From Candidatus Hecatella orcuttiae (lineage in GTDB: Archaea > Thermoproteota > Bathyarchaeia > Hecatellales > Hecatellaceae), in assembly GCA_002011035.2 (NCBI GenBank), contig MTLY02000001.1:471546-535545 (forward strand): 64,000 nt of DNA, read 5' to 3'. Positions 1 through 64,000 of this stretch are shown here, piece by piece. The translations under genes and the position numbers were made by a program. The notes beneath the pieces are model-generated. The model saw only the letters and a program-made list of their open reading frames with translations, made no database searches and was not told the origin of the DNA. How positions within the stretch are numbered: position 1 is the first letter of the stretch; each line of letters begins with the position of its first letter.

Positions 1-649
1 TTCCGTGGTGAAGACCCACGAGGACGTGAGGCACTAGGGGAACCTGCGCCTCATGAAGCAGTTGAAGGGTCCTCCGGTAGTCTTCTACCCCCAGCTCAGC
101 ATGGTAAACCTGTTTCACCGTCTCCTCACAGCCGATAACATCTACGAGGACAGCGTCCACCTCGGCCTCCTTCAGCCCCCAAGCCAGTTCTTCGTCCTTG
201 ACCACGCCTGTGTGAACCGCCACGTGGAAGCCCAGCTCCCTCTTCACCCACCTGATGGCTGGGAGGAACCGGCGGAGGGGAACTTCCCCCGTAGGCTGGC
301 AGCCGCCGCTGATGAGGCATCCCACAGCGCCTTTCTCTTTCAGGCTTCTGCAGAGTTCGGCCAGCTTTTGAGGGGAAGTGGCGGAAAGCATGTTCTCCAG
401 CACTTTTCCGCCGCAGTGGTCGCATCGGAGAGAGCAGAAGCTTCCTGTGATGGAGATGGAAGGGTAACTCCCCCGGAGAGCGGAGGCCAGCCGGCTTCGG
501 TGAGGGGAGAAGGAGGGAACATAGAAATGTATCTGCTTCCCGAAGCTTCTCCAGCTGACTTCTCTCGCCCATCTTAGATCTTTTCTCAGAGACCCTTCCT
601 TCAGGAGTGGGGGAGCGAGTCCTCCTTCTCCTCTGTCGCTTTGTTTCAC
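1..649 (-). CDS. Radical SAM protein (biotin-synthase-like, COG1856 type); runs off the window start
   Basis: Not in the ORF track. Manual translation of the minus strand gives SISITGSFCSLRCDHC (CxxxCxxC) and GCLISGG...VPHVLVGLHHG. The GTG start at 649 overlaps the upstream TGA (GTGA). Confidence 0.8.
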   Translation of the reverse strand, partial: MKQSDRGEGGLAPPLLKEGSLRKDLRWAREVSWRSFGKQIHFYVPSFSPHRSRLASALRGSYPSISITGSFCSLRCDHCGGKVLENMLSATSPQKLAELCRSLKEKGAVGCLISGGCQPTGEVPLRRFLPAIRWVKRELGFHVAVHTGVVKDEELAWGLKEAEVDAVLVDVIGCEETVKQVYHAELGVEDYRRTLQLLHEAQVPLVPHVLVGLHHG

Positions 650-1740
650 GGCGGATCCCTTTGTGGGTAGAGGCGTTGTTCCACGTCCTTCTTCAATGCG
701 GTGATGGACTCCACGGGAGTGGGGTCCACCTGGTTTAGGACGGCGAGGTAGAGGCTGAGATAGTCGCCTAGGTAGATGAGGGACAGCATCTTCGCCATCC
801 TCGAAGAGCCCTCTCCGTAGAGCTCATGGACGCGGGGAATCTTGCGGGTAAAAAGGCTTTTGGCCGCTTCGATTCTAGCCCTCATGTCCGGCGGCTCCTC
901 CCTGTCCCGGAGGAGAAGGACGGAAAGCATCGAAGCCAGCTGAGGGCTAAGCCTCTCCCAGCCTTGAACCTCGTTGTGGTTGGCCTCCGGGAAAAGCTCG
1001 AACCTGCTGAGCATCTTGCTGTTCTCGTTGAGCTGAGTTTTCACCCGGTAGGCGACGCTGGCGTATTCCCTGAAACCGTAGACCGTGGGCAAAGTGCCCT
1101 TAAGCTCAACAGCCAAGGCTTTGGCGGGATTCTTCTCCGTGGGCGTGGAAACCTTCAAGCTGCCGGCCATGGCCTCCATCACCTTCACAGCCTCCGCCAC
1201 TTCAGCCTTCACGCCATCCAACAGCCGCAGCCGCTCCAAGACCACGGCTGGCGGAACCATCAGGTAGGGTAAAGCCTGCCGGGGCTGAAGGCCCTTGGGA
1301 ACCTTCACATGAGGCAGCCCTGACTCCCGGCACTGCTCGCGGAGGAAGCCTCCGGAGCTGAGGGCGAGGGTGGGGCAGCCTCTCTTCACCGCCTCCGAGA
1401 AGGAAGTTAAGGTTTCCAAGGTGTTGCCTGAGTAGCTGATGGCAACTATCAGAGTCTTCTCATCCGCGTACCGGGGTAGGGTGGAGTCCCTCCAAACCTC
1501 CACCGGCACAGGCAGCCTGTCGTAAGCCCAGTCTTTGATGAGGCTGCCTCCGATGGAGGAGCCGCCCATGCCTAGGAAGAGGATCTTTTCAAAGCCGTCG
1601 GCCTTCTCCAGACTTCCCAGTTCCGCCTGTTCCCCGATTTCCAAGGCCTGCTTGTAGTGGGCGGGGTTCTCCTCCAGAAACCTGGACATGCCCCCTCTGT
1701 CCACGGAGGCCACGGCTTCAGGGTCGTCTAGCTCTTCCAA
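646..1740 (-). CDS. Bifunctional phosphoglucose/phosphomannose isomerase (SIS domains)
   Basis: GMGGS, ISYSGNTLET, KTQLNENSK, PEANHNEV and GDYLSLYLA...VDPTPV motifs. Confidence 0.9.
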   Translation of the reverse strand: MEELDDPEAVASVDRGGMSRFLEENPAHYKQALEIGEQAELGSLEKADGFEKILFLGMGGSSIGGSLIKDWAYDRLPVPVEVWRDSTLPRYADEKTLIVAISYSGNTLETLTSFSEAVKRGCPTLALSSGGFLREQCRESGLPHVKVPKGLQPRQALPYLMVPPAVVLERLRLLDGVKAEVAEAVKVMEAMAGSLKVSTPTEKNPAKALAVELKGTLPTVYGFREYASVAYRVKTQLNENSKMLSRFELFPEANHNEVQGWERLSPQLASMLSVLLLRDREEPPDMRARIEAAKSLFTRKIPRVHELYGEGSSRMAKMLSLIYLGDYLSLYLAVLNQVDPTPVESITALKKDVEQRLYPQRDPP

Positions 1741-1792
1741 AAATTTTCACCCGACACTTAAACCAAGAGGGCGTAAGGAGAAATAAAGGTTA

Positions 1793-2701
1793 ATGTTGAG
1801 CGGCTGGGAGATTTTTTCGGAGTCAAGGTCCATGGAGTCGAGTGCACCGAGGCGTAAGCCGCCTTTAACAGTGGCCATTCCCGCCTCCGTTGTGGCTGAC
1901 ACACCGCATCTGAGGGAGAAAACCTCCAAACTAGGCCTCATCGGCAGAGCCCTCGCCATCTTCCGAGTGGACTACGTGGTCATATACCAAGATGAGGGGG
2001 GAAGGCGAGAAGGCGAGCTGAGGTTCGTCGAAAGAGTCTTAGCCTACATGGCTACACCCCAGTATCTCCGACGGGCGCTTTTCCAGTTGAGCCCTGAACT
2101 TCGCTACGCGGGAATCCTACCTCCCCTCCGAACGCCTCACCACCCCGTCAAAAAATCGGTGCGGGATCTGAGGGTGGGAGAAGTCAGGCAGGGCTTGGTG
2201 GTGAAGAGGGGGAAAACTCTGCCCCAGGTGGACATAGGCGTGGAGAAACCTGCGCTGTTGGAGGGTGTCCTCCCCTCCGAGAGGCTTCTCAACGTTCAGG
2301 TTACCCGTTTGGAAGGGGGCGATGTCTACGTTAAGCCTGTGGCTTTGGAGGAGATTCCCTCCTACTGGGGTTTCCAGGTGGAGTGCGTCAACCGCCCCTT
2401 AGACGAGGTGGTGAAGCGGGGAAACTACGGCTTAACCGTGGCTACCTCCAAGTTCGGAACTCCCTTGGAAAGGGTGGCGGAAAGCCTAGTGGAGGAGTGG
2501 CGGAGGGCTGGAAAGGTCTTGGTGGCCTTCGGCTCCCCTACGGAGGGTTTGAGGGAAATCTTAGCTCGGAGGAGGCTTAGGGTGGAAGACCTGTTCGACT
2601 ACACCGTGAATACTGTGGGTAAGCAGGGTACAGAAACCGTGAGGGTGGAGGAAGCCCTCACCGCCAGCTTGGCTGTCTTCAATTTTTTGTTGGAGAGGTA
2701 G
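1793..2701 (+). CDS. SPOUT-family RNA methyltransferase (DUF171); likely start ATG 1832
   Basis: LREKT.K.G.I.RA.AIFRV, YMATPQYLR, YAGILPPL, FGSP.EGL and QGTETVRVEEA motifs; usual position upstream of rpl3. Confidence 0.88.
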   Translation: MLSGWEIFSESRSMESSAPRRKPPLTVAIPASVVADTPHLREKTSKLGLIGRALAIFRVDYVVIYQDEGGRREGELRFVERVLAYMATPQYLRRALFQLSPELRYAGILPPLRTPHHPVKKSVRDLRVGEVRQGLVVKRGKTLPQVDIGVEKPALLEGVLPSERLLNVQVTRLEGGDVYVKPVALEEIPSYWGFQVECVNRPLDEVVKRGNYGLTVATSKFGTPLERVAESLVEEWRRAGKVLVAFGSPTEGLREILARRRLRVEDLFDYTVNTVGKQGTETVRVEEALTASLAVFNFLLER

Positions 2702-2802
2702 AAGGCGGGTTCAAATATTATTATTTTAATTTTTATATCGGAAATGTATAAAGGTATAAATCACTCTCCGTATATCTCCAATAATTTTCTGGAGGGCGCT
2801 TA

Positions 2803-3654
2803 TTGTCTGAAAGGTTTCCGCTTCTCAAGAAAGTCAGTGAAGTTATGACCAAAAATGTCCTAACCGTCAAACCAGCTCAGAATCTGGGTGAAGCGGCTAA
2901 GGTCATGGAAGAAAAAAATGTCGGTAGCTTAGTCGTTATGGATAGGAAAAGAATAGTCGGCATCATCACTGAAAGGGATCTTCTCAAGTTTATGGCCAAG
3001 CAGTACGACCCGCGTGCTGTTGTAAAACTGAGGAAGCCTTGGTCTTCCATAACCGTAAAAGAGGCAATGAGTAAACCGGTGGTCATGTGTACTCCGGACA
3101 CAACGGTTGAGGCTGCGTTGAGGCTCATGAACGAAAGGCAAATCCGCCACCTCCCCGTGGTCAAGGACGGATCACTGCTGGGGATCATTAGCTGCCGCGG
3201 CTTGGATTGGATTAGTGTCGCCGAAATAACCTCCCTCTTCCATCGGCTTTTCGTCAGCTACTGCAAGACCTTAGGCCAAATACTGAAATCTGGAGCCGCT
3301 TCCTTTACACCCAACTTTATCGAGGAACTGGTAGAACTTTTTGGGCGGAAGGGTTTCAAGCCTGTAGAAGAAGGGTTGACTGGGGCTCTTGTGGTGGCAG
3401 AGGATACTTTGAAAAGTTCGCAACTGGTCAAAGAAGTCCGTTTCCATGAGGTGAAGGCGGAGAAATACAGGCTTGAGATCCGAAACTGTATGTTCGCAGC
3501 CGAAACTCATCCTTCGCCCCAAGAGGCTGAATTCACATGCCCCCTCGCAATAGTTGCAACAGCTATCCTACGCAGAGTCACCGGTCGTGATGTGACGGTA
3601 AGCTTCTCCATCCTCAGCGAAACTGGATCCGCTACTTATCTGACCGTGAAATAA
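2803..3654 (+). CDS. CBS-pair protein with C-terminal V4R/methanogen-output-like domain
   Basis: CBS motifs (VGSLVV, GIITERD, IRHLPVV); C-terminal IRNCMF...CPLA. Confidence 0.75.
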   Translation: MSERFPLLKKVSEVMTKNVLTVKPAQNLGEAAKVMEEKNVGSLVVMDRKRIVGIITERDLLKFMAKQYDPRAVVKLRKPWSSITVKEAMSKPVVMCTPDTTVEAALRLMNERQIRHLPVVKDGSLLGIISCRGLDWISVAEITSLFHRLFVSYCKTLGQILKSGAASFTPNFIEELVELFGRKGFKPVEEGLTGALVVAEDTLKSSQLVKEVRFHEVKAEKYRLEIRNCMFAAETHPSPQEAEFTCPLAIVATAILRRVTGRDVTVSFSILSETGSATYLTVK

Positions 3655-3729
3655 AGTGCTGGACGCCTGATAAGCTTGCGGTGAACAGTAAGGGTTAAAA
3701 AAAGCTTTCCGCAGATTCTGGGTTTTTAG

Positions 3730-3743
3730 GAAAATCTTAAATA
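3730..3743 (+). promoter_or_regulatory. Putative BRE/TATA promoter of rpl3
   Basis: GAAAATCTTAAATA; the same GAAAA(n)CTTAAA pattern recurs upstream of several genes in the window. Confidence 0.45.
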
Positions 3744-3796
3744 ATCTTCGCTCTTTTGTGATGTGGTTTCCCCTTTTTAGGGTGAAGGGGTAAAGG

Positions 3797-4780
3797 ATGG
3801 GTCGGAGAAAGAAACACGCTCCCAGAAGAGGCTCCCTAGCTTTCAGGCCTAGGGCTAGAGCTGAAACTCTGGTTCCTAGAATCCGCTATTGGCCGGAGGT
3901 TCCGGAGACCAAACTCTTAGGCTTCGCAGGCTACAAAGCGGGAATGACCTACGGCTTTGTAATAGAAAACGAGCCCGGTTCAAGGGACTACGGAAAAGAA
4001 GTCTTCTGCCCCCTAACCGTCGTGGAGACGCCTCCCCTCCGGATCTGTGCCCTCAGGACCTACGAAGCCACCGTAGACGACCTGAGGACGCTGGGAGAGG
4101 TTTGGGCTGAAAAGCTTCCCAAAGAACTTGGGAGGCTGGTGAAGCCGCCTAACAAGCCGTCCCCCAAGGAGAAGTTGGCGGACTTGGAGAAAAACCTTCA
4201 CAGAGCCTGCGACGTCAGAGTTTTAGCCTGCACCAACCCCCGGGAGGCTGGGATCGGTAAGAAAAAGCCTGAGCTCATGGAAATCGCCCTAGGGGGAAAG
4301 TCTGTGGAGGAAAAGTTTCAGTTTGCCAAAAATCTTCTGGGAAAAACCGTCCCCGTCACCGAAGTCTTCCAGGAAGGCCAGCTGGTGGACGCGGTAGCCG
4401 TGACCAAGGGTAAAGGCTTCGCCGGGCCTGTGAAACGTTTCGGAATACGAATCCTCCAAAAGAAATCCAGGAAGACAGTGAGAGGGGTGGGCACCATCGG
4501 CCCGTGGCACCCAGCTCTAGTCATGTCCTCCGTCCCCAGAGCCGGCCAGCTAGGTTTCGCGCGGAGAACAGAGCTGAACAAGAAAATCGTGAAGATAGGG
4601 GTGAACGGCTCTGAAATCACCCCCAAAGGCGGCTTTCTCAGGTATGGAAGGGTGAAAGGCCCCTACATTCTTTTGAAGGGAAGCATCCCCGGACCTCCCA
4701 AGCGCCTCATCAGGCTTAGGCACGCGGTAAGGGCTCCTGAGAAAATTTTGAAGCCTGAAATCACCTACCTGCATGTCTAA
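3797..4780 (+). CDS. rpl3: 50S ribosomal protein uL3 (archaeal type)
   Basis: PRRGSL.F.PR, GFAGYKAGMT, TKGKGF.GPVKR and RAGQ.GF motifs. Confidence 0.98.
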   Translation: MGRRKKHAPRRGSLAFRPRARAETLVPRIRYWPEVPETKLLGFAGYKAGMTYGFVIENEPGSRDYGKEVFCPLTVVETPPLRICALRTYEATVDDLRTLGEVWAEKLPKELGRLVKPPNKPSPKEKLADLEKNLHRACDVRVLACTNPREAGIGKKKPELMEIALGGKSVEEKFQFAKNLLGKTVPVTEVFQEGQLVDAVAVTKGKGFAGPVKRFGIRILQKKSRKTVRGVGTIGPWHPALVMSSVPRAGQLGFARRTELNKKIVKIGVNGSEITPKGGFLRYGRVKGPYILLKGSIPGPPKRLIRLRHAVRAPEKILKPEITYLHV

Positions 4781-4797
4781 AGAGGCGAGGCTGGCTT

Positions 4798-5655
4798 ATG
4801 CCAAAAATAGAGTTGGAAGAAGAAGCCGAGGAAGAAGAGGAGGCTGCCGAGGTTGAGGAGGTCTCTGTGAAGCCGGGGAACCTCCCCATATACGACTTGA
4901 GGGGGAGAGTGAGAGGCGAGGTTTCACCGCCCAAAGTGCTGGCAACCCCCATCAGGCCGGATGTGATCAAAAGAGCTGTGGTGGCCCTGCAGAGTCGGAG
5001 ACATCAACCCCAAGGCCGGGACCCCATGGCTGGAAAGAGAACCACCGCCCAGTCCTTGGGTGTAGGGTTGGGAATAGCTAGGATCCCCCGGGTCAAAGGC
5101 CGCGGTACCCCCAGAGCCGGCCAAGGGGCCTTTGCCCCTGGAACAGTCGGGGGGAGACTGGCTCATCCGCCTGTGGCTTGGAAGAATATTCTGAAACACA
5201 TCAACGAGAAGGAGAGAAAACTGGCGTTGAAGTCAGCCATCGCCGCCTCCGCTCAGAGGGAACTGGTGGAGGCCCGAGGGCATAGGATAGACGCTGTTAA
5301 AAGTCTGCCCCTAGTGGTTCAGGACGAATTGGAGGGAATCAAGCGTACGGGAACCCTGCGAATGGTTCTGAGGGTCTTGGGGTTGCAGGCGGAGTTGGAG
5401 CGGGTGGAGGAAAGCCGTAAGGTTCGAAGCGGCAAAGGTAAACTCAGAGGCAGAAAACTAAAGCAGAAGAAGGGCCCCCTCATCGTAGTTCAGGGAGACG
5501 GAACTCTCAGAAGAGCAGCCTCCAACATCCCCGGAGTCGACGTGGCGAAGGTGGAAAGCCTCAACGCGGAGCTTCTCGCCCCCGGAGCCCATCCCGGACG
5601 GCTTACGATTTGGAGCGAGTCAGCCTTTAAGAGGCTGGGAGAGCTTTTCTCTTGA
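4798..5655 (+). CDS. rpl4: 50S ribosomal protein uL4 with acidic N-terminal extension
   Basis: [30 protein letters not shown] and [14 protein letters not shown] motifs. Confidence 0.97.
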
Positions 5656-5671
5656 AGGAGGTGCCTGGGTT

Positions 5672-5938
5672 TTGAAGCTCAGCCCCCATAAGGTCATCCT
5701 TCATCCGGTGATAACCGAGGATGCTGTGGCCCTCATCGAAACCGAAAACAAGCTGGTCTTCGTCGTCGACAGGAGGGCGGGTAAGGAGCAGATAAAGAGG
5801 ACGGTGGAAACCCTCTACAAGGTAGGCGTGGAGAAGGTGAACACTGTCATAACCCCCAGAGGGCAGAAGAAAGCCTTCATCAAGCTTAAACCCGAATTTA
5901 AGGCTTCAGAAATAGCCATAAAGCTGGGCATCCTCTAA
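5672..5938 (+). CDS. rpl23: 50S ribosomal protein uL23
   Basis: [27 protein letters not shown] motifs; follows rpl4. Confidence 0.97.
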
Positions 5939-5992
5939 AGGACCAACCGCTAACCCATGGGCAAATGAATTAAAGCGATTCGTTGAAGGGCA

Positions 5993-6400
5993 TCAATCGC
6001 TTTTGCTAACCATACTGTCCCGAAGAAGATAGAGGGAATACAAGTCCTGAGCAGATTGGAACTCATATAAATTGTGGAAGAAAGTTTGCGTTTTCAACGG
6101 CATACGGCTATATTTTTTATGGCATTCGGAATTCTCGCTGGGAAGATGTTTAGCCGTCCCTTCCTTGCCTCGCATCTTAGATATAACGGGCTTCATGATG
6201 TCGGCATCTAGAATGCCTATTAGGTTTGGTCGACCCTTCCATGCTAGGGCAGTTGCCAAGTTTCCTGTTACCGTGCTTTTCCCAACGCCACCTTTACCGC
6301 TTAGAATGACCAGTTTATGTTTGACCCTTGCCATTGAGGTTTTGATGCAGTGTTCTTGTTCTTCAATTTCTTTTCTTCGGTCTTTCGTGGGCAGCCCACC
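5993..6400 (-). pseudogene. Truncated Mrp/NBP35 Fe-S carrier ATPase
   Basis: VKHKLVILSGKGGVGKSTVT.NLA.ALA...GILDADI, after which similarity collapses; only the N-terminal part remains. Confidence 0.8.
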
Positions 6401-6405
6401 TGAAT

Positions 6406-6990
6406 TTACCCTTTCTCAAGTTCTTCCATTCTTTTCTTAACCTGTTCCAGCTGCTGCTGTAGGTTTTTTATATGGTTTTCAAGCATCTGCATTTCTTGCT
6501 CCTTTGACGCAGAGCGATCTGCCACGGAAGAGATACCGGTTGGTGGTTGAGTGGGATAAGGCGGGGTAATCTGTCCTCTTCCCCGGCCCATACCTCGGCC
6601 CACGCCTCTTCCGCGGCCCATACCTGAGCCCATTCCAAAACCCATGGGAGCGGTAGGGCCGCCGGTAGCGGTTAGTTGACCTTTCTTGAATCTCTCAACA
6701 GCCTCCCTGACCGTGCCTGATGCACCCGTTATGAGTTCGATTCCTGCTGATGAGAGGACCTGGTAGGCGTTGGGGCCGACGTTTCCTGTTATGACTACTT
6801 TTACTCCTTTGTTTGCAACTGTTTGTGCTGCTTGGATTCCGGCGCCGCCCATAGCACCTGCGCTGATGTTGGGTATGGCCTCAAACTCCATGGTTTCGCT
6901 GTTAACTATTACAAAACACTGGCATCTTCCGAATCGCGGGTCAATTTGAGCGTCTAAATCGCCGGAAACAGCGCTTACACAAATCTTCAT
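6406..6990 (-). CDS. NifB/NifX (dinitrogenase FeMo-cofactor) family protein with G/R-rich DUF5320-like tail and coiled coil
   Basis: IDPRFGRC, GGAGIQAAQ, VITGNVGPNA; tail GMGRGRG...EQEMQMLENHIKNLQQQLEQVKKRMEEL. Confidence 0.88.
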   Translation of the reverse strand: MKICVSAVSGDLDAQIDPRFGRCQCFVIVNSETMEFEAIPNISAGAMGGAGIQAAQTVANKGVKVVITGNVGPNAYQVLSSAGIELITGASGTVREAVERFKKGQLTATGGPTAPMGFGMGSGMGRGRGVGRGMGRGRGQITPPYPTQPPTGISSVADRSASKEQEMQMLENHIKNLQQQLEQVKKRMEELEKG

Positions 6991-7010
6991 CCATCATGCC
7001 TCCTTTTAAG

Positions 7011-7077
7011 AATATGTGCATTACCACAAAATATAAATATTGCTATTGCACAAAATGTTATGTGCAAAAACACATAA
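7011..7077. promoter_or_regulatory. Cluster of TGTGCA-containing imperfect palindromes in a divergent promoter
   Basis: TATGTGCATTACCACAAAA (7013), ATATTGCTATTGCACAAAA (7037) and TTATGTG-CAAAAA-CACATAA (7058-7077). Confidence 0.55.
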
Positions 7078-7099
7078 TTGAGAGGAGAGCTAAATATAA

Positions 7100-7411
7100 A
7101 TGGCTTGGGGTTGGTTCGGTCGAGGTCGTGGCGGATGGGCTGGTCCATGGCCAGGAAGAGGCCCGTTCAGCTACCTGCCTCCTTGGCAGAGACCGGGGTG
7201 GTGGTTCGGCAGAGGAGCATATTGGTGGCTCCTCGCACCCTATATCTGGAGCCAATACGGGTATCCCAGCTACTATGGATATCCACCTTTCAGATATCAA
7301 GCCTACGGTCCATACTCACCACCGCTCGGCTATCCGGCTTACGCGCCTTGGCCGTACTTAGGTTATCTAGCCACCGCTCAACAGTATAGATTCCCTCCCC
7401 TCTGGTGGTGA
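7100..7411 (+). CDS. Small W/G/P/Y-rich low-complexity protein (DUF5320-associated)
   Basis: GAGGAG RBS; GPWPGRGPFSYLPPWQRPGW motif also present in a decayed copy near 18.5 kb. Confidence 0.7.
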   Translation: MAWGWFGRGRGGWAGPWPGRGPFSYLPPWQRPGWWFGRGAYWWLLAPYIWSQYGYPSYYGYPPFRYQAYGPYSPPLGYPAYAPWPYLGYLATAQQYRFPPLWW

Positions 7412-7416
7412 AAGAC

Positions 7417-7773
7417 ATGGGTTATAGATGGAGAAGAATGTATTACGCCACAGGTCTGCCCGGATGGATGAGGTTCGGTTATTCTCCCGGATGGGTGGGC
7501 AGATCCCCGACAGGGCTGCCTCCAACTGCTGAATGGTTGATGGTAAGCGGATTAGTGCCGCAGTACCGTGAATACCTCAGAACACAAGCACTTACTTCTC
7601 CGACTGCTGTTCCGTCGACAGCACCGACGCCATCGCTAGGCATCCCGGTAACAAAGGAACAGGAAAGACAGATGCTCGAGCATCAAGTGAAGGCCATCGA
7701 ATCCCAACTGGATGCCACGAAAAGGAAACTGGAAAAATTACGCGAGAGCACCTCAACCCGGCAACAGCAGTAA
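7417..7773 (+). CDS. DUF5320-like protein; reading frame continues past the TAA to 7959
   Basis: RWRRMYYATGLPGWMRFG motif plus C-terminal coiled coil EQERQMLE...LEKL. Confidence 0.75.
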   Translation: MGYRWRRMYYATGLPGWMRFGYSPGWVGRSPTGLPPTAEWLMVSGLVPQYREYLRTQALTSPTAVPSTAPTPSLGIPVTKEQERQMLEHQVKAIESQLDATKRKLEKLRESTSTRQQQ

Positions 7774-7996
7774 ATTCCATCATACTATCCAGTTGCACCC
7801 TACGGTTACCCGCCGATACCCTACGGTACTCCGTCACCTGAAGAAGAACTAACTTCACTCGAAGACTACAGGAAAAACCTAGGCGATGAAGTCAAAGGCG
7901 TAGAGGCTAGAATCGAAGAGTTGAAGAAACTCGTAGAGCAAAAAAAGACCTCCACATAAACGGCTGATAGACCTCATAACGCCTTCCGGTAAGTAG

Positions 7997-8241
7997 ATGG
8001 ACAAAGAAAGAGCTCGAATAACCGTAGCCAGCTAAAGGAGACTTAGATTATTGTATCAAACGTATTCGGTAAGACTGTTACATTCACCCTCACGGATATC
8101 GTAAAGGACAACTAAAAATGTGGAAGTACCTAATTCAGCTACATCCTATGAACATGTAACCAAACCTATCGTTGTAAAGACTGTTGCAGATTCTGGAGTA
8201 AACGTGATAATACAAGTGAGACAGGTTTTGGCGAATCAGCG
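7997..8241 (+). pseudogene. Decayed NifB/NifX-family gene
   Basis: Fragments MDKERARITVAS*, IVSNVFGKTVTFTLTDI and PNSATSYEHVTKPIVVKTVADSGVNVII, broken by stops and frameshifts, align with the NifX-like ORF at 18061-18330. Confidence 0.6.
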
Positions 8242-8724
8242 TTGCCAAACAACATAAACATGTCTCATGAAGTTAAGATATCAAAGATAACCAAAGCAAA
8301 GAGGTCTAAGAGTGTTGAAGATTACTTAGAAGCAATATACAATTCGACAAAAAAGGGCTACGCCAGAAACCTCGAGATCTCCTTCGCCTTAAAAGTCCGA
8401 CCGCCCAGCGTCACTGAAATGCTACAGAAACTACATCGGAACAAGTTAGTTGTCTACGAAAAACGTAAAGGAGTAAAGCTTACACCGAAAGGCGAAAAGC
8501 TGGCGAGGACTATAAAACAAAACCACACAATTCTAAAAGAATTTTTTATCGCTCTAGGTTTAAGCGAGGAAATAGCTGAAGAGAATGCATGCTTAGTTGA
8601 GCATTGTATTAATCCTTCAACGGTAAAACGGTTAAGGAAATTTATGCGATACATCTACAAAATAAATGCAAGAGAGTCAAATGATAGAATGATGCAACTG
8701 CCCAAACTTAAAGAGCATCTTTAG
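8242..8724 (+). CDS. DtxR/MntR-family metal-dependent transcriptional regulator
   Basis: EDYLEAIY, V.PPSVTEML.KL, LTPKG and AEENACLVEH motifs. Confidence 0.9.
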   Translation: MPNNINMSHEVKISKITKAKRSKSVEDYLEAIYNSTKKGYARNLEISFALKVRPPSVTEMLQKLHRNKLVVYEKRKGVKLTPKGEKLARTIKQNHTILKEFFIALGLSEEIAEENACLVEHCINPSTVKRLRKFMRYIYKINARESNDRMMQLPKLKEHL

Positions 8725-8788
8725 GATTGCTGTTAAAAGAATATAGGGAAACCTTCGTATTAATAACCAATAAGTAAAGGCGGTGCTT

Positions 8789-9115
8789 ATGGCTGGATAT
8801 CAATGGCGTTGGAGAGGGGGACGAGGACCCGGACGCCCCATGAAGCCGAGAACTATAGGAAAGCAGCCGATCATAACACGGTTTGTTCCCGTAATTCCGC
8901 CGGAAAAAGTTGATTCACACGGAAAAGAACCTATCGTTATGTCTCAAGATGAATTTGAAGCTCTTAGGCTTATTGACTATTTAGGCTTATTACAAGAGGA
9001 GGCGTCTAAACAGATGGGAATATCTAGGGGTACGGTATGGCGTTGCTTGGACAGTGCTAGAAGAAAGGTTGCGGCAATGCTTGCTGAGGGACGCGAACTC
9101 ACTATTGCCACTTGA
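8789..9115 (+). CDS. DUF134 (UPF0251) HTH protein
   Basis: GRPMKPR, DEFEALRLIDY.GL.QEEA...MGISRGTVWR.L.SAR.KVA motifs. Confidence 0.9.
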   Translation: MAGYQWRWRGGRGPGRPMKPRTIGKQPIITRFVPVIPPEKVDSHGKEPIVMSQDEFEALRLIDYLGLLQEEASKQMGISRGTVWRCLDSARRKVAAMLAEGRELTIAT

Positions 9116-9313
9116 GCATTAATACGAATCGATAAAATCCCCTTAGTATGAAAAAAGCACGTCAATAATAAAGCAGGCTGTTACCTTAAAAAATGCTCTT
9201 GAGTTCCAGAGCAACGTTGCACCTGCAGAGGACAAGAACCTAGAGGGCCACGAAGTCATGCCTGAACCATAAATTGGATAAACTTTATTTTTTATAGGAT
9301 AAACTGGGAAAGG

Positions 9314-9967
9314 TTGATGATAAGACATATCCTGCTCGAGTTAAAATATCATTCACCTTTTACCTTTATAGGAACTGTTATCGGTATCTCAACTGCCATG
9401 GTTTTCTCATTCCTTTTACCAACATCTTTAAGCTTATCGGAGGCTATTTTTCACGTTTTTCATCCACTTCATATATTATTGAGTGCAACCGCAACTGCGT
9501 CTGTTTTTTGGAGGCATAAAAAACAAGTTTCTGAGGCGTTTTTAATTGGTATGTTTGGGTCTCTAGGCATTTGCAGTATTTCTGACATAATTTTTCCGTA
9601 TTTGGGTTTATTATCTATTGAAGAAGTGGAATTTCATGTCTGTATTTTAACTCATCCGCAAATAGTTTTTCCAGCAGCTTTTATTGGAGTTGTTTTTGGG
9701 ATCTTATTCACCGAACTCACAAGAAAATCGAGCTTATTCTCACATAGCTCCCATGTTCTTGTTTCGGCTTTAGCATCAACATTTTACATGGTCGGTTATG
9801 GAGAATTACCTTTAATTCAAATACTGCCAATAGGTTTTGCAATAATATTTGTTTCAGTTTTAATTCCATGCTGTACCTCAGACATAGCTTTTCCGATGTT
9901 ATTCATAGGCAGAACTACTGATGAAGTTAAATGTATAGGTAAGATAAAACATCACCAAGAAAAATAG
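9314..9967 (+). CDS. Conserved His/Cys-rich multi-pass membrane protein
   Basis: About six hydrophobic segments; HSPFT, FHVFHPLH, HSSH and PCCTSD motifs. Confidence 0.7.
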   Translation: MMIRHILLELKYHSPFTFIGTVIGISTAMVFSFLLPTSLSLSEAIFHVFHPLHILLSATATASVFWRHKKQVSEAFLIGMFGSLGICSISDIIFPYLGLLSIEEVEFHVCILTHPQIVFPAAFIGVVFGILFTELTRKSSLFSHSSHVLVSALASTFYMVGYGELPLIQILPIGFAIIFVSVLIPCCTSDIAFPMLFIGRTTDEVKCIGKIKHHQEK

Positions 9968-10103
9968 TAGTTTTAATTAATTCACAACAGCTTTTATACC
10001 CATTAAGGTGCCTATGAAGTTAAAAATCCATGTTAGAGCTTTACCTGTTCATTGTAGCAGGTTGTCGTCATAACTTAAGCTTTTAATGAGAGTAAGATTT
10101 ATA

Positions 10104-10122
10104 TTTTGTGCATTTGCAATTT
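10104..10122. promoter_or_regulatory. Copy of the TGTGCA operator-like motif
   Basis: TTTTGTGCATTTGCAATTT is 16/19 identical to the reverse complement of 7037-7055. Confidence 0.5.
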
Positions 10123-10158
10123 TTTAATGTCCGAAAACCTCTTGAGGGGGTGGTTGTC

Positions 10159-10422
10159 TTGCCTTACGGTATGGGTCTATGGGGTTGGTTTATAATGCCG
10201 TACCCTTACTGGGGTTGGAGTAGGTGTAGGTGGTTCCCTTGGCTTCCCCGATGGTGGTGGACAGGAATCTATGGGTCCATAACTCCCTTTACAGCTTGGT
10301 ATGGGCAACCATGGCTTTCAAGGGAAGAGGAAGTGAGATTTCTGGAAGAACAGAAGAAGCTCTTGGAAGAGCAGCTAAACTGGTTAAGAAAAAGAGTGGA
10401 AGAACTAAAAACACAGAAATAG
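10159..10422 (+). CDS. DUF5320-like small protein
   Basis: RCRWFPWLPRWWWTG plus coiled coil EEEVRFLEEQKKLLEEQL...VEEL; TTG start after GAGGGGGTG. Confidence 0.7.
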   Translation: MPYGMGLWGWFIMPYPYWGWSRCRWFPWLPRWWWTGIYGSITPFTAWYGQPWLSREEEVRFLEEQKKLLEEQLNWLRKRVEELKTQK

Positions 10423-10446
10423 GCACATGTATAGAGGAGGAAAAAA

Positions 10447-10812
10447 ATGAAAGTAGCCATCCCAACAAAGGGAAATAGAGGTATGGATGAATATGTAAGT
10501 GAACACTTTGGAAGGGCACCAACCTTCACCATCGTGGACTTGACTGCAAATGAAGTAAAAATAATTCCAAACACAAGTGAACATATGGGTGGTTCTGGCT
10601 ATCCACCTGAAATAATGGCAAGTGAAGGTGTAGATGCAATGCTTTGCTCTAGTCTAGGGCCGAGAGCCATACAAATGTTTGAGCAATATGGTATTGAGGT
10701 TTATGTTGGTGCATACGGAACAGTGCGAAACGCCATTCAAGCATGGCAAGCTGGAAAGCTTCAAGTAGCTACTGATGAAAATGCATGTAGAATGCATCGA
10801 CACCATGAATGA
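10447..10812 (+). CDS. NifB/NifX-family protein
   Basis: MKVAIPT, VSEHFGRAPTFTIVD, LGPRAI; C/H-rich C-terminus. Confidence 0.9.
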   Translation: MKVAIPTKGNRGMDEYVSEHFGRAPTFTIVDLTANEVKIIPNTSEHMGGSGYPPEIMASEGVDAMLCSSLGPRAIQMFEQYGIEVYVGAYGTVRNAIQAWQAGKLQVATDENACRMHRHHE

Positions 10813-10818
10813 TCTATC

Positions 10819-11658
10819 ATGAATATAGCGGTGGCAAGTGGTAAAGGAGGAACAGGAAAAACCACTGTAGCCGTAAACCTAGCACTTTCACTTGAAAATG
10901 TTCAGCTTTTAGATTGCGACGTAGAGGAGCCTAACGTTCACATTTTCTTAAACCCGCAAGTTAACGGCGTCAGAAATGTTTACATACCAGTGCCTAAAGT
11001 TGACGAGAAGCTTTGTGATTATTGTGGAAAATGTTCTGAATTTTGCGAATTCCACGCAATTGCCGTGATTGCAAAGAAGATACTGGTTTTCCCGAAATTA
11101 TGTCATGGCTGCGGTGGATGCTTTCTTGTCTGCCCTAAGGGTACTATAAGTGAGAAGAAGAGAAAGATAGGCGTAGTTAAGAAAGGAACTGCTGCCAAAA
11201 ACATAGAGATAGTATATGGAGAGTTGAATGTAGGAGAACCGATGTCCAAGCCGGTGATAAGAGAAGTTAGGAGAGAAAAAGATCCCGGCAAGATAACGAT
11301 AATTGATGCCCCACCCGGAACCGCTTGCCCTGTGATAGCTTCGGTGTATGGCAGTGACTACTGTATTCTTGTCACAGACCCTACACCCTTCGGTTTACAT
11401 GACTTAAAATTGATGGTTGATGTTTTAAGGAAAATTTCCATTCCTTTAGGGATTGTTGTAAACCGCTCTGGGATCGGCGATGAAAAACTTTACGAATACT
11501 GTGAAAAGGAAAAGATTCCGATCCTACTGGAAATACCGTTCAAAAGAAGAATAGCGGAACTATACTCCCGTGGTATACCCTTCATAACAGAAATGCCTGA
11601 GTGGAAAAGTAGATTTCTAGCACTCTTCGAAAATATTAGGATGTATGAAGGCAGATGA
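10819..11658 (+). CDS. MinD-superfamily P-loop ATPase with inserted 2x[4Fe-4S] ferredoxin (COG1149)
   Basis: ASGKGGTGKTT, DCDVEEPN, CDYCGKC...C, CHGCGGC...CP and DAPPGTACP motifs. Confidence 0.92.
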   Translation: MNIAVASGKGGTGKTTVAVNLALSLENVQLLDCDVEEPNVHIFLNPQVNGVRNVYIPVPKVDEKLCDYCGKCSEFCEFHAIAVIAKKILVFPKLCHGCGGCFLVCPKGTISEKKRKIGVVKKGTAAKNIEIVYGELNVGEPMSKPVIREVRREKDPGKITIIDAPPGTACPVIASVYGSDYCILVTDPTPFGLHDLKLMVDVLRKISIPLGIVVNRSGIGDEKLYEYCEKEKIPILLEIPFKRRIAELYSRGIPFITEMPEWKSRFLALFENIRMYEGR

Positions 11659-12524
11659 AGCAGATAGCCATAATCAGCGGGAAGGGAGGAACAGGAAAAA
11701 CAACACTTACCGCTTCCTTTGCGGCTCTGGCAAAAAACGTTGTAGTGGCCGACTGCGATGTAGACGCAGCTGACCTTCATCTACTTCTAGAACCGAGGGC
11801 GGTGGCTAAGCATGAATTCAGGGGATCTAGGATTCCTATAATCGACGAGTTGGCATGTACGAAATGCGGAAAATGCGAAGAAGCTTGCAGATTTAACGCA
11901 ATAAAAGAGTTTACAGTCAACCTTAACCTTTGTGAAGGATGCGGTGTCTGTGCCTATATTTGTCCAACAAGCGCGATAAGTCTTAAGGAGAAAGTATCTG
12001 GGCAAGCGTTTATTTCCAAAACTAGATTTGGCCCTATGGCTCATGCAAGGTTAGGTATTGCGGAAGAAAACTCAGGTAAACTGGTCACACATGTAAGAAA
12101 TAATGCCAAACAAATAGCTGAAAATGAGAGTAGAAGCTTAATACTGATAGACGGCCCCCCTGGTATCGGGTGCCCAGTAATAGCATCGCTTACTGGGGTT
12201 AACTTGGTTGTGGTGGTTACCGAGCCTACTGTGTCTGGGCTGCATGACCTAGAGAGAATCTTAGGCGTAGCTGAGCATTTTAGGGTGTTTTCTCTTGTTT
12301 GCATAAACATGTACAACATCAATAAAGAAAATACAGAGAAAATAATTGAAATGTGTAAGCGAAAAGGAATAGATGTTGTGGGAAAGATACCTTTCGACCC
12401 TATGGTAACAGAAGCAATGGTTGCAGGAAAAACTGTGATCGAATATTCCCCAAACAGCGAAATCTCAAAAAAAATAGAGGAAATATGGAACAAGGTTCTA
12501 GATACTCTGAACCAATCAGCCTAA
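11655..12524 (+). CDS. Second COG1149 MinD-type Fe-S ATPase
   Basis: SGKGGTGKTT, DCDVDAADL, two ferredoxin motifs, ENSGKLV and DGPPGIGCPV; ATGA overlap with the upstream gene. Confidence 0.92.
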   Translation: MKQIAIISGKGGTGKTTLTASFAALAKNVVVADCDVDAADLHLLLEPRAVAKHEFRGSRIPIIDELACTKCGKCEEACRFNAIKEFTVNLNLCEGCGVCAYICPTSAISLKEKVSGQAFISKTRFGPMAHARLGIAEENSGKLVTHVRNNAKQIAENESRSLILIDGPPGIGCPVIASLTGVNLVVVVTEPTVSGLHDLERILGVAEHFRVFSLVCINMYNINKENTEKIIEMCKRKGIDVVGKIPFDPMVTEAMVAGKTVIEYSPNSEISKKIEEIWNKVLDTLNQSA

Positions 12525-12541
12525 AGGAAGCTGAAAAGTAA

Positions 12542-13531
12542 ATGCCATCTCCTTCAACGGTATACGGTCCTGTTCCTTCATGGCGTTTGGGACTATCGCT
12601 AGGAATAGACCCGTTAATGCCGCCGAAAACCTGCACCTTTGACTGTATCTACTGTCAGTTGGGTAGAACCGCAAAAAAAGTTTCAAAACCTGAAGAGTTA
12701 AAGACAACCGTCACAGTGGAAAAGATTATGGAAGATTTGGAGAAGACTTTAGAAAGTACCCCTCTAGAGAGCATCGACCATGTGACCTTCTCTGGATCTG
12801 GTGAGCCTACGTTAAACTTACAGCTTGGTGAAATGATTGATCATGTTAAAAATATCGTAGGCTCCAGTAAACCTGTAGTTGTTTTAACCAACGCTTCCCT
12901 AGTCTGCCGTAAAGATGTGAGAGCAAATTTAGCTGAGGCAGACCTGGTTATAGCAAAGTTGGATGCGCCCACTCAACACTTATTCGAATCTATCAACCGC
13001 CCAGCCGAGAATTTGAAGTTGACATCCGTCGTTAAGGGGTTAAGGGCGTTAAGGCGGGAAACCTTTGGAAGACTGGCATTGCAAATGATGTTCCTGAAAT
13101 CAGCCACAGACAAGAATACCAACCATCAATATGCCACGGTTAAACGCCTAGCAGAAATCGCCAGCAGCATAGACCCGGATGAAGTTCAAATAAATACACC
13201 GACAAGACCGCCGTCTCGAGAGGATGTAACACCCCTTCATTTATCAGAGATTAAAGAAATATCAAGGATTATGACGGAAGTATTACCGAGGGTTAGGATA
13301 CTCGCCAAAGGCAACCATGGCCAAATGAAGGAAAGGAAAAAGAAGGATTCAGTTTTAGAAACGGAGATATTAGGTCTTTTAAAACGGAGGCCCTGCCGGC
13401 TAGTCGACCTAGCAGAAGCGTTCGGTGTAAATGAAGGAAACGTGAAGTTTTACATAAATAAACTAGTGGCTTCGGGAGGAGTTACCTCGGTAAGGCTTCA
13501 TGGGGAAATCTATTATGAAACAGTAAGGTGA
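12542..13531 (+). CDS. Radical SAM Fe-S oxidoreductase (COG0731-like) with C-terminal wHTH
   Basis: YGPVPSWRLGLSLGID, CTFDCIYCQLG, SGSGEPTL and NTPTRPP motifs. Confidence 0.88.
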   Translation: MPSPSTVYGPVPSWRLGLSLGIDPLMPPKTCTFDCIYCQLGRTAKKVSKPEELKTTVTVEKIMEDLEKTLESTPLESIDHVTFSGSGEPTLNLQLGEMIDHVKNIVGSSKPVVVLTNASLVCRKDVRANLAEADLVIAKLDAPTQHLFESINRPAENLKLTSVVKGLRALRRETFGRLALQMMFLKSATDKNTNHQYATVKRLAEIASSIDPDEVQINTPTRPPSREDVTPLHLSEIKEISRIMTEVLPRVRILAKGNHGQMKERKKKDSVLETEILGLLKRRPCRLVDLAEAFGVNEGNVKFYINKLVASGGVTSVRLHGEIYYETVR

Positions 13532-13537
13532 GAGCAG

Positions 13538-14398
13538 ACGGTTAAAGAGTTACGTTTAACGGTAGTGGTAGAAGATTCAACTAGCTTAGAAAACCCGCAA
13601 CTTTTAGCTAAGCATGGACTATGCATCTTTGTGGAAGTAAAAATAGATGAGTTGCAGGAAGTTGCGATAATGATGGATACTGGTCCTTCCCCGGAGGTTA
13701 TATCCCATAATATCAACATACTAAATCTTGACGTAAATAAAATAGATGCCATAGTCCTCAGCCACGGGCATTACGATCATGTCGGCGGCCTCCAAGAGCT
13801 CTTAAAGCGAATAAGCAAGCAAATTCCGGTGGTAGCGCACCCAAAAATCTTCAATCCAAAATTCTCTTACAAACCTTCTCTGCGGTATATTGGAGCATCG
13901 TTTAAGCAATCCAACGTTGAAACAGCCGCAGCGTTACTTTTCGCCTCCAACCCTGTTACCATCGCCAAGGGAGTTATGACGACGGGGGAGATAGAACGTA
14001 AAGTAAAATTTGAAAAGGTTGATGAGTTTCTGACGGTGGAGGAGGGAATGTTCAAGCAGGACATCTTTCAAGACGACCAAGCACTTGTCGTCAGTTTAGA
14101 CGGTAAGGGTCTTGTAGTCATTTCAGGTTGTGCTCACTCAGGTTTAATCAATACTATTAAACATGCACAAAAGATAACAGGTGTAAGCAATGTCTACGCT
14201 GTGCTCGGCGGCTTCCACTTGCTTAAAGCTAATGAGGATAGAATCGAAGCAACGATAGATGAACTGCTTAAATTAAACTTGAAAATGGTGAGGCCTTGCC
14301 ATTGCACTGGTCATAGAGCGGTTAACCGCTTGACTGGTGCCTTCGGGGAACGTTGTGTTCCCATAAAAACCGGAGATGTTGTAAAAATACAAAGTTGA
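13538..14398 (+). CDS. MBL-fold metallohydrolase (COG1237); start ACG 13538 or GTG 13565
   Basis: HGL, DTG, LSHGHYDHVGG, DDQAL, GCAHSG, GGFHL and PCHCTG motifs. Confidence 0.88.
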   Translation, partial: TVKELRLTVVVEDSTSLENPQLLAKHGLCIFVEVKIDELQEVAIMMDTGPSPEVISHNINILNLDVNKIDAIVLSHGHYDHVGGLQELLKRISKQIPVVAHPKIFNPKFSYKPSLRYIGASFKQSNVETAAALLFASNPVTIAKGVMTTGEIERKVKFEKVDEFLTVEEGMFKQDIFQDDQALVVSLDGKGLVVISGCAHSGLINTIKHAQKITGVSNVYAVLGGFHLLKANEDRIEATIDELLKLNLKMVRPCHCTGHRAVNRLTGAFGERCVPIKTGDVVKIQS

Positions 14399-14411
14399 AG
14401 AGGGATATAAA

Positions 14412-15197
14412 ATGTCAAGGAGAATCGTAAGCGAAGTCCTAGATATTTTAGAGAGGGAGATATCTCGTATAGGAGAGGTTAAGGTTGAGAAAGTCTGCCT
14501 AGGGCTGGGTTATACGGGGGTCAAGTTGACCACAGGCCACGCCGGTGTCTGCCATAGTCTTCAAGCTGAAATGGCGATTCAATGCTGCCAAGTGGTGAGG
14601 CGGGCGGGAAGCTTAGCCGGTAGCCCTGCCCTTGACTTGGCGCATCTCAGCGAATCATGGGATCTGGGTGAAAAAGTGGTAGGTGTGGCTGCCTTAAACG
14701 CCCTATCCCAGATAGTGTTCGAGGAAAAGCCTCAAAGGTACCGCTTTGAAGAAAGAAACCTCATAGATGAAATTGAAATAAGAGAAGGCGACACCGTCGC
14801 CATGGTGGGGAACATAAAGCCCTTCATCCCCGCCATCAAGTCTAAGACCCGCAGCCTCTACATCCTAGAAAGAAACCCCATGCGGGAGGAAAACGTCTTC
14901 CCTGACTTGGCGGGTGAGGAGATTATTCCTAAAGCCTCAGTGGTTATAATTACCGGAAGCGCTATCGCTAACGGCACCATAGACCGCCTTCTAGAACTAT
15001 CCCGAAAAGCTAGGGAGATCGCCATCTCAGGGCCTTCCGCCAGCCTTATCCCCGACCCCCTGTTCTGTCGAGGAGTTAAACTTATAGGGGGAATCCGGGT
15101 AACCGACCCGGAGAAACTGTTTCAGATAATTGCTGAAGGGGGAGGAACGCCTCAGATAAAGCCGGCGGTCAGATTCACCATCATCAAGCCGGGGTGA
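14412..15197 (+). CDS. DUF364/DUF4213 Rossmann-like putative metal-chelation protein
   Basis: GLGYTGV, GVAALNALSQ, IITGSAIANGTIDRLL and GPSAS motifs. Confidence 0.82.
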   Translation: MSRRIVSEVLDILEREISRIGEVKVEKVCLGLGYTGVKLTTGHAGVCHSLQAEMAIQCCQVVRRAGSLAGSPALDLAHLSESWDLGEKVVGVAALNALSQIVFEEKPQRYRFEERNLIDEIEIREGDTVAMVGNIKPFIPAIKSKTRSLYILERNPMREENVFPDLAGEEIIPKASVVIITGSAIANGTIDRLLELSRKAREIAISGPSASLIPDPLFCRGVKLIGGIRVTDPEKLFQIIAEGGGTPQIKPAVRFTIIKPG

Positions 15198-15267
15198 TTC
15201 TGGGTCTATTATAAACAATTTAGTTTACTAATAGTCTTTATTAACTACTTATGTTAACCTGTTTTTT

Positions 15268-16161
15268 ATGAAAGCCGCCGCCATCCTTCTGGCAGTAATA
15301 GTCGGAGTAGCTTCAGGCTTCTCAGGATTCCTCGCCGGATGCTACACTGCTTCAGAGCCTAGGAAGGTCATAACACCCTTTTGGGGCGCAGCGACTAGGC
15401 TTCCCGGAGCCGAAATAATAACCGTGTACGAGGAAGCCACCGATGTGGAAGTGGAAGCAACTTGGGGCGGGGCAGGTCAACTGCTTTCTGCGATGGTGAT
15501 AAGCAAATCCGGAGACCTTTACCTAGGCGTCGGCACACCCTACGACATGGAGATGGCGATAGAGAAGGGCGCCGTCGACCCTGCCACTGTACGGATACTT
15601 GCCTATCTGGTTCCGGTCATACTGGTCCCTGAAGGAAATCCTAAAAACATAACATGCCTTGAAAACCTAGTTAAGCCAGATATCAAGCTCAGCCTCACAA
15701 ATCCGGATTACGGTGTAGGCTTGTTTGTAAAGAAACTGCTTGAGTACAACGGCCTATGGGAGGAAGTTGACGGCAGGTTTGTGGAAGCGGAAAGCGGGGA
15801 GAAAGCTGTATCCTACGTGATCTTAGGAAACGTGGACGCCACCGTAAGCTGGCATGTTTTCTACTACTGGAACCCTGACAAGGTAGACATCGTATGGATC
15901 AGCCCTGAGAAAATTCCGGAGGTATCATTCATACCCGCCGCTGTGTCGGTTTACACCGAAGACAGGAAGGCAAGCGAGGTATTCCTAGATTTTGTATCCA
16001 CATCCGAAACCGCCAAAAAGATATTCGACAAATACGGATATGTAGCCACGTTGAAGCAGGCGACAAAGTATACCCCCTATTCTGAGAATACGTGGCAACG
16101 GTGGATGGAGAAGGCTGAGCGTGTTAAAGTATCACTTTTCCAGAACCTAGGCGAACGGTAA
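15268..16161 (+). CDS. ModA-like molybdate/tungstate substrate-binding protein (no permease or ATPase adjacent)
   Basis: N-terminal hydrophobic anchor; WGGAGQLL, GDLYL, VPEGNPKNI..LE.L and F.KYGY motifs. Confidence 0.78.
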   Translation: MKAAAILLAVIVGVASGFSGFLAGCYTASEPRKVITPFWGAATRLPGAEIITVYEEATDVEVEATWGGAGQLLSAMVISKSGDLYLGVGTPYDMEMAIEKGAVDPATVRILAYLVPVILVPEGNPKNITCLENLVKPDIKLSLTNPDYGVGLFVKKLLEYNGLWEEVDGRFVEAESGEKAVSYVILGNVDATVSWHVFYYWNPDKVDIVWISPEKIPEVSFIPAAVSVYTEDRKASEVFLDFVSTSETAKKIFDKYGYVATLKQATKYTPYSENTWQRWMEKAERVKVSLFQNLGER

Positions 16162-16175
16162 GTTTCTGATGAAAC

Positions 16176-16910
16176 TCAGAGTTTATTTCTGCCGAAGGGG
16201 CAGAATACTTCTAAGCCTAAAAGTTTAGCAGCGCCCTTCACCGTAACACCGTACAAGACATATCTTTTGCAGTACCTGTTGCACTGCCTGAGAATCTCAG
16301 GCAGCGTGCCGTTGACGATTGCGCTGCCGGTTATACATGTGACATCTGCTTTCTTTATGACATTCTCACTCATGGAGCTGTCGAGAATCTCAACCCCCCA
16401 CTTAACCTTTCCAACGTTTTCAGGGTTAAGGTCAGTTACGTAGACGATGTCGAAGGCGTTGGAGGTAGCCTTAACGTGGCCCGGCTGGTAGCCGATGTGG
16501 GCCACCGTCTTTACCTTTCCAAAGCTTTGCCGGATCTTTTTGACTAGCAGAAGCCCGCATCGTTCCGCATCGTGACTTCTGCAGTGAACTGTGCAGTCGA
16601 TTTCCCCTAAGCTGTGCATTAGGGCGTTAAGCACCGAAAAGAATATCGACCTATCCCCCGAGTCGCCTAACGCTAGATCGGCTACGTCGACGAGTTTCCC
16701 GTGGAAAGTCTTAGGCTTGTCCGTGAAGGCTTGGCCGCAGAAACCGTTGAGCTGGCAGTGGACGATAACTTCTTTTCCCTTCATAAGCGCGTATTCCTTG
16801 GATGGTAGTTTAACGAAGTCACTGCCAAGTGCAACGCACTCTACAGGTTTATCCATCATGCCTATGGAGGCTAGAAGCTTGAGGAAATCTCTCCTGAGTT
16901 GCTCATACAT
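16176..16910 (-). CDS. DUF364-family protein
   Basis: GQAFTD, LNA, TVHC, IGYQP and ITGSAIVNGTL motifs. Confidence 0.75.
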   Translation of the reverse strand: MYEQLRRDFLKLLASIGMMDKPVECVALGSDFVKLPSKEYALMKGKEVIVHCQLNGFCGQAFTDKPKTFHGKLVDVADLALGDSGDRSIFFSVLNALMHSLGEIDCTVHCRSHDAERCGLLLVKKIRQSFGKVKTVAHIGYQPGHVKATSNAFDIVYVTDLNPENVGKVKWGVEILDSSMSENVIKKADVTCITGSAIVNGTLPEILRQCNRYCKRYVLYGVTVKGAAKLLGLEVFCPFGRNKL

Positions 16911-17089
16911 TGCTCTAACCCTGAAAGGGCATTCGCTACAATTTATGCCTATACGGATATCCCTTCTGAAAAATATAAATCCAAATTACCTGCGTTAAGC
17001 GGCAAACCATCCGGTACGCCTTCCTAAAATGTTCGCAACCTTCTCACCTTTGCCGTGCTTCTTGAGGATTGGAACCGAGAATCTAAAAT

Positions 17090-17584
17090 ATGGCAAAACT
17101 TCATTGTATAGGTGGAATGTCCCTGAACGATTTTCAAAAACTCCATGACAGCGTAAGGGAAGGAGACGCTGAACTCACTGAGCGGCTTGTAGGACAGATG
17201 AAAGAGAACCTGCCCACCGTAGAAATTCTGGAAAATCTGCTCATCGGAATGGACAAGGTGAGGGAGAAGTTTGAGAAGGGGGAAATCTTCCCCGTCCATG
17301 TAATACGCAGCCTCTCGGCTTTCGCCGCGGGAACAAAGACCTTGGAACTGGCACCTCCTCGACTGAAAGACCTCTCGGTGAAAGTAGGGCCTTATTCTGG
17401 AAATGTTTACGAGGTTACAAAACAGATCTTGTTCGCCGTCTGGAAGTCTTCCGGCTTTTCGGAGGAGGACCCTCTCAAAAAGGATAAGTGGAGCAGGTGG
17501 GGGACCCTTAAAGAGAATGAAGAAACATTGGAGGTCATCATCACCTACTGCCCGACTCGACCGCTAAAAATAAGAATATGGTAA
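17090..17584 (+). CDS. Protein with a B12-binding cap (four-helix) domain and a degenerate cobalamin-binding motif
   Basis: LIGMDKVREKFEKGEIF matches the cap domain; GNVYEVTKQI replaces GDIHDIGKNI. Confidence 0.6.
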   Translation: MAKLHCIGGMSLNDFQKLHDSVREGDAELTERLVGQMKENLPTVEILENLLIGMDKVREKFEKGEIFPVHVIRSLSAFAAGTKTLELAPPRLKDLSVKVGPYSGNVYEVTKQILFAVWKSSGFSEEDPLKKDKWSRWGTLKENEETLEVIITYCPTRPLKIRIW

Positions 17585-17616
17585 AAGTGCCGGCACCGCT
17601 GGTTTCGGAAACGATT

Positions 17617-17943
17617 CTAACTGCTGATTACAAGTTCCCGCCCTTCCTCTATCATGCTCGCCACTTTTTTCCTAACGCTATCTAGGCAACGCCATATTGT
17701 GCCTCTGGAAACTCCCATCCGGCGAGCTGCCTCCTCCTGCATCAAACCCATGTAATCAACCAGCCGGAGGTATTCAAACTCATCATAGGTCATCGTCACA
17801 GGTTCTTTTACGTAGTTTTCCGCTTTTTCCTTCGGAATGAAGGGGACAAAACGGGTTATTTCAGGCTCTTTCTCTAAGGTTCTTGGCTTTATGGGGCGCC
17901 CCGGCTCAAATCGACGGCGCCAACGCCAGCGATAACCAGCCAT
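17617..17943 (-). CDS. DUF134 HTH protein (paralog of 8789-9115)
   Basis: MAGYRWRW..PGRPIKPR, DEFEYLRLVDY and QEEAARRMGVSRGTIWR. Confidence 0.88.
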   Translation of the reverse strand: MAGYRWRWRRRFEPGRPIKPRTLEKEPEITRFVPFIPKEKAENYVKEPVTMTYDEFEYLRLVDYMGLMQEEAARRMGVSRGTIWRCLDSVRKKVASMIEEGRELVISS

Positions 17944-18060
17944 AAGGCACCGCTCTCTACCTCTCTGCCAATGTCTAAAAGGGTTCTGGAAGGGATTTAG
18001 TATAGTGCACTTTTTTGATGGCTTCAGCAACTTTGGTTCCGGGCTTAGCTATGATTTTGT

Positions 18061-18330
18061 TTATCTTATGTTGAGCAAGATGCTGGGATGCCCCCGGGCC
18101 GGTTTCCTCGCGATCACCAAGCTTACGCCTACGTCAACCAGCAACATCACAACCATCCGCCCAGTACCATGACGGTGAGGTGCTGAAGGGTTTGGAAGAG
18201 CCTTTACGATTTTGGCAACGTCGTCTTCAAAGTCTATTATGGTGAAAGTGCTGGCTCTGCCGAAGAAGCGGGATACGGTATCTTCCAAGCCTCGGTTTCC
18301 GTCGATTGCAACGGCTATTCTGCAGAGCAT
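18061..18330 (-). pseudogene. C-terminally truncated NifB/NifX-family gene
   Basis: RIAVA...GLEDTVS.FFGRA.TFTIID; the last third of the domain is missing. Confidence 0.65.
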
Positions 18331-18334
18331 TCCT

Positions 18335-18600
18335 TTTCATCCTCAGCTTCCACTTTTTCAATTCTTTGAGTCTTTTGTCGTTCCTCTTGAGTTCTTCGCG
18401 GAGGGACCCCGATCCGCGTCTCCAAAAAAGGCCTTTTGGTCTTCTAGAAGCTTAGCTTCATCTTTAGGCTGCCATGTTTCTGGGGGATAAACCCATGAAC
18501 CGTATAGGCATGCCCATCTACCATAAAGCCAGCCGGGTCTCTGCCCGGGGTAGGTGGCTGAAGGGGCCTCTTCCGGGCCATGGAGTTAGCCAGCCTTCTT
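18335..18600 (-). pseudogene. Frameshifted DUF5320-like gene
   Basis: PWPGRGPFSHLP, QRPGWLYGR...EAKLLEDQK and LREELKRNDKRLKEL are separated by frameshifts. Confidence 0.6.
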
Positions 18601-18752
18601 AAATTCTTCTAGGCTAGCACATTTTTGCTCTAGAATATTTATGCACATATAGTTTTGCTGAAACGTTTAAATTCCAGAAAAACTTATACGTTGAAGCCTG
18701 CAAAAACCGTAAAAGGCTGGAAAACATCTAAAAAAAGCTCAGTGAAAGATAA

Positions 18753-19466
18753 ATGGGTAAACGGTTGAGGGTTCAAAGAAGGGGAAGAGGCACCCCCACC
18801 TTCCGAGCTGCCACCCTAAGGAGAGTAGCGCCAGCCCGCTATCCGCCCTTCGCAGCCCTAACCCAAGAGGGCATGAGAGCGCGGGTGGAGCGAATCCTTC
18901 ACGACCCTGGCAGAGGCGCTCCTTTGGCTTTAATCCGCTGCGAAGACGGCAGAACCTTCTACAATATCGCTGGAGAAGGCCTGTATGAGGGGAAGGAAAT
19001 CCGGATAGGGGGAGCAGCCTCCTTGGAGGTGGGAAACATCGTGCCCTTAGCCCAAGTCCCCGAAGGCTCCACGGTTTACAACGTGGAAAAGCAGCCCGCC
19101 GATGGGGGGAAGTTTGCTAGGTCCTCCGGCAGCCATGCCACGGTCATCGCTCACACTCCCGCGGGAACCACCCTCAGACTGGCTTCGGGGAAGGTCATCA
19201 CCGTCCACAGCAGCAGCCTAGCCACCATAGGAGTTGCGGCTGCGGGGGGGAGAACGGAGAAGCCCTTCATGAAGGCGGGTGAAAAATACTACCTCATGAG
19301 AGCCCGGGGGCGGAAGTATCCCCTGACCAAAAGCAACAGAATGATCGCTGCTCTCCGCCGTATGCCCGGCTCCGTTCCTCGGACGGCTCCGCCGGGGCAG
19401 AAGGTGGGGCTCATCGCCCCTAGGAAGACCGGCCGGGGCAGAAAGGCTAGGGTTAAATTTGCCTGA
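18753..19466 (+). CDS. rpl2: 50S ribosomal protein uL2 (lacks the HPxGGG loop)
   Basis: MGKRLRVQRRGRG, HDPGRGAPLA, DGGKFARSSG and APPGQKVGLIA motifs. Confidence 0.97.
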   Translation: MGKRLRVQRRGRGTPTFRAATLRRVAPARYPPFAALTQEGMRARVERILHDPGRGAPLALIRCEDGRTFYNIAGEGLYEGKEIRIGGAASLEVGNIVPLAQVPEGSTVYNVEKQPADGGKFARSSGSHATVIAHTPAGTTLRLASGKVITVHSSSLATIGVAAAGGRTEKPFMKAGEKYYLMRARGRKYPLTKSNRMIAALRRMPGSVPRTAPPGQKVGLIAPRKTGRGRKARVKFA

Positions 19467-19483
19467 GGCGCCAAGCCGGGTGG

Positions 19484-19495
19484 GAAAAGCTTAAA
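19484..19495 (+). promoter_or_regulatory. Putative BRE/TATA promoter of rps19
   Basis: GAAAAGCTTAAA about 40 nt before the ATG. Confidence 0.4.
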
Positions 19496-19537
19496 GCAGG
19501 CTGGGCAATGATGCGTATGGTGGATGGTTGACGAAGG

Positions 19538-19945
19538 ATGCCTAGGGAATTTCGTTATAGAGGCTACACATTGGAGCAGCTACAGCAGATGCCCATGGAC
19601 AACTTCGTCGCTCTGCTACCTTCTAAGGCTCGGAGAAAACTGCTGAGAGGTCTTTCCCCTGAGAACAGGAAACTGCTGGAGGCCATCCGTAACCTTAAAA
19701 GGGCTGGGAAAGCCTCTGGAGGAGCGCCCCTCTTGAAGACTCACTGCCGGGACATGGTCATCCTCCCCGAGATGGTGGGGGTAACCATAGCGGTTCACAA
19801 CGGAAAAGAATTCGTCCCCGTGGAGATCAAGCCGGAGATGGTGGGACATCTTCTAGGCGAGTTCGCCGTCACCATCAAGAAGGTTGTCCACGGAAACCCC
19901 GGCATCGGAGCCAGCCGGAGTTCCATGTATGTGCCTTTAAAGTAA
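19538..19945 (+). CDS. rps19: 30S ribosomal protein uS19
   Basis: [27 protein letters not shown] and [18 protein letters not shown] motifs. Confidence 0.98.
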
Positions 19946-21316
19946 GGCCGATGAGACCCCTCGGCTTTCCCTCTCAGACCTTGTTTTTTCGACGGCGAGC
20001 TCCACCTGCTCCACCGCCGTCCCTAGGTAGGCGTTGGGGTCTAGGGCTCTGTTTATCTCCTCCTCGCTGAGGCGGCTTCTCACCTGCTCGTCGGCTAGGA
20101 CGATTTCCTTTAAGGGTTTTTTCTCCGCCCAGCTCTTCATAACCAAACCTCGGAGGACACGGTGGGCTTCCTGTCTTCCCAGCCCCTTTTTGGTTAAGGC
20201 CAGCATGAGGGACTCAGACATGATCCTTCCCTGGGTGAGGTTCAGGTTTTCCAACATTCTCTCTTCATTCACCTTCAAGCCTTTCAAGACTTGGCAGATG
20301 AGGCTGAGCATGTAGTCGAGGGTGATGAAGGCGGTGGGCAGCAGAAACCTCTCCGCCGAGGAGTTGGTCAAGTCCCGCTCCTGCCAGCTGGGTATGTTCT
20401 CCAACGCCGGCACCACTAAGCCCCTCATCAGCTTGGCCAAGCCGCAGACTCTCTCCGAATGAATGGGGTTAACCTTGTGGGGCATCGTCGAACTTCCCAC
20501 CTGTCTTCCCACGTCGAAGGGCTCCTGCAGCTCCCCTATCTCCGTCCTCTGCAGCTCCCGGATTTCAGCGGCGAACTTGTCGAGGCTGGAGGCAACCAAG
20601 GCTAGGAGGCAGATGAGCTCAGCGTACCGGTCCCTTTGAACTATTTGGGTGGAGGCCTCCACGGGGTGAAGCCCCAAGCGTTCCATGGTCAGCTTCTGAA
20701 CGGTTAAACCTTCAGGGCCGAAGCCTGCCTGGGTTCCCACCGCCCCGGTGAGCTTCCCCACCAAGAACCTTTTCCGCCCTTCCCTCAGCCTTTGGATGTG
20801 GCGGGATACCTCCCTCAACCAGACGGCGAACTTCAACCCCAAGGTCATGGGGAGTGCGTGCTGTCCATGGGTTCTGCCCACCATCAAGGTTTTCCTATGC
20901 TTCCAGCTGAGCTCCAACAGAACTCCTTCCAACATGTTGAGCTTCGATTCCAAGACAACCAAGGCTTCTTTAAACTGGAGACCTGTGGCGGTGTCGAGGA
21001 TGTCGCTGCTGGTGGCTCCGTAGTGGACGTAGCCTCCGTCTTCCCCGCAGACTTCAGCTAAAGCCTCCACCACGGCCATGATGTCATGCTTGATGGTTTT
21101 CTCGATTTCCTTCACCCTCTCCAGCTTCACATAGCGGGTGGAGGCTTTTTCCCCGATTTTCTCAGCTGCCTTTTTGGGGATGACGCCTACCTCGGTGAGG
21201 GCCCAGGCCAAGGCGGCTTCCACCTCCAGCATCTTCTGAAGCCGGGCTTCTTCTTCGAAGATCCGCCTCATCTCCGGGGTGCCATATCTCCCTGTGTCGA
21301 TGGGTAGAATGGGCAA
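19937..21316 (-). CDS. purB: Adenylosuccinate lyase
   Basis: [19 protein letters not shown] and [11 protein letters not shown] signature. Confidence 0.96.
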
Positions 21317-21482
21317 TTTCTCTATCTCCCTCTCACACCTAAGCTAGGTGGGAGAGGAGAGAATAAAAATTTACTGTCTGAGGAACAGTGGTTCTGAGCG
21401 TAGTTAACCTCGGCTTTTCTGTTAAGAAAATTTTTTATTAACTTCATTCTCTCCGTGGTTGTAGAGGTTAGGTGGTCATGAA

Positions 21483-21989
21483 GTGGGAGTCGGAGGGAAG
21501 AAGTTCTCCAAAGTTAGGACCATTAATCAAATAATCGATCACTGGATTAGGCTTGAACACTATACGAAAGAGGAATACAGCTTCTTAGCTGAGGGGACGA
21601 AGAACCCCCATGCAAGGATTGTTTTCACCAGATTAGCTTGCGCGGGAGAGTGTCACGCCAACATTCTTAAACATGTGAAAAACATCCTAGCCAAGGAAGG
21701 GGAAAACTTTCAGCCTGTAAAGGCTTTCCATCTCACCGACATCCCCACGCCTGGAAAGAAACAGGGGTACCCCACAGAGGTAGAGGAAACTTACCATGCC
21801 ATTAAAGGCCACGTCAAACTTGAACAGGAAATGGAACGAGGATACACAAGGATAAGGCCCAAGATTCGAAGTCGGAAGGCTAAAACCCTCTTCCAAGTGC
21901 TGGCCGAAGAAGAAAAACAACACCACCAACAACTTCTCGCCTTGATCCAAGTATTCGAAAAGATATACAAGAGTCTTCTAAAAAAGTAG
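21483..21989 (+). CDS. Ferritin-like/rubrerythrin-domain protein
   Basis: Two E...Y...F..LA..E..H helical repeats. Confidence 0.7.
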   Translation: MGVGGKKFSKVRTINQIIDHWIRLEHYTKEEYSFLAEGTKNPHARIVFTRLACAGECHANILKHVKNILAKEGENFQPVKAFHLTDIPTPGKKQGYPTEVEETYHAIKGHVKLEQEMERGYTRIRPKIRSRKAKTLFQVLAEEEKQHHQQLLALIQVFEKIYKSLLKK

Positions 21990-22015
21990 ATGTAACGCCA
22001 AAAACCCCTCCCTAC

Positions 22016-23107
22016 CTAAGAGGCTAGGTTAGTGAAGCCCAGCTTTCGCGCGTAATCTACCACAGAGCGGAATTCTTGCCCTCTAAGCCTGCGCCGGAGC
22101 TCCGGGACTTCGTCGGCTCTCCACTCGGGGCGGTACTGGTCCATGATGTTCACTCTGATCCATGTCCCCAAATTCTCCGCCATCCACTCGAGGATGGGTT
22201 TGGCGCAGCATTCTCCATGCTCTGGGAGGATGAGCATCCGCACTATCAGCTCCCCATTTTTCAGGGCGCTGAGATGGTTCTGTGTAGCCGCTTCCCAGTA
22301 GCCTTGACAGCCGGAGATTCTCTCCGCGCAAGCGTCGTTGCCGTATTTGAAGTCGAGGAGGTAGACGTCGGCGAAGCCCGCGAGCAGCAGGGCTGTGGCT
22401 TGGCTGTAGTAGGAGTTGCTGTTCCAGACCACGGGAACATTGACCTGAACTTTCCTGAAGGCTTCCAGCCACTGCGCCAGCCAGGGGGTAGGCTCCCCGC
22501 CTACTAGGTTGGCGTTTCTACACCCCCCACGCCTCAGCCACTCCACCACGTCGGCGAGCATAGCTGGTGTGTAGGTTTCCCCCTTTTCCACCCACTGGGA
22601 TATGGTCCAGTTCTGGCAGTGGAGACACTGGAGAGTGCAGCCGAGGGTGAAGATGGTGCCGGAGGGGATGAGTTCAGGCTCCTCTCCCATGTGGGCGAAG
22701 TAGGAGGAAACCGCAGGCTGGGTTCCGCAGAGGCATGTTCCCCGTTTCCCCTGAAGCCGGTTGACCCCGCAGTTCCTCCTACAAAAATGGCAGTGTTGAA
22801 GAATCCGCTTGGCTATCTCCACTTTTAAATCCATGTAGGAAAGAGACGGCTGGGGAAGCTCCTCCAACCTCACCTTTCCAGCATCCAACCGCCCCTCCAA
22901 CCGACGGTACTCCTCCGTCAGTTTTTCATGAAGCCGCCAAAGGTTTTCCAGCGAGTCTTGGGGGGCGAAGGAAGCCTCCAACCGCTTGGCTATCTGGAAC
23001 TTGGCATGCTTCAGGTTGTCGGAGACATCGAAGTACCTAGCCAAACTAGCCCGGCATTTCTCATCCTGCAACACGGCCACGGCGTCAGGCCTCATCAGAC
23101 GCCACAT
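22016..23107 (-). CDS. PflX-like radical SAM protein
   Basis: CHFCRRNCGVNR, HMGEEPEL.PSGTIF, CTLQCLHCQNW.ISQ, DFKYGN and MDQYRP motifs. Confidence 0.9.
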   Translation of the reverse strand: MWRLMRPDAVAVLQDEKCRASLARYFDVSDNLKHAKFQIAKRLEASFAPQDSLENLWRLHEKLTEEYRRLEGRLDAGKVRLEELPQPSLSYMDLKVEIAKRILQHCHFCRRNCGVNRLQGKRGTCLCGTQPAVSSYFAHMGEEPELIPSGTIFTLGCTLQCLHCQNWTISQWVEKGETYTPAMLADVVEWLRRGGCRNANLVGGEPTPWLAQWLEAFRKVQVNVPVVWNSNSYYSQATALLLAGFADVYLLDFKYGNDACAERISGCQGYWEAATQNHLSALKNGELIVRMLILPEHGECCAKPILEWMAENLGTWIRVNIMDQYRPEWRADEVPELRRRLRGQEFRSVVDYARKLGFTNLAS

Positions 23108-23269
23108 TTCTAACTCTTTCCACCTTCATGGTAAAAGAAAGAGGGAGAAACTCATAAATGTAACACCTTGCGGTTTGTCCCCACCTGTCACTCTCCCCTC
23201 CCAGCTTGGGAAATCAAACTGAAGCAAAAAACTTAAGCTCGAAGGGAACCTATCCGAAGTGAAAAGAAA

Positions 23270-25348
23270 ATGGGAAAGGTATTAAAAGCTGGATTAGGCC
23301 TCCTCGTCGCCTTGATGATTTTCGGAGCCATAGGGGTCTTCCTCACACCTGAACCCACTCCGACCCCCATGCCCACCCCAGCTCCTGCGTTCACCCCTAC
23401 ACCAACCCCTACACCCCTACCAGAGGCGGCTGCCACGCCCACCCCGACGCCTACACCTACGCCTTCACCTTCTCCACCTGAGGAGGCCTTCAGCTACGCC
23501 GTCTATTTCACACCCGACAGCCAAGTTGACGATTACCTTGTGTCGTTGATCGAGGGAGCTCAAAGCTCAGTTTACGCAGCCTTCTACGACCTCGACCTAG
23601 TCAACGTGGGGGAGGCGCTTCTGGAGGCTGAAAAGAGGGGGGTCGACGTTAAGGTTGTAACCGACACCGACAACATGGCTAACCCTGAAATCGCTGAACT
23701 GGTTACTTCAGGCTTAGTGCGAGGAGACGACGACCCTGACTTCATGCACAACAAATTCATGGTAGTTGACGGAAGGCTTGTGTGGACGGGTTCGATGAAC
23801 CCCACGTTCAACGGCGTCCACAAAAACAACAACAACGTGGTGGTCATCTCAGGCCTGCCTCAGCTTGCCGAAAACTACGTGGACGAATTCACCGAGTTAT
23901 GGAGCGGAGTCTTTGGAGGAGGTTCACCGGTTTTATACCCGGAGATAACTGTCTCAGACGAATTCATCATCGAAGTCTACTTTGCACCTGAAGACGATGT
24001 GGAAAATCAGATCATCGAAGAGCTGCAGAAGGCCGAGGAAAGCATCTATTTTGCAGTCTTCACCTTCACCAGCAAACCCATAGGAAACGTCCTTCTAGAG
24101 AAACATAAGGAAGGCGTAACCGTCCAAGGCATATACGAAAGTTTTCAAGCTGGACAATACAGCACCTACTCGATGCTCAGGGAAGCAGGAGTGCCGGTGG
24201 TCAAGGACCGGAACCCTGCGGTGATGCACCACAAATTTTTTGTAATCGACAACCGAACCGTCATCACCGGGTCCTTCAACCCCACCAAACATGCTAACCG
24301 AGACAACGACGAGAACATTCTGATCCTGCACAACTCGGCTGTGGCCAGCCTTTTCGCCTTGGAATTTAAGCAGATGTGGACTGAATGGTACACTCCACCA
24401 AGCCCAGAGCTAGAGCCCAGTCCCAGCCGGGAACTTGTCGAATACGTCCTTACTCTCATCAACCGAGATAGAAGCGACCACGGGCTTCCCCCCGTGAAGC
24501 TGGGAACCAACCTCGCTGCCCAAGCACATGCCGAGGACATGCTGGAAAACCTGTACTTCTCCCACTGGGATATGAACGGAACCAAACCCTATGTGAGGTA
24601 CACGCAACACGGCGGGTTGGGGTTTGTTTCCCAGAACATAGCCTTCTCGGGTTTCCTCTACGAGGAGCCCTTAGCCGCGCCCTTGGATGTCAGGGAAACC
24701 TTGGAGGAGCTGGAATACGGCATGATGTACGAGGATGCGGAATGGAACTGGGGACACAGGGACAACATACTGGGCCGGTGGCATACCCACGTAAACATCG
24801 GAATAGCCTACGACAGAACCCATGTGTTTCTGGTTCAAGACTTCGAAGACAACCACATCGTATGGACTCAGCCTCCCAGCTACGACGACGGAATCCTTTC
24901 GCTTGAAGGCACAACCCTGCTGGGGGAAGTGTACGTAATAGCCCTTTACTACGACCCTCCCCCGAGGCCTTTAACCCGGGAGCAACTGGCGGAGCCGCCG
25001 TACAGTGGAGGATACGGGCTGGGCGAGGAGGTTGGCTACATCCTTGAAAGCTCCTACTCCGTGGAGGGCTCAGCCTACGTTCACGCCTCCCAATGGGTGG
25101 TGGAAGACGGCTTCTTCGACATCGTCGCAGACATTAAACCGCTGATGACTCGGGGAGAAGGCTTCTACACTGTTGTAGTTTGGGCTGAAGTGGAAGATGA
25201 GTACATCCCTTTAACCTGCTATTCGATACTCGTCGAATCCGCCGACACAGCCTCCACCCCGGCATCCAATATCAGCTTAACGATGAGGATGAAGCTAAAC
25301 CTAGCCGAGATCAGCTTGACAGAGGATGGACTATCAACCGCATCTTAG
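23270..25348 (+). CDS. Membrane-anchored phospholipase D/nuclease (two HKD motifs) fused to a CAP/SCP domain
   Basis: N-terminal TM and PT linker; HNKFMVVD and HHKFFVID; INRDR..HGL, AQAHAEDM, YFSHW and GHRDNIL. Confidence 0.85.
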   Translation: MGKVLKAGLGLLVALMIFGAIGVFLTPEPTPTPMPTPAPAFTPTPTPTPLPEAAATPTPTPTPTPSPSPPEEAFSYAVYFTPDSQVDDYLVSLIEGAQSSVYAAFYDLDLVNVGEALLEAEKRGVDVKVVTDTDNMANPEIAELVTSGLVRGDDDPDFMHNKFMVVDGRLVWTGSMNPTFNGVHKNNNNVVVISGLPQLAENYVDEFTELWSGVFGGGSPVLYPEITVSDEFIIEVYFAPEDDVENQIIEELQKAEESIYFAVFTFTSKPIGNVLLEKHKEGVTVQGIYESFQAGQYSTYSMLREAGVPVVKDRNPAVMHHKFFVIDNRTVITGSFNPTKHANRDNDENILILHNSAVASLFALEFKQMWTEWYTPPSPELEPSPSRELVEYVLTLINRDRSDHGLPPVKLGTNLAAQAHAEDMLENLYFSHWDMNGTKPYVRYTQHGGLGFVSQNIAFSGFLYEEPLAAPLDVRETLEELEYGMMYEDAEWNWGHRDNILGRWHTHVNIGIAYDRTHVFLVQDFEDNHIVWTQPPSYDDGILSLEGTTLLGEVYVIALYYDPPPRPLTREQLAEPPYSGGYGLGEEVGYILESSYSVEGSAYVHASQWVVEDGFFDIVADIKPLMTRGEGFYTVVVWAEVEDEYIPLTCYSILVESADTASTPASNISLTMRMKLNLAEISLTEDGLSTAS

Positions 25349-25389
25349 GCGTGCAGTCGCCCTTAGAGATGGTTTAGCGGCTTAATTTT

Positions 25390-25590
25390 TTATTCGGCAT
25401 TCGTTTTTCTTCTCGAGATAACCAACCCGATAACCACTATCACCATGAACGTCAAGCCGATGGCCATTAAGATGATCTGCTGCGTAATTATTCCGGCGAT
25501 CAATGCTCCGCCGCTCAAGACACTCAGTGACACCAGTATGCAACAGGCTGCTAAGACCAAGGCGGTGAGAAAAGGGGCTTTTCTGCCCAT
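25390..25590 (-). CDS. Small two-TM membrane protein
   Basis: Two hydrophobic helices; directly downstream of the MerT-HMA gene. Confidence 0.5.
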   Translation of the reverse strand: MGRKAPFLTALVLAACCILVSLSVLSGGALIAGIITQQIILMAIGLTFMVIVVIGLVISRRKTNAE

Positions 25591-25595
25591 TCATT

Positions 25596-26288
25596 TTAGT
25601 CTTCTATCGGTTTATCGGCTAGGATTTTAGCATTGTAACCCAAGGATTCGATTACATGGACTATTTCTTCTCCAGATATTTCTGCGGGATCATAGATTAC
25701 AGTGCCCTCCTCTTTCGATAAGCTGATTTTCACTTCTATAACACCGTCTTTTTGGTTTAGAGTATACCAAATGACGTAGCCGCAGCTCGGACAATACATT
25801 CCGCCTATTTTCAAAGAGAGCTGGTGGAGGCCCCTCGGATTCACTTCCCCTGAAGTAGAGGTGGGAGAAGCCGCCGGGGAGAACATGCCGTAGACGATGG
25901 GTGCAAAGGTAGGAGTGATGACGTAGACAGATAGCCCGTAGACTGTTAGCATCACGATTATAGCGGTGGCGATGAAATATTTTTCCCTCCGAAGTCCCTC
26001 CTTAGTAAAGAGGTTAATTTTACAGGCTTTGCTCTTCCTTTTCAGATGTATCAGGATGGCTGAAACCATGAAAGCCGCACTTAACCCCAAAAAGAAAGGA
26101 CTGTATTGGGATAAACTCAGCGCAAAGGGGAGCGAGGCAAACCCCATCAAGACTATGAAGAGAGGGCCGATGCAGCACAGGGAAGCTATCAAACCAGAGG
26201 CGATGCCCAAGCCTATGGGCTTCTTTCTCCCAGTTGACGGGGGATCTGGCAAGTTTAGGGTGCGTTTTGTTTGAGAATTTTCTCTCAT
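25596..26288 (-). CDS. MerT-like transporter fused to an HMA (MerP/CopZ) domain
   Basis: IASLCCIGPL in the first TM; GMYCPSC HMA motif. Confidence 0.85.
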   Translation of the reverse strand: MRENSQTKRTLNLPDPPSTGRKKPIGLGIASGLIASLCCIGPLFIVLMGFASLPFALSLSQYSPFFLGLSAAFMVSAILIHLKRKSKACKINLFTKEGLRREKYFIATAIIVMLTVYGLSVYVITPTFAPIVYGMFSPAASPTSTSGEVNPRGLHQLSLKIGGMYCPSCGYVIWYTLNQKDGVIEVKISLSKEEGTVIYDPAEISGEEIVHVIESLGYNAKILADKPIED

Positions 26289-26596
26289 TCCTTCAACACC
26301 TTACACTTCACCAAATGCTCGTAGTATTTTTCGATGTGTTTATCGATAATTTCCATGAGGGGCAAGATTGTGTTTCTGTTTAAAGAATAAACCCTCTTTC
26401 TGCCATTCCGACCTGCTTCCACAAAGCCGCAGTTTAACAGGCATTTTAAATTATGGGACACCCTGCTCTGCTCTAAGTTCAATTCCTCGCATATCTCAGA
26501 AACGCATCTTGGTTTGGCTCTGAGGAGGTGAACAATCTCCAGCCGGGTGTCATTGGATAAGGCTTTTACAAAATATTTGTATGATAATTTTGACAT
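26285..26596 (-). CDS. ArsR/SmtB-family regulator
   Basis: KALSNDTRLEIV, CVSEICEEL, QSRVSHNLKCL and GFV...G..RVYSL motifs. Confidence 0.92.
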   Translation of the reverse strand: MSKLSYKYFVKALSNDTRLEIVHLLRAKPRCVSEICEELNLEQSRVSHNLKCLLNCGFVEAGRNGRKRVYSLNRNTILPLMEIIDKHIEKYYEHLVKCKVLKE

Positions 26597-26613
26597 ATGA
26601 TAAAATTATCATA
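26580..26613. promoter_or_regulatory. Tandem palindromic operator overlapping the arsR start
   Basis: TATGATAA-AA-TTATCATA (26596-26613) plus the imperfect copy TATGATAATTTTGACATA (26580-26597). Confidence 0.65.
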
Positions 26614-26773
26614 CATCATTATTAAACCTTGCCGCCAAAACCTTACTTAACTACCTTCAAAACAGAGCGAGACTTTCAACTCCCCTCTTCAAGCTCAGCC
26701 TGGAGTTTCTTGCCTTCAAAGGTAGCGGAAGACTAATTTAAGGGGGAGAATAGCAATTTTGAACATGTAGGAG

Positions 26774-27670
26774 TTGGAGAGGATGCTCATCGTTTCAGGG
26801 CCTTCTTCTCGGAGTCTGGGAGAAAGGATTGCCCAGCTACTGGGAGTAAGAAATGTGGAGGTGGAGTCTAAGGTCTTTCCTGACGGTGAAAGCTACGTGG
26901 GGCTGAGGAATGATGTGAAAGGAGAGAAAGTCGCCGTCATCCAGTCTACCTATCCCCCTCAAGACACCCATCTGATGCAGCTGTATTTCCTACTCCAAGC
27001 CGTGGGAAGACTGGGGGCGGAGGAGGTCACGGCTGTAACCCCCTACCTAGCATACGCTCGACAGGATAAGGCCTTCAAACCCTACGAAGCCGTAAGCATA
27101 AAGGCGGTTATCCGTTGCTTAGAAGCCCTAGGCATTCGCCGTCTCATCACAGTGGACGTTCACGAGCCTAGCATCTTCGAGGACGCTGCCTTCGCTTTCC
27201 AAAACCTCTCTGCCGCCAAAGCCTTGGCAGAGTATTTCCTCAAGTTAAACCTAGGGGAGCTGTGGGCCTTCGCCCCGGACGTGAAAGCCACTAAGATGGC
27301 GGGAGAAGCAGGGGTCATCTTCAGGACACCCCACGGTTGGTTTCGGAAGGAGAGAGACAGAGATACAGGGGAAATCGCCCTAAAAAGTATCGGAGGCATC
27401 GAGGTGAAGGGGAAAACCCTCATCCTCTTCGACGATATCATCAGCAGCGGAGGCACCACGGCGGCGGCAGCGAAAAGGCTGAAGGCCTTGGGGGCTGAAA
27501 AAGTCTACGCCGCCTGCACTCACCCCCTTCTCATGGGAGAAGCCTTAAGGAAAGTCCTCCAAAGCGGAATTGAAGAGCTGGTAGGCACGGACACCGTTCC
27601 CAGCCCTGTGAGCAAGGTTTCCGTAGCGCCTCTCATCGCCCAAGCCTTGAAGAGTGAACCTGAAACCTAA
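26774..27670 (+). CDS. prs: Ribose-phosphate pyrophosphokinase
   Basis: FPDGESYV, PYLAYARQDK, DDIISSGGT and CTHP motifs. Confidence 0.95.
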   Translation: MERMLIVSGPSSRSLGERIAQLLGVRNVEVESKVFPDGESYVGLRNDVKGEKVAVIQSTYPPQDTHLMQLYFLLQAVGRLGAEEVTAVTPYLAYARQDKAFKPYEAVSIKAVIRCLEALGIRRLITVDVHEPSIFEDAAFAFQNLSAAKALAEYFLKLNLGELWAFAPDVKATKMAGEAGVIFRTPHGWFRKERDRDTGEIALKSIGGIEVKGKTLILFDDIISSGGTTAAAAKRLKALGAEKVYAACTHPLLMGEALRKVLQSGIEELVGTDTVPSPVSKVSVAPLIAQALKSEPET

Positions 27671-27930
27671 ATGAAAAAGGCTGGCAGGTCCTGAGCGTCG
27701 TCGATGAGGTAGACTAGGCCTGCTGTAAAGAAAAATTGGCCGTAGTTTTTCTCCAGCCGGATGAAGCCGACGAAAACCAGAAACAGGCCGTACATCCAAT
27801 GGTGAAGAGGGCGGTAAAACTCCGGGGGGATAAGGGGGGAAAGCTGGAAATACCAGAAAGCTAAACTGATGACAGCGAAAGAAAAACCTAGCAGAATCGA
27901 CAACAACGCCTTAGTCTTCACCTTATCCAA
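27667..27930 (-). CDS. Small membrane protein
   Basis: Hydrophobic segments, LHHWMYGL and LIDD..D. Confidence 0.55.
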   Translation of the reverse strand: MDKVKTKALLSILLGFSFAVISLAFWYFQLSPLIPPEFYRPLHHWMYGLFLVFVGFIRLEKNYGQFFFTAGLVYLIDDAQDLPAFFI

Positions 27931-28013
27931 GGCCTCTACCAGCCCAAGTGCAAGTTAATTTTTAAAGCTTCCAATAGTATATTTTCCTTCCATAAAAGGA
28001 TACTCGTGAGCCT

Positions 28014-29051
28014 TTGACCGTCTTTTTCATGCTTGTCTCGGGGGAACACCGTCACCTACCCAAAGCTGAAGTAGGAGCCATTCTCGAAGCTGAAGGGCTT
28101 CCCTTCCGGATGCTGGAGGATTCCAACCGCCTCCTGAGGCTGGAGGCACCTCCGCCCGCCGGCTTGGCGGTGTCCAAAAGATCTGCCTTCTGCCGCCTCT
28201 GCGGGGTTGAGCTTCTCCACTGCAAAGCCTCCTTGGGGGATATACTTTCCTCCCTCCAAGCTTTAGGGTCGGAAATAGGCCTTAACTCCGGGGAGAGCTT
28301 CGCTGTGCGGGTGTGGAGAACAGGGGACAGTCAAAGCCCTCTTACTGGGTTTGAAGTGGAAAAAGCTGTAGGCCGGGTTCTCCTAACCATGGAAAGAGAC
28401 TTGCGGGTAGATTTAAGGAGGCCTAGGAAGCTTTTTGTGGGAATTCTCTCAGGCAGAAGTTTCACCTTCGGGCTGAGTGTGGACGGAGAGGGGAGAAAAT
28501 ATTTCTCAAGTCGGACCCCCAGAAGGAAGCCTTTTTTCCACCCTTCTTCCCTTCAACCTAAAATAGCCCGATGTATGGTTAACCTTTCTAGGGCTGCGGG
28601 AGGGAAGATCCTCTACGATCCCTTCTGCGGAACAGGCTCCATCCTCATCGAGGCGGGTTTGATGGGTTTGGAAGCCTTAGGAGGGGACTTGCGGAAAAAA
28701 ATGGTGAAGGGAACCAAAGTAAACCTGCAACACTACGGAGTGGAAAACGTCCATCTAACTCTAGCTAACGCCTTAGCCCCGCCCATACGCCAAGTGGACG
28801 CTGTCTCCACCGACCCACCCTACGGCCGAGCAGCCACCACAGCCGGGGTTCCCATTCCTGTTCTCTACCGAAAGTTTCTGGAGGAAATAGGCCTGATTTT
28901 GAAGCCGCAGGGCTACATGTGCATCGCCGCCCCCAGCACCCTCCCCTTGGAAGAGACGGCGGAAGAATACGGCTTCAAAACTGTGGGGAGATATTCCATC
29001 TATGTTCACAGAAGCTTAACCAGAGAGATATACGTCTTAAGGAGGATGTAA
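28014..29051 (+). CDS. THUMP-domain tRNA (guanine-10-N2)-methyltransferase (Trm11/TrmG10)
   Basis: SGEH..LP.AE, PFFHPSSL, DPFCGTGSILIEA, TDPPYG and VHRSLTR motifs. Confidence 0.9.
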   Translation: MTVFFMLVSGEHRHLPKAEVGAILEAEGLPFRMLEDSNRLLRLEAPPPAGLAVSKRSAFCRLCGVELLHCKASLGDILSSLQALGSEIGLNSGESFAVRVWRTGDSQSPLTGFEVEKAVGRVLLTMERDLRVDLRRPRKLFVGILSGRSFTFGLSVDGEGRKYFSSRTPRRKPFFHPSSLQPKIARCMVNLSRAAGGKILYDPFCGTGSILIEAGLMGLEALGGDLRKKMVKGTKVNLQHYGVENVHLTLANALAPPIRQVDAVSTDPPYGRAATTAGVPIPVLYRKFLEEIGLILKPQGYMCIAAPSTLPLEETAEEYGFKTVGRYSIYVHRSLTREIYVLRRM

Positions 29052-29057
29052 ACAGCT

Positions 29058-29957
29058 TTGCTGCTGACATTTCTGGGCACCAGCGCCGGGCTTCCCTCCT
29101 TGGACAGAGGCCTGCCCAGCTTGGTTTTAAAATACGGACGGGAAATCCTGATGTTTGACTGCGGAGAGGGAACCCAACGCCAGATGATGCGGGCTAGGAT
29201 AGGCTTCTCCCGGCCTATGAAAATCTTTGTAACCCACCTCCACGGCGACCACATGCTGGGGATCCCGGGTCTCCTCCAAACCATGTCCCTTCTAGGGAGG
29301 ACTGAAAAAATTCAAGTCTACGGCCCTAAGGGTTTAGCCGATTTTCTGGAAGCCGCCCGAACTCATGTGAAATTTCTGCTCAGGTTTCCTTTGGAAGTCT
29401 TCGAAGTGGAGGAAGGCCTCATCTGCAGGGAAAAAGCCTACAAGGTAACAGCTCGGTGGACTGAACATCAGATCCCCACTCTAGCCTACGCTTTCGAAGA
29501 AAAAGAGAAACCCGGTAAATTCCACCCGGAAAAAGCTCTCAGCCTCGGAGTGCCCAAAGGCCCCCTCTGGCATCGGCTCCAACACGGCAGAAGGGTTCGG
29601 CTGAAGGACGGTCGAACGGTGGAGCCCAGCCAAGTTGTCGGACCTCCTAGAAGAGGGGTGAAAATCGTTTACTCAGGAGACGGTAAGCCTTGCCCCAACG
29701 TCCTGAAGCTGGCTAGGAACGCAGACCTCCTAGTCCACGAATGCACCTTCGACGACAGCCTCAAAGATAAGGCTGAAGCAGAATGGCACAGCACGGCAGG
29801 CCAGGCGGCAGTGCTGGCTTCGAAGGCTAGGGCTAAAAGGCTGATTCTAACCCACATCAGCACCAGATACAGGGATTCCAAGTTGCTCCTAGAACAGGCC
29901 CGAAAAGAATTCTCCCACGTGAAGGTTGCTGAAGATTTCATGCAAATCGAGCTTTAA
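29058..29957 (+). CDS. rnz: Ribonuclease Z
   Basis: FLGTS, FDCGEGTQ, THLHGDH, GP exosite, HECTF, HST and LTHISTRY motifs. Confidence 0.96.
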   Translation: MLLTFLGTSAGLPSLDRGLPSLVLKYGREILMFDCGEGTQRQMMRARIGFSRPMKIFVTHLHGDHMLGIPGLLQTMSLLGRTEKIQVYGPKGLADFLEAARTHVKFLLRFPLEVFEVEEGLICREKAYKVTARWTEHQIPTLAYAFEEKEKPGKFHPEKALSLGVPKGPLWHRLQHGRRVRLKDGRTVEPSQVVGPPRRGVKIVYSGDGKPCPNVLKLARNADLLVHECTFDDSLKDKAEAEWHSTAGQAAVLASKARAKRLILTHISTRYRDSKLLLEQARKEFSHVKVAEDFMQIEL

Positions 29958-29996
29958 CTTATTGGGGCTTTCTAGCTGCAGGTGGCTGTTAAACGC

Positions 29997-30509
29997 TCAC
30001 TCCACGAAGTGGGTGGGTACGTTCTTCATTATTTGGAGGAGGACGTTAACGGTGGTCAGCGACTTGGCTGTGAACGCAGGATTCTTATACATCTGCATGA
30101 GAGGTCTAACCTTAACTTGACGTCGGACAAAGGCGGAGGCAGGGGTCATCTCCCCCAAGAAGATCTTTTTGGTCGTTGCATAACTGCTGATGACGGTGAA
30201 GTTAGGCTTCCTCCCTTCCGGCAGTCCTGTTCCCACCGAGAAATGTGTTACCGTTCCACCGTTAAGCTCAATATAAATGAAAACTCTACCACTCCTGTAT
30301 TGCTCCCTTAAAGCCGCCGGAAGATCCTCGATCACGTAGGCTACCGCGAGGCTGAACTCCGCTGCCAACGACCTAACACTTTCATCGGTGGACTTGGCAT
30401 GCTCGATGGCAGCCACCACCTTTCGTATCCACTCTTCGGAAAGAAAGGTGTATTCAACTTGGTTTAGAACCGTTCCTTTCTGCTGTGGTGACAGGATGGG
30501 TTTGTTCAG
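29997..30509 (-). CDS. SCP2 sterol-binding-like domain protein; start uncertain (CTG 30509 or GTG 30419)
   Basis: FLSEEWI lies in frame upstream of the GTG; SCP2-like PNFTVISSY...GEMTPASAF. Confidence 0.6.
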   Translation of the reverse strand: MNKPILSPQQKGTVLNQVEYTFLSEEWIRKVVAAIEHAKSTDESVRSLAAEFSLAVAYVIEDLPAALREQYRSGRVFIYIELNGGTVTHFSVGTGLPEGRKPNFTVISSYATTKKIFLGEMTPASAFVRRQVKVRPLMQMYKNPAFTAKSLTTVNVLLQIMKNVPTHFVE

Positions 30510-30594
30510 AGAGATCCCCCGGAAATATATAACAGTGTTATAAGTTTATATATTACTTTTTTATAAAGTTTATGGAAACAGGGGAAAATGGAAA

Positions 30595-31089
30595 ATGCCC
30601 AGAATAGACCCTATAGCGGAGGTTAAGGAAGACCACGGTAAGGTCCGGGACCTTTTACTGGACATCATGAGCGCCATCAAGCGACGGGATGTGACAAAGG
30701 CTTTCGAGCTTCTGCTCATCTTGGATAAGCTGGGAGGGCCTCACTTCCGTTTTGAGGAAGAAGTCATGTATCCTGCCATGAAAAGGTTCTACGGCGAAGA
30801 CTACTACCTCCGGCTACTGGAGGAACATGACCGGGTGATAAGGGCTGCTAAGCAGTTGGCCGAAACCTTGGGGAAAGGCTCCATAACCGAAGAAGAGTCG
30901 GAGAGGCTCATAAAACTGATCCAAAATGAGATACTGCCTCATCCCATCACGTGCAGCGGACTGGAAATCCTGATGGAAAAACTCAGCCCCGAAGAGCTGG
31001 AAAAGATAGCGGAAAGCATCGAAGCTGGCAGGGAAGCTGAAGTCCCCCTCCTAGAGTGGGCAGACACCATCAGGGCTAGGAAGGCCTAG
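30595..31089 (+). CDS. Hemerythrin-like domain protein
   Basis: EDH, HFRFEEEVMYP and LEEHD motifs. Confidence 0.8.
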   Translation: MPRIDPIAEVKEDHGKVRDLLLDIMSAIKRRDVTKAFELLLILDKLGGPHFRFEEEVMYPAMKRFYGEDYYLRLLEEHDRVIRAAKQLAETLGKGSITEEESERLIKLIQNEILPHPITCSGLEILMEKLSPEELEKIAESIEAGREAEVPLLEWADTIRARKA

Positions 31090-31094
31090 ACACG

Positions 31095-31511
31095 GTGAGC
31101 AGCGGTAGGGAAAAAGTCGCCCTCATCGTAAACAGCGCCTCCTACGACAGGGTCAGCTACGCTCTGACGATAGCGGTAATGTCGGCGGCTCTCGGCCGGG
31201 AAGTGCTGGTGCTCTTCACCTACGGGGCGCTTAGAAGGTTGAAGAAGGGAAGCACCGATGAAGTTGGGGGGGAAACCGAAGTAACTGTCCGTGAAACCGT
31301 CAAGCAAGGGTTGCAGAAAGGTAGCTTGCAAAAGATCTCCGCTCTGCTGAAAGATTTGAAGCGTTTTGGGGGAAAAGTCTACGCTTGCGTCTCAGCCATG
31401 GCTTTCCACAACCTTACCCGAGAAGAGTTGATCGAAGAAGTCGACCAAGTGTCGGGGATAGCAGCTTTTCTAGAAGCGGCGAAAGACGCTTCCATAATGC
31501 TCTACGTATAA
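31095..31511 (+). CDS. DsrE/DsrF-like family protein
   Basis: ALTIA..AALGREV.VLFT, VYACVSAM and GIAAFLE.A motifs. Confidence 0.8.
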   Translation: MSSGREKVALIVNSASYDRVSYALTIAVMSAALGREVLVLFTYGALRRLKKGSTDEVGGETEVTVRETVKQGLQKGSLQKISALLKDLKRFGGKVYACVSAMAFHNLTREELIEEVDQVSGIAAFLEAAKDASIMLYV

Positions 31512-31607
31512 CCTTGAACCCCAGCCTTCTTTTTCTCTTCTGGTTTAAATCTCGAATGGCCCTCCGTTGAGCCAGCTGACCGTTACCGGTGGATGAGATA
31601 GAAAAGA

Positions 31608-32393
31608 TTAGGGTTTGGATGCTTCCTTTAACTTTAGGAAGCTTCCGTAAGGGTTAAAGATGGACTCAACCATGAAGTAACCGTTGAAACCGAAGGCTTG
31701 AAACTTTTTAACCGTCGGAAGCCAGGAAGTCGTCCCAGCTCCCAGCTCTAGGTGAGCATCTCGGTCACCTCGGTTGTCGTGGAGGTGGACATGGGATATT
31801 CGCTTCTGAAACCTTCGGATGAAAAGCTCCGTTTGGCCTACAATGTTGGAGTGGCCTATGTCTAAGGCAAATCCTAGGCTGGAGCTTTCCATGCTAGAGA
31901 AAAACTCCTGAAAATCCTCCACCCTTGCCAAGACCGCCGGAATGTTCTGAGGCATATTCTCTATGGCATGAGGGAGGCTGAGACTTTCAGCCAGCTTGGA
32001 GATTCGTTCCACGGATTTCAAGTTAACTTCCCAAGCTAGGTTTGGGTAGAAGGAGTCCAAGGCTCCGCGGAAGCCCGGATGGAATATAAACATCTTAGCC
32101 TCCAAGAGTGCAGCTTTAGCAGCGGACTTTTCCACCGCTTTTAAAGAAATATCCAAAAGAGCCGGATTCAGGGATGCGATGTTCAGGTCGCAGAAGGGAG
32201 CGTGCACACAGTATTCGAATCCGTAGGATGCCGCCAGCTCTTTAAGTCTTCTAACAATTTTTTCATCCAACTTCATCTTGTCTTCGTCGACTATTTCCCA
32301 GCCTTTGCAGACTTGGCCGTATTTCTCCATGACGGAAAAACATTTTTCATAGGGTTTTCCCGAAAGAAACAGAGTGGAGAGGCCTATCTTCAA
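31608..32393 (-). CDS. Sugar phosphate isomerase/epimerase (AP endonuclease 2 TIM barrel)
   Basis: HAPFCDLNIAS, FHPG, IENMP, LDIGH and HLHDNRG..DAH motifs. Confidence 0.85.
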   Translation of the reverse strand: MKIGLSTLFLSGKPYEKCFSVMEKYGQVCKGWEIVDEDKMKLDEKIVRRLKELAASYGFEYCVHAPFCDLNIASLNPALLDISLKAVEKSAAKAALLEAKMFIFHPGFRGALDSFYPNLAWEVNLKSVERISKLAESLSLPHAIENMPQNIPAVLARVEDFQEFFSSMESSSLGFALDIGHSNIVGQTELFIRRFQKRISHVHLHDNRGDRDAHLELGAGTTSWLPTVKKFQAFGFNGYFMVESIFNPYGSFLKLKEASKP

Positions 32394-32416
32394 TTCATCA
32401 CCCCTCGGCGCTCATC

Positions 32417-32827
32417 CTAACTTGTCTCTTCAGACGCTCCCCCCGTCAGCCACCGGATGACCTCTTCAGGCTCCCCGCATTCTATCTCCACTTCTATAGG
32501 GCCTAGGGGAGATTCACCCAACGGCTCGCAGAAGGACAAACGTCCTGCGTAAGCCGCCTGCTTGTTCAAGTAAAAAACGACCCTGCCGTTCAGCTTTCCC
32601 TCTCTCATGATCCTCCTCGCAGCGTCTCTGATTCTCTCCTGTTTGAGAATGTTCCGAAATTTGAGAAGAGCTTCTGCCTCACGTGATTCGAAAACTAGGG
32701 TCTCCCCGTCCTTTTCTTGGGGCACCCTCAAGCTTAGGTGGGTGAAGATGTTCTCCACAGCCCTTTTCACTTTGCTTAAATCTTCCGTAGGATGAACTCT
32801 AACCCGGCCTTTAAGGAGAATTTCCAG
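32417..32827 (-). CDS. DUF54/UPF0201 RNA-binding protein; probable CTG start at 32827
   Basis: VHPTED..KVKRAVENIF in frame upstream of the track start; IRDAAR, LNKQAAY.G and SPLGPI. Confidence 0.82.
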   Translation of the reverse strand: MEILLKGRVRVHPTEDLSKVKRAVENIFTHLSLRVPQEKDGETLVFESREAEALLKFRNILKQERIRDAARRIMREGKLNGRVVFYLNKQAAYAGRLSFCEPLGESPLGPIEVEIECGEPEEVIRWLTGGASEETS

Positions 32828-33461
32828 TTTTCATCCGCTCCAAGACTTTCCTCACTTCCGCCTCAAACGCTTCTAGGCTACCCTTGTTCTCTATGGTTAT
32901 GTCCGATAAATTAACCGCCGCTTCTACCCCCACCTGAAGCTCTCTTTCATCCCTCTTTCTCAACGTCTCCCAAGAGAGAGCATTGTCGCTTCTAAGCCTT
33001 TGGGAAAGCCTTTGAAACCTAGCTTGAGAGGGAGCCACTGTGGCTATGAGCTTAAACCCTGGGTAACGCCTCCTGAACTCCTCAACCTCAGCCGGACTTC
33101 TGACTCCGTCGACAAAGACAAAAGGGCTGCCCGCCTTTTCCACAGCTTCCACCGTCAGCTCAGCCAAGATCGCTTCACCTCGCTCTTTTCTCATCTCCAA
33201 CATGAGCCTCCCTAGGTTTTCCGCGGAGGGTTCAAGGCCCCTAGACTGGGCTTCAGCCCTGACAAAATCACCCATGACGATAACGGTATAGCCCAGCTTT
33301 CGAGCCACCTCAGCGGCGGAGGTTTTCCCAGACCCCGGTAAGCCTGTTACCCCCACGACCGTCCTCCGGCTTGTCCCGGAAGATGAAGCCTGTTTCAATT
33401 GTCTTCCCTCGGGCCGAGCCCCCTCAGAACATGATTGCCCGCGATAGTATTTCAATCCCAC
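32811..33461 (-). CDS. Dephospho-CoA-kinase-like P-loop nucleotide kinase (COG0237)
   Basis: GLPGSGKT, MGDFVR, DGVRSPAEV and RDEREL..GV motifs. Confidence 0.8.
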   Translation of the reverse strand: MGLKYYRGQSCSEGARPEGRQLKQASSSGTSRRTVVGVTGLPGSGKTSAAEVARKLGYTVIVMGDFVRAEAQSRGLEPSAENLGRLMLEMRKERGEAILAELTVEAVEKAGSPFVFVDGVRSPAEVEEFRRRYPGFKLIATVAPSQARFQRLSQRLRSDNALSWETLRKRDERELQVGVEAAVNLSDITIENKGSLEAFEAEVRKVLERMKTGNSP

Positions 33462-33559
33462 CGGTATATCAAACGTTCTCTATCCGAATTTTCAGCAAAA
33501 ACTTTTTTGCAGGGAACTATAACTGTTCTTAACGCCCGCTTTCATCTATGGAAGGCTGG

Positions 33560-33688
33560 GGGGCAGTCGTCTAGCTTGGTCTAGGATGAGAAACTCCGCC
33601 AACAAGATCCCAGGGCTGAGGGAGCTAGACCCCGGCGGGGAACCTGGGGCGCTGGAGAGCCGGGGTTCAAATCCCCGCTGCCCCACCA
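33560..33688 (+). tRNA. tRNA-Pro(GGG) with two non-canonical introns (33583-33603 and 33614-33642) and encoded CCA
   Basis: Acceptor GGGGCAG/CTGCCCC; T arm CGGGG-TTCAAAT-CCCCG; after splicing, the anticodon arm is CCAGC-CTGGGGC-GCTGG; both introns fold into BHB-type motifs. Confidence 0.88.
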
Positions 33689-33794
33689 AATTTTGTTGAT
33701 TTATTTAGACTACGCTTACTGATAAGTGAGGGATCACTCAAGGCAATAACTTTAAATCACAATATTTTTCATAGTGTCTTCAGGTGAAAAAAAT

Positions 33795-34430
33795 ATGGAA
33801 AAGATGCCTTTAGTAGTGTCAGCAACATTTTTACTATTGCTGTTGATGGCGCCAATGGCGCAAGCTTCCTCCGGCACAATTGAATTGATAGGGAAGGAAT
33901 GGGATCACGATCCTTTGAAGGTTTACGTTCATGCAGCGCCTAAGTTTGCCGACTATGTTCCTCATGCTATAACAGCGCTGAACGATTGGTCTGAGGGCTT
34001 ACAGGCAGCCAGTGGTAATTATGACGCCTTTAAATTTGAGGTCATCGATTCTCGGAGGGATGCAGATATAATCCTCTCCATACGAGGTGGAGCGTTTGCC
34101 GGTGTTTTGGGGATGACCATTTGGCGGGATGTGGACGGGGACGGCACCTTTGACAAGGTCATGATAACAGTGAAGGTAGGGGCTGGCGATGTTGGATTGG
34201 AGGATTTCAGAAACGTGGTTCGCCATGAAGTGGGTCATGCATTGGGGCTTGGTCATGAAATCACAGACGAACCGGACTTAATGGATCCGACCTACGATGC
34301 TTCAGACGTTGGCAGCGATGTTCTTCCCTCAGCCTTAGACATAGAGGCTCTGTTATACATATATTATGACGATGGCTTCGGTCTACCAAATCTGCCTCCC
34401 GATGAAATACCGTCAAGCTTTTCGCTATAA
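33795..34430 (+). CDS. Secreted matrixin-family zinc metalloprotease
   Basis: Signal peptide, HEVGHALGLGH and Met-turn LMDP. Confidence 0.88.
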   Translation: MEKMPLVVSATFLLLLLMAPMAQASSGTIELIGKEWDHDPLKVYVHAAPKFADYVPHAITALNDWSEGLQAASGNYDAFKFEVIDSRRDADIILSIRGGAFAGVLGMTIWRDVDGDGTFDKVMITVKVGAGDVGLEDFRNVVRHEVGHALGLGHEITDEPDLMDPTYDASDVGSDVLPSALDIEALLYIYYDDGFGLPNLPPDEIPSSFSL

Positions 34431-34594
34431 ACTAGCTGGCATCAGCTTCCTTTTTATTTTCGAGTTTCCCATGGAATCGCTGAGAAATTCTCGCGTGTAA
34501 CTTACCTTTTTCGCCTTAACTCGTAATGGCCCGGGATAGTTATCGCTTTAATCAAGCTGATTAAATATTAAATAGTAAAAAGTTATATAGCGAC

Positions 34595-36211
34595 TTGAAT
34601 CATGATTTTTGGGCTGTGGAAAAATTGACTCTGACTTCCCAGACGCCGGAAGGTGGATTCTATGCAGGTAGAGCGAAACCGGGAGAAACCGTCATCGAGA
34701 TGAGAGGGATTACCAAGCGTTTTCCCGGCGTAGTCGCCAACGACGACATCGACTTCGACGTCAAGGCTGGCGAGATCCACGCTCTTCTGGGTGAAAACGG
34801 AGCTGGGAAGACAACTCTCATGAACATCATGTACGGTCTTCTCCAGCCTGATGAAGGTGAGATCTACGTTCGCGGCCGGAAGGTGGTTATGCGGTCTCCC
34901 AAAGACGCCATCGCCTTAGGCATAGGGATGGTTCACCAGCACTTCATGCTCGTGGAGCCTCATACCGTAACCGAGAATGTCATCCTAGGCCTCAAATCCC
35001 CCAAAGGCATACTGTTAGACTTGGAAGGAGCTAAGAGGCGGATAGAGGAGCTTTCCAAAAAATACGGCCTCAAGGTTGATCCAGACGCTAAGATCTGGCA
35101 GCTCTCGGTGGGGGAAAGGCAGCGTGTGGAAATAATCAAAGCCCTCTACCGGGGAGCGCAAATCCTCATCCTCGACGAACCCACCGCTGTGCTAACGCCG
35201 CCCGAGGTGAAAGAGCTCATGGCCATCATTCGAAGGATGGCGGAGCAGGGGCACGCTGTGGTTCCGTTCATCACCCACAAGCTGCCGGAGGTAATGGCCA
35301 TAAGCGACCGCGTAACCATTCTCCGCCGCGGAAAAGTTGTAGCGAGAATCCGCACCAAGGACGCGCGAGAAAGCGAACTGGCTAGGCACATGGTGGGAAG
35401 GGAAGTCCTCTTCACCATCGAGAAAAACCCCGCTAAGCCCGGTCGAGTCGTCCTAGAAGTCAGAAACCTGAAAGCCTTGAGCGACAGAGGCCTGCCTGCC
35501 TTGAAGAATGTTTCCTTCTCCATCAGGGAGGGAGAGATCCTCGGCGTGGCTGGGGTGGCTGGGAATGGGCAGCGGGAGCTGGCGGAGGTCATCGCGGGTC
35601 TGCGCCGGGCTGTGGCGGGGAGGGTGCTCATCGACGGAAGGGACGTCACCAACCTCCCCCCAAGGGAGATAATCAAGCAGGGCCTAGGCCACATCCCCGA
35701 AGACAGAATGGGAATGGGCCTCATCCTAGACTTCTCCATAGCCGAGAACGCTATCTTAGAAACCCACAGCAGCCCGCCTTTCGCCCGCGGATGGTTTATC
35801 GACCCCCAAGAGGTCGGTAAACATGCGGAGAGGCTGATCAAGGAGTTCAACATCATGGCCCCGAGCAAAGATACGCTGGCAAACCACCTCTCCGGTGGGA
35901 ACTTGCAGAGGCTTATTTTGGCTCGGGAGCTTTCCAGGGAGCCCAAGGTTTTGGTGGCCAACCAGCCGACTCGGGGGTTGGACGTGGGGGCCACCGAGTT
36001 CATCCGTAGGAAGCTTTTGGAGCAGCGGGACAGGGGCGTGGCCATCCTCCTCATCTCCGAGGACCTGGACGAGGTCATGTCCATGAGCGACCGCATCGCC
36101 GTCCTCTACGAGGGCGAAATCATGGGAATCCTCCCCGCGGAGAAAGCCAAAGTGGAGGAGGTAGGGATGATGATGGCTGGCGCTAGAAGGCAGACTGAGT
36201 TTGAAGCTTGA
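34595..36211 (+). CDS. Nucleoside/sugar (CUT2) ABC transporter ATP-binding protein; true start probably downstream
   Basis: GENGAGKTT, GMVHQHFML, LDEPTAVL, LSGGNLQR and QPTRGLDVGA motifs. Confidence 0.93.
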   Translation: MNHDFWAVEKLTLTSQTPEGGFYAGRAKPGETVIEMRGITKRFPGVVANDDIDFDVKAGEIHALLGENGAGKTTLMNIMYGLLQPDEGEIYVRGRKVVMRSPKDAIALGIGMVHQHFMLVEPHTVTENVILGLKSPKGILLDLEGAKRRIEELSKKYGLKVDPDAKIWQLSVGERQRVEIIKALYRGAQILILDEPTAVLTPPEVKELMAIIRRMAEQGHAVVPFITHKLPEVMAISDRVTILRRGKVVARIRTKDARESELARHMVGREVLFTIEKNPAKPGRVVLEVRNLKALSDRGLPALKNVSFSIREGEILGVAGVAGNGQRELAEVIAGLRRAVAGRVLIDGRDVTNLPPREIIKQGLGHIPEDRMGMGLILDFSIAENAILETHSSPPFARGWFIDPQEVGKHAERLIKEFNIMAPSKDTLANHLSGGNLQRLILARELSREPKVLVANQPTRGLDVGATEFIRRKLLEQRDRGVAILLISEDLDEVMSMSDRIAVLYEGEIMGILPAEKAKVEEVGMMMAGARRQTEFEA

Positions 36212-37305
36212 GAAACCTACGCTGGGCGGTTGAGGAAATGGCGCCTTTAAAATTGAAGATGAGAGAGAAGCCTCCTGCCCCCGCAACCAAGGTTCTGTAC
36301 TTGGTTGCAACGTTGACACCGATGTTTCTGATAGTGGCTGTTATAATTTCTATGGTGGGAGCCAACCCTCTGGTTGCCTACCGGGAGCTTTTCACAGCTC
36401 CTTTCAGAAACATCCACAATGTGACCGAGATTCTTGTGACAACCACCCCTCTGCTGCTCATAGCCCTAGGTTTGAGTGTAAGTTTTAGATGTAAGTTCTG
36501 GAACATCGGCGCGGAGGGGCAGCTGTATGCCGGTGCGCTGGCCTCCACAGCCACGGTGCTTCTTCTGAAAGACAGTGCCACACCTTCAGCGGTTTTCATC
36601 CCTCTGCTCTTAGTGGTTGGTTTTTTAGGCGGAGCCGCTTGGGCGACTATTTCTGCGGTGTTGAAGATTAAATTTCAGATCAACGAGATAATCACAACGC
36701 TTTTGTTGAATTTTATCATGTTTTATTTCCTAAGCTTCCTCCTTTACGGGCCTTGGATGGACCCCATCAGCGTCATGCCCCAATCTGAGCTTTTCCCCCC
36801 AGCGGCGAGACTTCCGAAGTTGATTCCGGAAACGAGGCTGCACACAGGCCTCTTCCTCGCCGTTCTGAGCATCCCTCTGGTTTATCTGATTTTGAACAAG
36901 ACTGTCTTAGGCTATCAGATTAGAACCACAGGCAGCAGTCTGAGCGCAGCCCGTTTCGGAGGGATAAACGTGGGCAAGGTCTTTCTGCTGGTTGTAATAA
37001 TAAGCGGAGGCCTCGCCGGCCTCGCTGGGATGGGTGAAGTTTCAGGCATCTACTACCGTCTGAGGGGGGATATCTCCCCCGGATACGGCTACACAGCCAT
37101 TCTGGTGGCTTTGCTTGGGAAAAACCACCCGGGATGGGTGACCTTGGTGGCGTTTCTTTTCGGCGCCCTCTTGGTGGGAGGATACGAGATGCAGGTTGCC
37201 ACAGGGATACCCACGGCTCTGGCGCTGGTCACTCAGCCTTTAATCTTCTTCGGTGTACTCTGCGCTGAGGCTCTCAGCCGTTATGAAGTCAGTTGGAGAA
37301 AGTGA
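36208..37305 (+). CDS. Nucleoside-type ABC permease
   Basis: WNIGAEGQ, NEII.TLLLN and GYGYTAILVALLG motifs. Confidence 0.92.
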   Translation: MRNLRWAVEEMAPLKLKMREKPPAPATKVLYLVATLTPMFLIVAVIISMVGANPLVAYRELFTAPFRNIHNVTEILVTTTPLLLIALGLSVSFRCKFWNIGAEGQLYAGALASTATVLLLKDSATPSAVFIPLLLVVGFLGGAAWATISAVLKIKFQINEIITTLLLNFIMFYFLSFLLYGPWMDPISVMPQSELFPPAARLPKLIPETRLHTGLFLAVLSIPLVYLILNKTVLGYQIRTTGSSLSAARFGGINVGKVFLLVVIISGGLAGLAGMGEVSGIYYRLRGDISPGYGYTAILVALLGKNHPGWVTLVAFLFGALLVGGYEMQVATGIPTALALVTQPLIFFGVLCAEALSRYEVSWRK

Positions 37306-38234
37306 AAATGTCTCTGGAAGTCTTCCTCACAGGCCTCATAGCCGCTGGCTTCCGCATTGCCACACCCATCTTGTTGGCAGCGCTGGGGGAAACCTTCGCT
37401 GAGCGAAGCGGCATCCTCAACCTTGGAATCGAGGGGATGATGATCATGAGCGCCTTCACTTCCTTCTCCGTCACCTACGATACTGGAAACCCTACGCTGG
37501 GATTGTTGGCGGGCTTAATCACCGGGGGAGTGATGGCTTTCATCCACGCTTTCATGTCCATCACCATCAAAGTCGACCAGATTGTCAGCGGGCTTGCGCT
37601 CACCATTCTCGGGCTGGCTCTCTCCACTTTCCTGTTCATAAGCTACTTCAAACGCACCCAGCCGGCTGTGGAAATCTGGGAACCCACCGCCATCCCTGTT
37701 TTAAGCCAGATCCCCATCATCGGGCCGGCCTTGTTTCAGCAGCACGTAATCACCTACTTCGCCATCATCCTATTCATTGTTTCCACATGGTTCCTCTTCG
37801 GTACTACTTGGGGTTTAACCATCAGAACAGTGGGGGAGAACCCGGCTGCCGCGGACACCGTAGGCATAAGGGTGGAGCGCGTGCGCTATCTATGCACCAT
37901 CTTCGGGGGGCTGATGGCCGGCATAGCCGGGGCCTACCTGACGTTGGTGGTCTTCAACTCCTTCTTCGGCGGAATGACTGCTGGGCGTGGATGGATAGCC
38001 ATAGCCGTGGTGATCTTCGGTCGCTGGACTCCTTCTTGGGTTTTCGGAGGGGCCCTCTTCTTCGGCCTTGTGGATTCCTTTCAGCTGAGACTTCAAGCTT
38101 CAGGGATCCCTATCTCCCCACAATTTTCTCTCATGATCCCTTACCTCTTCACTCTCATAGCCCTCATAATAGTGGGTAGAAAACGTTACGCACCGGCAGC
38201 CTTATGTATTCCCTACAGAAGAGGGGAACGATAA
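37293..38234 (+). CDS. Nucleoside-type ABC permease
   Basis: ERSGILNLGIEG, GENPAAAD, GRGWIAIA and PAALCIPY motifs. Confidence 0.92.
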   Translation: MEKVKMSLEVFLTGLIAAGFRIATPILLAALGETFAERSGILNLGIEGMMIMSAFTSFSVTYDTGNPTLGLLAGLITGGVMAFIHAFMSITIKVDQIVSGLALTILGLALSTFLFISYFKRTQPAVEIWEPTAIPVLSQIPIIGPALFQQHVITYFAIILFIVSTWFLFGTTWGLTIRTVGENPAAADTVGIRVERVRYLCTIFGGLMAGIAGAYLTLVVFNSFFGGMTAGRGWIAIAVVIFGRWTPSWVFGGALFFGLVDSFQLRLQASGIPISPQFSLMIPYLFTLIALIIVGRKRYAPAALCIPYRRGER

Positions 38235-38313
38235 ACCCGGCGGCTTGGCATCGCCTAAGCTGCATTCAGCGGGCATGAAAATATTCAGGTATGCCGTTAC
38301 CCCAGTTAAAAGC

Positions 38314-38328
38314 TTCCACACGTGTGGA
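38314..38328. repeat. Palindrome TCCACACGTGTGGA, copy 1
   Basis: Lies within AGCTTCCACACGTGTGGAGGCT between convergent genes; second copy at 52357. Confidence 0.75.
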
Positions 38329-38391
38329 GGCTAGCTTAGCATCTAAGGAAAGGTCCATAAAAAAGGGTGGATAGACGGGTTGTGCCTATTT

Positions 38392-39609
38392 TTATAGGCC
38401 CCAGTGGTCTTCCGGCTGTGTGACGATGGGCTGAATTACCAGTTCCCCGGCGAGGATCCGTTCTTCAAGTACTCTGAGCTCGTCTTTGACTTCCGATGGT
38501 ACGACTTCAGGGAGGTTTATCTTGAACTTCGCTCCCCCTTCAGCCATGCCGGCGTAGTATTCTTTAGCCTCGAATCTGTCCTCCATGACGCTGAGGATTA
38601 TTTCTTCGAAGATCCCGTCGAGGACCCAGTTGGAGCTGGCCAACACCACCTCGGGAGCCCAGTCTATGTCCGGCCTCTCAAACTGCGCTGCGATGAAGTG
38701 TACTCCTTTCTCCGCAGCTCCTGTGGAGGCTCCGGCTGCGTCGGAGAAAATGATGTCGGCTCCTGCTTCGATGAGGGATATGGCAGCCTCCCTTCCCTTG
38801 GGTGGGTCGTACCACGTGAAGATCCATGTTATCTTCACGTCGACGTTGGGGTTGCGCTTTTCACCCCAAGGTATCCCTCCAAAGGCGTCGTAGACTCCTT
38901 GGATGAATCCGTTGAAGTACCTGTTGGCGTTCAGCACAGGATACTGGCCCACGACCCCGATGATGTTGGTCTTAGTCATCTTCCCTGCAAGGTAGCCGCA
39001 CAGGTAGGCGGACTCATGCAGGTAGCTGTCGTAGTGCCCCACATTGGGCGGGATTTTCTCCGGAGGCGGGTAGAGGACATGGAGCTCCGTTCCTCCACCT
39101 GCACCCAACACGACGATGTGGGGATAGTCTCTGGCAATCGCCTTGATGGCGTCAGGATACCAGCTTGTGAACATGATGATGTCGAAGTCTCTCTCCGCGT
39201 AGGACCGCCCCACACGCTCACCTTCCGGAACAGTGACACCTTCTGTAAATTCATAGACGAGACCGTACTTCTCCTTCAGCCTCACCATGGGCTCGTATTG
39301 GGCTAAGTCCCAAGAGTGGGATGTAACCGTCGGCTCAATGTGTATAGCCGCCACCTTCAGCGGCGGTTTCGGCGTCGGAGTCGGTGTAGGCGTAGGAGTC
39401 GGCGTTGGAGTAGGCGTCGGTGTTGGAGTGGGCGTAGGAGTGGGTGTTGGAGTTGGAGTAGGCGTAGGGGTCGGCGTTGGAGTAGGCGTAGGAGCCGGAG
39501 GTCTTGTAGCCTGCCAAGCAGCGTAGCCGCCTACGCCAGCTACCACTGCTGCGACAACCGCGGCGACACCGTATTTGAGGGCGCTTCTCCTAGAAGTCTG
39601 ACCGGCCAA
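38392..39609 (-). CDS. BMP/PnrA-family purine-nucleoside binding protein with Tat-like signal and (PT)20 stalk
   Basis: SRRSALK, TM segment, PT repeat; [15 protein letters not shown] and [17 protein letters not shown] motifs. Confidence 0.88.
39373..39492 (-). repeat. Coding Pro-Thr tandem repeat (20 units, synonymously diverged)
   Basis: CCN-ACN hexamers within the BMP gene. Confidence 0.9.
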
Positions 39610-39797
39610 TTTGACAGAAAACCTCCTTCAAGTAAGGAGGAAGGTTCTCTTCTGCTATTTATCATTTTTGGAGGCCTGAATTTGCTCATCTGCCAGTTTT
39701 CTATAACTGATATCCAAAAAAAAATGGATTGGAAGGTTTCTGAATACCAAAAGATAGATAAAGTCAAGATGAGAAAACTCCGAAGCGGTGAAAAGGA

Positions 39798-41231
39798 ATG
39801 ACTCTGCTCATAGAAGGCGGAATGGTGATCACCAACAACCCAGCCCAGCCTCTTTTGGTAGAAGGCGCTGTGGCGGTGGAGGGAGATAAAATTGTGGCAG
39901 TAGGTAGGGCGGAGGAGGTGAAACGAAATTACACGGCGGAGGAAATTGTAGACGCCCGTGGGAAGCTGGTGATTCCGGGAATGGTGAACGCCCACACTCA
40001 CCTATTTCAGGTGCTCGCCCGCGGACGGTTCGCAGAGGCTACCGCGGCTGTGGCAAGCGCCCCCACCGCGGACAAGGACATGTGGCTGTGGAACATACTG
40101 AAAAAATCCATGTTCCCTACCTCAGCAGTTTTAACGGTGAAAGACTTGGTCGCTGGAACGCATCTCGCCTGCGTTGAAATGGTGAGAAGCGGCATCACCT
40201 GCGTGGTGGACAACCACTACGGGCCCACGGATAAGGCCACAGTGGTGAAGCTGGCCGAGGCCCTGGAGAAATTCGGAATGAGAAGCGTGATCGCCAGAGG
40301 AATAGCCCCCAAGGAAAAACCTCCGCTGGCTGACAAGGTGAGGATTCCCGGGCATGTTTTCAAGTACTCCTCCGAGGAGGAGCTGAGGATTACGGAGGAA
40401 TGCATCTTGGAGGTGAACCGCCAAAGCAGCCTCATCCAAGTCTGGCCGGCGCCCCTTTCTGAAATGTACATATCCCCTGAGTTTTACGCTAAAACCCATG
40501 AGCTTGCGAAGAAATACGATGTGGGCATCCATACGCACATGGTCGAAGGCACCGCTGACCCTAAGCTGTATGTGGAGGAATACGGTAGGAGGCCGGTGGA
40601 GCTGCTTTACGAGCTAGGCGTCCTGTTCCCGAAGTTTCAAATGGCCCACGGCACATGGCTGTCAGATGTCGAGATCGAACTGATAGGGAAAACCGGAGCC
40701 ACCGTGGTGCACAACCCCTTCAGCAACGCCCTAGGTTACAGTCCGGGAGTGGCTCCGATACCTAAGCTCTTGGAGAAAGGAGGCAACGTAGCCCTAGGAA
40801 CCGACGGGGTGTTCGAAAACATGTTCGAAGCCCTCAAGATGGCCATAGGCCTTCAAAGGGTAACCCACCTCGACCCCTTCGCTCTACCAGCGGACAAGGT
40901 TTTCGAGCTGGCAACCTTAGGCGGGGCGAGGGCTTTGGGGCTTGAAAAGCAGCTGGGCTCCCTGGAGCCGGGAAAGAAAGCAGATCTAGTGGTCGTGGAC
41001 GTGAAAAAGCCGTATCTTACTCCTCTTTCCCGGGAGGTAACAGCCTGCGGCCTGCTCTACCACCTGATCCTCTTCGGCACCGGCACGGAGGTTGATACAG
41101 CCGTCATCAACGGAAAGATCGTCTTAGAGGAGGGAGTGATCAAGCCGGTTGACGAGGCTCGCGTGCGGGAGGAGGCTCAAGAGGCAGCCGACGACTTGGC
41201 TCAAAGGTTCACCGAAGCCGATGTGCTGTGA
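39798..41231 (+). CDS. Amidohydrolase, MTA/SAH/purine-deaminase-like (paralog A)
   Basis: PGMVNAHTHLFQ, HTHMVE, MAHG, HNP.SN, LGTDG and GSLEPGKKAD motifs. Confidence 0.88.
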   Translation: MTLLIEGGMVITNNPAQPLLVEGAVAVEGDKIVAVGRAEEVKRNYTAEEIVDARGKLVIPGMVNAHTHLFQVLARGRFAEATAAVASAPTADKDMWLWNILKKSMFPTSAVLTVKDLVAGTHLACVEMVRSGITCVVDNHYGPTDKATVVKLAEALEKFGMRSVIARGIAPKEKPPLADKVRIPGHVFKYSSEEELRITEECILEVNRQSSLIQVWPAPLSEMYISPEFYAKTHELAKKYDVGIHTHMVEGTADPKLYVEEYGRRPVELLYELGVLFPKFQMAHGTWLSDVEIELIGKTGATVVHNPFSNALGYSPGVAPIPKLLEKGGNVALGTDGVFENMFEALKMAIGLQRVTHLDPFALPADKVFELATLGGARALGLEKQLGSLEPGKKADLVVVDVKKPYLTPLSREVTACGLLYHLILFGTGTEVDTAVINGKIVLEEGVIKPVDEARVREEAQEAADDLAQRFTEADVL

Positions 41232-41252
41232 GGCTTGCGGAAAGCCCTATTT

Positions 41253-42638
41253 TCAAGCCTGTAAGGGTACGCCTAGGTCTGCCAGCTGCCTTTTCACTTC
41301 CCTGTAGAGGCTCAGCCACTCCTCCGTTGGCTTAAGCGTCTTCAGGTTGTAACATTCCATGAAGGTCTTACCTAAAGGCGGGTTTCTCAGCTTCTCCTCG
41401 TATCTTGGGAGAATGGCCTTCACTACGTCATTAGCCTCGGTGCGCTTCATCCCCGCGCATGATTTGGAGACCTCCGCTGCGAACTTCTGCTCCAAAGGAG
41501 TGATGTGATCCACATGCTTCCCGCCCGCTGAACGGTTGCCGCATTGAACCGCGCAGCCCGAGGCGACCTGCTCCAAGGCGCCCGCCGCCATCTCGTAGAG
41601 AACCTCGCGAGTGCATGGGCCTGAAACCTGACTGGTCACACCTCCTATAAGAAGATGAGTGTTCCTGCTCACAGCCTGCTCCGCCACGCTGGCCGCCCAG
41701 AGGGCGTCCCGGCCTACGTTTCCCCCATACCTGACGTCGTAGATCACCCCGGAGATGAGAGCGCACCTGTGAACTAGAAGCTGAAGTAGCACAGCTGCCA
41801 CCGCCGCCAGAGCTGCCCCCTCAGGGGGGCCCACGTAGCCTCCTATCATGGACCAGTGGCCGCCGTAGATGTAGCTTCCGTTACCTTGAATCCTCACAAC
41901 CTTGTGGAGCAAGCCGTAGGAGGTTTTTAACTCCGTGACGGCGAGGGCGAGCCCCATGTCGCTTCGCGCGTAACCGTGGAGGGCACCGTAGCCGCCTAAG
42001 AGGCCGTACTCTGTGGGGCTGAGGGCGACTCCTATGATCGGCGCGCCTAGCCTGCCGGCTCTTCTGAGGGCTTCCTTCACCTTGGCTGCCTCGTTTATTC
42101 CGGCTAGGCTTTCATAGGGTGAACCCGCTAGGATAGGCCGCCCGTGGAGGGTGGAAGTTGTCAAGGGGGTCACCAGGTCGATGATTTTTAACGACGCCAT
42201 GGCTTGCATCAGCTCCATGTAATGCTCCTCTGAAACCACTCCGAACCCGGACCTGAAGAGGGGAGGCTGAGGGTCTTCAGGCTTCCTAGCCTTGACCACC
42301 AATTTCTCCGTGCCTTCCCCGATGGTTATTTCGCTGGGGGCTTGGTAGCGTATTGCCTCCTTCAACTCTTCTTCGGTGAACTTGATCGTTCTCTCCGTGT
42401 CCAAGCAGAGCATGCCTGTGTCCGCGGCGAATTCGAAGCCGGCTTTCCAGAATTCGTCTGCGAGGGTGTCGTCAGTGTTTACGGAGTTCGCGGGGTCGCA
42501 TGTCTTAGTCAGGCCGTGCTCCCTAAGCTTTTCCTTGACATGGGTGGGTATGATGTGCTTGTCCCATTTTTCAACTTCGCAGACAGGGCCCGAGTGCGCC
42601 CGGTCTAAGACTTCTAGAAAACTCACCACGCAGACCAC
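41253..42638 (-). CDS. mtmB: MtmB-family corrinoid methyltransferase, pyrrolysine-free (copy 1)
   Basis: DRAHSGP, LADEF..AG, AGR.G, ELK, IGGY.G..EG and SGPCT motifs; Ile at the Pyl position; no in-frame TAG. Confidence 0.85.
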   Translation of the reverse strand: MVCVVSFLEVLDRAHSGPVCEVEKWDKHIIPTHVKEKLREHGLTKTCDPANSVNTDDTLADEFWKAGFEFAADTGMLCLDTERTIKFTEEELKEAIRYQAPSEITIGEGTEKLVVKARKPEDPQPPLFRSGFGVVSEEHYMELMQAMASLKIIDLVTPLTTSTLHGRPILAGSPYESLAGINEAAKVKEALRRAGRLGAPIIGVALSPTEYGLLGGYGALHGYARSDMGLALAVTELKTSYGLLHKVVRIQGNGSYIYGGHWSMIGGYVGPPEGAALAAVAAVLLQLLVHRCALISGVIYDVRYGGNVGRDALWAASVAEQAVSRNTHLLIGGVTSQVSGPCTREVLYEMAAGALEQVASGCAVQCGNRSAGGKHVDHITPLEQKFAAEVSKSCAGMKRTEANDVVKAILPRYEEKLRNPPLGKTFMECYNLKTLKPTEEWLSLYREVKRQLADLGVPLQA

Positions 42639-42740
42639 CGGTGGGAAGGTTATTTTGGACGATTATATAAACTCTAACAGCAAAGCTTAAACACCTAAGG
42701 CTGAAAAACAGTAGGTCGAAGGTGGAACGGTGAAAAAAGC

Positions 42741-44168
42741 ATGAGTATCCTGGTTGAAGGCGGAATCATGGTTACAAACGACCCTTCCAAGCCCGTGGTG
42801 AAAGACGGCGCTGTGGCGGTGGAGGGAGATAAAATTGTGGCGGTGGGTAGGGCGGAGGAGGTGAAACGGAATTACGCGGCGGAGGAAATTGTAGACGCCC
42901 GTGGGAAGCTGGTGATTCCGGGAATGGTGAACGCCCACACTCACATGTTCCAAGCCCTCGGGCGCAGCATGTATTCTTCGCTGCTGGGCAGCATGGACAC
43001 TGTGGATAAGGACATGTGGCTGTGGAACCTGCTGGAGAGGTTCCTGTTCCCCCTTTCCCAAGTTCTAACAGTGGAGGATGTAGTCACTGGAGCGAACCTT
43101 GCCTGCGTTGAAATGGTGAGAAGCGGCATCACCTGCGTGGTGGACAACCACTACGGGCCCACGGATAAGGCCACAGTGGTGAAGCTGGCCGAGGCCCTGG
43201 AGAAATTCGGAATGAGAAGCGTGATCGCCAGAGGAATAGCCCCCAAGGAAAAACCTCCGCTGGCTGACAAGGTGAGGATTCCCGGGCATGTTTTCAAGTA
43301 CTCCTCCGAGGAGGAGCTGAGGATTACGGAGGAATGCATCTTGGAGGTGAACCGCCAAAGCAGCCTCATCCAAGTCTGGCCGGCGCCTCTTAACGAGATG
43401 TACACCTATCCCGAAACGATAAGGAAAGCCTACGAGCTCGCGGAAAAACACGGCGTAGGCCTGCACACCCACATTCAAGAGGCCGGTAATGAAACAAGGC
43501 TGTATACTGAGGAGTACGGGAAAAAGCCCGTGGAGCTCCTCTACGAGCTGGGTGTTCTTTCCCCCAAGTTTCACATTGTTCACGGCATATACCTCACGGA
43601 AGAGGAAATCGACCTCGCCGGAAAAACCGGAGCCACCGTGGTGCATAACCCTTGGAGCAACGCATGCTTCGGCACAGGAGTAGCTCCGATACCTCGGCTG
43701 GTGGAGAAAGGCGCCAACATCGCCCTCGGCACGGATGGGGTGTACGAGAACATGTTTGAAGCCCTCAAGATGGCTTCCGGCCTTCAGGGAGCTGTCCACG
43801 CTAACCCTGTGTTGATGCCCGCGGACAAGGTTTTCGAATTTGCAACGCTGGGCGGGGCGAGGGCTTTGGGGCTTGAAAAGCAGCTGGGCTCCCTGGAGCC
43901 GGGAAAGAAAGCAGACCTAGTGGTCGTAAACGTGAAAAAGCCGAATATGATGCCCTTCCCTTGGGATGCATCCGCCCGCGGCCTAGCCTACCACCTCATC
44001 CTCTTCGGTGTAAGCGCCTACGTGGACGCTGTCATCATCAACGGAAAGACCATTATGGAAAACGGGGTGCTTAAAACCGTCGACGAGGACTCTGTGCTGG
44101 AAAAAGCCCAAGAGACAGCCGAGAGCCTGAGAGAAAGAGTGTCATCGGTCACAGCCGGTAAACTCTGA
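42741..44168 (+). CDS. Amidohydrolase, deaminase-like (paralog B)
   Basis: NAHTHMFQ, HTHIQE and LGTDG motifs; shares identical DNA tracts with paralog A. Confidence 0.88.
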   Translation: MSILVEGGIMVTNDPSKPVVKDGAVAVEGDKIVAVGRAEEVKRNYAAEEIVDARGKLVIPGMVNAHTHMFQALGRSMYSSLLGSMDTVDKDMWLWNLLERFLFPLSQVLTVEDVVTGANLACVEMVRSGITCVVDNHYGPTDKATVVKLAEALEKFGMRSVIARGIAPKEKPPLADKVRIPGHVFKYSSEEELRITEECILEVNRQSSLIQVWPAPLNEMYTYPETIRKAYELAEKHGVGLHTHIQEAGNETRLYTEEYGKKPVELLYELGVLSPKFHIVHGIYLTEEEIDLAGKTGATVVHNPWSNACFGTGVAPIPRLVEKGANIALGTDGVYENMFEALKMASGLQGAVHANPVLMPADKVFEFATLGGARALGLEKQLGSLEPGKKADLVVVNVKKPNMMPFPWDASARGLAYHLILFGVSAYVDAVIINGKTIMENGVLKTVDEDSVLEKAQETAESLRERVSSVTAGKL

Positions 44169-44239
44169 TACGCAGAGAAAACCGATCGGCTTCCAGCTCT
44201 TTCCTCCCACTCCAAGACTTGGATGAGTTCGATTAGAGC

Positions 44240-45301
44240 CTACTTGTAACGCCCATACTTCTCTGCTGATTCAACCATTTTTTTGACGTTCACGGCGGGC
44301 GTTCGGTAGGGGATGATGTAGCTGCTTGACAGCAGATAGGCTCCTCCCGCGCCGCCTTTTCTTATGGCTTCCTTGCACTGGTCTTCAACCTCCCCTGGAG
44401 AGCCGTAGAGTAAGGTTTCCTCTTTGATGTTGCCCATCAGCGCCACCCGTCTCCCGACCTTTTCCTTCGCTACACCTAGGTCGGTTTTTCCAAGGCTTAA
44501 CACGTCTGCGCCCACCTCCGCCATCCTTTCAAGGGAAATCTCAGCGTTTCCGCAGCAGTGGAGAATGTATCCCGCTCCAGCCTCGTGCACAGCGTCTGCC
44601 AGCTTCTTGGCGTAGACACCGTTCACCTCCCAGCCCAAGTCAGGGCCTAGCACGTTTTCCGCAAACCAGTCTTCCGCGCTTATTATCCACCGGCATCCAG
44701 CCTCCACCTGCGCCTTGCAGAAGGCTACGGCGCATTCGGTGACGAATTCCATGTACCGACGCTGAAAATCCCGGTTTCGAACCACGTCGACCATGACGTT
44801 CTTCGGCCCCCTGAGATATTCAGCCCAGTAGCTCAGCCCTCCGAATCCTCCGAGGACCGCCGCCTGAGAGCCTACCTCACGGCTGAGAATCTCAGCAGCC
44901 TTGATCCGGGAGGGCATGGAGCCGTCTTTTCTGGGGTTCGGCTTCTCAAGGTCGTCTAGGTCCTCCTCCCTCGTGAGCAGGGGTTTGGAGCAGTCCACGT
45001 AAGGTTCACCCCTCTCGGATATGACCACTTCAAGGCCGAAAGCGTCTACTCCGCAGACAGTCCAGAGAAAGCTGCAGACGTTGTCGGATCCGAACATCTC
45101 CCGCCCTCGGAGCATCGCTTTCGCTATTCCTTCCGCGTCCCAAAAAATATCCTTCCAAGTTAAGCCTAGAGAATCAAGCACAGTATGAGCAGCTCCTAAG
45201 CCGTAGTACACCACAGGAACCCTGTCGGGGATACCTCTCTTCGCAGCCTTCTCAAACCGCTCCCTGCTGCTCAGCATAAGCCCGCGATCCCCGGCTGCCA
45301 A
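44240..45301 (-). CDS. URO-D/MT2-family (MtbA/MtaA-like) methyltransferase
   Basis: PDRVPV, ILHCCG, ALMGNI and GSP.EV...C motifs; adjacent to the corrinoid protein. Confidence 0.82.
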   Translation of the reverse strand: MAAGDRGLMLSSRERFEKAAKRGIPDRVPVVYYGLGAAHTVLDSLGLTWKDIFWDAEGIAKAMLRGREMFGSDNVCSFLWTVCGVDAFGLEVVISERGEPYVDCSKPLLTREEDLDDLEKPNPRKDGSMPSRIKAAEILSREVGSQAAVLGGFGGLSYWAEYLRGPKNVMVDVVRNRDFQRRYMEFVTECAVAFCKAQVEAGCRWIISAEDWFAENVLGPDLGWEVNGVYAKKLADAVHEAGAGYILHCCGNAEISLERMAEVGADVLSLGKTDLGVAKEKVGRRVALMGNIKEETLLYGSPGEVEDQCKEAIRKGGAGGAYLLSSSYIIPYRTPAVNVKKMVESAEKYGRYK

Positions 45302-45369
45302 TTACCAAAAAAATCGATGGGCGAGGCTGGACTTCAGCCGATGCCAGCCTCAGCGGCGCCATGCGCCTT

Positions 45370-46071
45370 CTAAGCGGAGGTAATGCCTTTTATCACAGGC
45401 TTTTTCAGCTCTCGCCCTCTTTCTATCAGGCTTCTGCAGAGTTCCGGGGCGTCCTCCGCGTTCTTACCCCAGCCGTCCGCTGCTATTTCCTCCGCCCACC
45501 TAGTTGTGACGGAGGCTCCTCCAACGATGACGTAATGGTCTTCCCTGATTCCCATATCTTGAAGCAGAGCCACCGTCTCTTTTTGGTAGTAGAGGGATGA
45601 AGTCAGCAGGCTGGACATTCCTATGATGTCCGCCTTCACCTTCCTAGCTTCCTCAACGAATTTTTTAGGGTGCACATCCACCCCAAGGTCATGGACCTCA
45701 AAGCCGCCGCTTTCCAGCATGGCCACGACAAGGTTCTTCCCGATATCGTGGATGTCACCGTACACGGTGCCGATGACCACGACGCCCTTCCTCATATCAG
45801 CCATCTCCTCCTTGGAAAGGCGGGACTTTAAAACCTCCAACCCAGCCTTCATGGCGTCCGCTGCCAACATGACTTGGGGCAGGAAAATTTCGAAGTTGTG
45901 AAACTTCTCCCCTATCACAGCCATGCCTTTGGCGAGGCCTTCATTTATGGCCTTGGTGGGGCCTACTATGTCCGCTGCTTCCTCCGCCGCCGCCTTTGCA
46001 GCTTGCTCGTCGCCGTTTATCACAGCTTCTTCGAGACGTTTTAAAACAATCGATTCATCCTTAGCGCTCAT
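45370..46071 (-). CDS. Corrinoid protein (MtmC/MtbC-like)
   Basis: Cap domain IFLPQVMLAA; GDIHDIGKNLV, DLGVDV, SSLLT and VGGA motifs. Confidence 0.93.
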   Translation of the reverse strand: MSAKDESIVLKRLEEAVINGDEQAAKAAAEEAADIVGPTKAINEGLAKGMAVIGEKFHNFEIFLPQVMLAADAMKAGLEVLKSRLSKEEMADMRKGVVVIGTVYGDIHDIGKNLVVAMLESGGFEVHDLGVDVHPKKFVEEARKVKADIIGMSSLLTSSLYYQKETVALLQDMGIREDHYVIVGGASVTTRWAEEIAADGWGKNAEDAPELCRSLIERGRELKKPVIKGITSA

Positions 46072-46241
46072 GGTGTATATTTTTCAGCCATGGGTATTTA
46101 AACATCACCGCATCGATAATGAAGCACACACCCGTCTTCCCGGGCAAAAAAAGGGTTATAACATACATATATGGCCATAGGTTTTCTGGGCGAGGCGCCC
46201 GCCTTTTCCAGCTTGATAACGACTTGGATGCATGCGTGTGT

Positions 46242-48185
46242 CTAACCGTATCCCGGCGGCTTCTTTCTAGGAGTGGGGGAGGTTACCTGTAGCAGTTTTT
46301 CTTCCAGTTCCTCTGCCACTTCTCCCAAGCCCAGCTCTAAAAGTTTCTGCTTTGCGGGCAGGCCGCTTTCAATATTCCATCCTCGCAACGTGTAATATTC
46401 TCTCAGCATCTCTTCCAACTCTACCACCTGCCCCTTCGCCGGACCCTTCGGGGAGGGCTCCTTCGTCAGACGTTCAGGCAGAATGTCGTCCTTGCGGCTT
46501 ATTCCTTCCCGAGCATTGAAGGCTCGGTTGAGGTTTACGATGCGTTCGCCGATGAGGCGTAATCTTTCCTCAGAAACGTTCATGCCGCAGGTTAGTTTCA
46601 GAGCTTTGGAGATGTCATCGTAGTAGTAGACGGGGGGAATCTGGGTTCCGTACTTGCACACTCCCACGGACTCAACCACGACCATGTAATCCTCGCATTC
46701 CTTGACCATCAGCCCCTTGTACTTCGGGTTCAACCTATCCGCTATTTCCGGCAGGTACTCTTTTCCAAACCTCTCCTCTATCGTATCCTTGAAGCTCACT
46801 TCGTCGAGCACTGGGAAAGCGTAGAGGTGGTCTGCGCCCCTCGCCGCTGTGACGGCGGCCAGCCCCATGGATTTCTGGGCTCTGGGCTCCTGGGCTGCTA
46901 TCTCCTGTTTCTTAACGTGCATGACATATTTCTCCGAGCCTCTCCCAATTTTCCTAGCCGCCCGGTAGCTTCCCTCCGCAAGCAGGTCTCCGAAGCCTTT
47001 CCGCTTGGCTATCATGGTGATCAGCTGGATTAGGGTTTCATAGTTTCCCCAAGAGAGGTCTATTCCGCCTGTGTCTTTCTTGGTGAGAATGCCTACGTCG
47101 TAGCATTCCATGGCCCACGATATAGTTGCACCGGTGGATATGCCGTCCATGCCGTAGGCGTTACAAAGGTAGTGAGCGAAGAGCACAGCTTCCACATTCG
47201 ACACACCGCACCGGGAACCTAGGCTGCTCTGAGTTTCAAACTCCGGGCTTCCGCCTATGAAGGCGAAGGGCCCCTTATCCACTTTGGTGTAGCGGCCGCA
47301 CCGCTGCACACAGGAGAAGCATGCTCGAGGTTTCACCAAGTACTTCTTTCGGATGGTTTCGCCGCTGATTTTTTCATATTCTTCGAAGACTCCCTGACGC
47401 ATGTTGTAGGTGGGAAGCCGGCCGATCTCCTGCATGAGCTCGATGAGGTAGGTGGTGCCATACTTCACCCGCCCCTCGGTGAAGGGGTGGGCGAGCATTC
47501 TTTTCTGCAGCTCGTCAATGAACTCCAGATATTTGTCAGCCTCAGCGACCTCGATATCTTTGCTTCCGCGGACAACTATAGCCTTCAGTTTTTTAGACCC
47601 CATCACCGCCCCGAGGCCGGAGCGAGCTGCGCAGCGTTCTCTATCATTCATTATGGCGGCGTAGCGCACCAGATTCTCGCCTGCAGGGCCTATGGAGGCT
47701 ACTTTAACATAGGGGTCCCCCATGTCTTTCCTCAGAATGTCGTCGGTTTCATGGGTGGTTTTACCCCAGAGGTCCCCTGCCTCTTTAAGCTCCACCGCAT
47801 CGTCGTCGATCCTCAAGTACACAGGCTTGGCTGAGCGTCCTTCAACGACGATGGCGTCGTATCCCGCATATTTCAGCTCCGGCCCCCAGTGGCCTGCAGC
47901 GTGGGACTCCCCCCAGATCTCTGTCAGGGGAGACTTCGCAGCGACCACATACCGTGAAGCTTGGGGGAACAAGGTGCCTGTCAGAGGGCCTGTTGCAAAC
48001 ATCAGAACGTTCTCCGGGCTTAGAGGGTCTGTTCCGGGTTTAATCCTATCGTATAGAATCCTAGAGCAGAACCCTGCTCCTCCCAGGTACTCTAAAGCCA
48101 GCTTTTCGTCGAGGGGAACTTTCTTCAGCTTCCCGGTGGTGAGGTTGACGTGTAGAAACAGGCCTGCGTAGCCTTTAAACTTCAC
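46242..48185 (-). CDS. aor: Tungsten-dependent aldehyde:ferredoxin oxidoreductase family protein
   Basis: KSPLT, IGPAGENLVRYA, GLGAVMGSKKLKA, CFSCVQRC, RGADH and YY.LRGW motifs. Confidence 0.92.
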   Translation of the reverse strand: MKFKGYAGLFLHVNLTTGKLKKVPLDEKLALEYLGGAGFCSRILYDRIKPGTDPLSPENVLMFATGPLTGTLFPQASRYVVAAKSPLTEIWGESHAAGHWGPELKYAGYDAIVVEGRSAKPVYLRIDDDAVELKEAGDLWGKTTHETDDILRKDMGDPYVKVASIGPAGENLVRYAAIMNDRERCAARSGLGAVMGSKKLKAIVVRGSKDIEVAEADKYLEFIDELQKRMLAHPFTEGRVKYGTTYLIELMQEIGRLPTYNMRQGVFEEYEKISGETIRKKYLVKPRACFSCVQRCGRYTKVDKGPFAFIGGSPEFETQSSLGSRCGVSNVEAVLFAHYLCNAYGMDGISTGATISWAMECYDVGILTKKDTGGIDLSWGNYETLIQLITMIAKRKGFGDLLAEGSYRAARKIGRGSEKYVMHVKKQEIAAQEPRAQKSMGLAAVTAARGADHLYAFPVLDEVSFKDTIEERFGKEYLPEIADRLNPKYKGLMVKECEDYMVVVESVGVCKYGTQIPPVYYYDDISKALKLTCGMNVSEERLRLIGERIVNLNRAFNAREGISRKDDILPERLTKEPSPKGPAKGQVVELEEMLREYYTLRGWNIESGLPAKQKLLELGLGEVAEELEEKLLQVTSPTPRKKPPGYG

Positions 48186-48188
48186 AGC

Positions 48189-48587
48189 TCATTCACCTTT
48201 GACTATTTCTAAGCACCTAACCGGGCATTGTTTCACGCAGAAACCGCATAGAGTGCAGTTTATCGCCACATGCCTGCTGGGATGCATGAATATAGCGTCA
48301 TAGGGGCATGCGTCCACGCATAAGGTGCAGCCGGTGCATTTTTTTTGGTTGATGACGACCAAGCCGGTTTTTTCGACTTTCCTGATAGCTCCCTCCGGGC
48401 AGGCCTCGATGCAGGCCGGCTTTTCGCAGTGCCTACAAGCCACTGGAATATCTTGGCCTTCCTCCCGGCGTACAACTCTAACTCTGGCTTTTTTCGGGTT
48501 CAGCACATGTTCATGGAGGAAGGCGCAGGAAAGCTCACAAATCCGGCAGCCGGTGCATTCCAAGGGGTCAGCGTGTAAGTAAGGCAT
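48189..48587 (-). CDS. Polyferredoxin (4x[4Fe-4S]) subunit partnering the AOR
   Basis: CTGCRICELSC, CRHCEKPAC...CP, CTGCTLCVDACP and CTLCGFCVKQCP motifs. Confidence 0.9.
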   Translation of the reverse strand: MPYLHADPLECTGCRICELSCAFLHEHVLNPKKARVRVVRREEGQDIPVACRHCEKPACIEACPEGAIRKVEKTGLVVINQKKCTGCTLCVDACPYDAIFMHPSRHVAINCTLCGFCVKQCPVRCLEIVKGE

Positions 48588-48591
48588 GATG

Positions 48592-49971
48592 TTACTCTCC
48601 TCCTGAAGCAGCCGGCTTCGGGTATTCCACATGGGGTTTTATGGCACTTAACCTTCGCCAGAGTTCTTCAGCTGCCTTCTGCGAAACCGCGTTCACCTTC
48701 TCTTCCTCAACTGTCAAGACCCGGCGGTTTTCCATCAGAATCTCCCCGTCAACGATCACCGTCTGCACATCGTCCCCGTCAACGGTGTTCACCAAGTGTC
48801 CGAGGACGCTTTCCGGTGTTAGTGGTGTTGGAAGAACATCCGGCTTCACCACGATTATGTCCGCCTTTTTCCCAGCCTCCAAGGACCCGAGCTCTTGGTC
48901 TAATCCGTACATTTCGGCTCCTTTGACGGTCGCCATCTCCAAGACTGTTTGCGGGTCCATGACCCTCGGGTCCCGGTGGTGGACCTTGTGGAGGAGAAAT
49001 GCCGCCCTTATGTTCTCGAACCCGTCGAAGATGTATCCGTCGTTTCCCAGCCCGACGGTTATTCCTTCCCGAAGCATGGCTTTAACCGGCGCCACTCCCA
49101 CGGCGTTGAGCATGTTGCTCATGGGGTTATGGGCTACCTTCGCCCCTGTCTTCTTGAGGATGCCGATTTCATCCTCGTTAAGCTGGACGCAGTGAGCTAA
49201 GACTACGTCAGGTTTGAGAAGGCCTAGGTCGTGAAGCCTCTCCACCGTTCTCTTTCCATACCTTTCCATGTTATGGTAAAGGTCCCCCAGCCCCTCTGAT
49301 GTATGAATAGTCAAGGGCACCCTGTACTTGTCGGCAAGCCGGCGGACTTTTTCCATCAGCTGATCAGACAGCGTGAAGGAGGCATGGAGGCTGAACATAC
49401 CCTTGACTTTGTCCATTCCTCCTCTGGCAATTTTCTCTATGAACCTCACATTTTCCGCTACGCCTCTTTCCCCTTCTTCGGAGCTGTGTCTCTCCGTTAC
49501 TTCGTAGGCTAAGATTCCCCGAATCCCCACCTCTTTCACAGCCTTCGCTATGTGGTCTAGGCTTAGGTCCACGGAGTTCGGCCCCGAATAGGTGTCCGCG
49601 AAACAGGTGGTTCCTGTCTTCAAAAACTCCAAGCAGCCGACCAGAGCGCTGGCGTAGGCGTCCTCCCGGGTCATCGCCTCATCCATCGGCCACCAGACTC
49701 TCTGCAGAATCTGGGAAAAGTCGGTGGGCGGAACGATGTTAAGACTAGCCCCTCGGAGAAGCATACCGTATAGGTGTGTGTGAGCGCAGATCAGACCGGG
49801 CATTACGATGCTTCCGCGGGCGTCGATAACTTTCTCAGGTTTATAGGCCCCTCCAGCGTCTCCTTTTCCAACTTCCACGATCCTGTCTCCGTCGACAACA
49901 ACCTCTCCTCTCAAGATGCGCCGCTGAGCGTCCATGGTCACTAGGAGCCCGTTTTTTATCAGCAAGACCAC
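48592..49971 (-). CDS. ssnA: SsnA-like amidohydrolase
   Basis: PGLICAHTHLYG, ILQRVWW..D, SLHASFTLSD, HNPMSNM and GLGNDG motifs. Confidence 0.75.
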   Translation of the reverse strand: MVLLIKNGLLVTMDAQRRILRGEVVVDGDRIVEVGKGDAGGAYKPEKVIDARGSIVMPGLICAHTHLYGMLLRGASLNIVPPTDFSQILQRVWWPMDEAMTREDAYASALVGCLEFLKTGTTCFADTYSGPNSVDLSLDHIAKAVKEVGIRGILAYEVTERHSSEEGERGVAENVRFIEKIARGGMDKVKGMFSLHASFTLSDQLMEKVRRLADKYRVPLTIHTSEGLGDLYHNMERYGKRTVERLHDLGLLKPDVVLAHCVQLNEDEIGILKKTGAKVAHNPMSNMLNAVGVAPVKAMLREGITVGLGNDGYIFDGFENIRAAFLLHKVHHRDPRVMDPQTVLEMATVKGAEMYGLDQELGSLEAGKKADIIVVKPDVLPTPLTPESVLGHLVNTVDGDDVQTVIVDGEILMENRRVLTVEEEKVNAVSQKAAEELWRRLSAIKPHVEYPKPAASGGE

Positions 49972-50185
49972 GAGGGTTCACTTCGTTTTACAGCTTCTAT
50001 TTTTAGAGGTTGCTGGTTTACCTAGGAAAGGTGCACTAAAATTTATATCTTATGATAAAAATTCGCAAAAGGCCAATATGGCTTTTATTTATGTTTTCCG
50101 GTTTGGGAGGGGCATAGACTCCGAGAACAGCAGCCTGAAAGGTTTACGGAGCAAAAGCAACTACAGTTCTAGGCCCTCCCTCGGA

Positions 50186-50197
50186 GAAAAACTTAAA
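50186..50197 (+). promoter_or_regulatory. Putative BRE/TATA promoter of the carbamoyltransferase pair
   Basis: GAAAAACTTAAA about 38 nt before ATG 50235. Confidence 0.4.
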
Positions 50198-50234
50198 GTC
50201 CCCGGTAATCAAAGGATATGGAAGGTGAGTTTAA

Positions 50235-51278
50235 ATGTCGACCTCTGTCAAAGCTAAAGATTTGATCACAACCCAAGAGTGGAGCAGGGAAGAATTAGAC
50301 AGAACACTAGAACTGGCCTTAGAATTGAAGGAAAAACGAAGGAAAAGAATCCCCCACAAGCTACTGGAGGGGCGCACCCTCTTCATGCTGTTTTACAACC
50401 TCTCCCTCAGGACCAGAAACAGCTTCGAAGCAGGCATATTCCAGCTGGGCGGGCAGGGAATATTTCTCTCCCCAACAGCCGTCTACCGGCCTGCCCTCGC
50501 GGGAAGCGAAATCCCCTACGAAACGGAGAGAGTATCCGACGTGGCCCGGGTTCTGAGCAGATACGGGGACGCCATCGCCATCAGGATCTACGGGAAACCT
50601 GTAAACTGGACCTATGGAATGGGCGACCAGATTGTGAGGGAGTTCGCCAAGTATGCGGACATTCCCGTGATCAACATGGAATGCGACATGTTTCACCCAT
50701 GCCAAGGCTTAGCCGACGTCCTCACCATAAAAGAAAAACTTGGCACCCTTGAAGGAAAGAAGATCGTCGTAAGCTGGGCGTACTCCGGGGGAATAAAACC
50801 TCTGGCTGTTCCGCAGAGCTGCATCCTGAACTTCACCAGATTTGGAGGCGACGTAACCCTCGCGCATCCCAAAGGCCTTGAACTTGACCCCACTGTCGTA
50901 AGCTGGGCGAGGAAAAACGCTGAGGAGAGTGGGGGAAGTTTCGAGATCAACTACGACATGAATCAGGCCTTCGAGGGGGCTGATGTGGTCTACCCTAAAT
51001 CTTGGGCGCCTCTTCAGTTCATGCCTCCGAAGACATGCAAGATGGAGGAGGAGAAGGCCTTAGAATTGATGAACAGACATAAAGACTGGATAACCACGGC
51101 TGAAAAAATAGACCTCTGCAAAAGAAACGTCCTCTACATGCACTGTCTGCCAGCCGATAGAGGGATGGAGGTAACAGACGAAGTTATCGACGGACCTAAC
51201 TCCGTGGTGATGGATGAAGCGGAGAACAGACTTCACGTCCAAAAATCCATCATGGTTCTGCTGATGAGACGAGATTAA
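50235..51278 (+). CDS. YgeW-like carbamoyltransferase 1
   Basis: SLRTRNSF, HPCQ and MHCLP; SWAYS..KPLAVPQ and VYPKSW in place of the ornithine-binding SMG motif. Confidence 0.85.
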   Translation: MSTSVKAKDLITTQEWSREELDRTLELALELKEKRRKRIPHKLLEGRTLFMLFYNLSLRTRNSFEAGIFQLGGQGIFLSPTAVYRPALAGSEIPYETERVSDVARVLSRYGDAIAIRIYGKPVNWTYGMGDQIVREFAKYADIPVINMECDMFHPCQGLADVLTIKEKLGTLEGKKIVVSWAYSGGIKPLAVPQSCILNFTRFGGDVTLAHPKGLELDPTVVSWARKNAEESGGSFEINYDMNQAFEGADVVYPKSWAPLQFMPPKTCKMEEEKALELMNRHKDWITTAEKIDLCKRNVLYMHCLPADRGMEVTDEVIDGPNSVVMDEAENRLHVQKSIMVLLMRRD

Positions 51279-51291
51279 ATGCGGTGATGGT

Positions 51292-52320
51292 ATGAAAAGC
51301 CTGTATGGAAGAGACCTGATCACAACCCAAGACTGGAGCATCGACGAGCTGACCGAGACCATAGAGCTGGCGAAAAAATTCAAAGACATGAGAAAAGCTG
51401 GAAAGCCTCTCCCCAAAATCTTGGAGAGAAAGAACTTCTTCTCCGTGTTCTACGCGTCCTCCACCCGGACGAGGGCTGCCTTTGAGGTGGGAATGGAGCT
51501 CCTGGGAGGGCATAACCTCTACATCGACGTATCCACCACGAGGATTAAAGCGGGGGAGGCTGTGAAGGATGTTGCCAAAATGTACGACGGCTACGGAGAC
51601 GGCATCGGTGTGAGAATACTTGACAACGTCATCGACTTCAAGTATGGGGAAGGATTGAGAGTCGTCAAAGAGTTCGCTGAAGTAGCGAGAGTCCCTGTGA
51701 TCGACATGGGCTGCTGCACCTACCATCCGACGCAGGCCATAGGCGACATCATGACGCTGGGGAATAAGCTGGGAAGGCTTCCAAAGAAAAAATACACCGT
51801 CACATGGGCTTACTCCTCCAGGCTGAGGGGAGTCTGCAGCGTCCAGTCTGAGGTTCTGATAGCGACAAGGTTCGGCATGGACGTAACCCTAGCTCACCCT
51901 CCGGAATTCGAACTGGACCCGAAGATAATGGCGGCTGCGAAGAAAAACGCTGAGGAAAGCGGAGGCAGCTTGGAGGTGTCCCACGATTTCGAGGAAGCCC
52001 TCCGGGGCGCCAACGCCGTGTTCCCTCGAAGCTGGGTTACCTCAGGGCTTCTCAAAACCGGCCTCAGCGGCTACGGCATGGAGGAGGAGGTTAAAATCCA
52101 CAACAAGCACAGGGATTGGAGGCTGGAGAAGCGTCACGTCGACGACCTGATGGGGAAGCCGGCGGTTGTAACCCATGTGCTACCCGTGTTCAGGGGGGAG
52201 GAGGCCTCCGACGACGTCCTAGACGGGCCGGAGTCAGTTATCTACGAGCAGGCGGAGGACAACCTCTACGCTAAGATGGCTGTGCTTTCCCTGACCATGG
52301 CCAAGGAAATAAACCTGTAG
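51292..52320 (+). CDS. YgeW-like carbamoyltransferase 2
   Basis: STRTRAAF, HPTQ, TWAYS, FPRSW and the variant THVLP. Confidence 0.82.
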   Translation: MKSLYGRDLITTQDWSIDELTETIELAKKFKDMRKAGKPLPKILERKNFFSVFYASSTRTRAAFEVGMELLGGHNLYIDVSTTRIKAGEAVKDVAKMYDGYGDGIGVRILDNVIDFKYGEGLRVVKEFAEVARVPVIDMGCCTYHPTQAIGDIMTLGNKLGRLPKKKYTVTWAYSSRLRGVCSVQSEVLIATRFGMDVTLAHPPEFELDPKIMAAAKKNAEESGGSLEVSHDFEEALRGANAVFPRSWVTSGLLKTGLSGYGMEEEVKIHNKHRDWRLEKRHVDDLMGKPAVVTHVLPVFRGEEASDDVLDGPESVIYEQAEDNLYAKMAVLSLTMAKEINL

Positions 52321-52356
52321 TTTCCCCGGGGGCCATAAACCCTTCCCACAGCCTTA

Positions 52357-52372
52357 TTCCACACGTGTGGAA
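52357..52372. repeat. Perfect 16-bp palindrome TTCCACACGTGTGGAA, copy 2
   Basis: Intergenic between convergent genes; flanked by ACAGCC...GGCTGT. Confidence 0.8.
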
Positions 52373-52407
52373 AATGCTGCGGCTGTAGGTTGATGCCAGC
52401 CTGCCCT

Positions 52408-53811
52408 TCAGACGGTTTTTATGAAAGCGTCCTCGATTTTTCTCTCGACGAATTCTCCCTCTCCAGGAGTTCCGACATAGTCTTCGCCATCGACTATTAT
52501 CTTCCCCCTCAAAATGGTTGTAGTCGGCCAGCCTGTAACCTTCCATCCCTCATACGCACTCCAGTCCGCGCCCATGTGGAGGCTATCGCAGTCGAGGGTC
52601 TTCTCTTTCTTAGGGTCGATGATGACTATGTCGGCGTCGGAGCCGGGGGCTAACACTCCTTTCCTCGGATAAACACCGTAAACTTTGGCGGCGTTTGCGC
52701 TTACCAATTCGACGAACCGTGATAGGCTAAGCCGCCTCTTCTCCACTCCCTCAGAATAGACAATAGGCACTCGAATTTCAACGCCTGGGAAACCGTTGGG
52801 GACCTCTGTGAAAACAGCGGAATGTTTGCTTTTCTGCTCAGAGGTGAACACCGCATGGTCCGAGCTCACCACAGAGATGCGGCCGTCAGCCAATCCCCGC
52901 CACAGTTCCTCCACGTCTTCCCTTTTCCTGAGGGGTGGACTGCAGATGTAGTAGAACCCGTCAGGCGCTTCCAGGAGGTCTTCGGTAAGCGTCAGATAGT
53001 GAGGGCAAGTCTCAGCGTAGGCTGGCAGGCCTTTTCCTCTGGTGTTTCCGACCAGTTCAACCCCTTCCCGAGTTGACACGTGGGCGATGTAAACCTTGGA
53101 CCCTGCGAATTCCGCCAAGGACAAGGCTCTCTGAATGGCTTCCGCTTCAACGAAATTCGGCTTCGCAACACCGTGGTACTTAGCCTCCACCCAACCTTTC
53201 CTCAAACATTCCTGCTGCCAGTTTTCGATGAGGGAGACGTTTTCCGCGTGGACTTTAACCAGCCCGCCGTACTCTTGTGCAGCCTTAAAAACTGCGAGAA
53301 GAGCCCAGTCATCCGCATACCATCCCTCCTCCCGGTAGCACATGTACTCTTTGAAGGAGGGGATCCCGCGGTCGATCATCTCCTTCATCTCCGCCCGCAT
53401 CTTGTCGAGATCCGTGAAATCCGTAAGCGTACCATGCACCGAGTAGTCTACGGCTGATAGCTCAGCCGCCCTGGAAAGTTTCTGTTTTACCGCTTCTGTC
53501 AGGGGCTTACCCTTCTGCTGGGTGGCGAAGTCTATCACCATCGTCGTCCCCCCCATAGCCGCGGCGATCGTGCCTTTATCCCAGGTTTCCGGGGAAGTTT
53601 CCCCTTTCTGGTACAATTCGTAATGGACATGGGGGTCTATTCCCCCGGGTATCACTATTTTTCCTTCCGCCTGGATGACTTTCTCAGCTTTTGGAAGAAC
53701 ACTCCTACTTCCCAAAGCTGAAATTTTCCCAGCCTCCACGGCTATAGCCACCTTCATAACACCGGCGGCCGTCACCACGGTTCCCCCATCGATTATCAAA
53801 TCCACTTTCAT
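52408..53811 (-). CDS. hydA: Dihydropyrimidinase/hydantoinase (HydA/HyuA-like)
   Basis: PGGIDPHVH, GGTT, SFK, VHAEN, ETCPHYL, CSPPLR, SDH and PNGFPGVE motifs. Confidence 0.9.
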   Translation of the reverse strand: MKVDLIIDGGTVVTAAGVMKVAIAVEAGKISALGSRSVLPKAEKVIQAEGKIVIPGGIDPHVHYELYQKGETSPETWDKGTIAAAMGGTTMVIDFATQQKGKPLTEAVKQKLSRAAELSAVDYSVHGTLTDFTDLDKMRAEMKEMIDRGIPSFKEYMCYREEGWYADDWALLAVFKAAQEYGGLVKVHAENVSLIENWQQECLRKGWVEAKYHGVAKPNFVEAEAIQRALSLAEFAGSKVYIAHVSTREGVELVGNTRGKGLPAYAETCPHYLTLTEDLLEAPDGFYYICSPPLRKREDVEELWRGLADGRISVVSSDHAVFTSEQKSKHSAVFTEVPNGFPGVEIRVPIVYSEGVEKRRLSLSRFVELVSANAAKVYGVYPRKGVLAPGSDADIVIIDPKKEKTLDCDSLHMGADWSAYEGWKVTGWPTTTILRGKIIVDGEDYVGTPGEGEFVERKIEDAFIKTV

Positions 53812-53917
53812 GTTTCTCTACGCCTCACCAGTCAGCGGAGTGAAAATCCTATTTAGCCTCATATTATTCATGCTTTCCTAGAAAATATTAAAAGCCGATT
53901 GCCCATAAATTTTCCTT

Positions 53918-54946
53918 ATGAGCACAAGAAGACTTGTGATAGCTCTCGGAGGCAACGCCATAAAGCAAGCTGACGAAAGAGGAACAACTGAGGAGCAGTT
54001 TCGAAACATAGTGACGACCTGCAGGCAGATAGTAAAAATTCTGGAAAAAGACCCCGATATGGAGCTTGCCATAACCCACGGCAACGGCCCCCAAGTTGGG
54101 AATCTGCTTCTCCAGCAGGAAAAAGCCAGCGACGCCATTCCAGCTCAAACACTAGACGTACTCAACGGTATGACGCAAGGTCAAATAGGCTACATGCTTC
54201 AGCAGACATTGCAGAACAGCCTCAGAGAAGCCGGCGGCAAGCTGGGAAGGAGGCAAGTTATATCCATCGTCAATCAAGTACTGGTAAGCCGCGACGACCC
54301 TGACTTCCTCGACCCCTCCAAGCCAATAGGCAATTTTTTCACAAAGGCAGAAGCGGAACGGCTTGCAGCTGAGGAAGGCTACGTCATCAACCCTCCCGCT
54401 GGCAAAAAATATCTGGACAAAAAAATGAAGGGTATGGTGATAAAGCAGGTTAAGCCTGCAAACGTGACCCCTCGACCTTTCAGGAGGGTAGTTCCGTCGC
54501 CTGAACCTATCAGGAACGTTGAGGCTGAGGTCATCCGGTTGCTGGTTGAGCAGGGGATAATTGTCATAGCATCTGGCGGCGGAGGGATACCTGTCATAAT
54601 GAACGAGCAAGGCCGCCTCGAAGGAGTTTTCGCTGTCATAGACAAGGACAAAGCTGGAGAAAAGATGGCCTCCGCCATCAAGGCGACTGATTTTCTGATA
54701 CTGTCCGACGTTGAATATGCTATGTTAAATTTCGGTAAAGAAAACCAGAAGCCGATACGTAGAATATCTGTGAGGGAGGCTGAAAAATACCTTTCAGAGG
54801 GACATTTCCTCGCTGGAAGTATGGGCCCGAAGGTTGTCGCCTGCATAAGATTCCTCAAAAACGGCGGTCGGAGAGCTATCATAACAAGCCTGCACAAAGC
54901 AGCGGAAGCCTTAGAAGGCCGAGTAGGCACCCACCTTTATAGATAA
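53918..54946 (+). CDS. arcC: Carbamate kinase (with an insertion in the protruding subdomain)
   Basis: ALGGNA, THGNGPQVG, RRVVPSP, GGGGIPV, VIDKD and GSMGPKV motifs. Confidence 0.95.
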   Translation: MSTRRLVIALGGNAIKQADERGTTEEQFRNIVTTCRQIVKILEKDPDMELAITHGNGPQVGNLLLQQEKASDAIPAQTLDVLNGMTQGQIGYMLQQTLQNSLREAGGKLGRRQVISIVNQVLVSRDDPDFLDPSKPIGNFFTKAEAERLAAEEGYVINPPAGKKYLDKKMKGMVIKQVKPANVTPRPFRRVVPSPEPIRNVEAEVIRLLVEQGIIVIASGGGGIPVIMNEQGRLEGVFAVIDKDKAGEKMASAIKATDFLILSDVEYAMLNFGKENQKPIRRISVREAEKYLSEGHFLAGSMGPKVVACIRFLKNGGRRAIITSLHKAAEALEGRVGTHLYR

Positions 54947-55032
54947 TTTTTTTGATCTGAAGAGCCTGTTCTTCTTTTTAGGTCCGCTGAGGGCCCTCTA
55001 ACTTTAAATAAAACGAAAAAGCTAAAACCGGT

Positions 55033-55782
55033 ATGAATGTCGCTGTAGAATCCCAGCGATTTATTTCTAACTTGTGGAAAGATATAGAGATCCCTGTGGA
55101 TAAGATTAAACCCAGCAAGTTCAGTTTGAGGGACGTAGACGGGTCGACTGTCAAAGAGTTGGCTGAATCCATCAAGGCCAACGGACTGCTTCAACCCATC
55201 ATGGTTAGGCCTTCGCCCAACGGCTACGAGCTTGTCTTCGGCCTTCACAGACTTGAAGCCTGCAAACAGTTGGGCTGGGAGAAAATCCCCGCAGTGCTCA
55301 AGGATGTGCCTGATGACGAAGTCTTATTGATGAGCATCGTTGAAAATCTTCAACGTAACATTCACGTAAACCCCATCGCTGAAGCCCGCAGCTATAAGTT
55401 TCTGATGACCAAAGGGTGGACTGTCCCTGAGATTTCGGCGAAAATAGGTAAAACAGACAAATACGTCTACGAAAGGTTAAGATTACTGTACAAGCTGCAT
55501 CCGAAAATCCGGAAAGAACTGGACAAGCGAGTTCACCCATCGCCTCTGACCCCCTCCCATCTGGAACGCCTTGCCCTCATCGACGATCCTCAACTTCAAC
55601 TGAAGCTGGCTAGGCTGGTTCAGAAGAAGCGTTTATCCGTACGGCAGCTTGAGCGTTTAACGCGGAAACTCAAAAGGATAATGCCCGCGGGATGCCTCTG
55701 CAAAAAATGCTCCAACTACCCTTGCAAATACATTCCTGGAGAAGACGATAAGGACTTGATGTATAAACACGCCTTCGGCTGA
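55033..55782 (+). CDS. ParB/Spo0J-family protein with C-terminal Cys cluster; no parA in the window
   Basis: LAESIK.NGLLQPIMVR, FGLHRLEA, ENLQR, HTH, LSVRQLE and CLCKKCSNYPC. Confidence 0.88.
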   Translation: MNVAVESQRFISNLWKDIEIPVDKIKPSKFSLRDVDGSTVKELAESIKANGLLQPIMVRPSPNGYELVFGLHRLEACKQLGWEKIPAVLKDVPDDEVLLMSIVENLQRNIHVNPIAEARSYKFLMTKGWTVPEISAKIGKTDKYVYERLRLLYKLHPKIRKELDKRVHPSPLTPSHLERLALIDDPQLQLKLARLVQKKRLSVRQLERLTRKLKRIMPAGCLCKKCSNYPCKYIPGEDDKDLMYKHAFG

Positions 55783-55815
55783 GTAGACGGTTATCCATAA
55801 GTTTCAGAGTTCCGA

Positions 55816-57024
55816 TCAGTCCACATACTTCATCAAGATGCAGCCTTCCACAGGGCACACCGTTGGGCACAGAGCGCATCCCACGCATTTTTCTTTATCC
55901 ACCTTGGGGAGCCGTTTTTCAACGTCGAATTCGATGGCTTGATGGCCTCCGTCTCTGCAGGCAACATAACATTGCCCACATCCCACGCATTTTTCTTCGT
56001 CGATGAAAGCTTTGACAAGAGGAGTACGCTTCAACTGCTCGTGGGTGGTGATGAAGGGAAGCGACTTACCCACCAGCTCCATGGGAGAGGAAAAGCCGTG
56101 AGTCTCGAGGTAGTTGGATAGCCCAACTTTGAGATCGTCGATTATTCCGTAGCCGTGGTGCATCACCGCTGTGCACAGCTGCACGGTGGTGGCTCCCACC
56201 AGCATCAGCTCCACAGCGTCGCTCCAGCTCATCACTCCTCCAGTGCCGGTTATCGGGATGTCCACGTTCTTCTTTATCTCAGCAATGGTTCTGAGGGTGA
56301 TAGGCTTGATGAAATGCCCTGACAGGCCGCTGTAGGTGGACTTGTTTCGGACATTGGGATAGGGAACAAACGTATCCAAGTCGATGCCCATGAGGGAGGG
56401 TATCGTGTTGGATGCACAGATAGCGTCGGCGCCGCCTTCCTTGATCTTTTTCGCAATCTCCGCGATGAACGCTACCTGAGGAGTGATCTTGATGACCACA
56501 GGGGCGCGTTTGGCGGCGGACTTCACCCACTGGGTCACCATTTTGGAGGCGTCCCCATCCTGTCCAAGCATAGCCCCAGGCCTCTGCCCCATCGATCCTT
56601 GAGGACATGAGAAAGAGCACTCGATCATGTCCACGCCGGCCTCTTCCAAACGTCGGACAAGCTCTTGCCACTCTTCCTTGTTCGATCCCATGATGGAAGC
56701 CATTACCACTTTTTCTGGGAACTCCTTTTTCAGCGTGGCAACACGTTTCTCTACTTCCTCTATTCCGTAACGCGATATCAGGTCGATGTTGCCTAGTCCA
56801 GCCATCCTCCGGTCCTCCATGTTGATGGAGGACATCATGGGGTATACGAGGTCCACTTTCACGCTTTCCACGTGGGTTGTCTTCAACACGGCTCCAGCCC
56901 AGCCCTGCTTGAATGCTCTCCGAACCATGTCCAATTCGTCGGTGGGAGGCCCGGCGGCGAGCACGAAGGGGCTCTCGAATTTTATTCCGCAAAGCTCAAC
57001 CGAGAGATCTTTATAGCGGTACAT
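55816..57024 (-). CDS. preA: Dihydropyrimidine-dehydrogenase PreA-like subunit (FMN, C-terminal ferredoxin)
   Basis: GWAGAVLKT, NIDLIS, SCPQG, KITP, SNT, YSGLSG..IKPI and two CxxCxxC motifs. Confidence 0.88.
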   Translation of the reverse strand: MYRYKDLSVELCGIKFESPFVLAAGPPTDELDMVRRAFKQGWAGAVLKTTHVESVKVDLVYPMMSSINMEDRRMAGLGNIDLISRYGIEEVEKRVATLKKEFPEKVVMASIMGSNKEEWQELVRRLEEAGVDMIECSFSCPQGSMGQRPGAMLGQDGDASKMVTQWVKSAAKRAPVVIKITPQVAFIAEIAKKIKEGGADAICASNTIPSLMGIDLDTFVPYPNVRNKSTYSGLSGHFIKPITLRTIAEIKKNVDIPITGTGGVMSWSDAVELMLVGATTVQLCTAVMHHGYGIIDDLKVGLSNYLETHGFSSPMELVGKSLPFITTHEQLKRTPLVKAFIDEEKCVGCGQCYVACRDGGHQAIEFDVEKRLPKVDKEKCVGCALCPTVCPVEGCILMKYVD

Positions 57025-58352
57025 CAGCTCTCACCTCGAAGGTAGGCTGCAATCGCCCTTGCAGCCTTTTTCCCGTCACCCACAGCGCGCACCACGGTGT
57101 TGTCGTAGCTGACTAGGTCTCCGCCTGCGAACACGCCTTTTCGACTTGTCATCATGTTATCGTCTACTTTCACCTTGCCATAACGGTCTAATTCAATCCC
57201 GTTGCGGACATAGAATTCTGGTGAAAGTTTCGACCCGAGAGCGAGAACCAAACAATCGAATTCCGTGTGGTAGGTTGCCCCTTCCACTGGAACAGGTTTC
57301 CTCCTTCCAGACTCGTCAGCTTCCTCCAACCTCATAACTTGGCATTTCGCTCGGTAGTTTCCTTTTCCAGTGGGGAGGAATTCCACCACGGTTGTGAGCA
57401 GTTTAAAATTAACACCTTCAGCCATCGCAGCTTCAACCATCCTCCGCTCCGCAGGCATCTCAGCGAAGGTTCTCCGATAGATCACCGTGCACTCTCCACC
57501 GAGTCTGACAGCAGTTCGGGCAACGTCGAAAGCAACGTCACCGCCGCCTACCACACCCACTTTTTTACTCTTCAGAAACCCAAGTGCACCCTCATCTGCC
57601 ATGCGCAGAAACTGACTTGCGCTGAAAACACCTTCCAGGGGGCCTTGGAGAGGATATTCTATGTCAACATCTAAGCCGCATCCTAAGAACACAGCATCAA
57701 ACTCACCTTCCAACGCAGCCAAGTCAACAACCTCTGAGCCGTATCGGAGGTCTATCCCGCTTTTGACTGCAAAGTCTACTTCACTTTTAACGATTTCTCG
57801 GGGAGCGCGGAAGGGGGGAATACCCCAAGATGGAATACCGCCAGCCTTTTTCTGTTTCTCGAAAACCGTAACTCTATAACCCATCTTCCTGAGTTCGAAG
57901 GCGCAAGCCAAACCCGCCGGCCCAGCTCCCACCACGGCGACTTTCTGAGGGTGTTCTTCGGGAACGGTGACTTCTTTTTTCCAGTTTTTCTCTTCCCAGT
58001 CGGCGGCGAAACGTTGGAGGGAGTGAATGTTTATGGCACTGTCTATTTTCTTTCTGGTGCATTCTCCTTCGCACAGCCTGTCCACAGGGCATACTCGGGC
58101 GCATAGGCCTCCGAACAAGTTTTCCTCTTTTATCTTCTGCGCCGCCCCAGCGAAGTCTCGCTCCTTTATCCGCCGGATGAAAACAGGAATATCGATGTTC
58201 GCGGGGCAGTTCTTTCGGCAGGGCGGCTCATAACATTGGAAACACCGGGAGGCTTCCTGTAAGGCGGCATCAATGGACATTGCCGGTTCGACCTCATGAA
58301 AGTAACTCTCATCCGGCTTGTTCTCAAGCTTCGGGGATATTTTCTTCCCCAC
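57024..58352 (-). CDS. preT: PreT/GltD-like FAD/Fe-S NAD(P)H subunit
   Basis: EASRCFQC..PPC..NCP, CARVCP...LCEGEC, GAGPAGL and GVFAGGD motifs; coupled to preA. Confidence 0.88.
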   Translation of the reverse strand: MGKKISPKLENKPDESYFHEVEPAMSIDAALQEASRCFQCYEPPCRKNCPANIDIPVFIRRIKERDFAGAAQKIKEENLFGGLCARVCPVDRLCEGECTRKKIDSAINIHSLQRFAADWEEKNWKKEVTVPEEHPQKVAVVGAGPAGLACAFELRKMGYRVTVFEKQKKAGGIPSWGIPPFRAPREIVKSEVDFAVKSGIDLRYGSEVVDLAALEGEFDAVFLGCGLDVDIEYPLQGPLEGVFSASQFLRMADEGALGFLKSKKVGVVGGGDVAFDVARTAVRLGGECTVIYRRTFAEMPAERRMVEAAMAEGVNFKLLTTVVEFLPTGKGNYRAKCQVMRLEEADESGRRKPVPVEGATYHTEFDCLVLALGSKLSPEFYVRNGIELDRYGKVKVDDNMMTSRKGVFAGGDLVSYDNTVVRAVGDGKKAARAIAAYLRGES

Positions 58353-58450
58353 TCCATCTTCCCCCTTCCAGCATGGATGTTTGGTTCATGGAATAAATTT
58401 CCCCCTGTATTATTTAATCTCTAGGAGCGGAGGGTTGAAGCCTCCGGAAA

Positions 58451-59719
58451 TCACTGCTCTGCATTCAATATTTTTCTCTTAAACTCCTCGATGTCAGGTT
58501 TGATGGTGGGCACTTCGCCTTCCATTTTCATCGTAGCCTCAGGGTCTTTCAGCCCACTCCCTGTGATGAGCGCCACCACAGTTTCATCCTTTTCTATGAC
58601 GCCTTTCTCCGCAAGTTTAATCAGCCCAGCCAGCGAGGCTACTCCGGAAGGTTCAGCGAAGACTCCTTCTAGGGAGGCTAGAAGTTTCTGAGCCTTGAGT
58701 ATATCCTCATCCGGAACTTCCTCCGCCGTGCCTGACTTCTTCAGAACATTCAACGCCACATCCGCATCCCATGGGAAAACATCCGCCAACCCTCCAGCTA
58801 CGGTGCGGGGGTTCTTCCATGGTTCAAGCTCCCGGAGCGATTTTTTCTCCCTGAAAGCCTTCACCAAAGGAGCGCAGCCTGTGGACTGAATGGCGGCCAG
58901 TTTCGGCATGAAGTCGATGAAACCTATCTCTTTAAAGTCTCTAAACCCCTTCCAGACTCCTGCAAAAAGGCAGGCTGAGCCTACGGGGATTATTATCCAG
59001 TCAGGCAGCTTCCAGCCTAACTGCTCAGCTATCTCGTAGGATATGGTCTTCGGCCCCTCAACTTGGTATGGGTTGAAAGGCCCGAAGCTGGGGCAGGGAT
59101 ACCATCCGTACTCCTCAATAACCTTCTGGAGCATTTGGACGGTAGGGTCCTTTCCCTCCTCCGCAGGCTTTACCTTCACCACCCGGGTTCCGTGGAGGCG
59201 GATCTGGGCGATTTTGGCCGTGGAGGCGGACTCTAAAACGAAGGCGAAACATTTCAACCCTGCTTTAGCCGAATACGCAGCCAAGGAAGCCGCCGCGTTT
59301 CCACTGGAGGCTGTTGCCACGGTTCTGACTCCGAACTCCACAGCCTTGGATACGCCCACCGTCATCGAGCGGTCTTTAAAAGACCCTGTGGGGTTTCTTG
59401 TTTCATCCTTCAGGTAAAGGTTTCTCAAACCGATTTTTTCACCGAGGCTCTCCGCCTTCAAAAGCGGACTGCCTCCCTCGTTCAAGGTAACGGCGTTCTT
59501 TTCGCTTTTGAGGGGGAGAAATTCGAAATATTTCCATAGAAAGGGAGCCCGCTCGGCTAGGTTCTTTTTGCTCACTTTTTCAGCGATGGCGGAGTAGTCG
59601 TAGTCTAGGTCAAGGCGGCCGCCGTCTTTTTTCAGGCACATGTAAACCTTTTCATCTGGAGAGTAATCTCTCCCGCAGGCAGAGCATCTCATTCTGGTAA
59701 CGAAGGCCATCTGTTTCAC
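58451..59719 (-). CDS. thrC: Threonine-synthase-like fold-II PLP enzyme
   Basis: NPTGSFKDR, ASSGNAAASLA, EGPKT, EG.FAEP and TGSGLKD motifs. Confidence 0.8.
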   Translation of the reverse strand: MKQMAFVTRMRCSACGRDYSPDEKVYMCLKKDGGRLDLDYDYSAIAEKVSKKNLAERAPFLWKYFEFLPLKSEKNAVTLNEGGSPLLKAESLGEKIGLRNLYLKDETRNPTGSFKDRSMTVGVSKAVEFGVRTVATASSGNAAASLAAYSAKAGLKCFAFVLESASTAKIAQIRLHGTRVVKVKPAEEGKDPTVQMLQKVIEEYGWYPCPSFGPFNPYQVEGPKTISYEIAEQLGWKLPDWIIIPVGSACLFAGVWKGFRDFKEIGFIDFMPKLAAIQSTGCAPLVKAFREKKSLRELEPWKNPRTVAGGLADVFPWDADVALNVLKKSGTAEEVPDEDILKAQKLLASLEGVFAEPSGVASLAGLIKLAEKGVIEKDETVVALITGSGLKDPEATMKMEGEVPTIKPDIEEFKRKILNAEQ

Positions 59720-59800
59720 ATCTTCAACCTGAGTTGACGTTGAGGGTTAAAAAATAGGAAACACTCTTAAATCTTAACCCGACACTTGCCTTTCCCGGGT

Positions 59801-61195
59801 TTACAGCGGCTTCAACGGGACTCCAAAATCAACGAGTTCTTTTTTCACCTTGTCGTAGATTTCCCGCCACTCCTTTGTAGGCTTCAAAGTCTTGAGGTCA
59901 AAGCATTCGGTGAAACTCTTTCCATCGGGCGGAGCGGCCAGTTTGGCTTCATATCGAGGGATGAAGACTTTTGCGATCTCGTTGGCTTCCCCCAGCTTCA
60001 TGCCCGCGGAGCCTTTGAGCACCTCTCCGCAGAATTTGCACTCTAAGGGACTCACGTAATTGGTGAGCCTTCCTCCAGCTGAACGGGGACCGACGGCGTA
60101 GCTAGCTCCGGAGGCGGAGATGCATATCATGCTCACCGCCGACTCGTAGAGAAGCATCTCAGTGCAAGGGCCTGCCACTTGATTAGGCCCCGACATGACT
60201 AGGATGTGAGTGTTCCGTGAAAGAGCCTGGCAGCCGATGCTGGTCGTCCAGATGCCCTCCCGGCCGCAGTTACCCGAGTATCTGATGTCCATGCATCCCA
60301 CGTAGCCTGTTAGGCTTCGGTGGACCAGCAAATTCAACAAGGCGCAAGCGATGGACGCTACAGCGGCACCTTCCGCCCCGCCCGCATAGCCCCCGATCAT
60401 GGACCACGTTCCCGCGTGAATGATTCCTCCGCAGTTGAGGGTGTGAACCACCTTATGCATGGCGTGGTAGGTGGTTTTAAGCTCAGGAGGGAAGAGAATT
60501 AAAGCCAAGTTCCCCGGCCTGTAGCCACCTGGGATACCGTATCCTCCAAGCTGTCCGTAGGCTGTGGGGCTGGTTATGACCGCCTGAAACCCTATTCCCG
60601 GCCTGCCGGCTCTCCAAACAGCTTCCTGGTGCATCTGTGCCTGAAGCCGGGCTGCCAGCGTTTCGAAGGGCGTCCCTGCCAGCACACGCTTGCCGAACAC
60701 CGTTTCAAGAGAAGGCCCTTCGATGATGTCCACTTCCCTATGTTGCGCTATTCCTTGGGTTAGGGGGATGAACAGTTCCTCGGAAACCGTTATGCCGAAG
60801 GGTGCGCACCAAACCGGAGGATAACCGTCTCCGGGCTGCCTGCTCTTCATAACCACCCTGTCTAAGCCTTCGCCCAACACGGCTTCTTTCGGCGCTGTTC
60901 TGACGGCTTCCCGCAGCTCCTCCTCGTCTACTTTTATCACTCTCTCAGTGTCTTGGCATAGCATTCCCGCGTCTACCGCTAAGTCGAATCCTGCCCGCCA
61001 AAACGAATCAGCCAAGCCGCCGTCGGTGTTGACGAGGTTGGCGGGGTCGTAGACTTTTTGGATGCCGTAGGCTCTCAGTTTTTCCGCTATCTTAGCCGGT
61101 ATGACTTTAAAGTTCCAGTCCTTAACGGTGCAGAACGGTCCGTTGTGGGCGCGGTCGAGGATTGGTAAGTAAATATGAGACATGAGTTTCCTCAC
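59801..61195 (-). CDS. mtmB: MtmB-family corrinoid methyltransferase, pyrrolysine-free (copy 2)
   Basis: DRAHNGP, AGRPGIGFQAV (Gln at the Pyl site), IGGYAGGAEG and AGPCTEMLLYE. Confidence 0.87.
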   Translation of the reverse strand: MRKLMSHIYLPILDRAHNGPFCTVKDWNFKVIPAKIAEKLRAYGIQKVYDPANLVNTDGGLADSFWRAGFDLAVDAGMLCQDTERVIKVDEEELREAVRTAPKEAVLGEGLDRVVMKSRQPGDGYPPVWCAPFGITVSEELFIPLTQGIAQHREVDIIEGPSLETVFGKRVLAGTPFETLAARLQAQMHQEAVWRAGRPGIGFQAVITSPTAYGQLGGYGIPGGYRPGNLALILFPPELKTTYHAMHKVVHTLNCGGIIHAGTWSMIGGYAGGAEGAAVASIACALLNLLVHRSLTGYVGCMDIRYSGNCGREGIWTTSIGCQALSRNTHILVMSGPNQVAGPCTEMLLYESAVSMICISASGASYAVGPRSAGGRLTNYVSPLECKFCGEVLKGSAGMKLGEANEIAKVFIPRYEAKLAAPPDGKSFTECFDLKTLKPTKEWREIYDKVKKELVDFGVPLKPL

Positions 61196-61205
61196 ACGGA
61201 GTTAT

Positions 61206-62594
61206 TCACTCTACAGGGATTCCGAGGTCTATGATTTCCCTCTTTACCTTGTCGTAGATTTCCCGCCACTCCTTTGTAGGCTTCAAAGTCTTGAGGTCAA
61301 AGCATTCGGTGAACTTTTTCCCCAGGGGGGGGTGGAACAATCTATTTTCATATTTTGGGAGGAGGGCCTTAGCAATGTCGTTAGCGGTCTTACGTTTCAT
61401 CCCCGCGCAGGACTTGAAAACTTCAGCGCAAAACTTAGCCTCCAGCGGGCTGATGTAGTTGGAGTACTTACCCCCCGCCGACCGCGGGCCTATGGCCATG
61501 CTGGCGCTGGAGACGGAGATACTCATCATGCCCACCGCCGACTCGTAGAGAAGCATCTCAGTGCAAGGGCCTGCCACCTGGTTGATAATAGCCTCAGTCA
61601 GAAGGTGAGTGTTTCGACCTAAAGCTTGAAAAACAACGCTGTTAGCCCAAAGGGCTTCTCTTCCGCAGTTGCCAAAGTACCGGAGGTCATAGGCTCCGCA
61701 GCCGCCGTAAACAGCCTGATGAACAGGCCTCTCTAGGATGAAGATGGCTATGGCCGAGATGATGGAGCCTTCCGGGGAGCCGGAGTACCCTCCGATCATG
61801 GACCACGAACCGGTCCTGATGATTCCCCCGCAGTTGATGGCGTGGACCACCTTATGCAGACATGAATAGGATGTCTTCAACTCCGAGGGGAAGAGCACTA
61901 TAGCCACATCGGTAGGCTTGTATCCTCCGACCACACCGTATCCTCCGAACTGCCCGTACTCGGTGGGGCTGGTGATCACGGCTCCCGCAGCCATCCCCGG
62001 CCTGCCGGCTCTCCGAATTACTTCTTGGTGCATCTTGGCTTGCAGGTAGCCCGCCAGTGTCTCGTAGGGAGTTCGAGAAATAATCGGCCTGCCGTACACG
62101 GTTTCCAAGGTAGGCCCCTCCAGCATGTCTATCACCCTGTACTGCGCCACGCCCAGCATGAGGGGAACCCAAAGGTCTTCGGAGATGCCTATTCCCAACG
62201 TGGAGGCGTAGATGGGGACCTTCTCGTCTTCCGGCTTCCGGGCTCTCATGGTGAACCTATCCAAGCCCTCTCCCAAGGTGAGCTCGCTGGGGGAGTCCTT
62301 GAGGGCTTCCTTCAGCTCCTCTTCGGTGAACCTCACTACCCTGCCTGTGTCCGAGCACAGCATTCCCGTTTCAACAGCGAATTCGAAGCCTGCTCTGTAA
62401 AAATCATCCGCAAGACCGTCGTCGCAGTTGATGGGGTTATCCTTATCAAAGGTTTTGCTGAGCCCATGTTCTTTGAGCTTCTGGAGAACTCCTTCGCCTA
62501 TGACTTTGATATCCCAATCTCTCTCCGTGCAAACAGGGCCTGTGCACGTGCGGTCTAAGACTTCCAGAATACCGGGCGGAATCGACATGGACAT
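61206..62594 (-). CDS. mtmB: MtmB-family corrinoid methyltransferase, pyrrolysine-free (copy 3)
   Basis: LADDFYRAG, AGRPGMAAGAV (Gly at the Pyl site) and AGPCTEMLLYE. Confidence 0.87.
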   Translation of the reverse strand: MSMSIPPGILEVLDRTCTGPVCTERDWDIKVIGEGVLQKLKEHGLSKTFDKDNPINCDDGLADDFYRAGFEFAVETGMLCSDTGRVVRFTEEELKEALKDSPSELTLGEGLDRFTMRARKPEDEKVPIYASTLGIGISEDLWVPLMLGVAQYRVIDMLEGPTLETVYGRPIISRTPYETLAGYLQAKMHQEVIRRAGRPGMAAGAVITSPTEYGQFGGYGVVGGYKPTDVAIVLFPSELKTSYSCLHKVVHAINCGGIIRTGSWSMIGGYSGSPEGSIISAIAIFILERPVHQAVYGGCGAYDLRYFGNCGREALWANSVVFQALGRNTHLLTEAIINQVAGPCTEMLLYESAVGMMSISVSSASMAIGPRSAGGKYSNYISPLEAKFCAEVFKSCAGMKRKTANDIAKALLPKYENRLFHPPLGKKFTECFDLKTLKPTKEWREIYDKVKREIIDLGIPVE

Positions 62595-62704
62595 AGACTA
62601 TCGCCCATACAAGTTATTCTTTATCGACTTGAAGGGGATCGCTGTCGTGTTTGTTTAAAAAGTTTATGGCAACTGATGACCAGCTGGTTAATGCTGCATC
62701 CCGG

Positions 62705-63760
62705 CTACTCGATGATTTCCCATCGGCTCTGATACTTGTCAAGCTCACGCACCGTGTAGGGGTCCATGGGATGTTCCCGCTCCGGGATCTCTACCTCTTT
62801 CATTTCCCCGCAGAGTTTGGTTGAAAAATATCTCAGCCCGTTGTCGTTGATCATGGTAACAATTCTTTTAAATTCAGGGTGGCGGTCTGCAACCTTAAGC
62901 GCCGCGGCTATGTTGCATCCGGAGGAAATTCCGCAGAACAGACCTTCCTCAACTGCTAACCTCTTCGCCATCTCTATGGCCTCCTCGGAAGTGGTAGTTA
63001 CAACCCCATTCAGCAAGCTGAGGTCCAAGTTGCGGGGGACAAAGCCGTCGCCGATGCCTTCTATCTCATGGGAGCCCCACCGTCGCTTCGACAGCAGCGG
63101 AGCCTCCGTGGGCTCCACAGCATACAAGGCTACGTGAGGGTTTTTCTCCCTCAGAAACCTGCCAACCCCTGTCAGTGTTCCCCCGGTTCCTTGGGATGCG
63201 ACGAAACAGTCCACTCGGCCTCCTGTTTGCTCCCATATCTCCGGGCCCGTCGTCTTATAGTGGCTGTTGGCGTTGTCAGGGTTGCTGAACTGCTCCGGCA
63301 CCCAGTATTTTCCAGGGTGCTCTTTTTTCAATTCGCTTATTTTTTCTAGGCACAGGTCCACGTCGCTTTCAGCTCCGGGCGTGTGAATTATGTTTGCTCC
63401 ATAGGAGCGGATGATCTTCATTCGCTCCTGGCTCATTCCCTCAGGCATGACGATAGTGACCTTATAGCCTAGCATCCCTCCCACAAAGGCGCAGGAGATG
63501 CCTGCGTTCCCCGTTGAGGCTTCGAGGATTTCCATCCCCGGCTTCAGCTCGCCGGATTCGATGGCCTTGGTGATCATTTCATAGTAGATTCTGTCCTTTA
63601 GACTGCCGGTTGGGTTGAAGAATTCCAGTTTAACCAAGATTTCGTTTCCCCCTTTTGGACGGATGCGATTCAGCTTGTACATGGGCGTCATGCCGATGAG
63701 CTGAAATATGCTGTCAGCCGCACTTTTTCTAGCCTCCCAAGGAATTTTTCTTTCCGTCAA
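62705..63760 (-). CDS. Cysteine-synthase-family fold-II PLP enzyme
   Basis: KLEFFNPTGSLKDR, EASTGNAG, QFSNPDN, GTGGT, IEGIG and GISSG motifs. Confidence 0.85.
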   Translation of the reverse strand: MTERKIPWEARKSAADSIFQLIGMTPMYKLNRIRPKGGNEILVKLEFFNPTGSLKDRIYYEMITKAIESGELKPGMEILEASTGNAGISCAFVGGMLGYKVTIVMPEGMSQERMKIIRSYGANIIHTPGAESDVDLCLEKISELKKEHPGKYWVPEQFSNPDNANSHYKTTGPEIWEQTGGRVDCFVASQGTGGTLTGVGRFLREKNPHVALYAVEPTEAPLLSKRRWGSHEIEGIGDGFVPRNLDLSLLNGVVTTTSEEAIEMAKRLAVEEGLFCGISSGCNIAAALKVADRHPEFKRIVTMINDNGLRYFSTKLCGEMKEVEIPEREHPMDPYTVRELDKYQSRWEIIE

Positions 63761-63862
63761 CCTTCATCCCGCCTTAGCTAAGAGTTTTAATTCGCATACG
63801 GACAGCTATAAACCTTCACATAGAAAGAATTTAAAATAAACCATCCTCGACAGCTCTATTTT

Positions 63863-63876
63863 GAAAAAGCTTAAAT
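63863..63876 (+). promoter_or_regulatory. Putative BRE/TATA promoter of the Xdh-like gene
   Basis: GAAAAAGCTTAAAT about 35 nt before ATG 63911. Confidence 0.4.
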
Positions 63877-63910
63877 CCCCATCAACTCAGTTCTTTAATG
63901 TGAAAAAATT

Positions 63911-64000
63911 ATGGCTGAATTCTCTTACGTCAACAAGAGTGTTGTTCGGTTTGATGGTTTGGAGAAGGCTACGGGTCGGGCTGTTTTTGTGGGGGATTTG
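63911..64000 (+). CDS. Start of a xanthine-dehydrogenase-family molybdopterin subunit (runs off the window end)
   Basis: MAEFSYVNKSVVRFDGLEKATGRAVFVGDL resembles the KSV.R.D..EK.TG.A.F..DL N-terminus of XdhA/CoxL proteins; only 30 codons visible. Confidence 0.65.
   Translation, partial: MAEFSYVNKSVVRFDGLEKATGRAVFVGDL

Follow-up and report, generated by a model that had tools for sequence, protein, structure and literature searches.

A composite archaeal gene cluster suggests corrinoid-dependent N-demethylation joined to purine-like ring breakdown

We find that genes of the kind used for B12-dependent N-demethylation are spliced into a gene set for putative ATP-yielding, purine-like ring breakdown in a non-methanogenic archaeon. 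The window, as we call the 64,000-nucleotide stretch of DNA analysed here, comes from an uncultured host with an archaeal SSU rRNA. Its cluster combines module R (a purine-base-type BMP importer, an SsnA-like enzyme, a hydantoinase, two carbamoyltransferases, carbamate kinase, two PLP enzymes, and aldehyde:ferredoxin oxidoreductase (AOR) with ferredoxin or PreTA) with module M (Pyl-free MtmB of a clade of 66 rows, a corrinoid protein (CoP) and the methyltransferase MT2). The sequence may be read as a composite catabolic island in which an inserted module M demethylates N-methylated nucleobases or close heteroaromatic analogues, a reading to which we give an even chance. MtmB is a large family, mostly of unknown function, and the cluster suggests a testable substrate class for it.

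In the pathway that we propose, in which the substrates, the identity of the methyl acceptor, the part played by AOR and the sequence of steps are all inferred, the importer would bring in a planar N-heteroaromatic base, the COG0402 aminohydrolases would deaminate it, an Xdh-family enzyme would set its oxidation state, and PreTA would carry out ring reduction. The SsnA-like enzyme and the hydantoinase would open the two rings; the two carbamoyltransferases would phosphorolyse the ureido groups, with ATP formed by carbamate kinase; the ThrC-like and CysK-like PLP enzymes would dispose of a C3 amino acid; and the tungsten-type AOR with its ferredoxin would balance electrons. Module M, with three Pyl-free MtmB-type MT1 proteins, one CoP, one MT2 and RamA supplied from elsewhere in the genome, would demethylate N-methylated nucleobases or heteroaromatic compounds close to them and hand the methyl groups to a C1 carrier and on to the Wood-Ljungdahl pathway, leaving the demethylated ring to module R.

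Importer and ring-degradation genes

The original prediction of one cluster of ~30 kb interleaving importer, ring-degradation and methyl-transfer genes is borne out by open reading frames, Pfam and NCBIfam, with the three sets at the positions predicted; the models recover every gene that had been named, Xdh as an N-terminal fragment only. Three genes had been missed, those of the AOR, its ferredoxin and a ParB-like putative regulator (55033..55782, + strand; Pfam ParB_N and HTH_ParB).

The importer consists of an ATPase with two ABC_tran domains (34595..36211, +; Pfam, 185 bits over two stretches), permease 1 (36208..37305, +; BPD_transp_2, 126.9 bits), whose gene shares a 4-nt overlap with that of the ATPase, permease 2 (37293..38234, +; BPD_transp_2, 131.9 bits) and a BMP-family substrate-binding protein (38392..39609, −; Pfam Bmp, 87.2 bits). 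The best solved relatives of the latter are AtzT (6PI5, guanine-bound) and 3S99, which bind guanine and adenine (AtzT paper). Their aromatic sandwich is retained and their polar ligand contacts are altered; the stacking aromatics are likewise kept in 33 of 33 neighbouring BMP proteins, with variable polar contacts. The prediction of an ABC importer with a BMP protein therefore stands; its nucleoside type does not, since the closest solved proteins are purine-base binders, and nucleosides are less likely import substrates than free bases.

Two amidohydrolases of COG0402 deaminase/chlorohydrolase type, AH1 (39798..41231, +; Pfam Amidohydro_1, 179 bits) and AH2 (42741..44168, +), are 71% identical. 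AH1 scores under the cut-off for all NCBIfam models, contains the HxH motif and has AtzA (4V1X) and 8-oxoguanine deaminase as nearest solved proteins. The SsnA-like ring-opening amidohydrolase (48592..49971, −) falls just under the NCBIfam SsnA equivalog cut-off (429.7 bits vs. 444), and CTase1-CysK-SsnA cassettes elsewhere hold orthologs 76–79% identical to it. Carbamoyltransferase 1 (CTase1; 50235..51278, +; OTCase fold, Pfam OTCace_N and OTCace) is AOTCase-like, with 313 bits to NF003384 (cut-off 288), 254 to its nearest solved relative, AOTCase 3KZC, and 168 to YgeW 3Q98; carbamoyltransferase 2 (51292..52320, +), of the same fold, is 40% identical to it. Above their cut-offs are the HyuA-like D-hydantoinase/dihydropyrimidinase (52408..53811, −; TIGR02033, 476 bits vs. 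393), carbamate kinase (53918..54946, +; TIGR00746, 360.2 vs. 358.25; one copy in the genome by tblastn), the PreA-like FMN/Fe-S ring reductase subunit (55816..57024, −; NF006183, 470 vs. 335), and the fold-II PLP enzymes of ThrC-like (threonine-synthase-like; 58451..59719, −; NF006050, 344 vs. 303) and CysK-like type (cysteine-synthase-like; 62705..63760, −; TIGR01139, 359.8 vs. 350.95). The PreT/GltD-like FAD/Fe-S subunit (57024..58352, −; Pfam Fer4_20 and Pyr_redox_2) corresponds to the middle part of YgfK (TIGR03315, 295 bits, model positions 433–836). The Xdh-family molybdenum subunit was correctly identified but is not a complete gene: the contig ends after its first 30 codons (63911..64000, +). 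By tblastn these match the N-terminal ends of five complete Xdh large subunits encoded by the genome at 43–48% identity and the C3 end at 83%.

By its gene content, module R represents an archaeal form of the reductive urate (2,8-dioxopurine) pathway of bacteria, and the proposal that the ring-degradation set mirrors that pathway agrees with its published descriptions (PMC12507026; bioRxiv 2025.04.24.650524). The two differ in that YgeY and YgeX orthologs are missing from the cluster and that the curated YgeW model does not claim the carbamoyltransferases, two as predicted, which score higher with N-acetylornithine/ornithine carbamoyltransferase models. At 46242–48632 lie the tungstopterin-family AOR (46242..48185, −; Pfam AFOR_N 278 bits, AFOR_C 455 bits; 512 bits to 9MQX, 473 to 1AOR) and its partner, a poly-[4Fe-4S] ferredoxin (48189..48632, −; Pfam Fer4 families), whose gene is 3 nt from that of the AOR and overlaps the SsnA-like gene by 41 nt.

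Anaerobic nicotinate fermentation employs an Xdh-type hydroxylase, a ferredoxin-dependent reductase and an enamidase-like amidohydrolase, and involves an aldehyde such as 2-formylglutarate. Were the substrates non-nucleobase N-methyl heteroaromatics (trigonelline, homarine, N-methylnicotinamide) whose pyridine ring is degraded after demethylation, the AOR would act on such an aldehyde, for which purine breakdown offers no obvious counterpart; Xdh, amidohydrolase and AOR-ferredoxin genes recur beside MtmB and CoP, the polar contacts of the BMP protein are unlike those of guanine-binding AtzT, and the runs holding this DNA carry marine and subsurface metagenome labels. Trigonelline is also put forward in PMC10805028 as one candidate for an unknown aromatic methylamine substrate. 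We nevertheless regard a pyridine substrate as decidedly unlikely: SsnA, hydantoinase, carbamoyltransferases and carbamate kinase require ureido groups, which pyridines lack, and both the adenine deaminase neighbours and the purine binding of the nearest solved BMP relatives indicate purines.

The same enzyme classes are compatible on paper with another substrate of the original prediction, creatinine or N-methylhydantoin: a deaminase would form N-methylhydantoin, the hydantoinase would open its ring, a carbamoyltransferase and carbamate kinase would then give ATP and sarcosine, and an MtmB homolog would demethylate the sarcosine. We found no specific support for this route and consider it scarcely credible: it finds no use for Xdh, PreTA, the SsnA-like enzyme or the neighbouring adenine deaminases, the binding protein is purine-type, and record titles and run labels assign the loci to MAGs from hot springs, the subsurface and the sea, settings in which creatinine would hardly be a staple.

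Methyl-transfer genes

Three MtmB homologs are encoded on the minus strand at 41253..42638 (Pfam MtmB, 288 bits, full length; 200 bits to M. barkeri MtmB 1L2Q; candidate MT1), 59801..61195 (306 bits) and 61206..62594 (282 bits). As predicted, they are Pyl-free: none of the three full-length ORFs contains an in-frame stop, and in alignment with the TAG-containing MtmB of the same genome the Pyl column holds Ile, Gln and Gly, respectively. MT2, a URO-D/MtaA-CmuA-like methylcobamide methyltransferase (44240..45301, −; Pfam URO-D, 185.7 bits), is under the cut-off for the NCBIfam MtaA/CmuA models (139.9 vs. 244). CoP (45370..46071, −; Pfam B12-binding_2 and B12-binding), which contains the DIHDIG motif, is likewise under that for TIGR02370 (203.1 vs. 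215.3). The window was correctly said to lack RamA; the sole match of the genome (C1:466200–466970) lies ~4.6 kb before the window start.

The substrates of Pyl-free MtmB proteins, originally given as unknown, are no longer wholly so: MtqB, published in 2026 and the only one characterised, acts on tetramethylammonium and choline and has a small methylamine activity (PMC13044021). Its donors are aliphatic quaternary amines, which counts against the nucleobase reading. As a chemical rationale of our own, Pyl-free MtmB and MttB would take cationic N-methyl donors, and ring-N-methylated bases are likewise cationic, which would suit nucleobase demethylation.

Alternatively, AH1 and AH2 might free methylamine from N6-methyladenine, N2-methylguanine or N4-methylcytosine, to be used by the MtmB homologs or the true Pyl-MtmB. 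Their best models and structures are indeed alkylamino-/chloro-triazine hydrolases and deaminases, the genome carries a complete-looking Pyl cassette including the TAG-containing MtmB, and MtqB has its slight methylamine activity (PMC13044021). We give this route little credence: the cluster MtmBs lack pyrrolysine, deemed necessary for methylamine activation (PMC13044021), the Pyl-MtmB is ~150 kb away, and one product would not need seven diverged paralogs.

Operon structure and assembly

The modules interleave at the operon level. SsnA-Fd-AOR-CoP-MT2 form one co-directional run (gaps of −41, 3, 170 and 68 nt) and CysK-MtmB3-MtmB2-ThrC-PreT-PreA another (110, 10, 81, 98 and −1 nt). An assembly chimera was considered and ruled out: contigs from runs not marked as a possible source bridge parts of the cluster with 0 differences, in X4 over 44001–49316 (MT2-CoP-AOR-Fd-SsnA) and in X5 over 46187–56050 (AOR to PreA) and 59280–59914 (ThrC-like/MtmB2). 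Separately, one X5 contig end hints, by 20 letters only, at a variant without 45318–46186, where the CoP gene lies.

Conservation of the modules, separately and jointly

Module R recurs at 80 metagenome loci found with CTase1, of which 36 contain the ThrC-like and 23 the CysK-like family; MtmB, CoP or MT2 occurs in none of the 80. The closest cassettes (CTase1 74–79% identical) read CTase1-CysK-SsnA-amidohydrolase-Fd-AOR followed by BMP-ABC, or CTase1-CysK beside ThrC. Since they contain neither MtmB nor CoP, the M genes look inserted in the window.

In an MtmB tree of 98 rows, the three window proteins fall in the clade of 66 (SH-aLRT 99). BMP-ABC genes lie within 8 kb of 36 of these 66, in archaea and bacteria, and of 6 of the 32 outside; counted by locus, they accompany 27 of 50 with MtmB at least 40% identical vs. 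6 of 30 below 40%. A further 13 clade rows, tallied by eye, have AH, adenine deaminase or Xdh only. Genes for Xdh, adenine deaminase and amidohydrolases often lie nearby: of 64 clade MtmB ORFs, 11 have an Xdh large subunit and 3 an adenine deaminase within 8 kb. Amidohydrolases that adjoin MtmB in other genomes show only 25–41% identity to AH1/AH2, as members of one family and not necessarily orthologs. The linkage of MtmB and corrinoid genes to ring-degradation-type genes, on which the original prediction hung, is thus present: BMP importers, COG0402 proteins, adenine deaminase and Xdh recur across archaeal and bacterial phyla. No carbamoyltransferase or carbamate kinase gene was seen within 10 kb of MtmB at any of 79 genome loci, and hydantoinase-like genes were near MtmB at only 3 of the 79.

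M genes do lie inside R operons, both in the window and in another cluster of this genome, and the same holds for at least four further MAGs. One locus reads MtmB-CoP-CTase-amidohydrolase-AOR-PreA-like on a single strand (L190), another MtmB-AH-adenine deaminase-CoP-Xdh-aminotransferase-CTase-CTase-PreA (L191); in L192, MT2-CoP-Xdh adjoins CTase-CTase-SsnA-PreA-BMP, and L022 is a further mixture. Each module is therefore conserved separately, and the two also jointly. Because R stands alone at 80 loci and MtmB lacks carbamoyltransferase and carbamate kinase neighbours at 79, the coupling is, to judge from gene neighbourhoods, an add-on of some lineages: the predicted linkage holds, a fixed system does not. 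Whole clusters may have been exchanged between these genomes, and the loci therefore do not count as independent cases.

M and R might instead be unrelated systems packed together by gene transfer, R acting on unmethylated purines or pyrimidines and the MtmBs on unrelated quaternary or secondary amines. The 80 R loci without M genes favour such packing, as do the sole known function of a Pyl-free MtmB, on tetramethylammonium and choline (PMC13044021), the other ABC types adjoining more distant MtmB clades (18 of 37 ORFs), and the absence or divergence of both modules among the relatives of the host. We think it unlikely, given the operon-level mixing twice in one genome and in L190, L191, L192 and L022, the purine-binder-type importers near 36 of 66 clade members, and the Xdh and adenine deaminase genes near clade MtmBs.

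Host genome

The genome (97% complete) contains tRNA-Pyl, H4MPT Wood-Ljungdahl markers, CdhC and Mch, and has no match to McrA. With these and RamA, its gene content suggests a capacity for methyl-group use that does not depend on methanogenesis. With the query used, the window MtmB clade was found in 0 of 13 genomes of the host's own family, and no CTase1 ortholog above 44% identity was found among 60 relatives; because these genes are missing or divergent in relatives, the pattern points to recent acquisition. The 1.75 Mb genome holds 12 MtmB-family and 8 Xdh Mo-domain matches, and its second cluster (C1:1–26300) carries Xdh, two BMP-ABC sets, AH, MtmB, CoP and AH, continuing with PreA-like, SsnA-like and hydantoinase-like genes, ferredoxin and AOR.

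Composition and boundaries of the cluster

The best-supported explanation of this cluster is that its corrinoid methyl-transfer genes would give the host access to the N-methylated counterparts of the bases degraded by its ring-degradation genes. ORF listing and family searches show the cluster to be unbroken from position 34595 to the end of the contig; upstream of 34.6 kb lie housekeeping genes (PGI, ribosomal protein L3, adenylosuccinate lyase and an RNase Z-like protein). The first half encodes, in order, a BMP-type ABC importer, a Pyl-free MtmB homolog flanked by two COG0402 amidohydrolases that are 71% identical to each other, an MtaA-like MT2, a corrinoid protein, an aldehyde:ferredoxin oxidoreductase (AOR), its ferredoxin and an SsnA-like amidohydrolase; the second half encodes two OTCase-fold carbamoyltransferases, a D-hydantoinase, a carbamate kinase, a ParB-like protein, PreA, PreT, a ThrC-like PLP enzyme, two further Pyl-free MtmB proteins and a CysK-like PLP enzyme. 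The cluster junctions are identical, with 0 differences, in independent public assemblies.

An Xdh-family molybdenum subunit begins in the last 90 bases of the window (63911-64000), which cover its initial 30 codons, and there the contig ends. The original prediction had placed an Xdh-family subunit in the cluster: an Xdh N-terminus is indeed present, although only 30 codons of it precede the contig end, and with it we dropped the view that the predicted subunit was a misread AOR gene. Contigs C1 (closed by the window) and C3 of the host genome both break off inside the opening 30 codons of Xdh paralogs that are 83% identical, and C1 (1-1426) and C2 (1-1429) both start inside Xdh 3' parts that are 78% identical over 1.35 kb. 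We conclude that the assembly breaks at repeated Xdh genes and that the cluster extends past the window, possibly into cluster A, a second mixed cluster with which C1 opens (C1:1-26300).

The ParB-like protein (ParB_N and HTH_ParB domains; 55033-55782, + strand) lies mid-cluster and weakly matches the archaeal ADP-dependent serine kinase SerK model (31 bits); these matches would suit either a regulator or a kinase supplying the PLP enzymes. An additional ORF, orf161 (39316-39801), was rejected as spurious: it has no family match and overlaps the start of the BMP gene. Across the whole window, no Rfam family matches at gathering thresholds. In the public sequencing run X5, one contig joint skips 45318-46186, the corrinoid protein gene (support 20 letters), and a second, inversion-like joint connects 52342 and 63935 on opposite strands (support 31 letters); the two joints hint at strain variants, with support too weak to interpret either.

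The methyl-transfer genes

The three window MtmB proteins (MtmB1-3) match PF05369 over its full length (288, 306 and 282 bits; model positions 3-450). They lack an in-frame stop, their Pyl column reads I, Q and G, and they are therefore not Pyl-dependent MtmB enzymes. An MtmB with a corrinoid protein is a textbook pair, and here the three-component corrinoid system is complete: an MT1, a corrinoid protein whose DIHDIG we take to fit the corrinoid protein motif DxHxxG, and a URO-D type MT2 that falls under the MtaA/CmuA subfamily cut-off (139.9 vs. 244). No RamA/RACE activase is encoded in the window, as had been predicted; the only match in the host genome is a RamA at C1:466200-466970 (344.5 bits). 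RamA-family ORFs are present in 15 of the MtmB loci retrieved.

The window proteins match the M. barkeri MtmB/MtmC/MtbA system (1L2Q/1NTH) in fold family along their whole length (200 bits) and in three-component logic, and are ~30% identical to the Pyl enzyme. A further parallel is MtqB/MtqC/MtqA of Methanococcoides methylutens Q3c, in which a Pyl-free MtmB homolog acts on tetramethylammonium and choline; MtqB is the only such homolog with a demonstrated substrate, and its clade conserves a Met and a Cys near the ligand (PMC13044021). In both systems, compared by description, the MT1 is a Pyl-free MtmB-family protein, its cognate corrinoid protein is encoded adjacent to it, and the MT2 is of the URO-D type; in each, Co(I) presumably attacks an N-methyl group. 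Unlike the Mtq system, the window system belongs to a host that is no methanogen (no McrA found), has a BMP ABC importer of the purine-binder type, and has ring-degradation genes as its neighbours.

Pyl-free MtmB homologs are numerous, and their default database label is methylamine methyltransferase. An alignment of the seven closest MtmB paralogs, used to scan a genome collection, yielded 79 loci from Hadarchaeota, Bathyarchaeia, Methanomethylicia, Caldarchaeales, Chloroflexota, Spirochaetia, Bacillota and others. A 98-row tree, calculated by a quick method after removal of rows shorter than 400 aa, places all three window proteins in one 66-row clade (SH-aLRT 99). BMP-ABC genes lie within 8 kb of MtmB in 36 of the 66 clade rows vs. 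6 of the 32 rows outside the clade, and in 13 further clade rows the nearby genes are limited to amidohydrolase, adenine deaminase or Xdh; these counts are lower bounds, given the many short contigs, and related rows are not independent. Recurrent MtmB neighbours by Pfam are the three Xdh subunits, adenine deaminase, RamA, MtaB, UbiD and a class-III aminotransferase. The accessible portions of the Zinke preprint, the Pyl-code preprint and the Formimonas proteome paper contain nothing bearing on the substrate of the 66-row clade; the last of these describes a different Pyl-free MtmB-superfamily protein induced on dichloromethane.

Other arrangements recur among these loci. UbiD-family decarboxylases stand beside clade MtmB genes as 6 ORFs in 5 loci (L013, L018, L029, L032 and L036), with tblastn matches in two more (L193 and L195). 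An array of corrinoid protein, MtmB homolog, MtaB and BMP-type ABC genes is common to L035, L037-L040, L056 and L057, from Methanomethylicia, Aigarchaeota/Caldarchaeales, Nitrososphaeria and "Terraquivivens" MAGs; 6 of the 7 loci have RamA upstream of this array, the exception being L035, which showed no RamA-family ORF. Pyl-free MtmB genes are extremely expanded in two "Candidatus Hadarchaeota" MAGs (G061 and G062, sized 1.8 and 1.4 Mb; L011-L032 and L191-L193), with ~40 and ~30 MtmB-family matches, respectively, and one TAG-containing copy each.

The ring-degradation genes

The ring genes had been predicted to mirror the bacterial anaerobic urate (2,8-dioxopurine) pathway, and the enzyme set agrees. 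That pathway uses XdhD or XdhAC, YgfK or UacX, SsnA, HyuA, YgeW and YqeA in turn, with YgeW and YqeA yielding ATP (PMC12507026); a preprint by Liu (bioRxiv 2025.04.24.650524) describes the same pathway. As in bacteria, an Xdh-family gene (here only its start), PreTA, SsnA-like, hydantoinase, carbamoyltransferase and carbamate kinase genes are clustered, and ATP would come from carbamoyl phosphate. PreTA is the split analogue of YgfK/UacX: the YgfK model matches PreT (295 bits), and PreA has the DHO_dh plus Fer4 architecture of UacX. The hydantoinase and the carbamate kinase exceed the cut-offs of the HyuA and YqeA models (TIGR02033, 476 vs. 393; TIGR00746, 360.2 vs. 358.25), and the SsnA-like protein scores 429.7 bits against an SsnA equivalog cut-off of 444 and 408 against 455.5 for TIGR03314. 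The AOR contains the AFOR_N and AFOR_C domains of its family, with a poly-ferredoxin adjacent.

The archaeal set differs from the bacterial pathway in its host and in several components. The two carbamoyltransferases, originally described as YgeW-like, reach only 196 and 141 bits with YgeW models (cut-off 453) and are best matched by the N-acetylornithine carbamoyltransferase model; they share the fold of YgeW and plausibly its role. The YgeY peptidase is absent, with no M20 peptidase within the 64-kb window. In place of the YgeX diaminopropionate ammonia-lyase stand two PALP proteins, ThrC-like and CysK-like, that match threonine synthase and cysteine synthase models. A conserved tungsten-type AOR with ferredoxin and the inserted corrinoid methyl-transfer genes complete the differences.

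The set also resembles the reductive pyrimidine pathway (PreTA/PydA, dihydropyrimidinase and beta-ureidopropionase), as PreA scores over its equivalog cut-off and the hydantoinase over the dihydropyrimidinase model. Unlike that pathway, it has no beta-ureidopropionase, for which carbamoyltransferase and carbamate kinase would substitute; the titles and abstract openings of the best literature matches describe no ATP-yielding pyrimidine route.

A metagenome scan with the first carbamoyltransferase (CTase1), with window families counted by ORF clustering, gave 80 loci. They contain ThrC-like genes (36), carbamate kinase (28), CysK-like genes (23), the SsnA/amidohydrolase family (22), ABC ATPase (16), hydantoinase-like genes (12), AOR and ferredoxin (7 each) and PreA (6). 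The nearest loci, with CTase1 74-79% identical, show either a same-strand array CTase1-CysK-SsnA-amidohydrolase-ferredoxin-AOR with BMP-type permeases after it, or a layout in which CTase1, the second carbamoyltransferase and carbamate kinase precede ThrC. An arginase-family (ureohydrolase) gene was observed in cluster A between hydantoinase-like and ferredoxin-AOR genes (C1:22840-23850; L003:5840-6850).

The BMP binding protein

The nearest solved relatives of the window BMP are AtzT (95.8 bits) and 3S99 (64.4 bits). The crystal structure of AtzT contains guanine, a base that the protein binds at 110 nM, with adenine bound at 2.5 uM (AtzT paper), and 3S99 is a BMP structure modelled with adenine. 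The window protein keeps the equivalents of the aromatic sandwich and Ser97 of AtzT, whereas Glu165, Asn218 and Asn220 are replaced by Asn, Asp and Ala (numbering offset worked out from the AtzT paper); given these changed polar contacts, plain guanine is not expected to be its ligand. The two stacking aromatics are conserved in 33 of 33 neighbouring BMPs and the polar contacts vary among paralogs, a pattern that fits an importer family for different planar heterocycles.

Linkage of the two gene sets

The methyl-transfer genes lie inside the ring-gene transcription units: the corrinoid protein and MT2 genes come after SsnA-ferredoxin-AOR, and MtmB3 and MtmB2 stand between CysK-like and ThrC-like genes that are directly adjacent in related cassettes. 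Mixed arrays also occur in cluster A; in a "Candidatus Hadarchaeum" MAG (L190), with MtmB-corrinoid protein-carbamoyltransferase-amidohydrolase-AOR-PreA-like on one strand; in two "Hadarchaeota" MAGs (L192 and L191); and in a Bathyarchaeia MAG (L022). CTase1-like genes were found in all five named MAGs tested (54-58% identity). Against a fixed system stands the fact that the ring module mostly occurs without the methyl-transfer module: an MtmB, corrinoid protein or MT2 match is found in 0 of the 80 CTase1 metagenome loci. Also against it, none of the 79 MtmB loci had a carbamoyltransferase or carbamate kinase gene closer than 10 kb to MtmB. The predicted linkage of MtmB to ring and importer genes is seen for the importer (36 of 66 clade rows) and for the recurrent Xdh and adenine deaminase genes.

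Among 60 relatives, no CTase1 ortholog exceeds 44% identity, and MtmB1 has matches in 6 genomes, at no more than 39%; the host's own family thus holds no close orthologs of either module, a further point against a fixed system. As the top MtmB matches are "Hadarchaeota" proteins (57-61% identity), this distribution suggests that the modules were acquired by gene transfer.

Proposed function

We propose that the methyl group would enter the Wood-Ljungdahl pathway, and that the demethylated ring would yield ATP, pyruvate and ammonia, both ureido groups being phosphorolysed. The AOR-ferredoxin pair may oxidise an aldehyde intermediate and supply low-potential electrons for ring reduction, or may act directly on the heterocycle. 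Pyl-free enzymes of the MtmB kind use cationic N-methyl donors (PMC13044021) and ring-N-methylated bases are cationic, which in our view makes the proposal chemically reasonable. Extending it to the whole archaeal and bacterial Pyl-free clade is a tentative step: its members might be N-methyl-nucleobase:corrinoid methyltransferases, by which anaerobes like the host would live partly on nucleic-acid methyl groups. As RNA and DNA decay they would set free the candidate substrates, 7-methylguanine, 1-methyladenine, 3-methylcytosine and related bases; methyls would pass to the Wood-Ljungdahl pathway, and rings would be fermented to ATP by an archaeal, tungsten-AOR-containing reductive purine pathway.

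The gene context thus offers a concrete, testable substrate class for the 66-row clade, together with a cognate importer, corrinoid protein and MT2. If the proposal is true, modified nucleobases would become substrates of anaerobic methylotrophy, and necromass recycling would be tied to C1 metabolism in subsurface archaea. With the ring cassette, the reductive purine pathway, a 2025 description known until now from bacteria, reaches into archaea, in a form that recruits a tungsten enzyme and may gain a second ATP per ring. Our literature search of main articles found no paper tying corrinoid methyltransferases to methylated purines. The words "archaea" and "tungsten" are absent from the main texts of PMC12507026 and bioRxiv 2025.04.24.650524, as are "methylated", "methylxanthine" and "aldehyde" from that of PMC12507026, where alone they were looked for; clade or cassette members may already figure in PMC13044021, in its MtmB tree and accession lists, and in PMC12507026, in its SsnA network.

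The host genome

The host genome (1.75 Mb, 3 contigs, 97% complete) contains the Wood-Ljungdahl markers CdhC and Mch, and no McrA match was found in it. It contains 12 MtmB-family matches, 8 Xdh Mo-domain matches, 6 BMP proteins and ~10 COG0402 amidohydrolases. With RamA present, this inventory makes the host look like a non-methanogenic methylotroph heavily invested in N-heterocycle catabolism. The public runs listed as containing window DNA include no RNA dataset.

Like M. barkeri, the host has a true TAG-containing MtmB; its one copy adjoins tRNA-Pyl, in a cassette of tRNA-Pyl, four ORFs, this MtmB and a corrinoid protein (C1:349861-356234; L010). A code that reads every TAG as Pyl was rejected: of 1054 long frames, 278 terminate with TAG, as do 5 of 23 cluster genes, so that TAG also serves as an ordinary stop codon. 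A dimethylamine methyltransferase fragment (C3:408373-409440; L007:8373-9440) covers 353 of 463 positions of the Dimeth_PyL model and probably continues through a TAG.

Ribosomal protein L3 is 51-54% identical to Bathyarchaeia and to Hadarchaeota MAGs alike and does not place the host with either. The archaeal SSU rRNA gene (C2:464353-466521; L001) spans 2169 nt against a 1478-position model, and its insertion of ~690 nt is probably an intron. The genome also has a partial second SSU match, at C3:4-640.

Follow-up and report, generated by a model that had tools for sequence, protein, structure and literature searches.

Members of the MtmB family that lack pyrrolysine (Pyl) are already in print: PMC13044021 refers to a large set "of unknown function" and presents, in 2026, the first reported function for one of them, MtqB, which uses tetramethylammonium and choline. 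Because that family is published and a function for MtqB reported, a Pyl-free MtmB radiation is not new; an earlier note on this DNA had proposed one, and the clade does exist, but the claim to novelty falls. The Discussion of the same paper suggests that the substrate takes the place of the Pyl-methylamine adduct. A second relevant system is the bacterial cluster for reductive degradation of uric acid (2,8-dioxopurine), comprising XdhD-YgfM, YgfK/UacX, SsnA, HyuA, YgeW, YqeA, YgeY and YgeX, in which SsnA opens the pyrimidine ring of the reduced 2,8-dioxopurine (PMC12507026, PMC12990295). According to a commentary, this pathway is restricted to selected anaerobic bacteria (PMC12990295). Our literature search found no paper linking Pyl-free MtmB to the breakdown of methylated, purine-like heterocycles, and the new part of the present work is the genomic context of the clade.

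We analyzed a window of 64,000 nt, one strand, from Candidatus Hecatella orcuttiae (GCA_002011035.2 MTLY02000001.1:471546-535545), which encodes three MtmB paralogs.

41253..42638, minus strand: MtmB paralog 1, 461 aa, Ile202 at the Pyl position (Pfam PF05369, 288.2 bits, E 1.5e-85)
59801..61195, minus strand: MtmB paralog 2, 464 aa, Gln204 at the Pyl position (PF05369, 306.3 bits, E 4.6e-91)
61206..62594, minus strand: MtmB paralog 3, 462 aa, Gly204 at the Pyl position (PF05369, 282.1 bits, E 1.1e-83)

All three are intact ORFs, and the PF05369 matches (cut-off 25 bits) span nearly the whole of each and are far above chance. Paralog 1 lies between two amidohydrolase genes, and paralog 3 ends 10 bases upstream of paralog 2. 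Paralog 2 matches M. barkeri MtmB (1l2q) with an E of 2.1e-73 by phmmer, and its AF2 model (pLDDT 94.6) superposes on that structure with a TM score of 0.92 and an rmsd of 1.7 (Foldseek). All three paralogs are only 30-33% identical to the Pyl-MtmB encoded by their own genome.

The residues at the Pyl position are encoded by ATA (Ile, 42035-42033), CAG (Gln, 60586-60584) and GGA (Gly, 61985-61983). The Gln codon is exactly where the earlier note had put it; the peptides it had read (AGRLGAPI-I-GVALS, AGRPGIGF-Q-AVITS and AGRPGMAA-G-AVITS) were all found, and WSMIGGY and D.RY.GN.GR are present in each paralog. That Ile, Gln and Gly replace Pyl was borne out by three concordant alignments of four, including those with the genome's TAG-containing MtmB. 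In the phmmer alignment, residue 202 of M. barkeri MtmB (1l2q/1nth, printed X) falls on Gln204 of paralog 2, gap-free nearby; a MAFFT alignment of the genome's 12 MtmB-family genes places the in-frame TAG of one of them opposite I, Q and G; and hhalign, comparing a 35-sequence profile with the genome's Pyl-MtmB (TAG read as O), returns the identical register, ungapped from GRPG. In the fourth, a 341-sequence MAFFT alignment, a pair of compensating gaps puts Pyl one column away, so that the assignment, as judged by alignment, carries an ambiguity of one position either way in that alignment. The earlier note had foreseen that a proper alignment might move the Pyl position; it moved by this one column in one of the four, and the identification is upheld, because both candidate columns are hypervariable and the Pyl-free conclusion stands with either.

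A tree was built from 341 MtmB-family members, the MtqB sequence not being among them. The three paralogs of the window group with four further paralogs of the genome in a 224-tip clade (support 0.72), while the genome's other five MtmB-family genes, the Pyl one included, lie outside it. The Pyl-equivalent column contains 19 residue types and the preceding column 17, within a conserved frame, a pattern that would be expected of a specificity determinant; Gly is kept in all eight of paralog 3's nearest tree relatives. The lack of Pyl, together with replacement of the acidic residues that we take to line the MtmB Pyl site, could mean that the paralogs have lost catalytic activity or serve some function other than methyl transfer. 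We consider this very improbable given the intact ORFs, the 80 columns that are at least 90% conserved in the clade (48 of them common to the genome's Pyl-MtmB), and a corrinoid protein gene that adjoins in all 32 related loci with at least 9 kb of sequence on each side. The other 32 conserved columns differ from the genome's Pyl-MtmB, for example D303, W316, Q323 and R371.

The remaining genes of interest in the window are as follows.

34595..38234, plus strand: ABC transporter ATPase and two permeases, BMP/PnrA type (PF00005, PF02653; NCBIfam)
38392..39609, minus strand: BMP/PnrA-family substrate-binding protein (PF02608, 87.2 bits)
39798..41231, plus strand: deaminase-type (COG0402-like, TRZ/ATZ) amidohydrolase A (PF01979)
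42741..44168, plus strand: deaminase-type amidohydrolase B, 72% identical to A (Pfam, NCBIfam)
44240..45301, minus strand: MtaA/MtbA-like (URO-D family) methylcorrinoid methyltransferase, MT2 (PF01208, 185.7 bits)
45370..46071, minus strand: corrinoid (B12-binding) protein (PF02310 and PF02607; TIGR02370, 203.1 bits, cut-off 215.3)
46242..48632, minus strand: aldehyde:ferredoxin oxidoreductase and 4Fe-4S ferredoxin (PF01314/PF02730, Fer4)
48592..49971, minus strand: SsnA-like aminohydrolase (NF005540 SsnA, 429.7 bits, cut-off 444)
50235..52320, plus strand: two carbamoyltransferases, 40% identical to each other (PF02729 and PF00185)
52408..53811, minus strand: D-hydantoinase/dihydropyrimidinase, HyuA-like (TIGR02033, 476 bits, cut-off 393.25)
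53918..54946, plus strand: carbamate kinase, YqeA-like (TIGR00746, 360.2 bits, cut-off 358.25)
55816..58352, minus strand: PreA-like (PF01180 and Fer4) and PreT-like Fe-S flavoprotein pair (NF006183 PreA, 470 bits, cut-off 335)
58451..59719, minus strand: threonine-synthase-like PLP enzyme (PF00291; NF006050, 344.2 bits, cut-off 303)
62705..63760, minus strand: cysteine-synthase-like PLP enzyme (PF00291; TIGR01139, 359.8 bits, cut-off 350.95)

Many of these genes form two single-strand strings. One, with short gaps, is headed by the cysK-like gene and continues with mtmB3, mtmB2, the thrC-like gene, preT and preA; the other comprises the ssnA-like, ferredoxin, aldehyde:ferredoxin oxidoreductase, corrinoid protein and MT2 genes (gaps of -41, 3, 170 and 68 bases). 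Both mix methyl-transfer genes with genes of reductive purine degradation. Judged by model scores, the PreA-like/PreT-like pair, which reaches 295.5 bits against the YgfK model (cut-off 835.3), is a PydA/UacX/YgfK-type ring reductase, UacX being a PF01180 protein. The first carbamoyltransferase passes NF003384 (313.2 bits, cut-off 288) and the YgeW models of NCBIfam score below cut-off; a YgeW-like role is proposed for both. The two PLP enzymes, which score as threonine and cysteine synthases, may be unrelated to the pathway. Among solved structures, the substrate-binding protein is closest to AtzT, the periplasmic binding protein for atrazine (6pi5, E 2.4e-26), which was reportedly crystallized with guanine bound. 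We propose, with moderate confidence, that the three paralogs are MT1 corrinoid demethylases acting on imported N-methylated purine-like heterocycles (methylated nucleobases or close derivatives); the gene neighborhood indicates a class of compound and cannot name one. The larger pocket and the assignment of one enzyme to each methyl position that the earlier note suggested are conjectures within this reading.

Amidohydrolase A scores below every NCBIfam cut-off. Its best PDB match is AtzA (4v1x, E 1.8e-50), after which come deaminases for 8-oxoguanine, MTA/SAH and guanine, and its relatives there include an entry named hydroxydechloroatrazine ethylaminohydrolase / 8-oxoguanine deaminase. AtzB/AtzC-type alkylaminohydrolases release the alkylamine from N-alkylamino heterocycles, and with these atrazine-pathway relatives the COG0402 hydrolases might free methylamine from N-methylamino heterocycles for the Pyl-free paralogs to consume. 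This seems improbable: the genome already has a TAG-containing MtmB and PylS for methylamine, and seven paralogs that have diverged, with an active-site position that is hypervariable, point to several larger substrates.

The surroundings of related MtmB genes were examined in 79 loci, drawn from Chloroflexota, Bacillota, Spirochaetota, a Deltaproteobacteria MAG, Bathyarchaeia and 'Hadarchaeota' MAGs. Across all of them, a corrinoid protein occurs in 68, a COG0402-type amidohydrolase in 43, a BMP binding protein or permease in 31, the Mo subunit of a xanthine-dehydrogenase-type enzyme (XDH) in 28, PucR regulators in 6 and adenine deaminases in 3. In the subset with long flanks (32 loci, as defined above), the corresponding numbers are 32 for the corrinoid protein, 28 for the deaminase-type amidohydrolase, 18 for the XDH Mo subunit, 12 for a BMP-type base/nucleoside ABC transporter and 3 for the PucR purine regulator, with ring-opening or carbamoyl(-phosphate) genes in 8 and a RACo activase in 8. 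The negative-control window genes (ParB-like, ThrC-like, CysK-like) had no counterpart in any of the 79 loci, and thus neither PLP enzyme is a conserved neighbor elsewhere. Pfam annotation of individual loci gave a similar picture. In locus L050, PreT-like, hydantoinase-type and carbamoyltransferase genes lie on one strand with MtmB, corrinoid protein and carbamate kinase genes, and two further carbamoyltransferases follow beyond one opposite-strand ORF. In L058, a PucR regulator is divergent from the corrinoid protein-MtmB pair, and the flanks carry two XDH genes together with one hydantoinase, one PreA-like and one carbamoyltransferase gene. XDH-family genes lie inside the locus in all five bacterial loci of one Pfam-examined set, four of which (L066, L073, L078, L061) have corrinoid protein, MtmB, BMP ABC transporter and amidohydrolase on one strand. 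The bathyarchaeial L080 has two adenine deaminases; in place of a BMP importer, L050 carries a Tct transporter and L041 a BPD_transp_1 ABC transporter.

The pattern recurs in the genome itself. Within 10 kb of its seven clade paralogs lie 4 of 6 BMP binding proteins, 8 of 12 BMP permeases and 7 of 10 COG0402-type amidohydrolases, and none of these genes is near the other five MtmB-family genes; this comparison with other MtmB clades was made within this genome only. The link to N-heterocycle catabolism that the earlier note had drawn is therefore no local accident. These observations also bear on whether the paralogs might demethylate small quaternary or simple methylated amines, with purine-type neighbors unrelated or loosely co-regulated. 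MtqB, the sole Pyl-free MtmB with an assayed function, uses quaternary amines, as do all characterized Pyl-free MttB relatives named in the Introduction of PMC13044021. Even so, such substrates appear unlikely here, given amidohydrolases and XDH beside these genes across phyla (28 and 18 of the long-flank loci), the same-strand strings of L050 and four of five bacterial loci, and importers that are BMP-type, with no betaine/choline-type transporter, among the Pfam-annotated loci; Methanosarcinales are named in none of the 79 locus titles.

Some observations count against methylated purines as substrates: the ring-opening genes occur in only 8, and the BMP importer in only 12, of the 32 long-flank loci. 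In addition, a neutral amide-type N-methyl group, as in caffeine, is a poor methyl donor without activation. The substrates of XDH-family and COG0402 enzymes extend beyond purines to other heterocycles such as nicotinate, pterins and triazines. The PreA-like gene scores above the PreA equivalog cut-off, so that pyrimidines and not purines could be what the ring module serves, and the importer beside the genome's C1:181110 paralog is an ABC system of the NMT1/THI5 type, not of the BMP type. N-methylated non-purine compounds (trigonelline-type pyridinium, pterins, flavin fragments or methylated pyrimidines) might on these grounds be the substrates, but we give this little credence in view of the PucR regulators and adenine deaminases in related loci, the SsnA-, HyuA- and YqeA-like genes in the window, and the relationship of the binding protein to AtzT. 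Another possible set of substrates is the N-methylated ureido or amino acids that methylated bases leave once the ring has been opened (such as N-methyl-beta-amino acids, sarcosine-like compounds or N-methyl-diaminopropionate). This would be in keeping with the string in which the ring reductase and both PLP enzymes accompany paralogs 2 and 3, and with the hydantoinase, carbamoyltransferase and carbamate kinase genes around MtmB in L050. We find this quite unlikely, as the near-constant partner is instead the deaminase-type amidohydrolase, and secondary amines are, as described in PMC13044021, a class thought to need Pyl.

The 45370-46071 product is the presumed methyl acceptor. It is the only complete corrinoid protein of the window and groups with corrinoid proteins adjoining clade MtmBs elsewhere; a cap-domain-only ORF is also present at 17090-17584. 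Because the genome has only three corrinoid proteins of matching type for seven clade paralogs, it is plausible that several paralogs, including those of the window, share one. The MT2 gene, 68 bases downstream of the corrinoid protein gene, matches NCBIfam MtaA/CmuA-type models below their cut-offs. RamA is encoded 4.6 kb before the window. With two MtrH homologues and CdhC also encoded, the genome has a route for the methyl group; McrA had no match in this genome, rated 97% complete. We propose that the base would be taken up by the BMP-type importer and its N-methyl group moved by an MtmB paralog to the corrinoid protein in its Co(I) state, from which MT2 would pass it to a C1 carrier and the Wood-Ljungdahl pathway, with RamA re-reducing the cofactor when needed. 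The COG0402-type amidohydrolases would then deaminate the demethylated ring, the PreT/PreA-like enzyme would reduce it, and the SsnA-like enzyme and hydantoinase would open it; the two carbamoyltransferases would phosphorolyse the ureido groups, and carbamate kinase would use carbamoyl phosphate to form ATP. Pyl may be dispensable because the methyl group is already on a heterocycle nitrogen that can become a good leaving group; the ring would occupy the space of the Pyl side chain in MtmB. This suggests, if true, oxygen-free demethylation of methylated nucleobases in an uncultured archaeon.

Compared with M. barkeri MtmB (1l2q, 1nth, 1tv2), the window proteins have the same Pfam family and fold (33% identity, TM 0.92, rmsd 1.7), common GRPG, GGY and GPCTEM blocks and a corrinoid protein partner. 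They differ in having Ile, Gln or Gly for Pyl, a host without McrA, and purine-type catabolic neighbors rather than methanogenesis genes. MtqB/MtqC of Methanococcoides methylutens Q3c is likewise a Pyl-free MtmB homologue with a cognate corrinoid protein, but acts on small quaternary amines in a methanogen that passes the methyl group to CoM, and according to the Figure 6 legend MtqB lies near Pyl-MtmBs (PMC13044021), whereas the window's three are distant from the genome's own (30-33% identity). The Pyl-free MttB superfamily (MtgB and others) is comparable as a Pyl family with many Pyl-free members using other N-methyl donors (PMC13044021); however, it belongs to PF06253 and resembles the paralog 2 model only distantly, with a TM score of about 0.5 at 11-14% identity (Foldseek). 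With the bacterial uric-acid cluster, the window shares SsnA-like, HyuA-like, YgeW-family and YqeA-like genes, a PF01180 reductase and PF00291 enzymes. Unlike that cluster, it has neither an XDH gene nor YgeY, has two carbamoyltransferases and PLP enzymes that are not YgeX-like (NCBIfam), belongs to an archaeon, and contains a corrinoid methyl-transfer system inside the cluster.

The window encodes three paralogs of the MtmB family that share 49-58% identity with one another, contain no internal stops, and match model PF05369 over its positions 3-450 (of 450), scoring 282-306 bits where the cut-off is 25:

41253-42638, minus strand, paralog 1, 461 aa, PF05369 288 bits
59801-61195, minus strand, paralog 2, 464 aa, PF05369 306 bits
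61206-62594, minus strand, paralog 3, 462 aa, PF05369 282 bits

At the position equivalent to pyrrolysine (Pyl) these genes carry the codons ATA, CAG and GGA, respectively, and by both codons and alignments none of the three has the in-frame TAG at the residue-202 position that is the hallmark of Pyl-MtmB. An earlier note, made from the sequence alone, had placed Ile, Gln and Gly at this site. The peptides and motifs it quoted are found in paralogs 1-3, its reading of the Gln codon, CAG at 60586-60584, is correct, and the position was upheld in three of four alignments, the fourth showing a one-column shift. Specifically, phmmer paired Gln204 of paralog 2 with residue 202 (printed X) of M. barkeri MtmB (1l2q) with no gaps nearby; MAFFT alignment of the genome's 12 family genes placed the TAG of its own Pyl-MtmB on the Ile, Gln and Gly of paralogs 1-3; and a 35-sequence clade profile compared by hhalign with that Pyl-MtmB (TAG read as O) gave the same ungapped register starting at the GRPG block. 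A compensating gap pair displaced Pyl by one column in a 341-sequence MAFFT alignment. We took the ungapped register as correct. The conclusion does not depend on the register, because both candidate columns are hypervariable, with 19 residue types at the Pyl-equivalent column of the clade described below and 17 at the column preceding it. In its AlphaFold2 model (pLDDT 94.6), paralog 2, the copy that was compared, has the TIM-barrel fold of M. barkeri MtmB, aligning with 1l2q over 450 columns (Foldseek E 2.8e-46, TM 0.92, rmsd 1.7). In the phmmer alignment it carries Ile, Leu and Gly at M. barkeri MtmB positions 205, 229 and 259, which are Glu residues that we take to line the Pyl site.

We constructed a FastTree phylogeny of 341 family sequences, comprising the 12 genes of this genome, full-length search matches and the MtmB ORFs of 79 related loci, with duplicates removed. 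Seven of the genome's paralogs, including paralogs 1-3, share a single 224-tip clade (support 0.72), and none of its other five MtmB-family genes falls inside it. The seven are 46-72% identical to one another, versus just 28-37% to the other five. The paralog of this genome nearest to Pyl-MtmB is C1:334246, which gave 20 search matches, all lacking an organism name. Around the variable Pyl column the clade keeps a conserved frame (G at -5, M/I at -4, V/I at +2, S at +5, T at +7), and Gly is retained at the Pyl site in 8/8 of the closest tree relatives of paralog 3. Eighty clade columns are at least 90% conserved, 48 of them common to the genome's Pyl-MtmB and 32 different. Such a combination of conserved and variable columns is that of functional enzymes which differ in specificity at the former Pyl position. 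Members are also abundant: among 8000 candidates scored, 614 matched at E ≤ 1e-20, and 220 clusters at 50% identity matched at E ≤ 1e-30. Named sources of the matches were Chloroflexota, Dehalococcoidales and Bathyarchaeia, and a Methanosarcinales genome is named in none of the 79 titles of related loci. The Pyl-free radiation that the earlier note proposed is not new, because PMC13044021 already describes it, in a tree of 1,061 sequences mostly of unknown function, along with MtqB, reported as the first Pyl-free MtmB with a function.

The host genome measures 1.75 Mb in three contigs and is 97% complete. Ribosomal protein L3 of the window has, among its named matches, only sequences from Bathyarchaeota, Bathyarchaeia or Hecatellales (best named match, 68% identity). 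Eleven of the 12 MtmB-family genes are Pyl-free, and one (C1:354100-355452, on contig C1; 729 bits) has a single in-frame TAG, with a gene for the PylS C-terminal domain 3 kb away; MttB is represented by one TAG-containing and three Pyl-free genes. RamA, CdhC and two MtrH homologues are encoded as well. Since the 97% complete genome gave no McrA match and contains PylS, TAG-containing MtmB and MttB, and these 11 and three Pyl-free genes, the organism is a non-methanogenic, Pyl-using archaeon rich in corrinoid methyltransferases. The TAG-containing MttB, PylS and TAG-containing MtmB form a Pyl island inside 8 kb (C1:347390-355452). Elsewhere in the window, the ribosomal genes L3-L4 (3797-5655) and L2 (18753-19466) lie ~13 kb apart. 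The intervening DNA has a lower G+C content (0.385-0.43 at 8-14 kb), resembles an insert within the run of ribosomal genes and encodes a NifB/FeMo-cofactor-type protein, two CbiA/ParA-type Fe-S ATPases, a radical SAM enzyme, DUF364 proteins and a binding protein. A further gene (23270-25348, plus strand) encodes a 692-aa protein with two PLD-like domains and a CAP (cysteine-rich secretory protein) domain.

All the partners of an MT1/corrinoid-protein/MT2 system are encoded, namely a cognate corrinoid protein, a methylcorrinoid methyltransferase (MT2) and a reductive activase:

44240-45301, URO-D MT2
45370-46071, corrinoid protein, the window's one complete copy
C1:465132-466952, RamA, outside the window

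When the genome's 14 corrinoid proteins were placed in one tree with those from the related loci, the nearest neighbours of the window protein were C1:182522, which lies beside another clade paralog of the genome, and proteins adjoining clade MtmBs in 'Hadarchaeota' MAGs. Because only 3/14 corrinoid proteins are of the window type versus seven clade paralogs, and because loci L019-L023 (short contigs that match paralog 3 best, at 67-78% identity) show no corrinoid protein, it is reasonable to infer that one corrinoid protein is common to several paralogs. A separate 164-aa ORF (17090-17584, plus strand) has a B12-binding_2 cap domain alone, without the B12-binding Rossmann domain.

To characterize the genomic context of the clade, species-representative genomes were scanned. 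This gave 171 confirmed relatives, from which we kept 79 loci. Their ORFs were compared with the 23 proteins of window region 34595-63760 (blastp, E ≤ 1e-10, at least 50% query cover), and seven gene families from those loci were added later (nine query proteins, 40% cover). Loci with at least 9 kb on both sides made up a long-flank set of 32.

Gene families near clade MtmB genes, as loci out of 79 and long-flank loci out of 32. Counts cover clade MtmB loci, those of kindred organisms being non-independent, and family assignment by blastp at E ≤ 1e-10 merges subfamilies.
Corrinoid protein: 68/79; 32/32
COG0402-type amidohydrolase: 43/79; 28/32
BMP (base/nucleoside ABC transporter) binding protein or permease: 31/79; 12/32
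XDH-family Mo subunit: 28/79; 18/32
Pterin-binding MT2: 10/79; 6/32
RACo activase: 10/79; 8/32
Aldehyde:ferredoxin oxidoreductase: 8/79; 7/32
URO-D MT2: 6/79; 2/32
PucR regulator: 6/79; 3/32
Hydantoinase: 5/79; 4/32
Carbamoyltransferase: 5/79; 5/32
PreA-like: 5/79; 5/32
Adenine deaminase: 3/79; 1/32
Carbamate kinase: 1/79; 1/32
PreT-like: 1/79; 1/32
ParB-like, ThrC-like, CysK-like: 0/79 each; 0/32 each

An amidohydrolase or BMP transporter gene occurs at 30/32 long-flank loci; 8/32 have one or more ring-opening or carbamoyl genes. Pfam annotation of single loci shows an operon-like arrangement rather than loose vicinity. At four loci (L066, L073, L078 and L061), genes for the corrinoid protein, MtmB, an ABC ATPase, two permeases, a BMP binding protein and an amidohydrolase form a one-strand string; at a Treponema locus (L086) the transporter is encoded by the other strand. 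In a Deltaproteobacteria MAG (L050), one strand carries PreT-like, hydantoinase-type and carbamoyltransferase genes, followed further on by a Tct transporter, MtmB, corrinoid protein and carbamate kinase, with two more carbamoyltransferases beyond one opposite-strand ORF. In a Peptococcaceae MAG (L058), a PucR regulator gene is divergent from the corrinoid protein-MtmB pair, a pterin-binding MT2 comes next, and the surroundings include two XDH genes, two amidohydrolases, a hydantoinase, a PreA-like gene and a carbamoyltransferase. The four one-strand loci above and L086, five bacterial loci in all (Bacillota, Sporobacter, Clostridia, Spirochaetaceae, Treponema), each contain XDH-family genes, for the Mo subunit and, in most, the FAD and 2Fe-2S subunits too. 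A Bathyarchaeia locus (L080) has two adenine deaminases, a BMP binding protein, an aldehyde:ferredoxin oxidoreductase and amidohydrolases. Its adenine-deaminase-family genes (10294-12138 and 15583-17349) flank the corrinoid protein-MtmB pair, and the family presumably includes an N6-methyladenine deaminase.

The same association is seen within the host genome. Of its genes, 4/6 for BMP binding proteins, 8/12 for BMP permeases and 7/10 for COG0402-type amidohydrolases are located no more than 10 kb from the seven clade paralogs, and none of these genes was found near the other five MtmB-family genes. In the window, paralog 1 is beside a BMP importer and is flanked by two amidohydrolase genes that are 72% identical. 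One minus-strand string consists of cysK-like, mtmB3, mtmB2, thrC-like, preT-like and preA-like genes (gaps 110, 10, 81, 98 and -1), and a second of ssnA-like, ferredoxin, aldehyde:ferredoxin oxidoreductase, corrinoid protein and MT2 genes (gaps -41, 3, 170 and 68). Both strings mix methyl-transfer and ring-degradation functions. The window's make-up is repeated at C1:1-26000, with XDH, two BMP importers, a clade MtmB adjoining a corrinoid protein, three amidohydrolases, a PreA-like gene, a hydantoinase and an aldehyde:ferredoxin oxidoreductase. We considered whether the window's end joins this similar cluster at the start of C1, and rejected the join: the truncated XDH there is short by ~1.3 kb, more than the final 240 bases of the window could supply. 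Two of the three contigs start within truncated XDH Mo-subunit genes (C1:11-1396 and C2:11-1429), which suggests that assembly breaks fall within XDH paralogs. No XDH gene was found within the window; elsewhere the genome has eight Mo-subunit loci in 1.75 Mb and thus appears unusually rich in N-heterocycle hydroxylases. The conserved purine-type neighbourhood of the clade suggests a methylated purine-like substrate.

Vertical inheritance of the clade cannot be traced, because MtmB matches at E ≤ 1e-60 were found in 0/13 same-family genomes and in 3/27 same-class genomes, never above 39% identity. Close relatives occur instead in 'Hadarchaeota' MAG contigs (L019-L023, L044, L049, L063, L090), with paralog-3 relatives at 67-78% and BMP permeases at up to 69%. 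Among four genomes holding MtmB loci, L3 was 52-54% identical to that of the window in three; the fourth, a second 'Hadarchaeota' genome, had no L3 match. In the 'Hadarchaeota' MAG with the 78% paralog-3 relative (L020), L3 is just 52% identical. Close MtmB relatives despite distant L3 point to gene transfer, and the 67-78% relatives against 52% for L3, with no close MtmB in 13 same-family genomes, suggest that the whole module moved between archaeal lineages.

The observation of the earlier note is thus confirmed, and its interpretation is partly supported. The Pyl-free MtmB clade appears to be wired into purine-type catabolism; its host here is a non-methanogenic Bathyarchaeon that uses Pyl and also carries a putative archaeal form of the reductive purine-degradation module. 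Pyl is held to activate methylamine via a methylammonium adduct on the Pyl ring. The donors of the Pyl-free MttB relatives and of MtqB are already quaternary, according to PMC13044021. By this reasoning, a comparable donor would be a methyl carried by a heteroaromatic nitrogen that is cationic or can be protonated, or by an exocyclic nitrogen of the amidinium type. We offer a tentative proposal, which we regard as possible rather than probable, that the clade members are position-specific, O2-independent N-demethylases of methylated nucleobases, either RNA/DNA necromass bases or methylxanthine-type, in which the substrate heterocycle replaces the Pyl ring and mimics the Pyl-methylamine adduct. 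The organism would gain methyl groups (Wood-Ljungdahl) and ATP (carbamoyl phosphate) via an archaeal reductive purine pathway. The URO-D MT2 would pass the methyl group to a C1 carrier, and demethylation would presumably precede deamination.

To our knowledge, corrinoid-dependent methylotrophy so far comprises methanol, methylamines, methyl sulfides, methoxy-aromatics and quaternary amines; N-methylated purine-like bases would, if the proposal is true, be a new substrate class. The largest sampled branch of 'unknown' Pyl-free MtmBs (224/341, in a sample weighted to the clade) would then have a function, and the proposal would bear on why pyrrolysine evolved, because a Pyl enzyme and eleven Pyl-free relatives coexist in one genome. 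In a search of the openly accessible literature we found no paper tying Pyl-free MtmBs to purine catabolism. According to bioRxiv 10.64898/2026.01.06.697959, which names no enzyme, caffeine N-methyl carbon passes anaerobically into methane in sediment, and Anaerolineae and Bathyarchaeia become enriched; the clade would provide a candidate for this anaerobic N-demethylation.

The putative module differs from the bacterial reductive uric-acid cluster in that an XDH gene, YgeY and a recognisable YgeX are missing from the window: region 34595-63760 contains no M20 peptidase, and both PF00291 enzymes pass threonine synthase or CysK models and no YgeX model. A ParB/Noc-like gene (55033-55782, plus strand), weakly matching the archaeal ADP-dependent serine kinase SerK, lies between the carbamate kinase and PreA-like genes. 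The hydantoinase is of the HyuA type (TIGR02033, 476 bits versus a cut-off of 393.25) and the carbamate kinase of the YqeA type (TIGR00746, 360.2 versus 358.25), and the SsnA-like gene falls slightly below both of its cut-offs (NF005540, 429.7 versus 444; TIGR03314, 408.1 versus 455.5). The two carbamoyltransferases belong to the same Pfam families as YgeW; YgeW models gave 196.4 and 179.6 bits against cut-offs of 453 and 500, and the first gene passes the N-acetylornithine carbamoyltransferase model (313.2 versus 288). The PreA-like gene (PF01180) fits UacX by family and scores 295.5 bits with the YgfK model (cut-off 835.3). It passes the PreA equivalog cut-off (470 versus 335), and the ring module may accordingly serve pyrimidines. 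PMC12507026 and PMC12990295 describe UacX, itself PF01180, substituting for YgfK in the reductive uric-acid pathway of C. difficile. With same-family SsnA-like, hydantoinase, carbamate kinase and PF01180 reductase genes and two carbamoyltransferases, the window resembles the bacterial pathway of those sources and, if the proposal is true, would hold an archaeal counterpart to this newly described reductive purine pathway.
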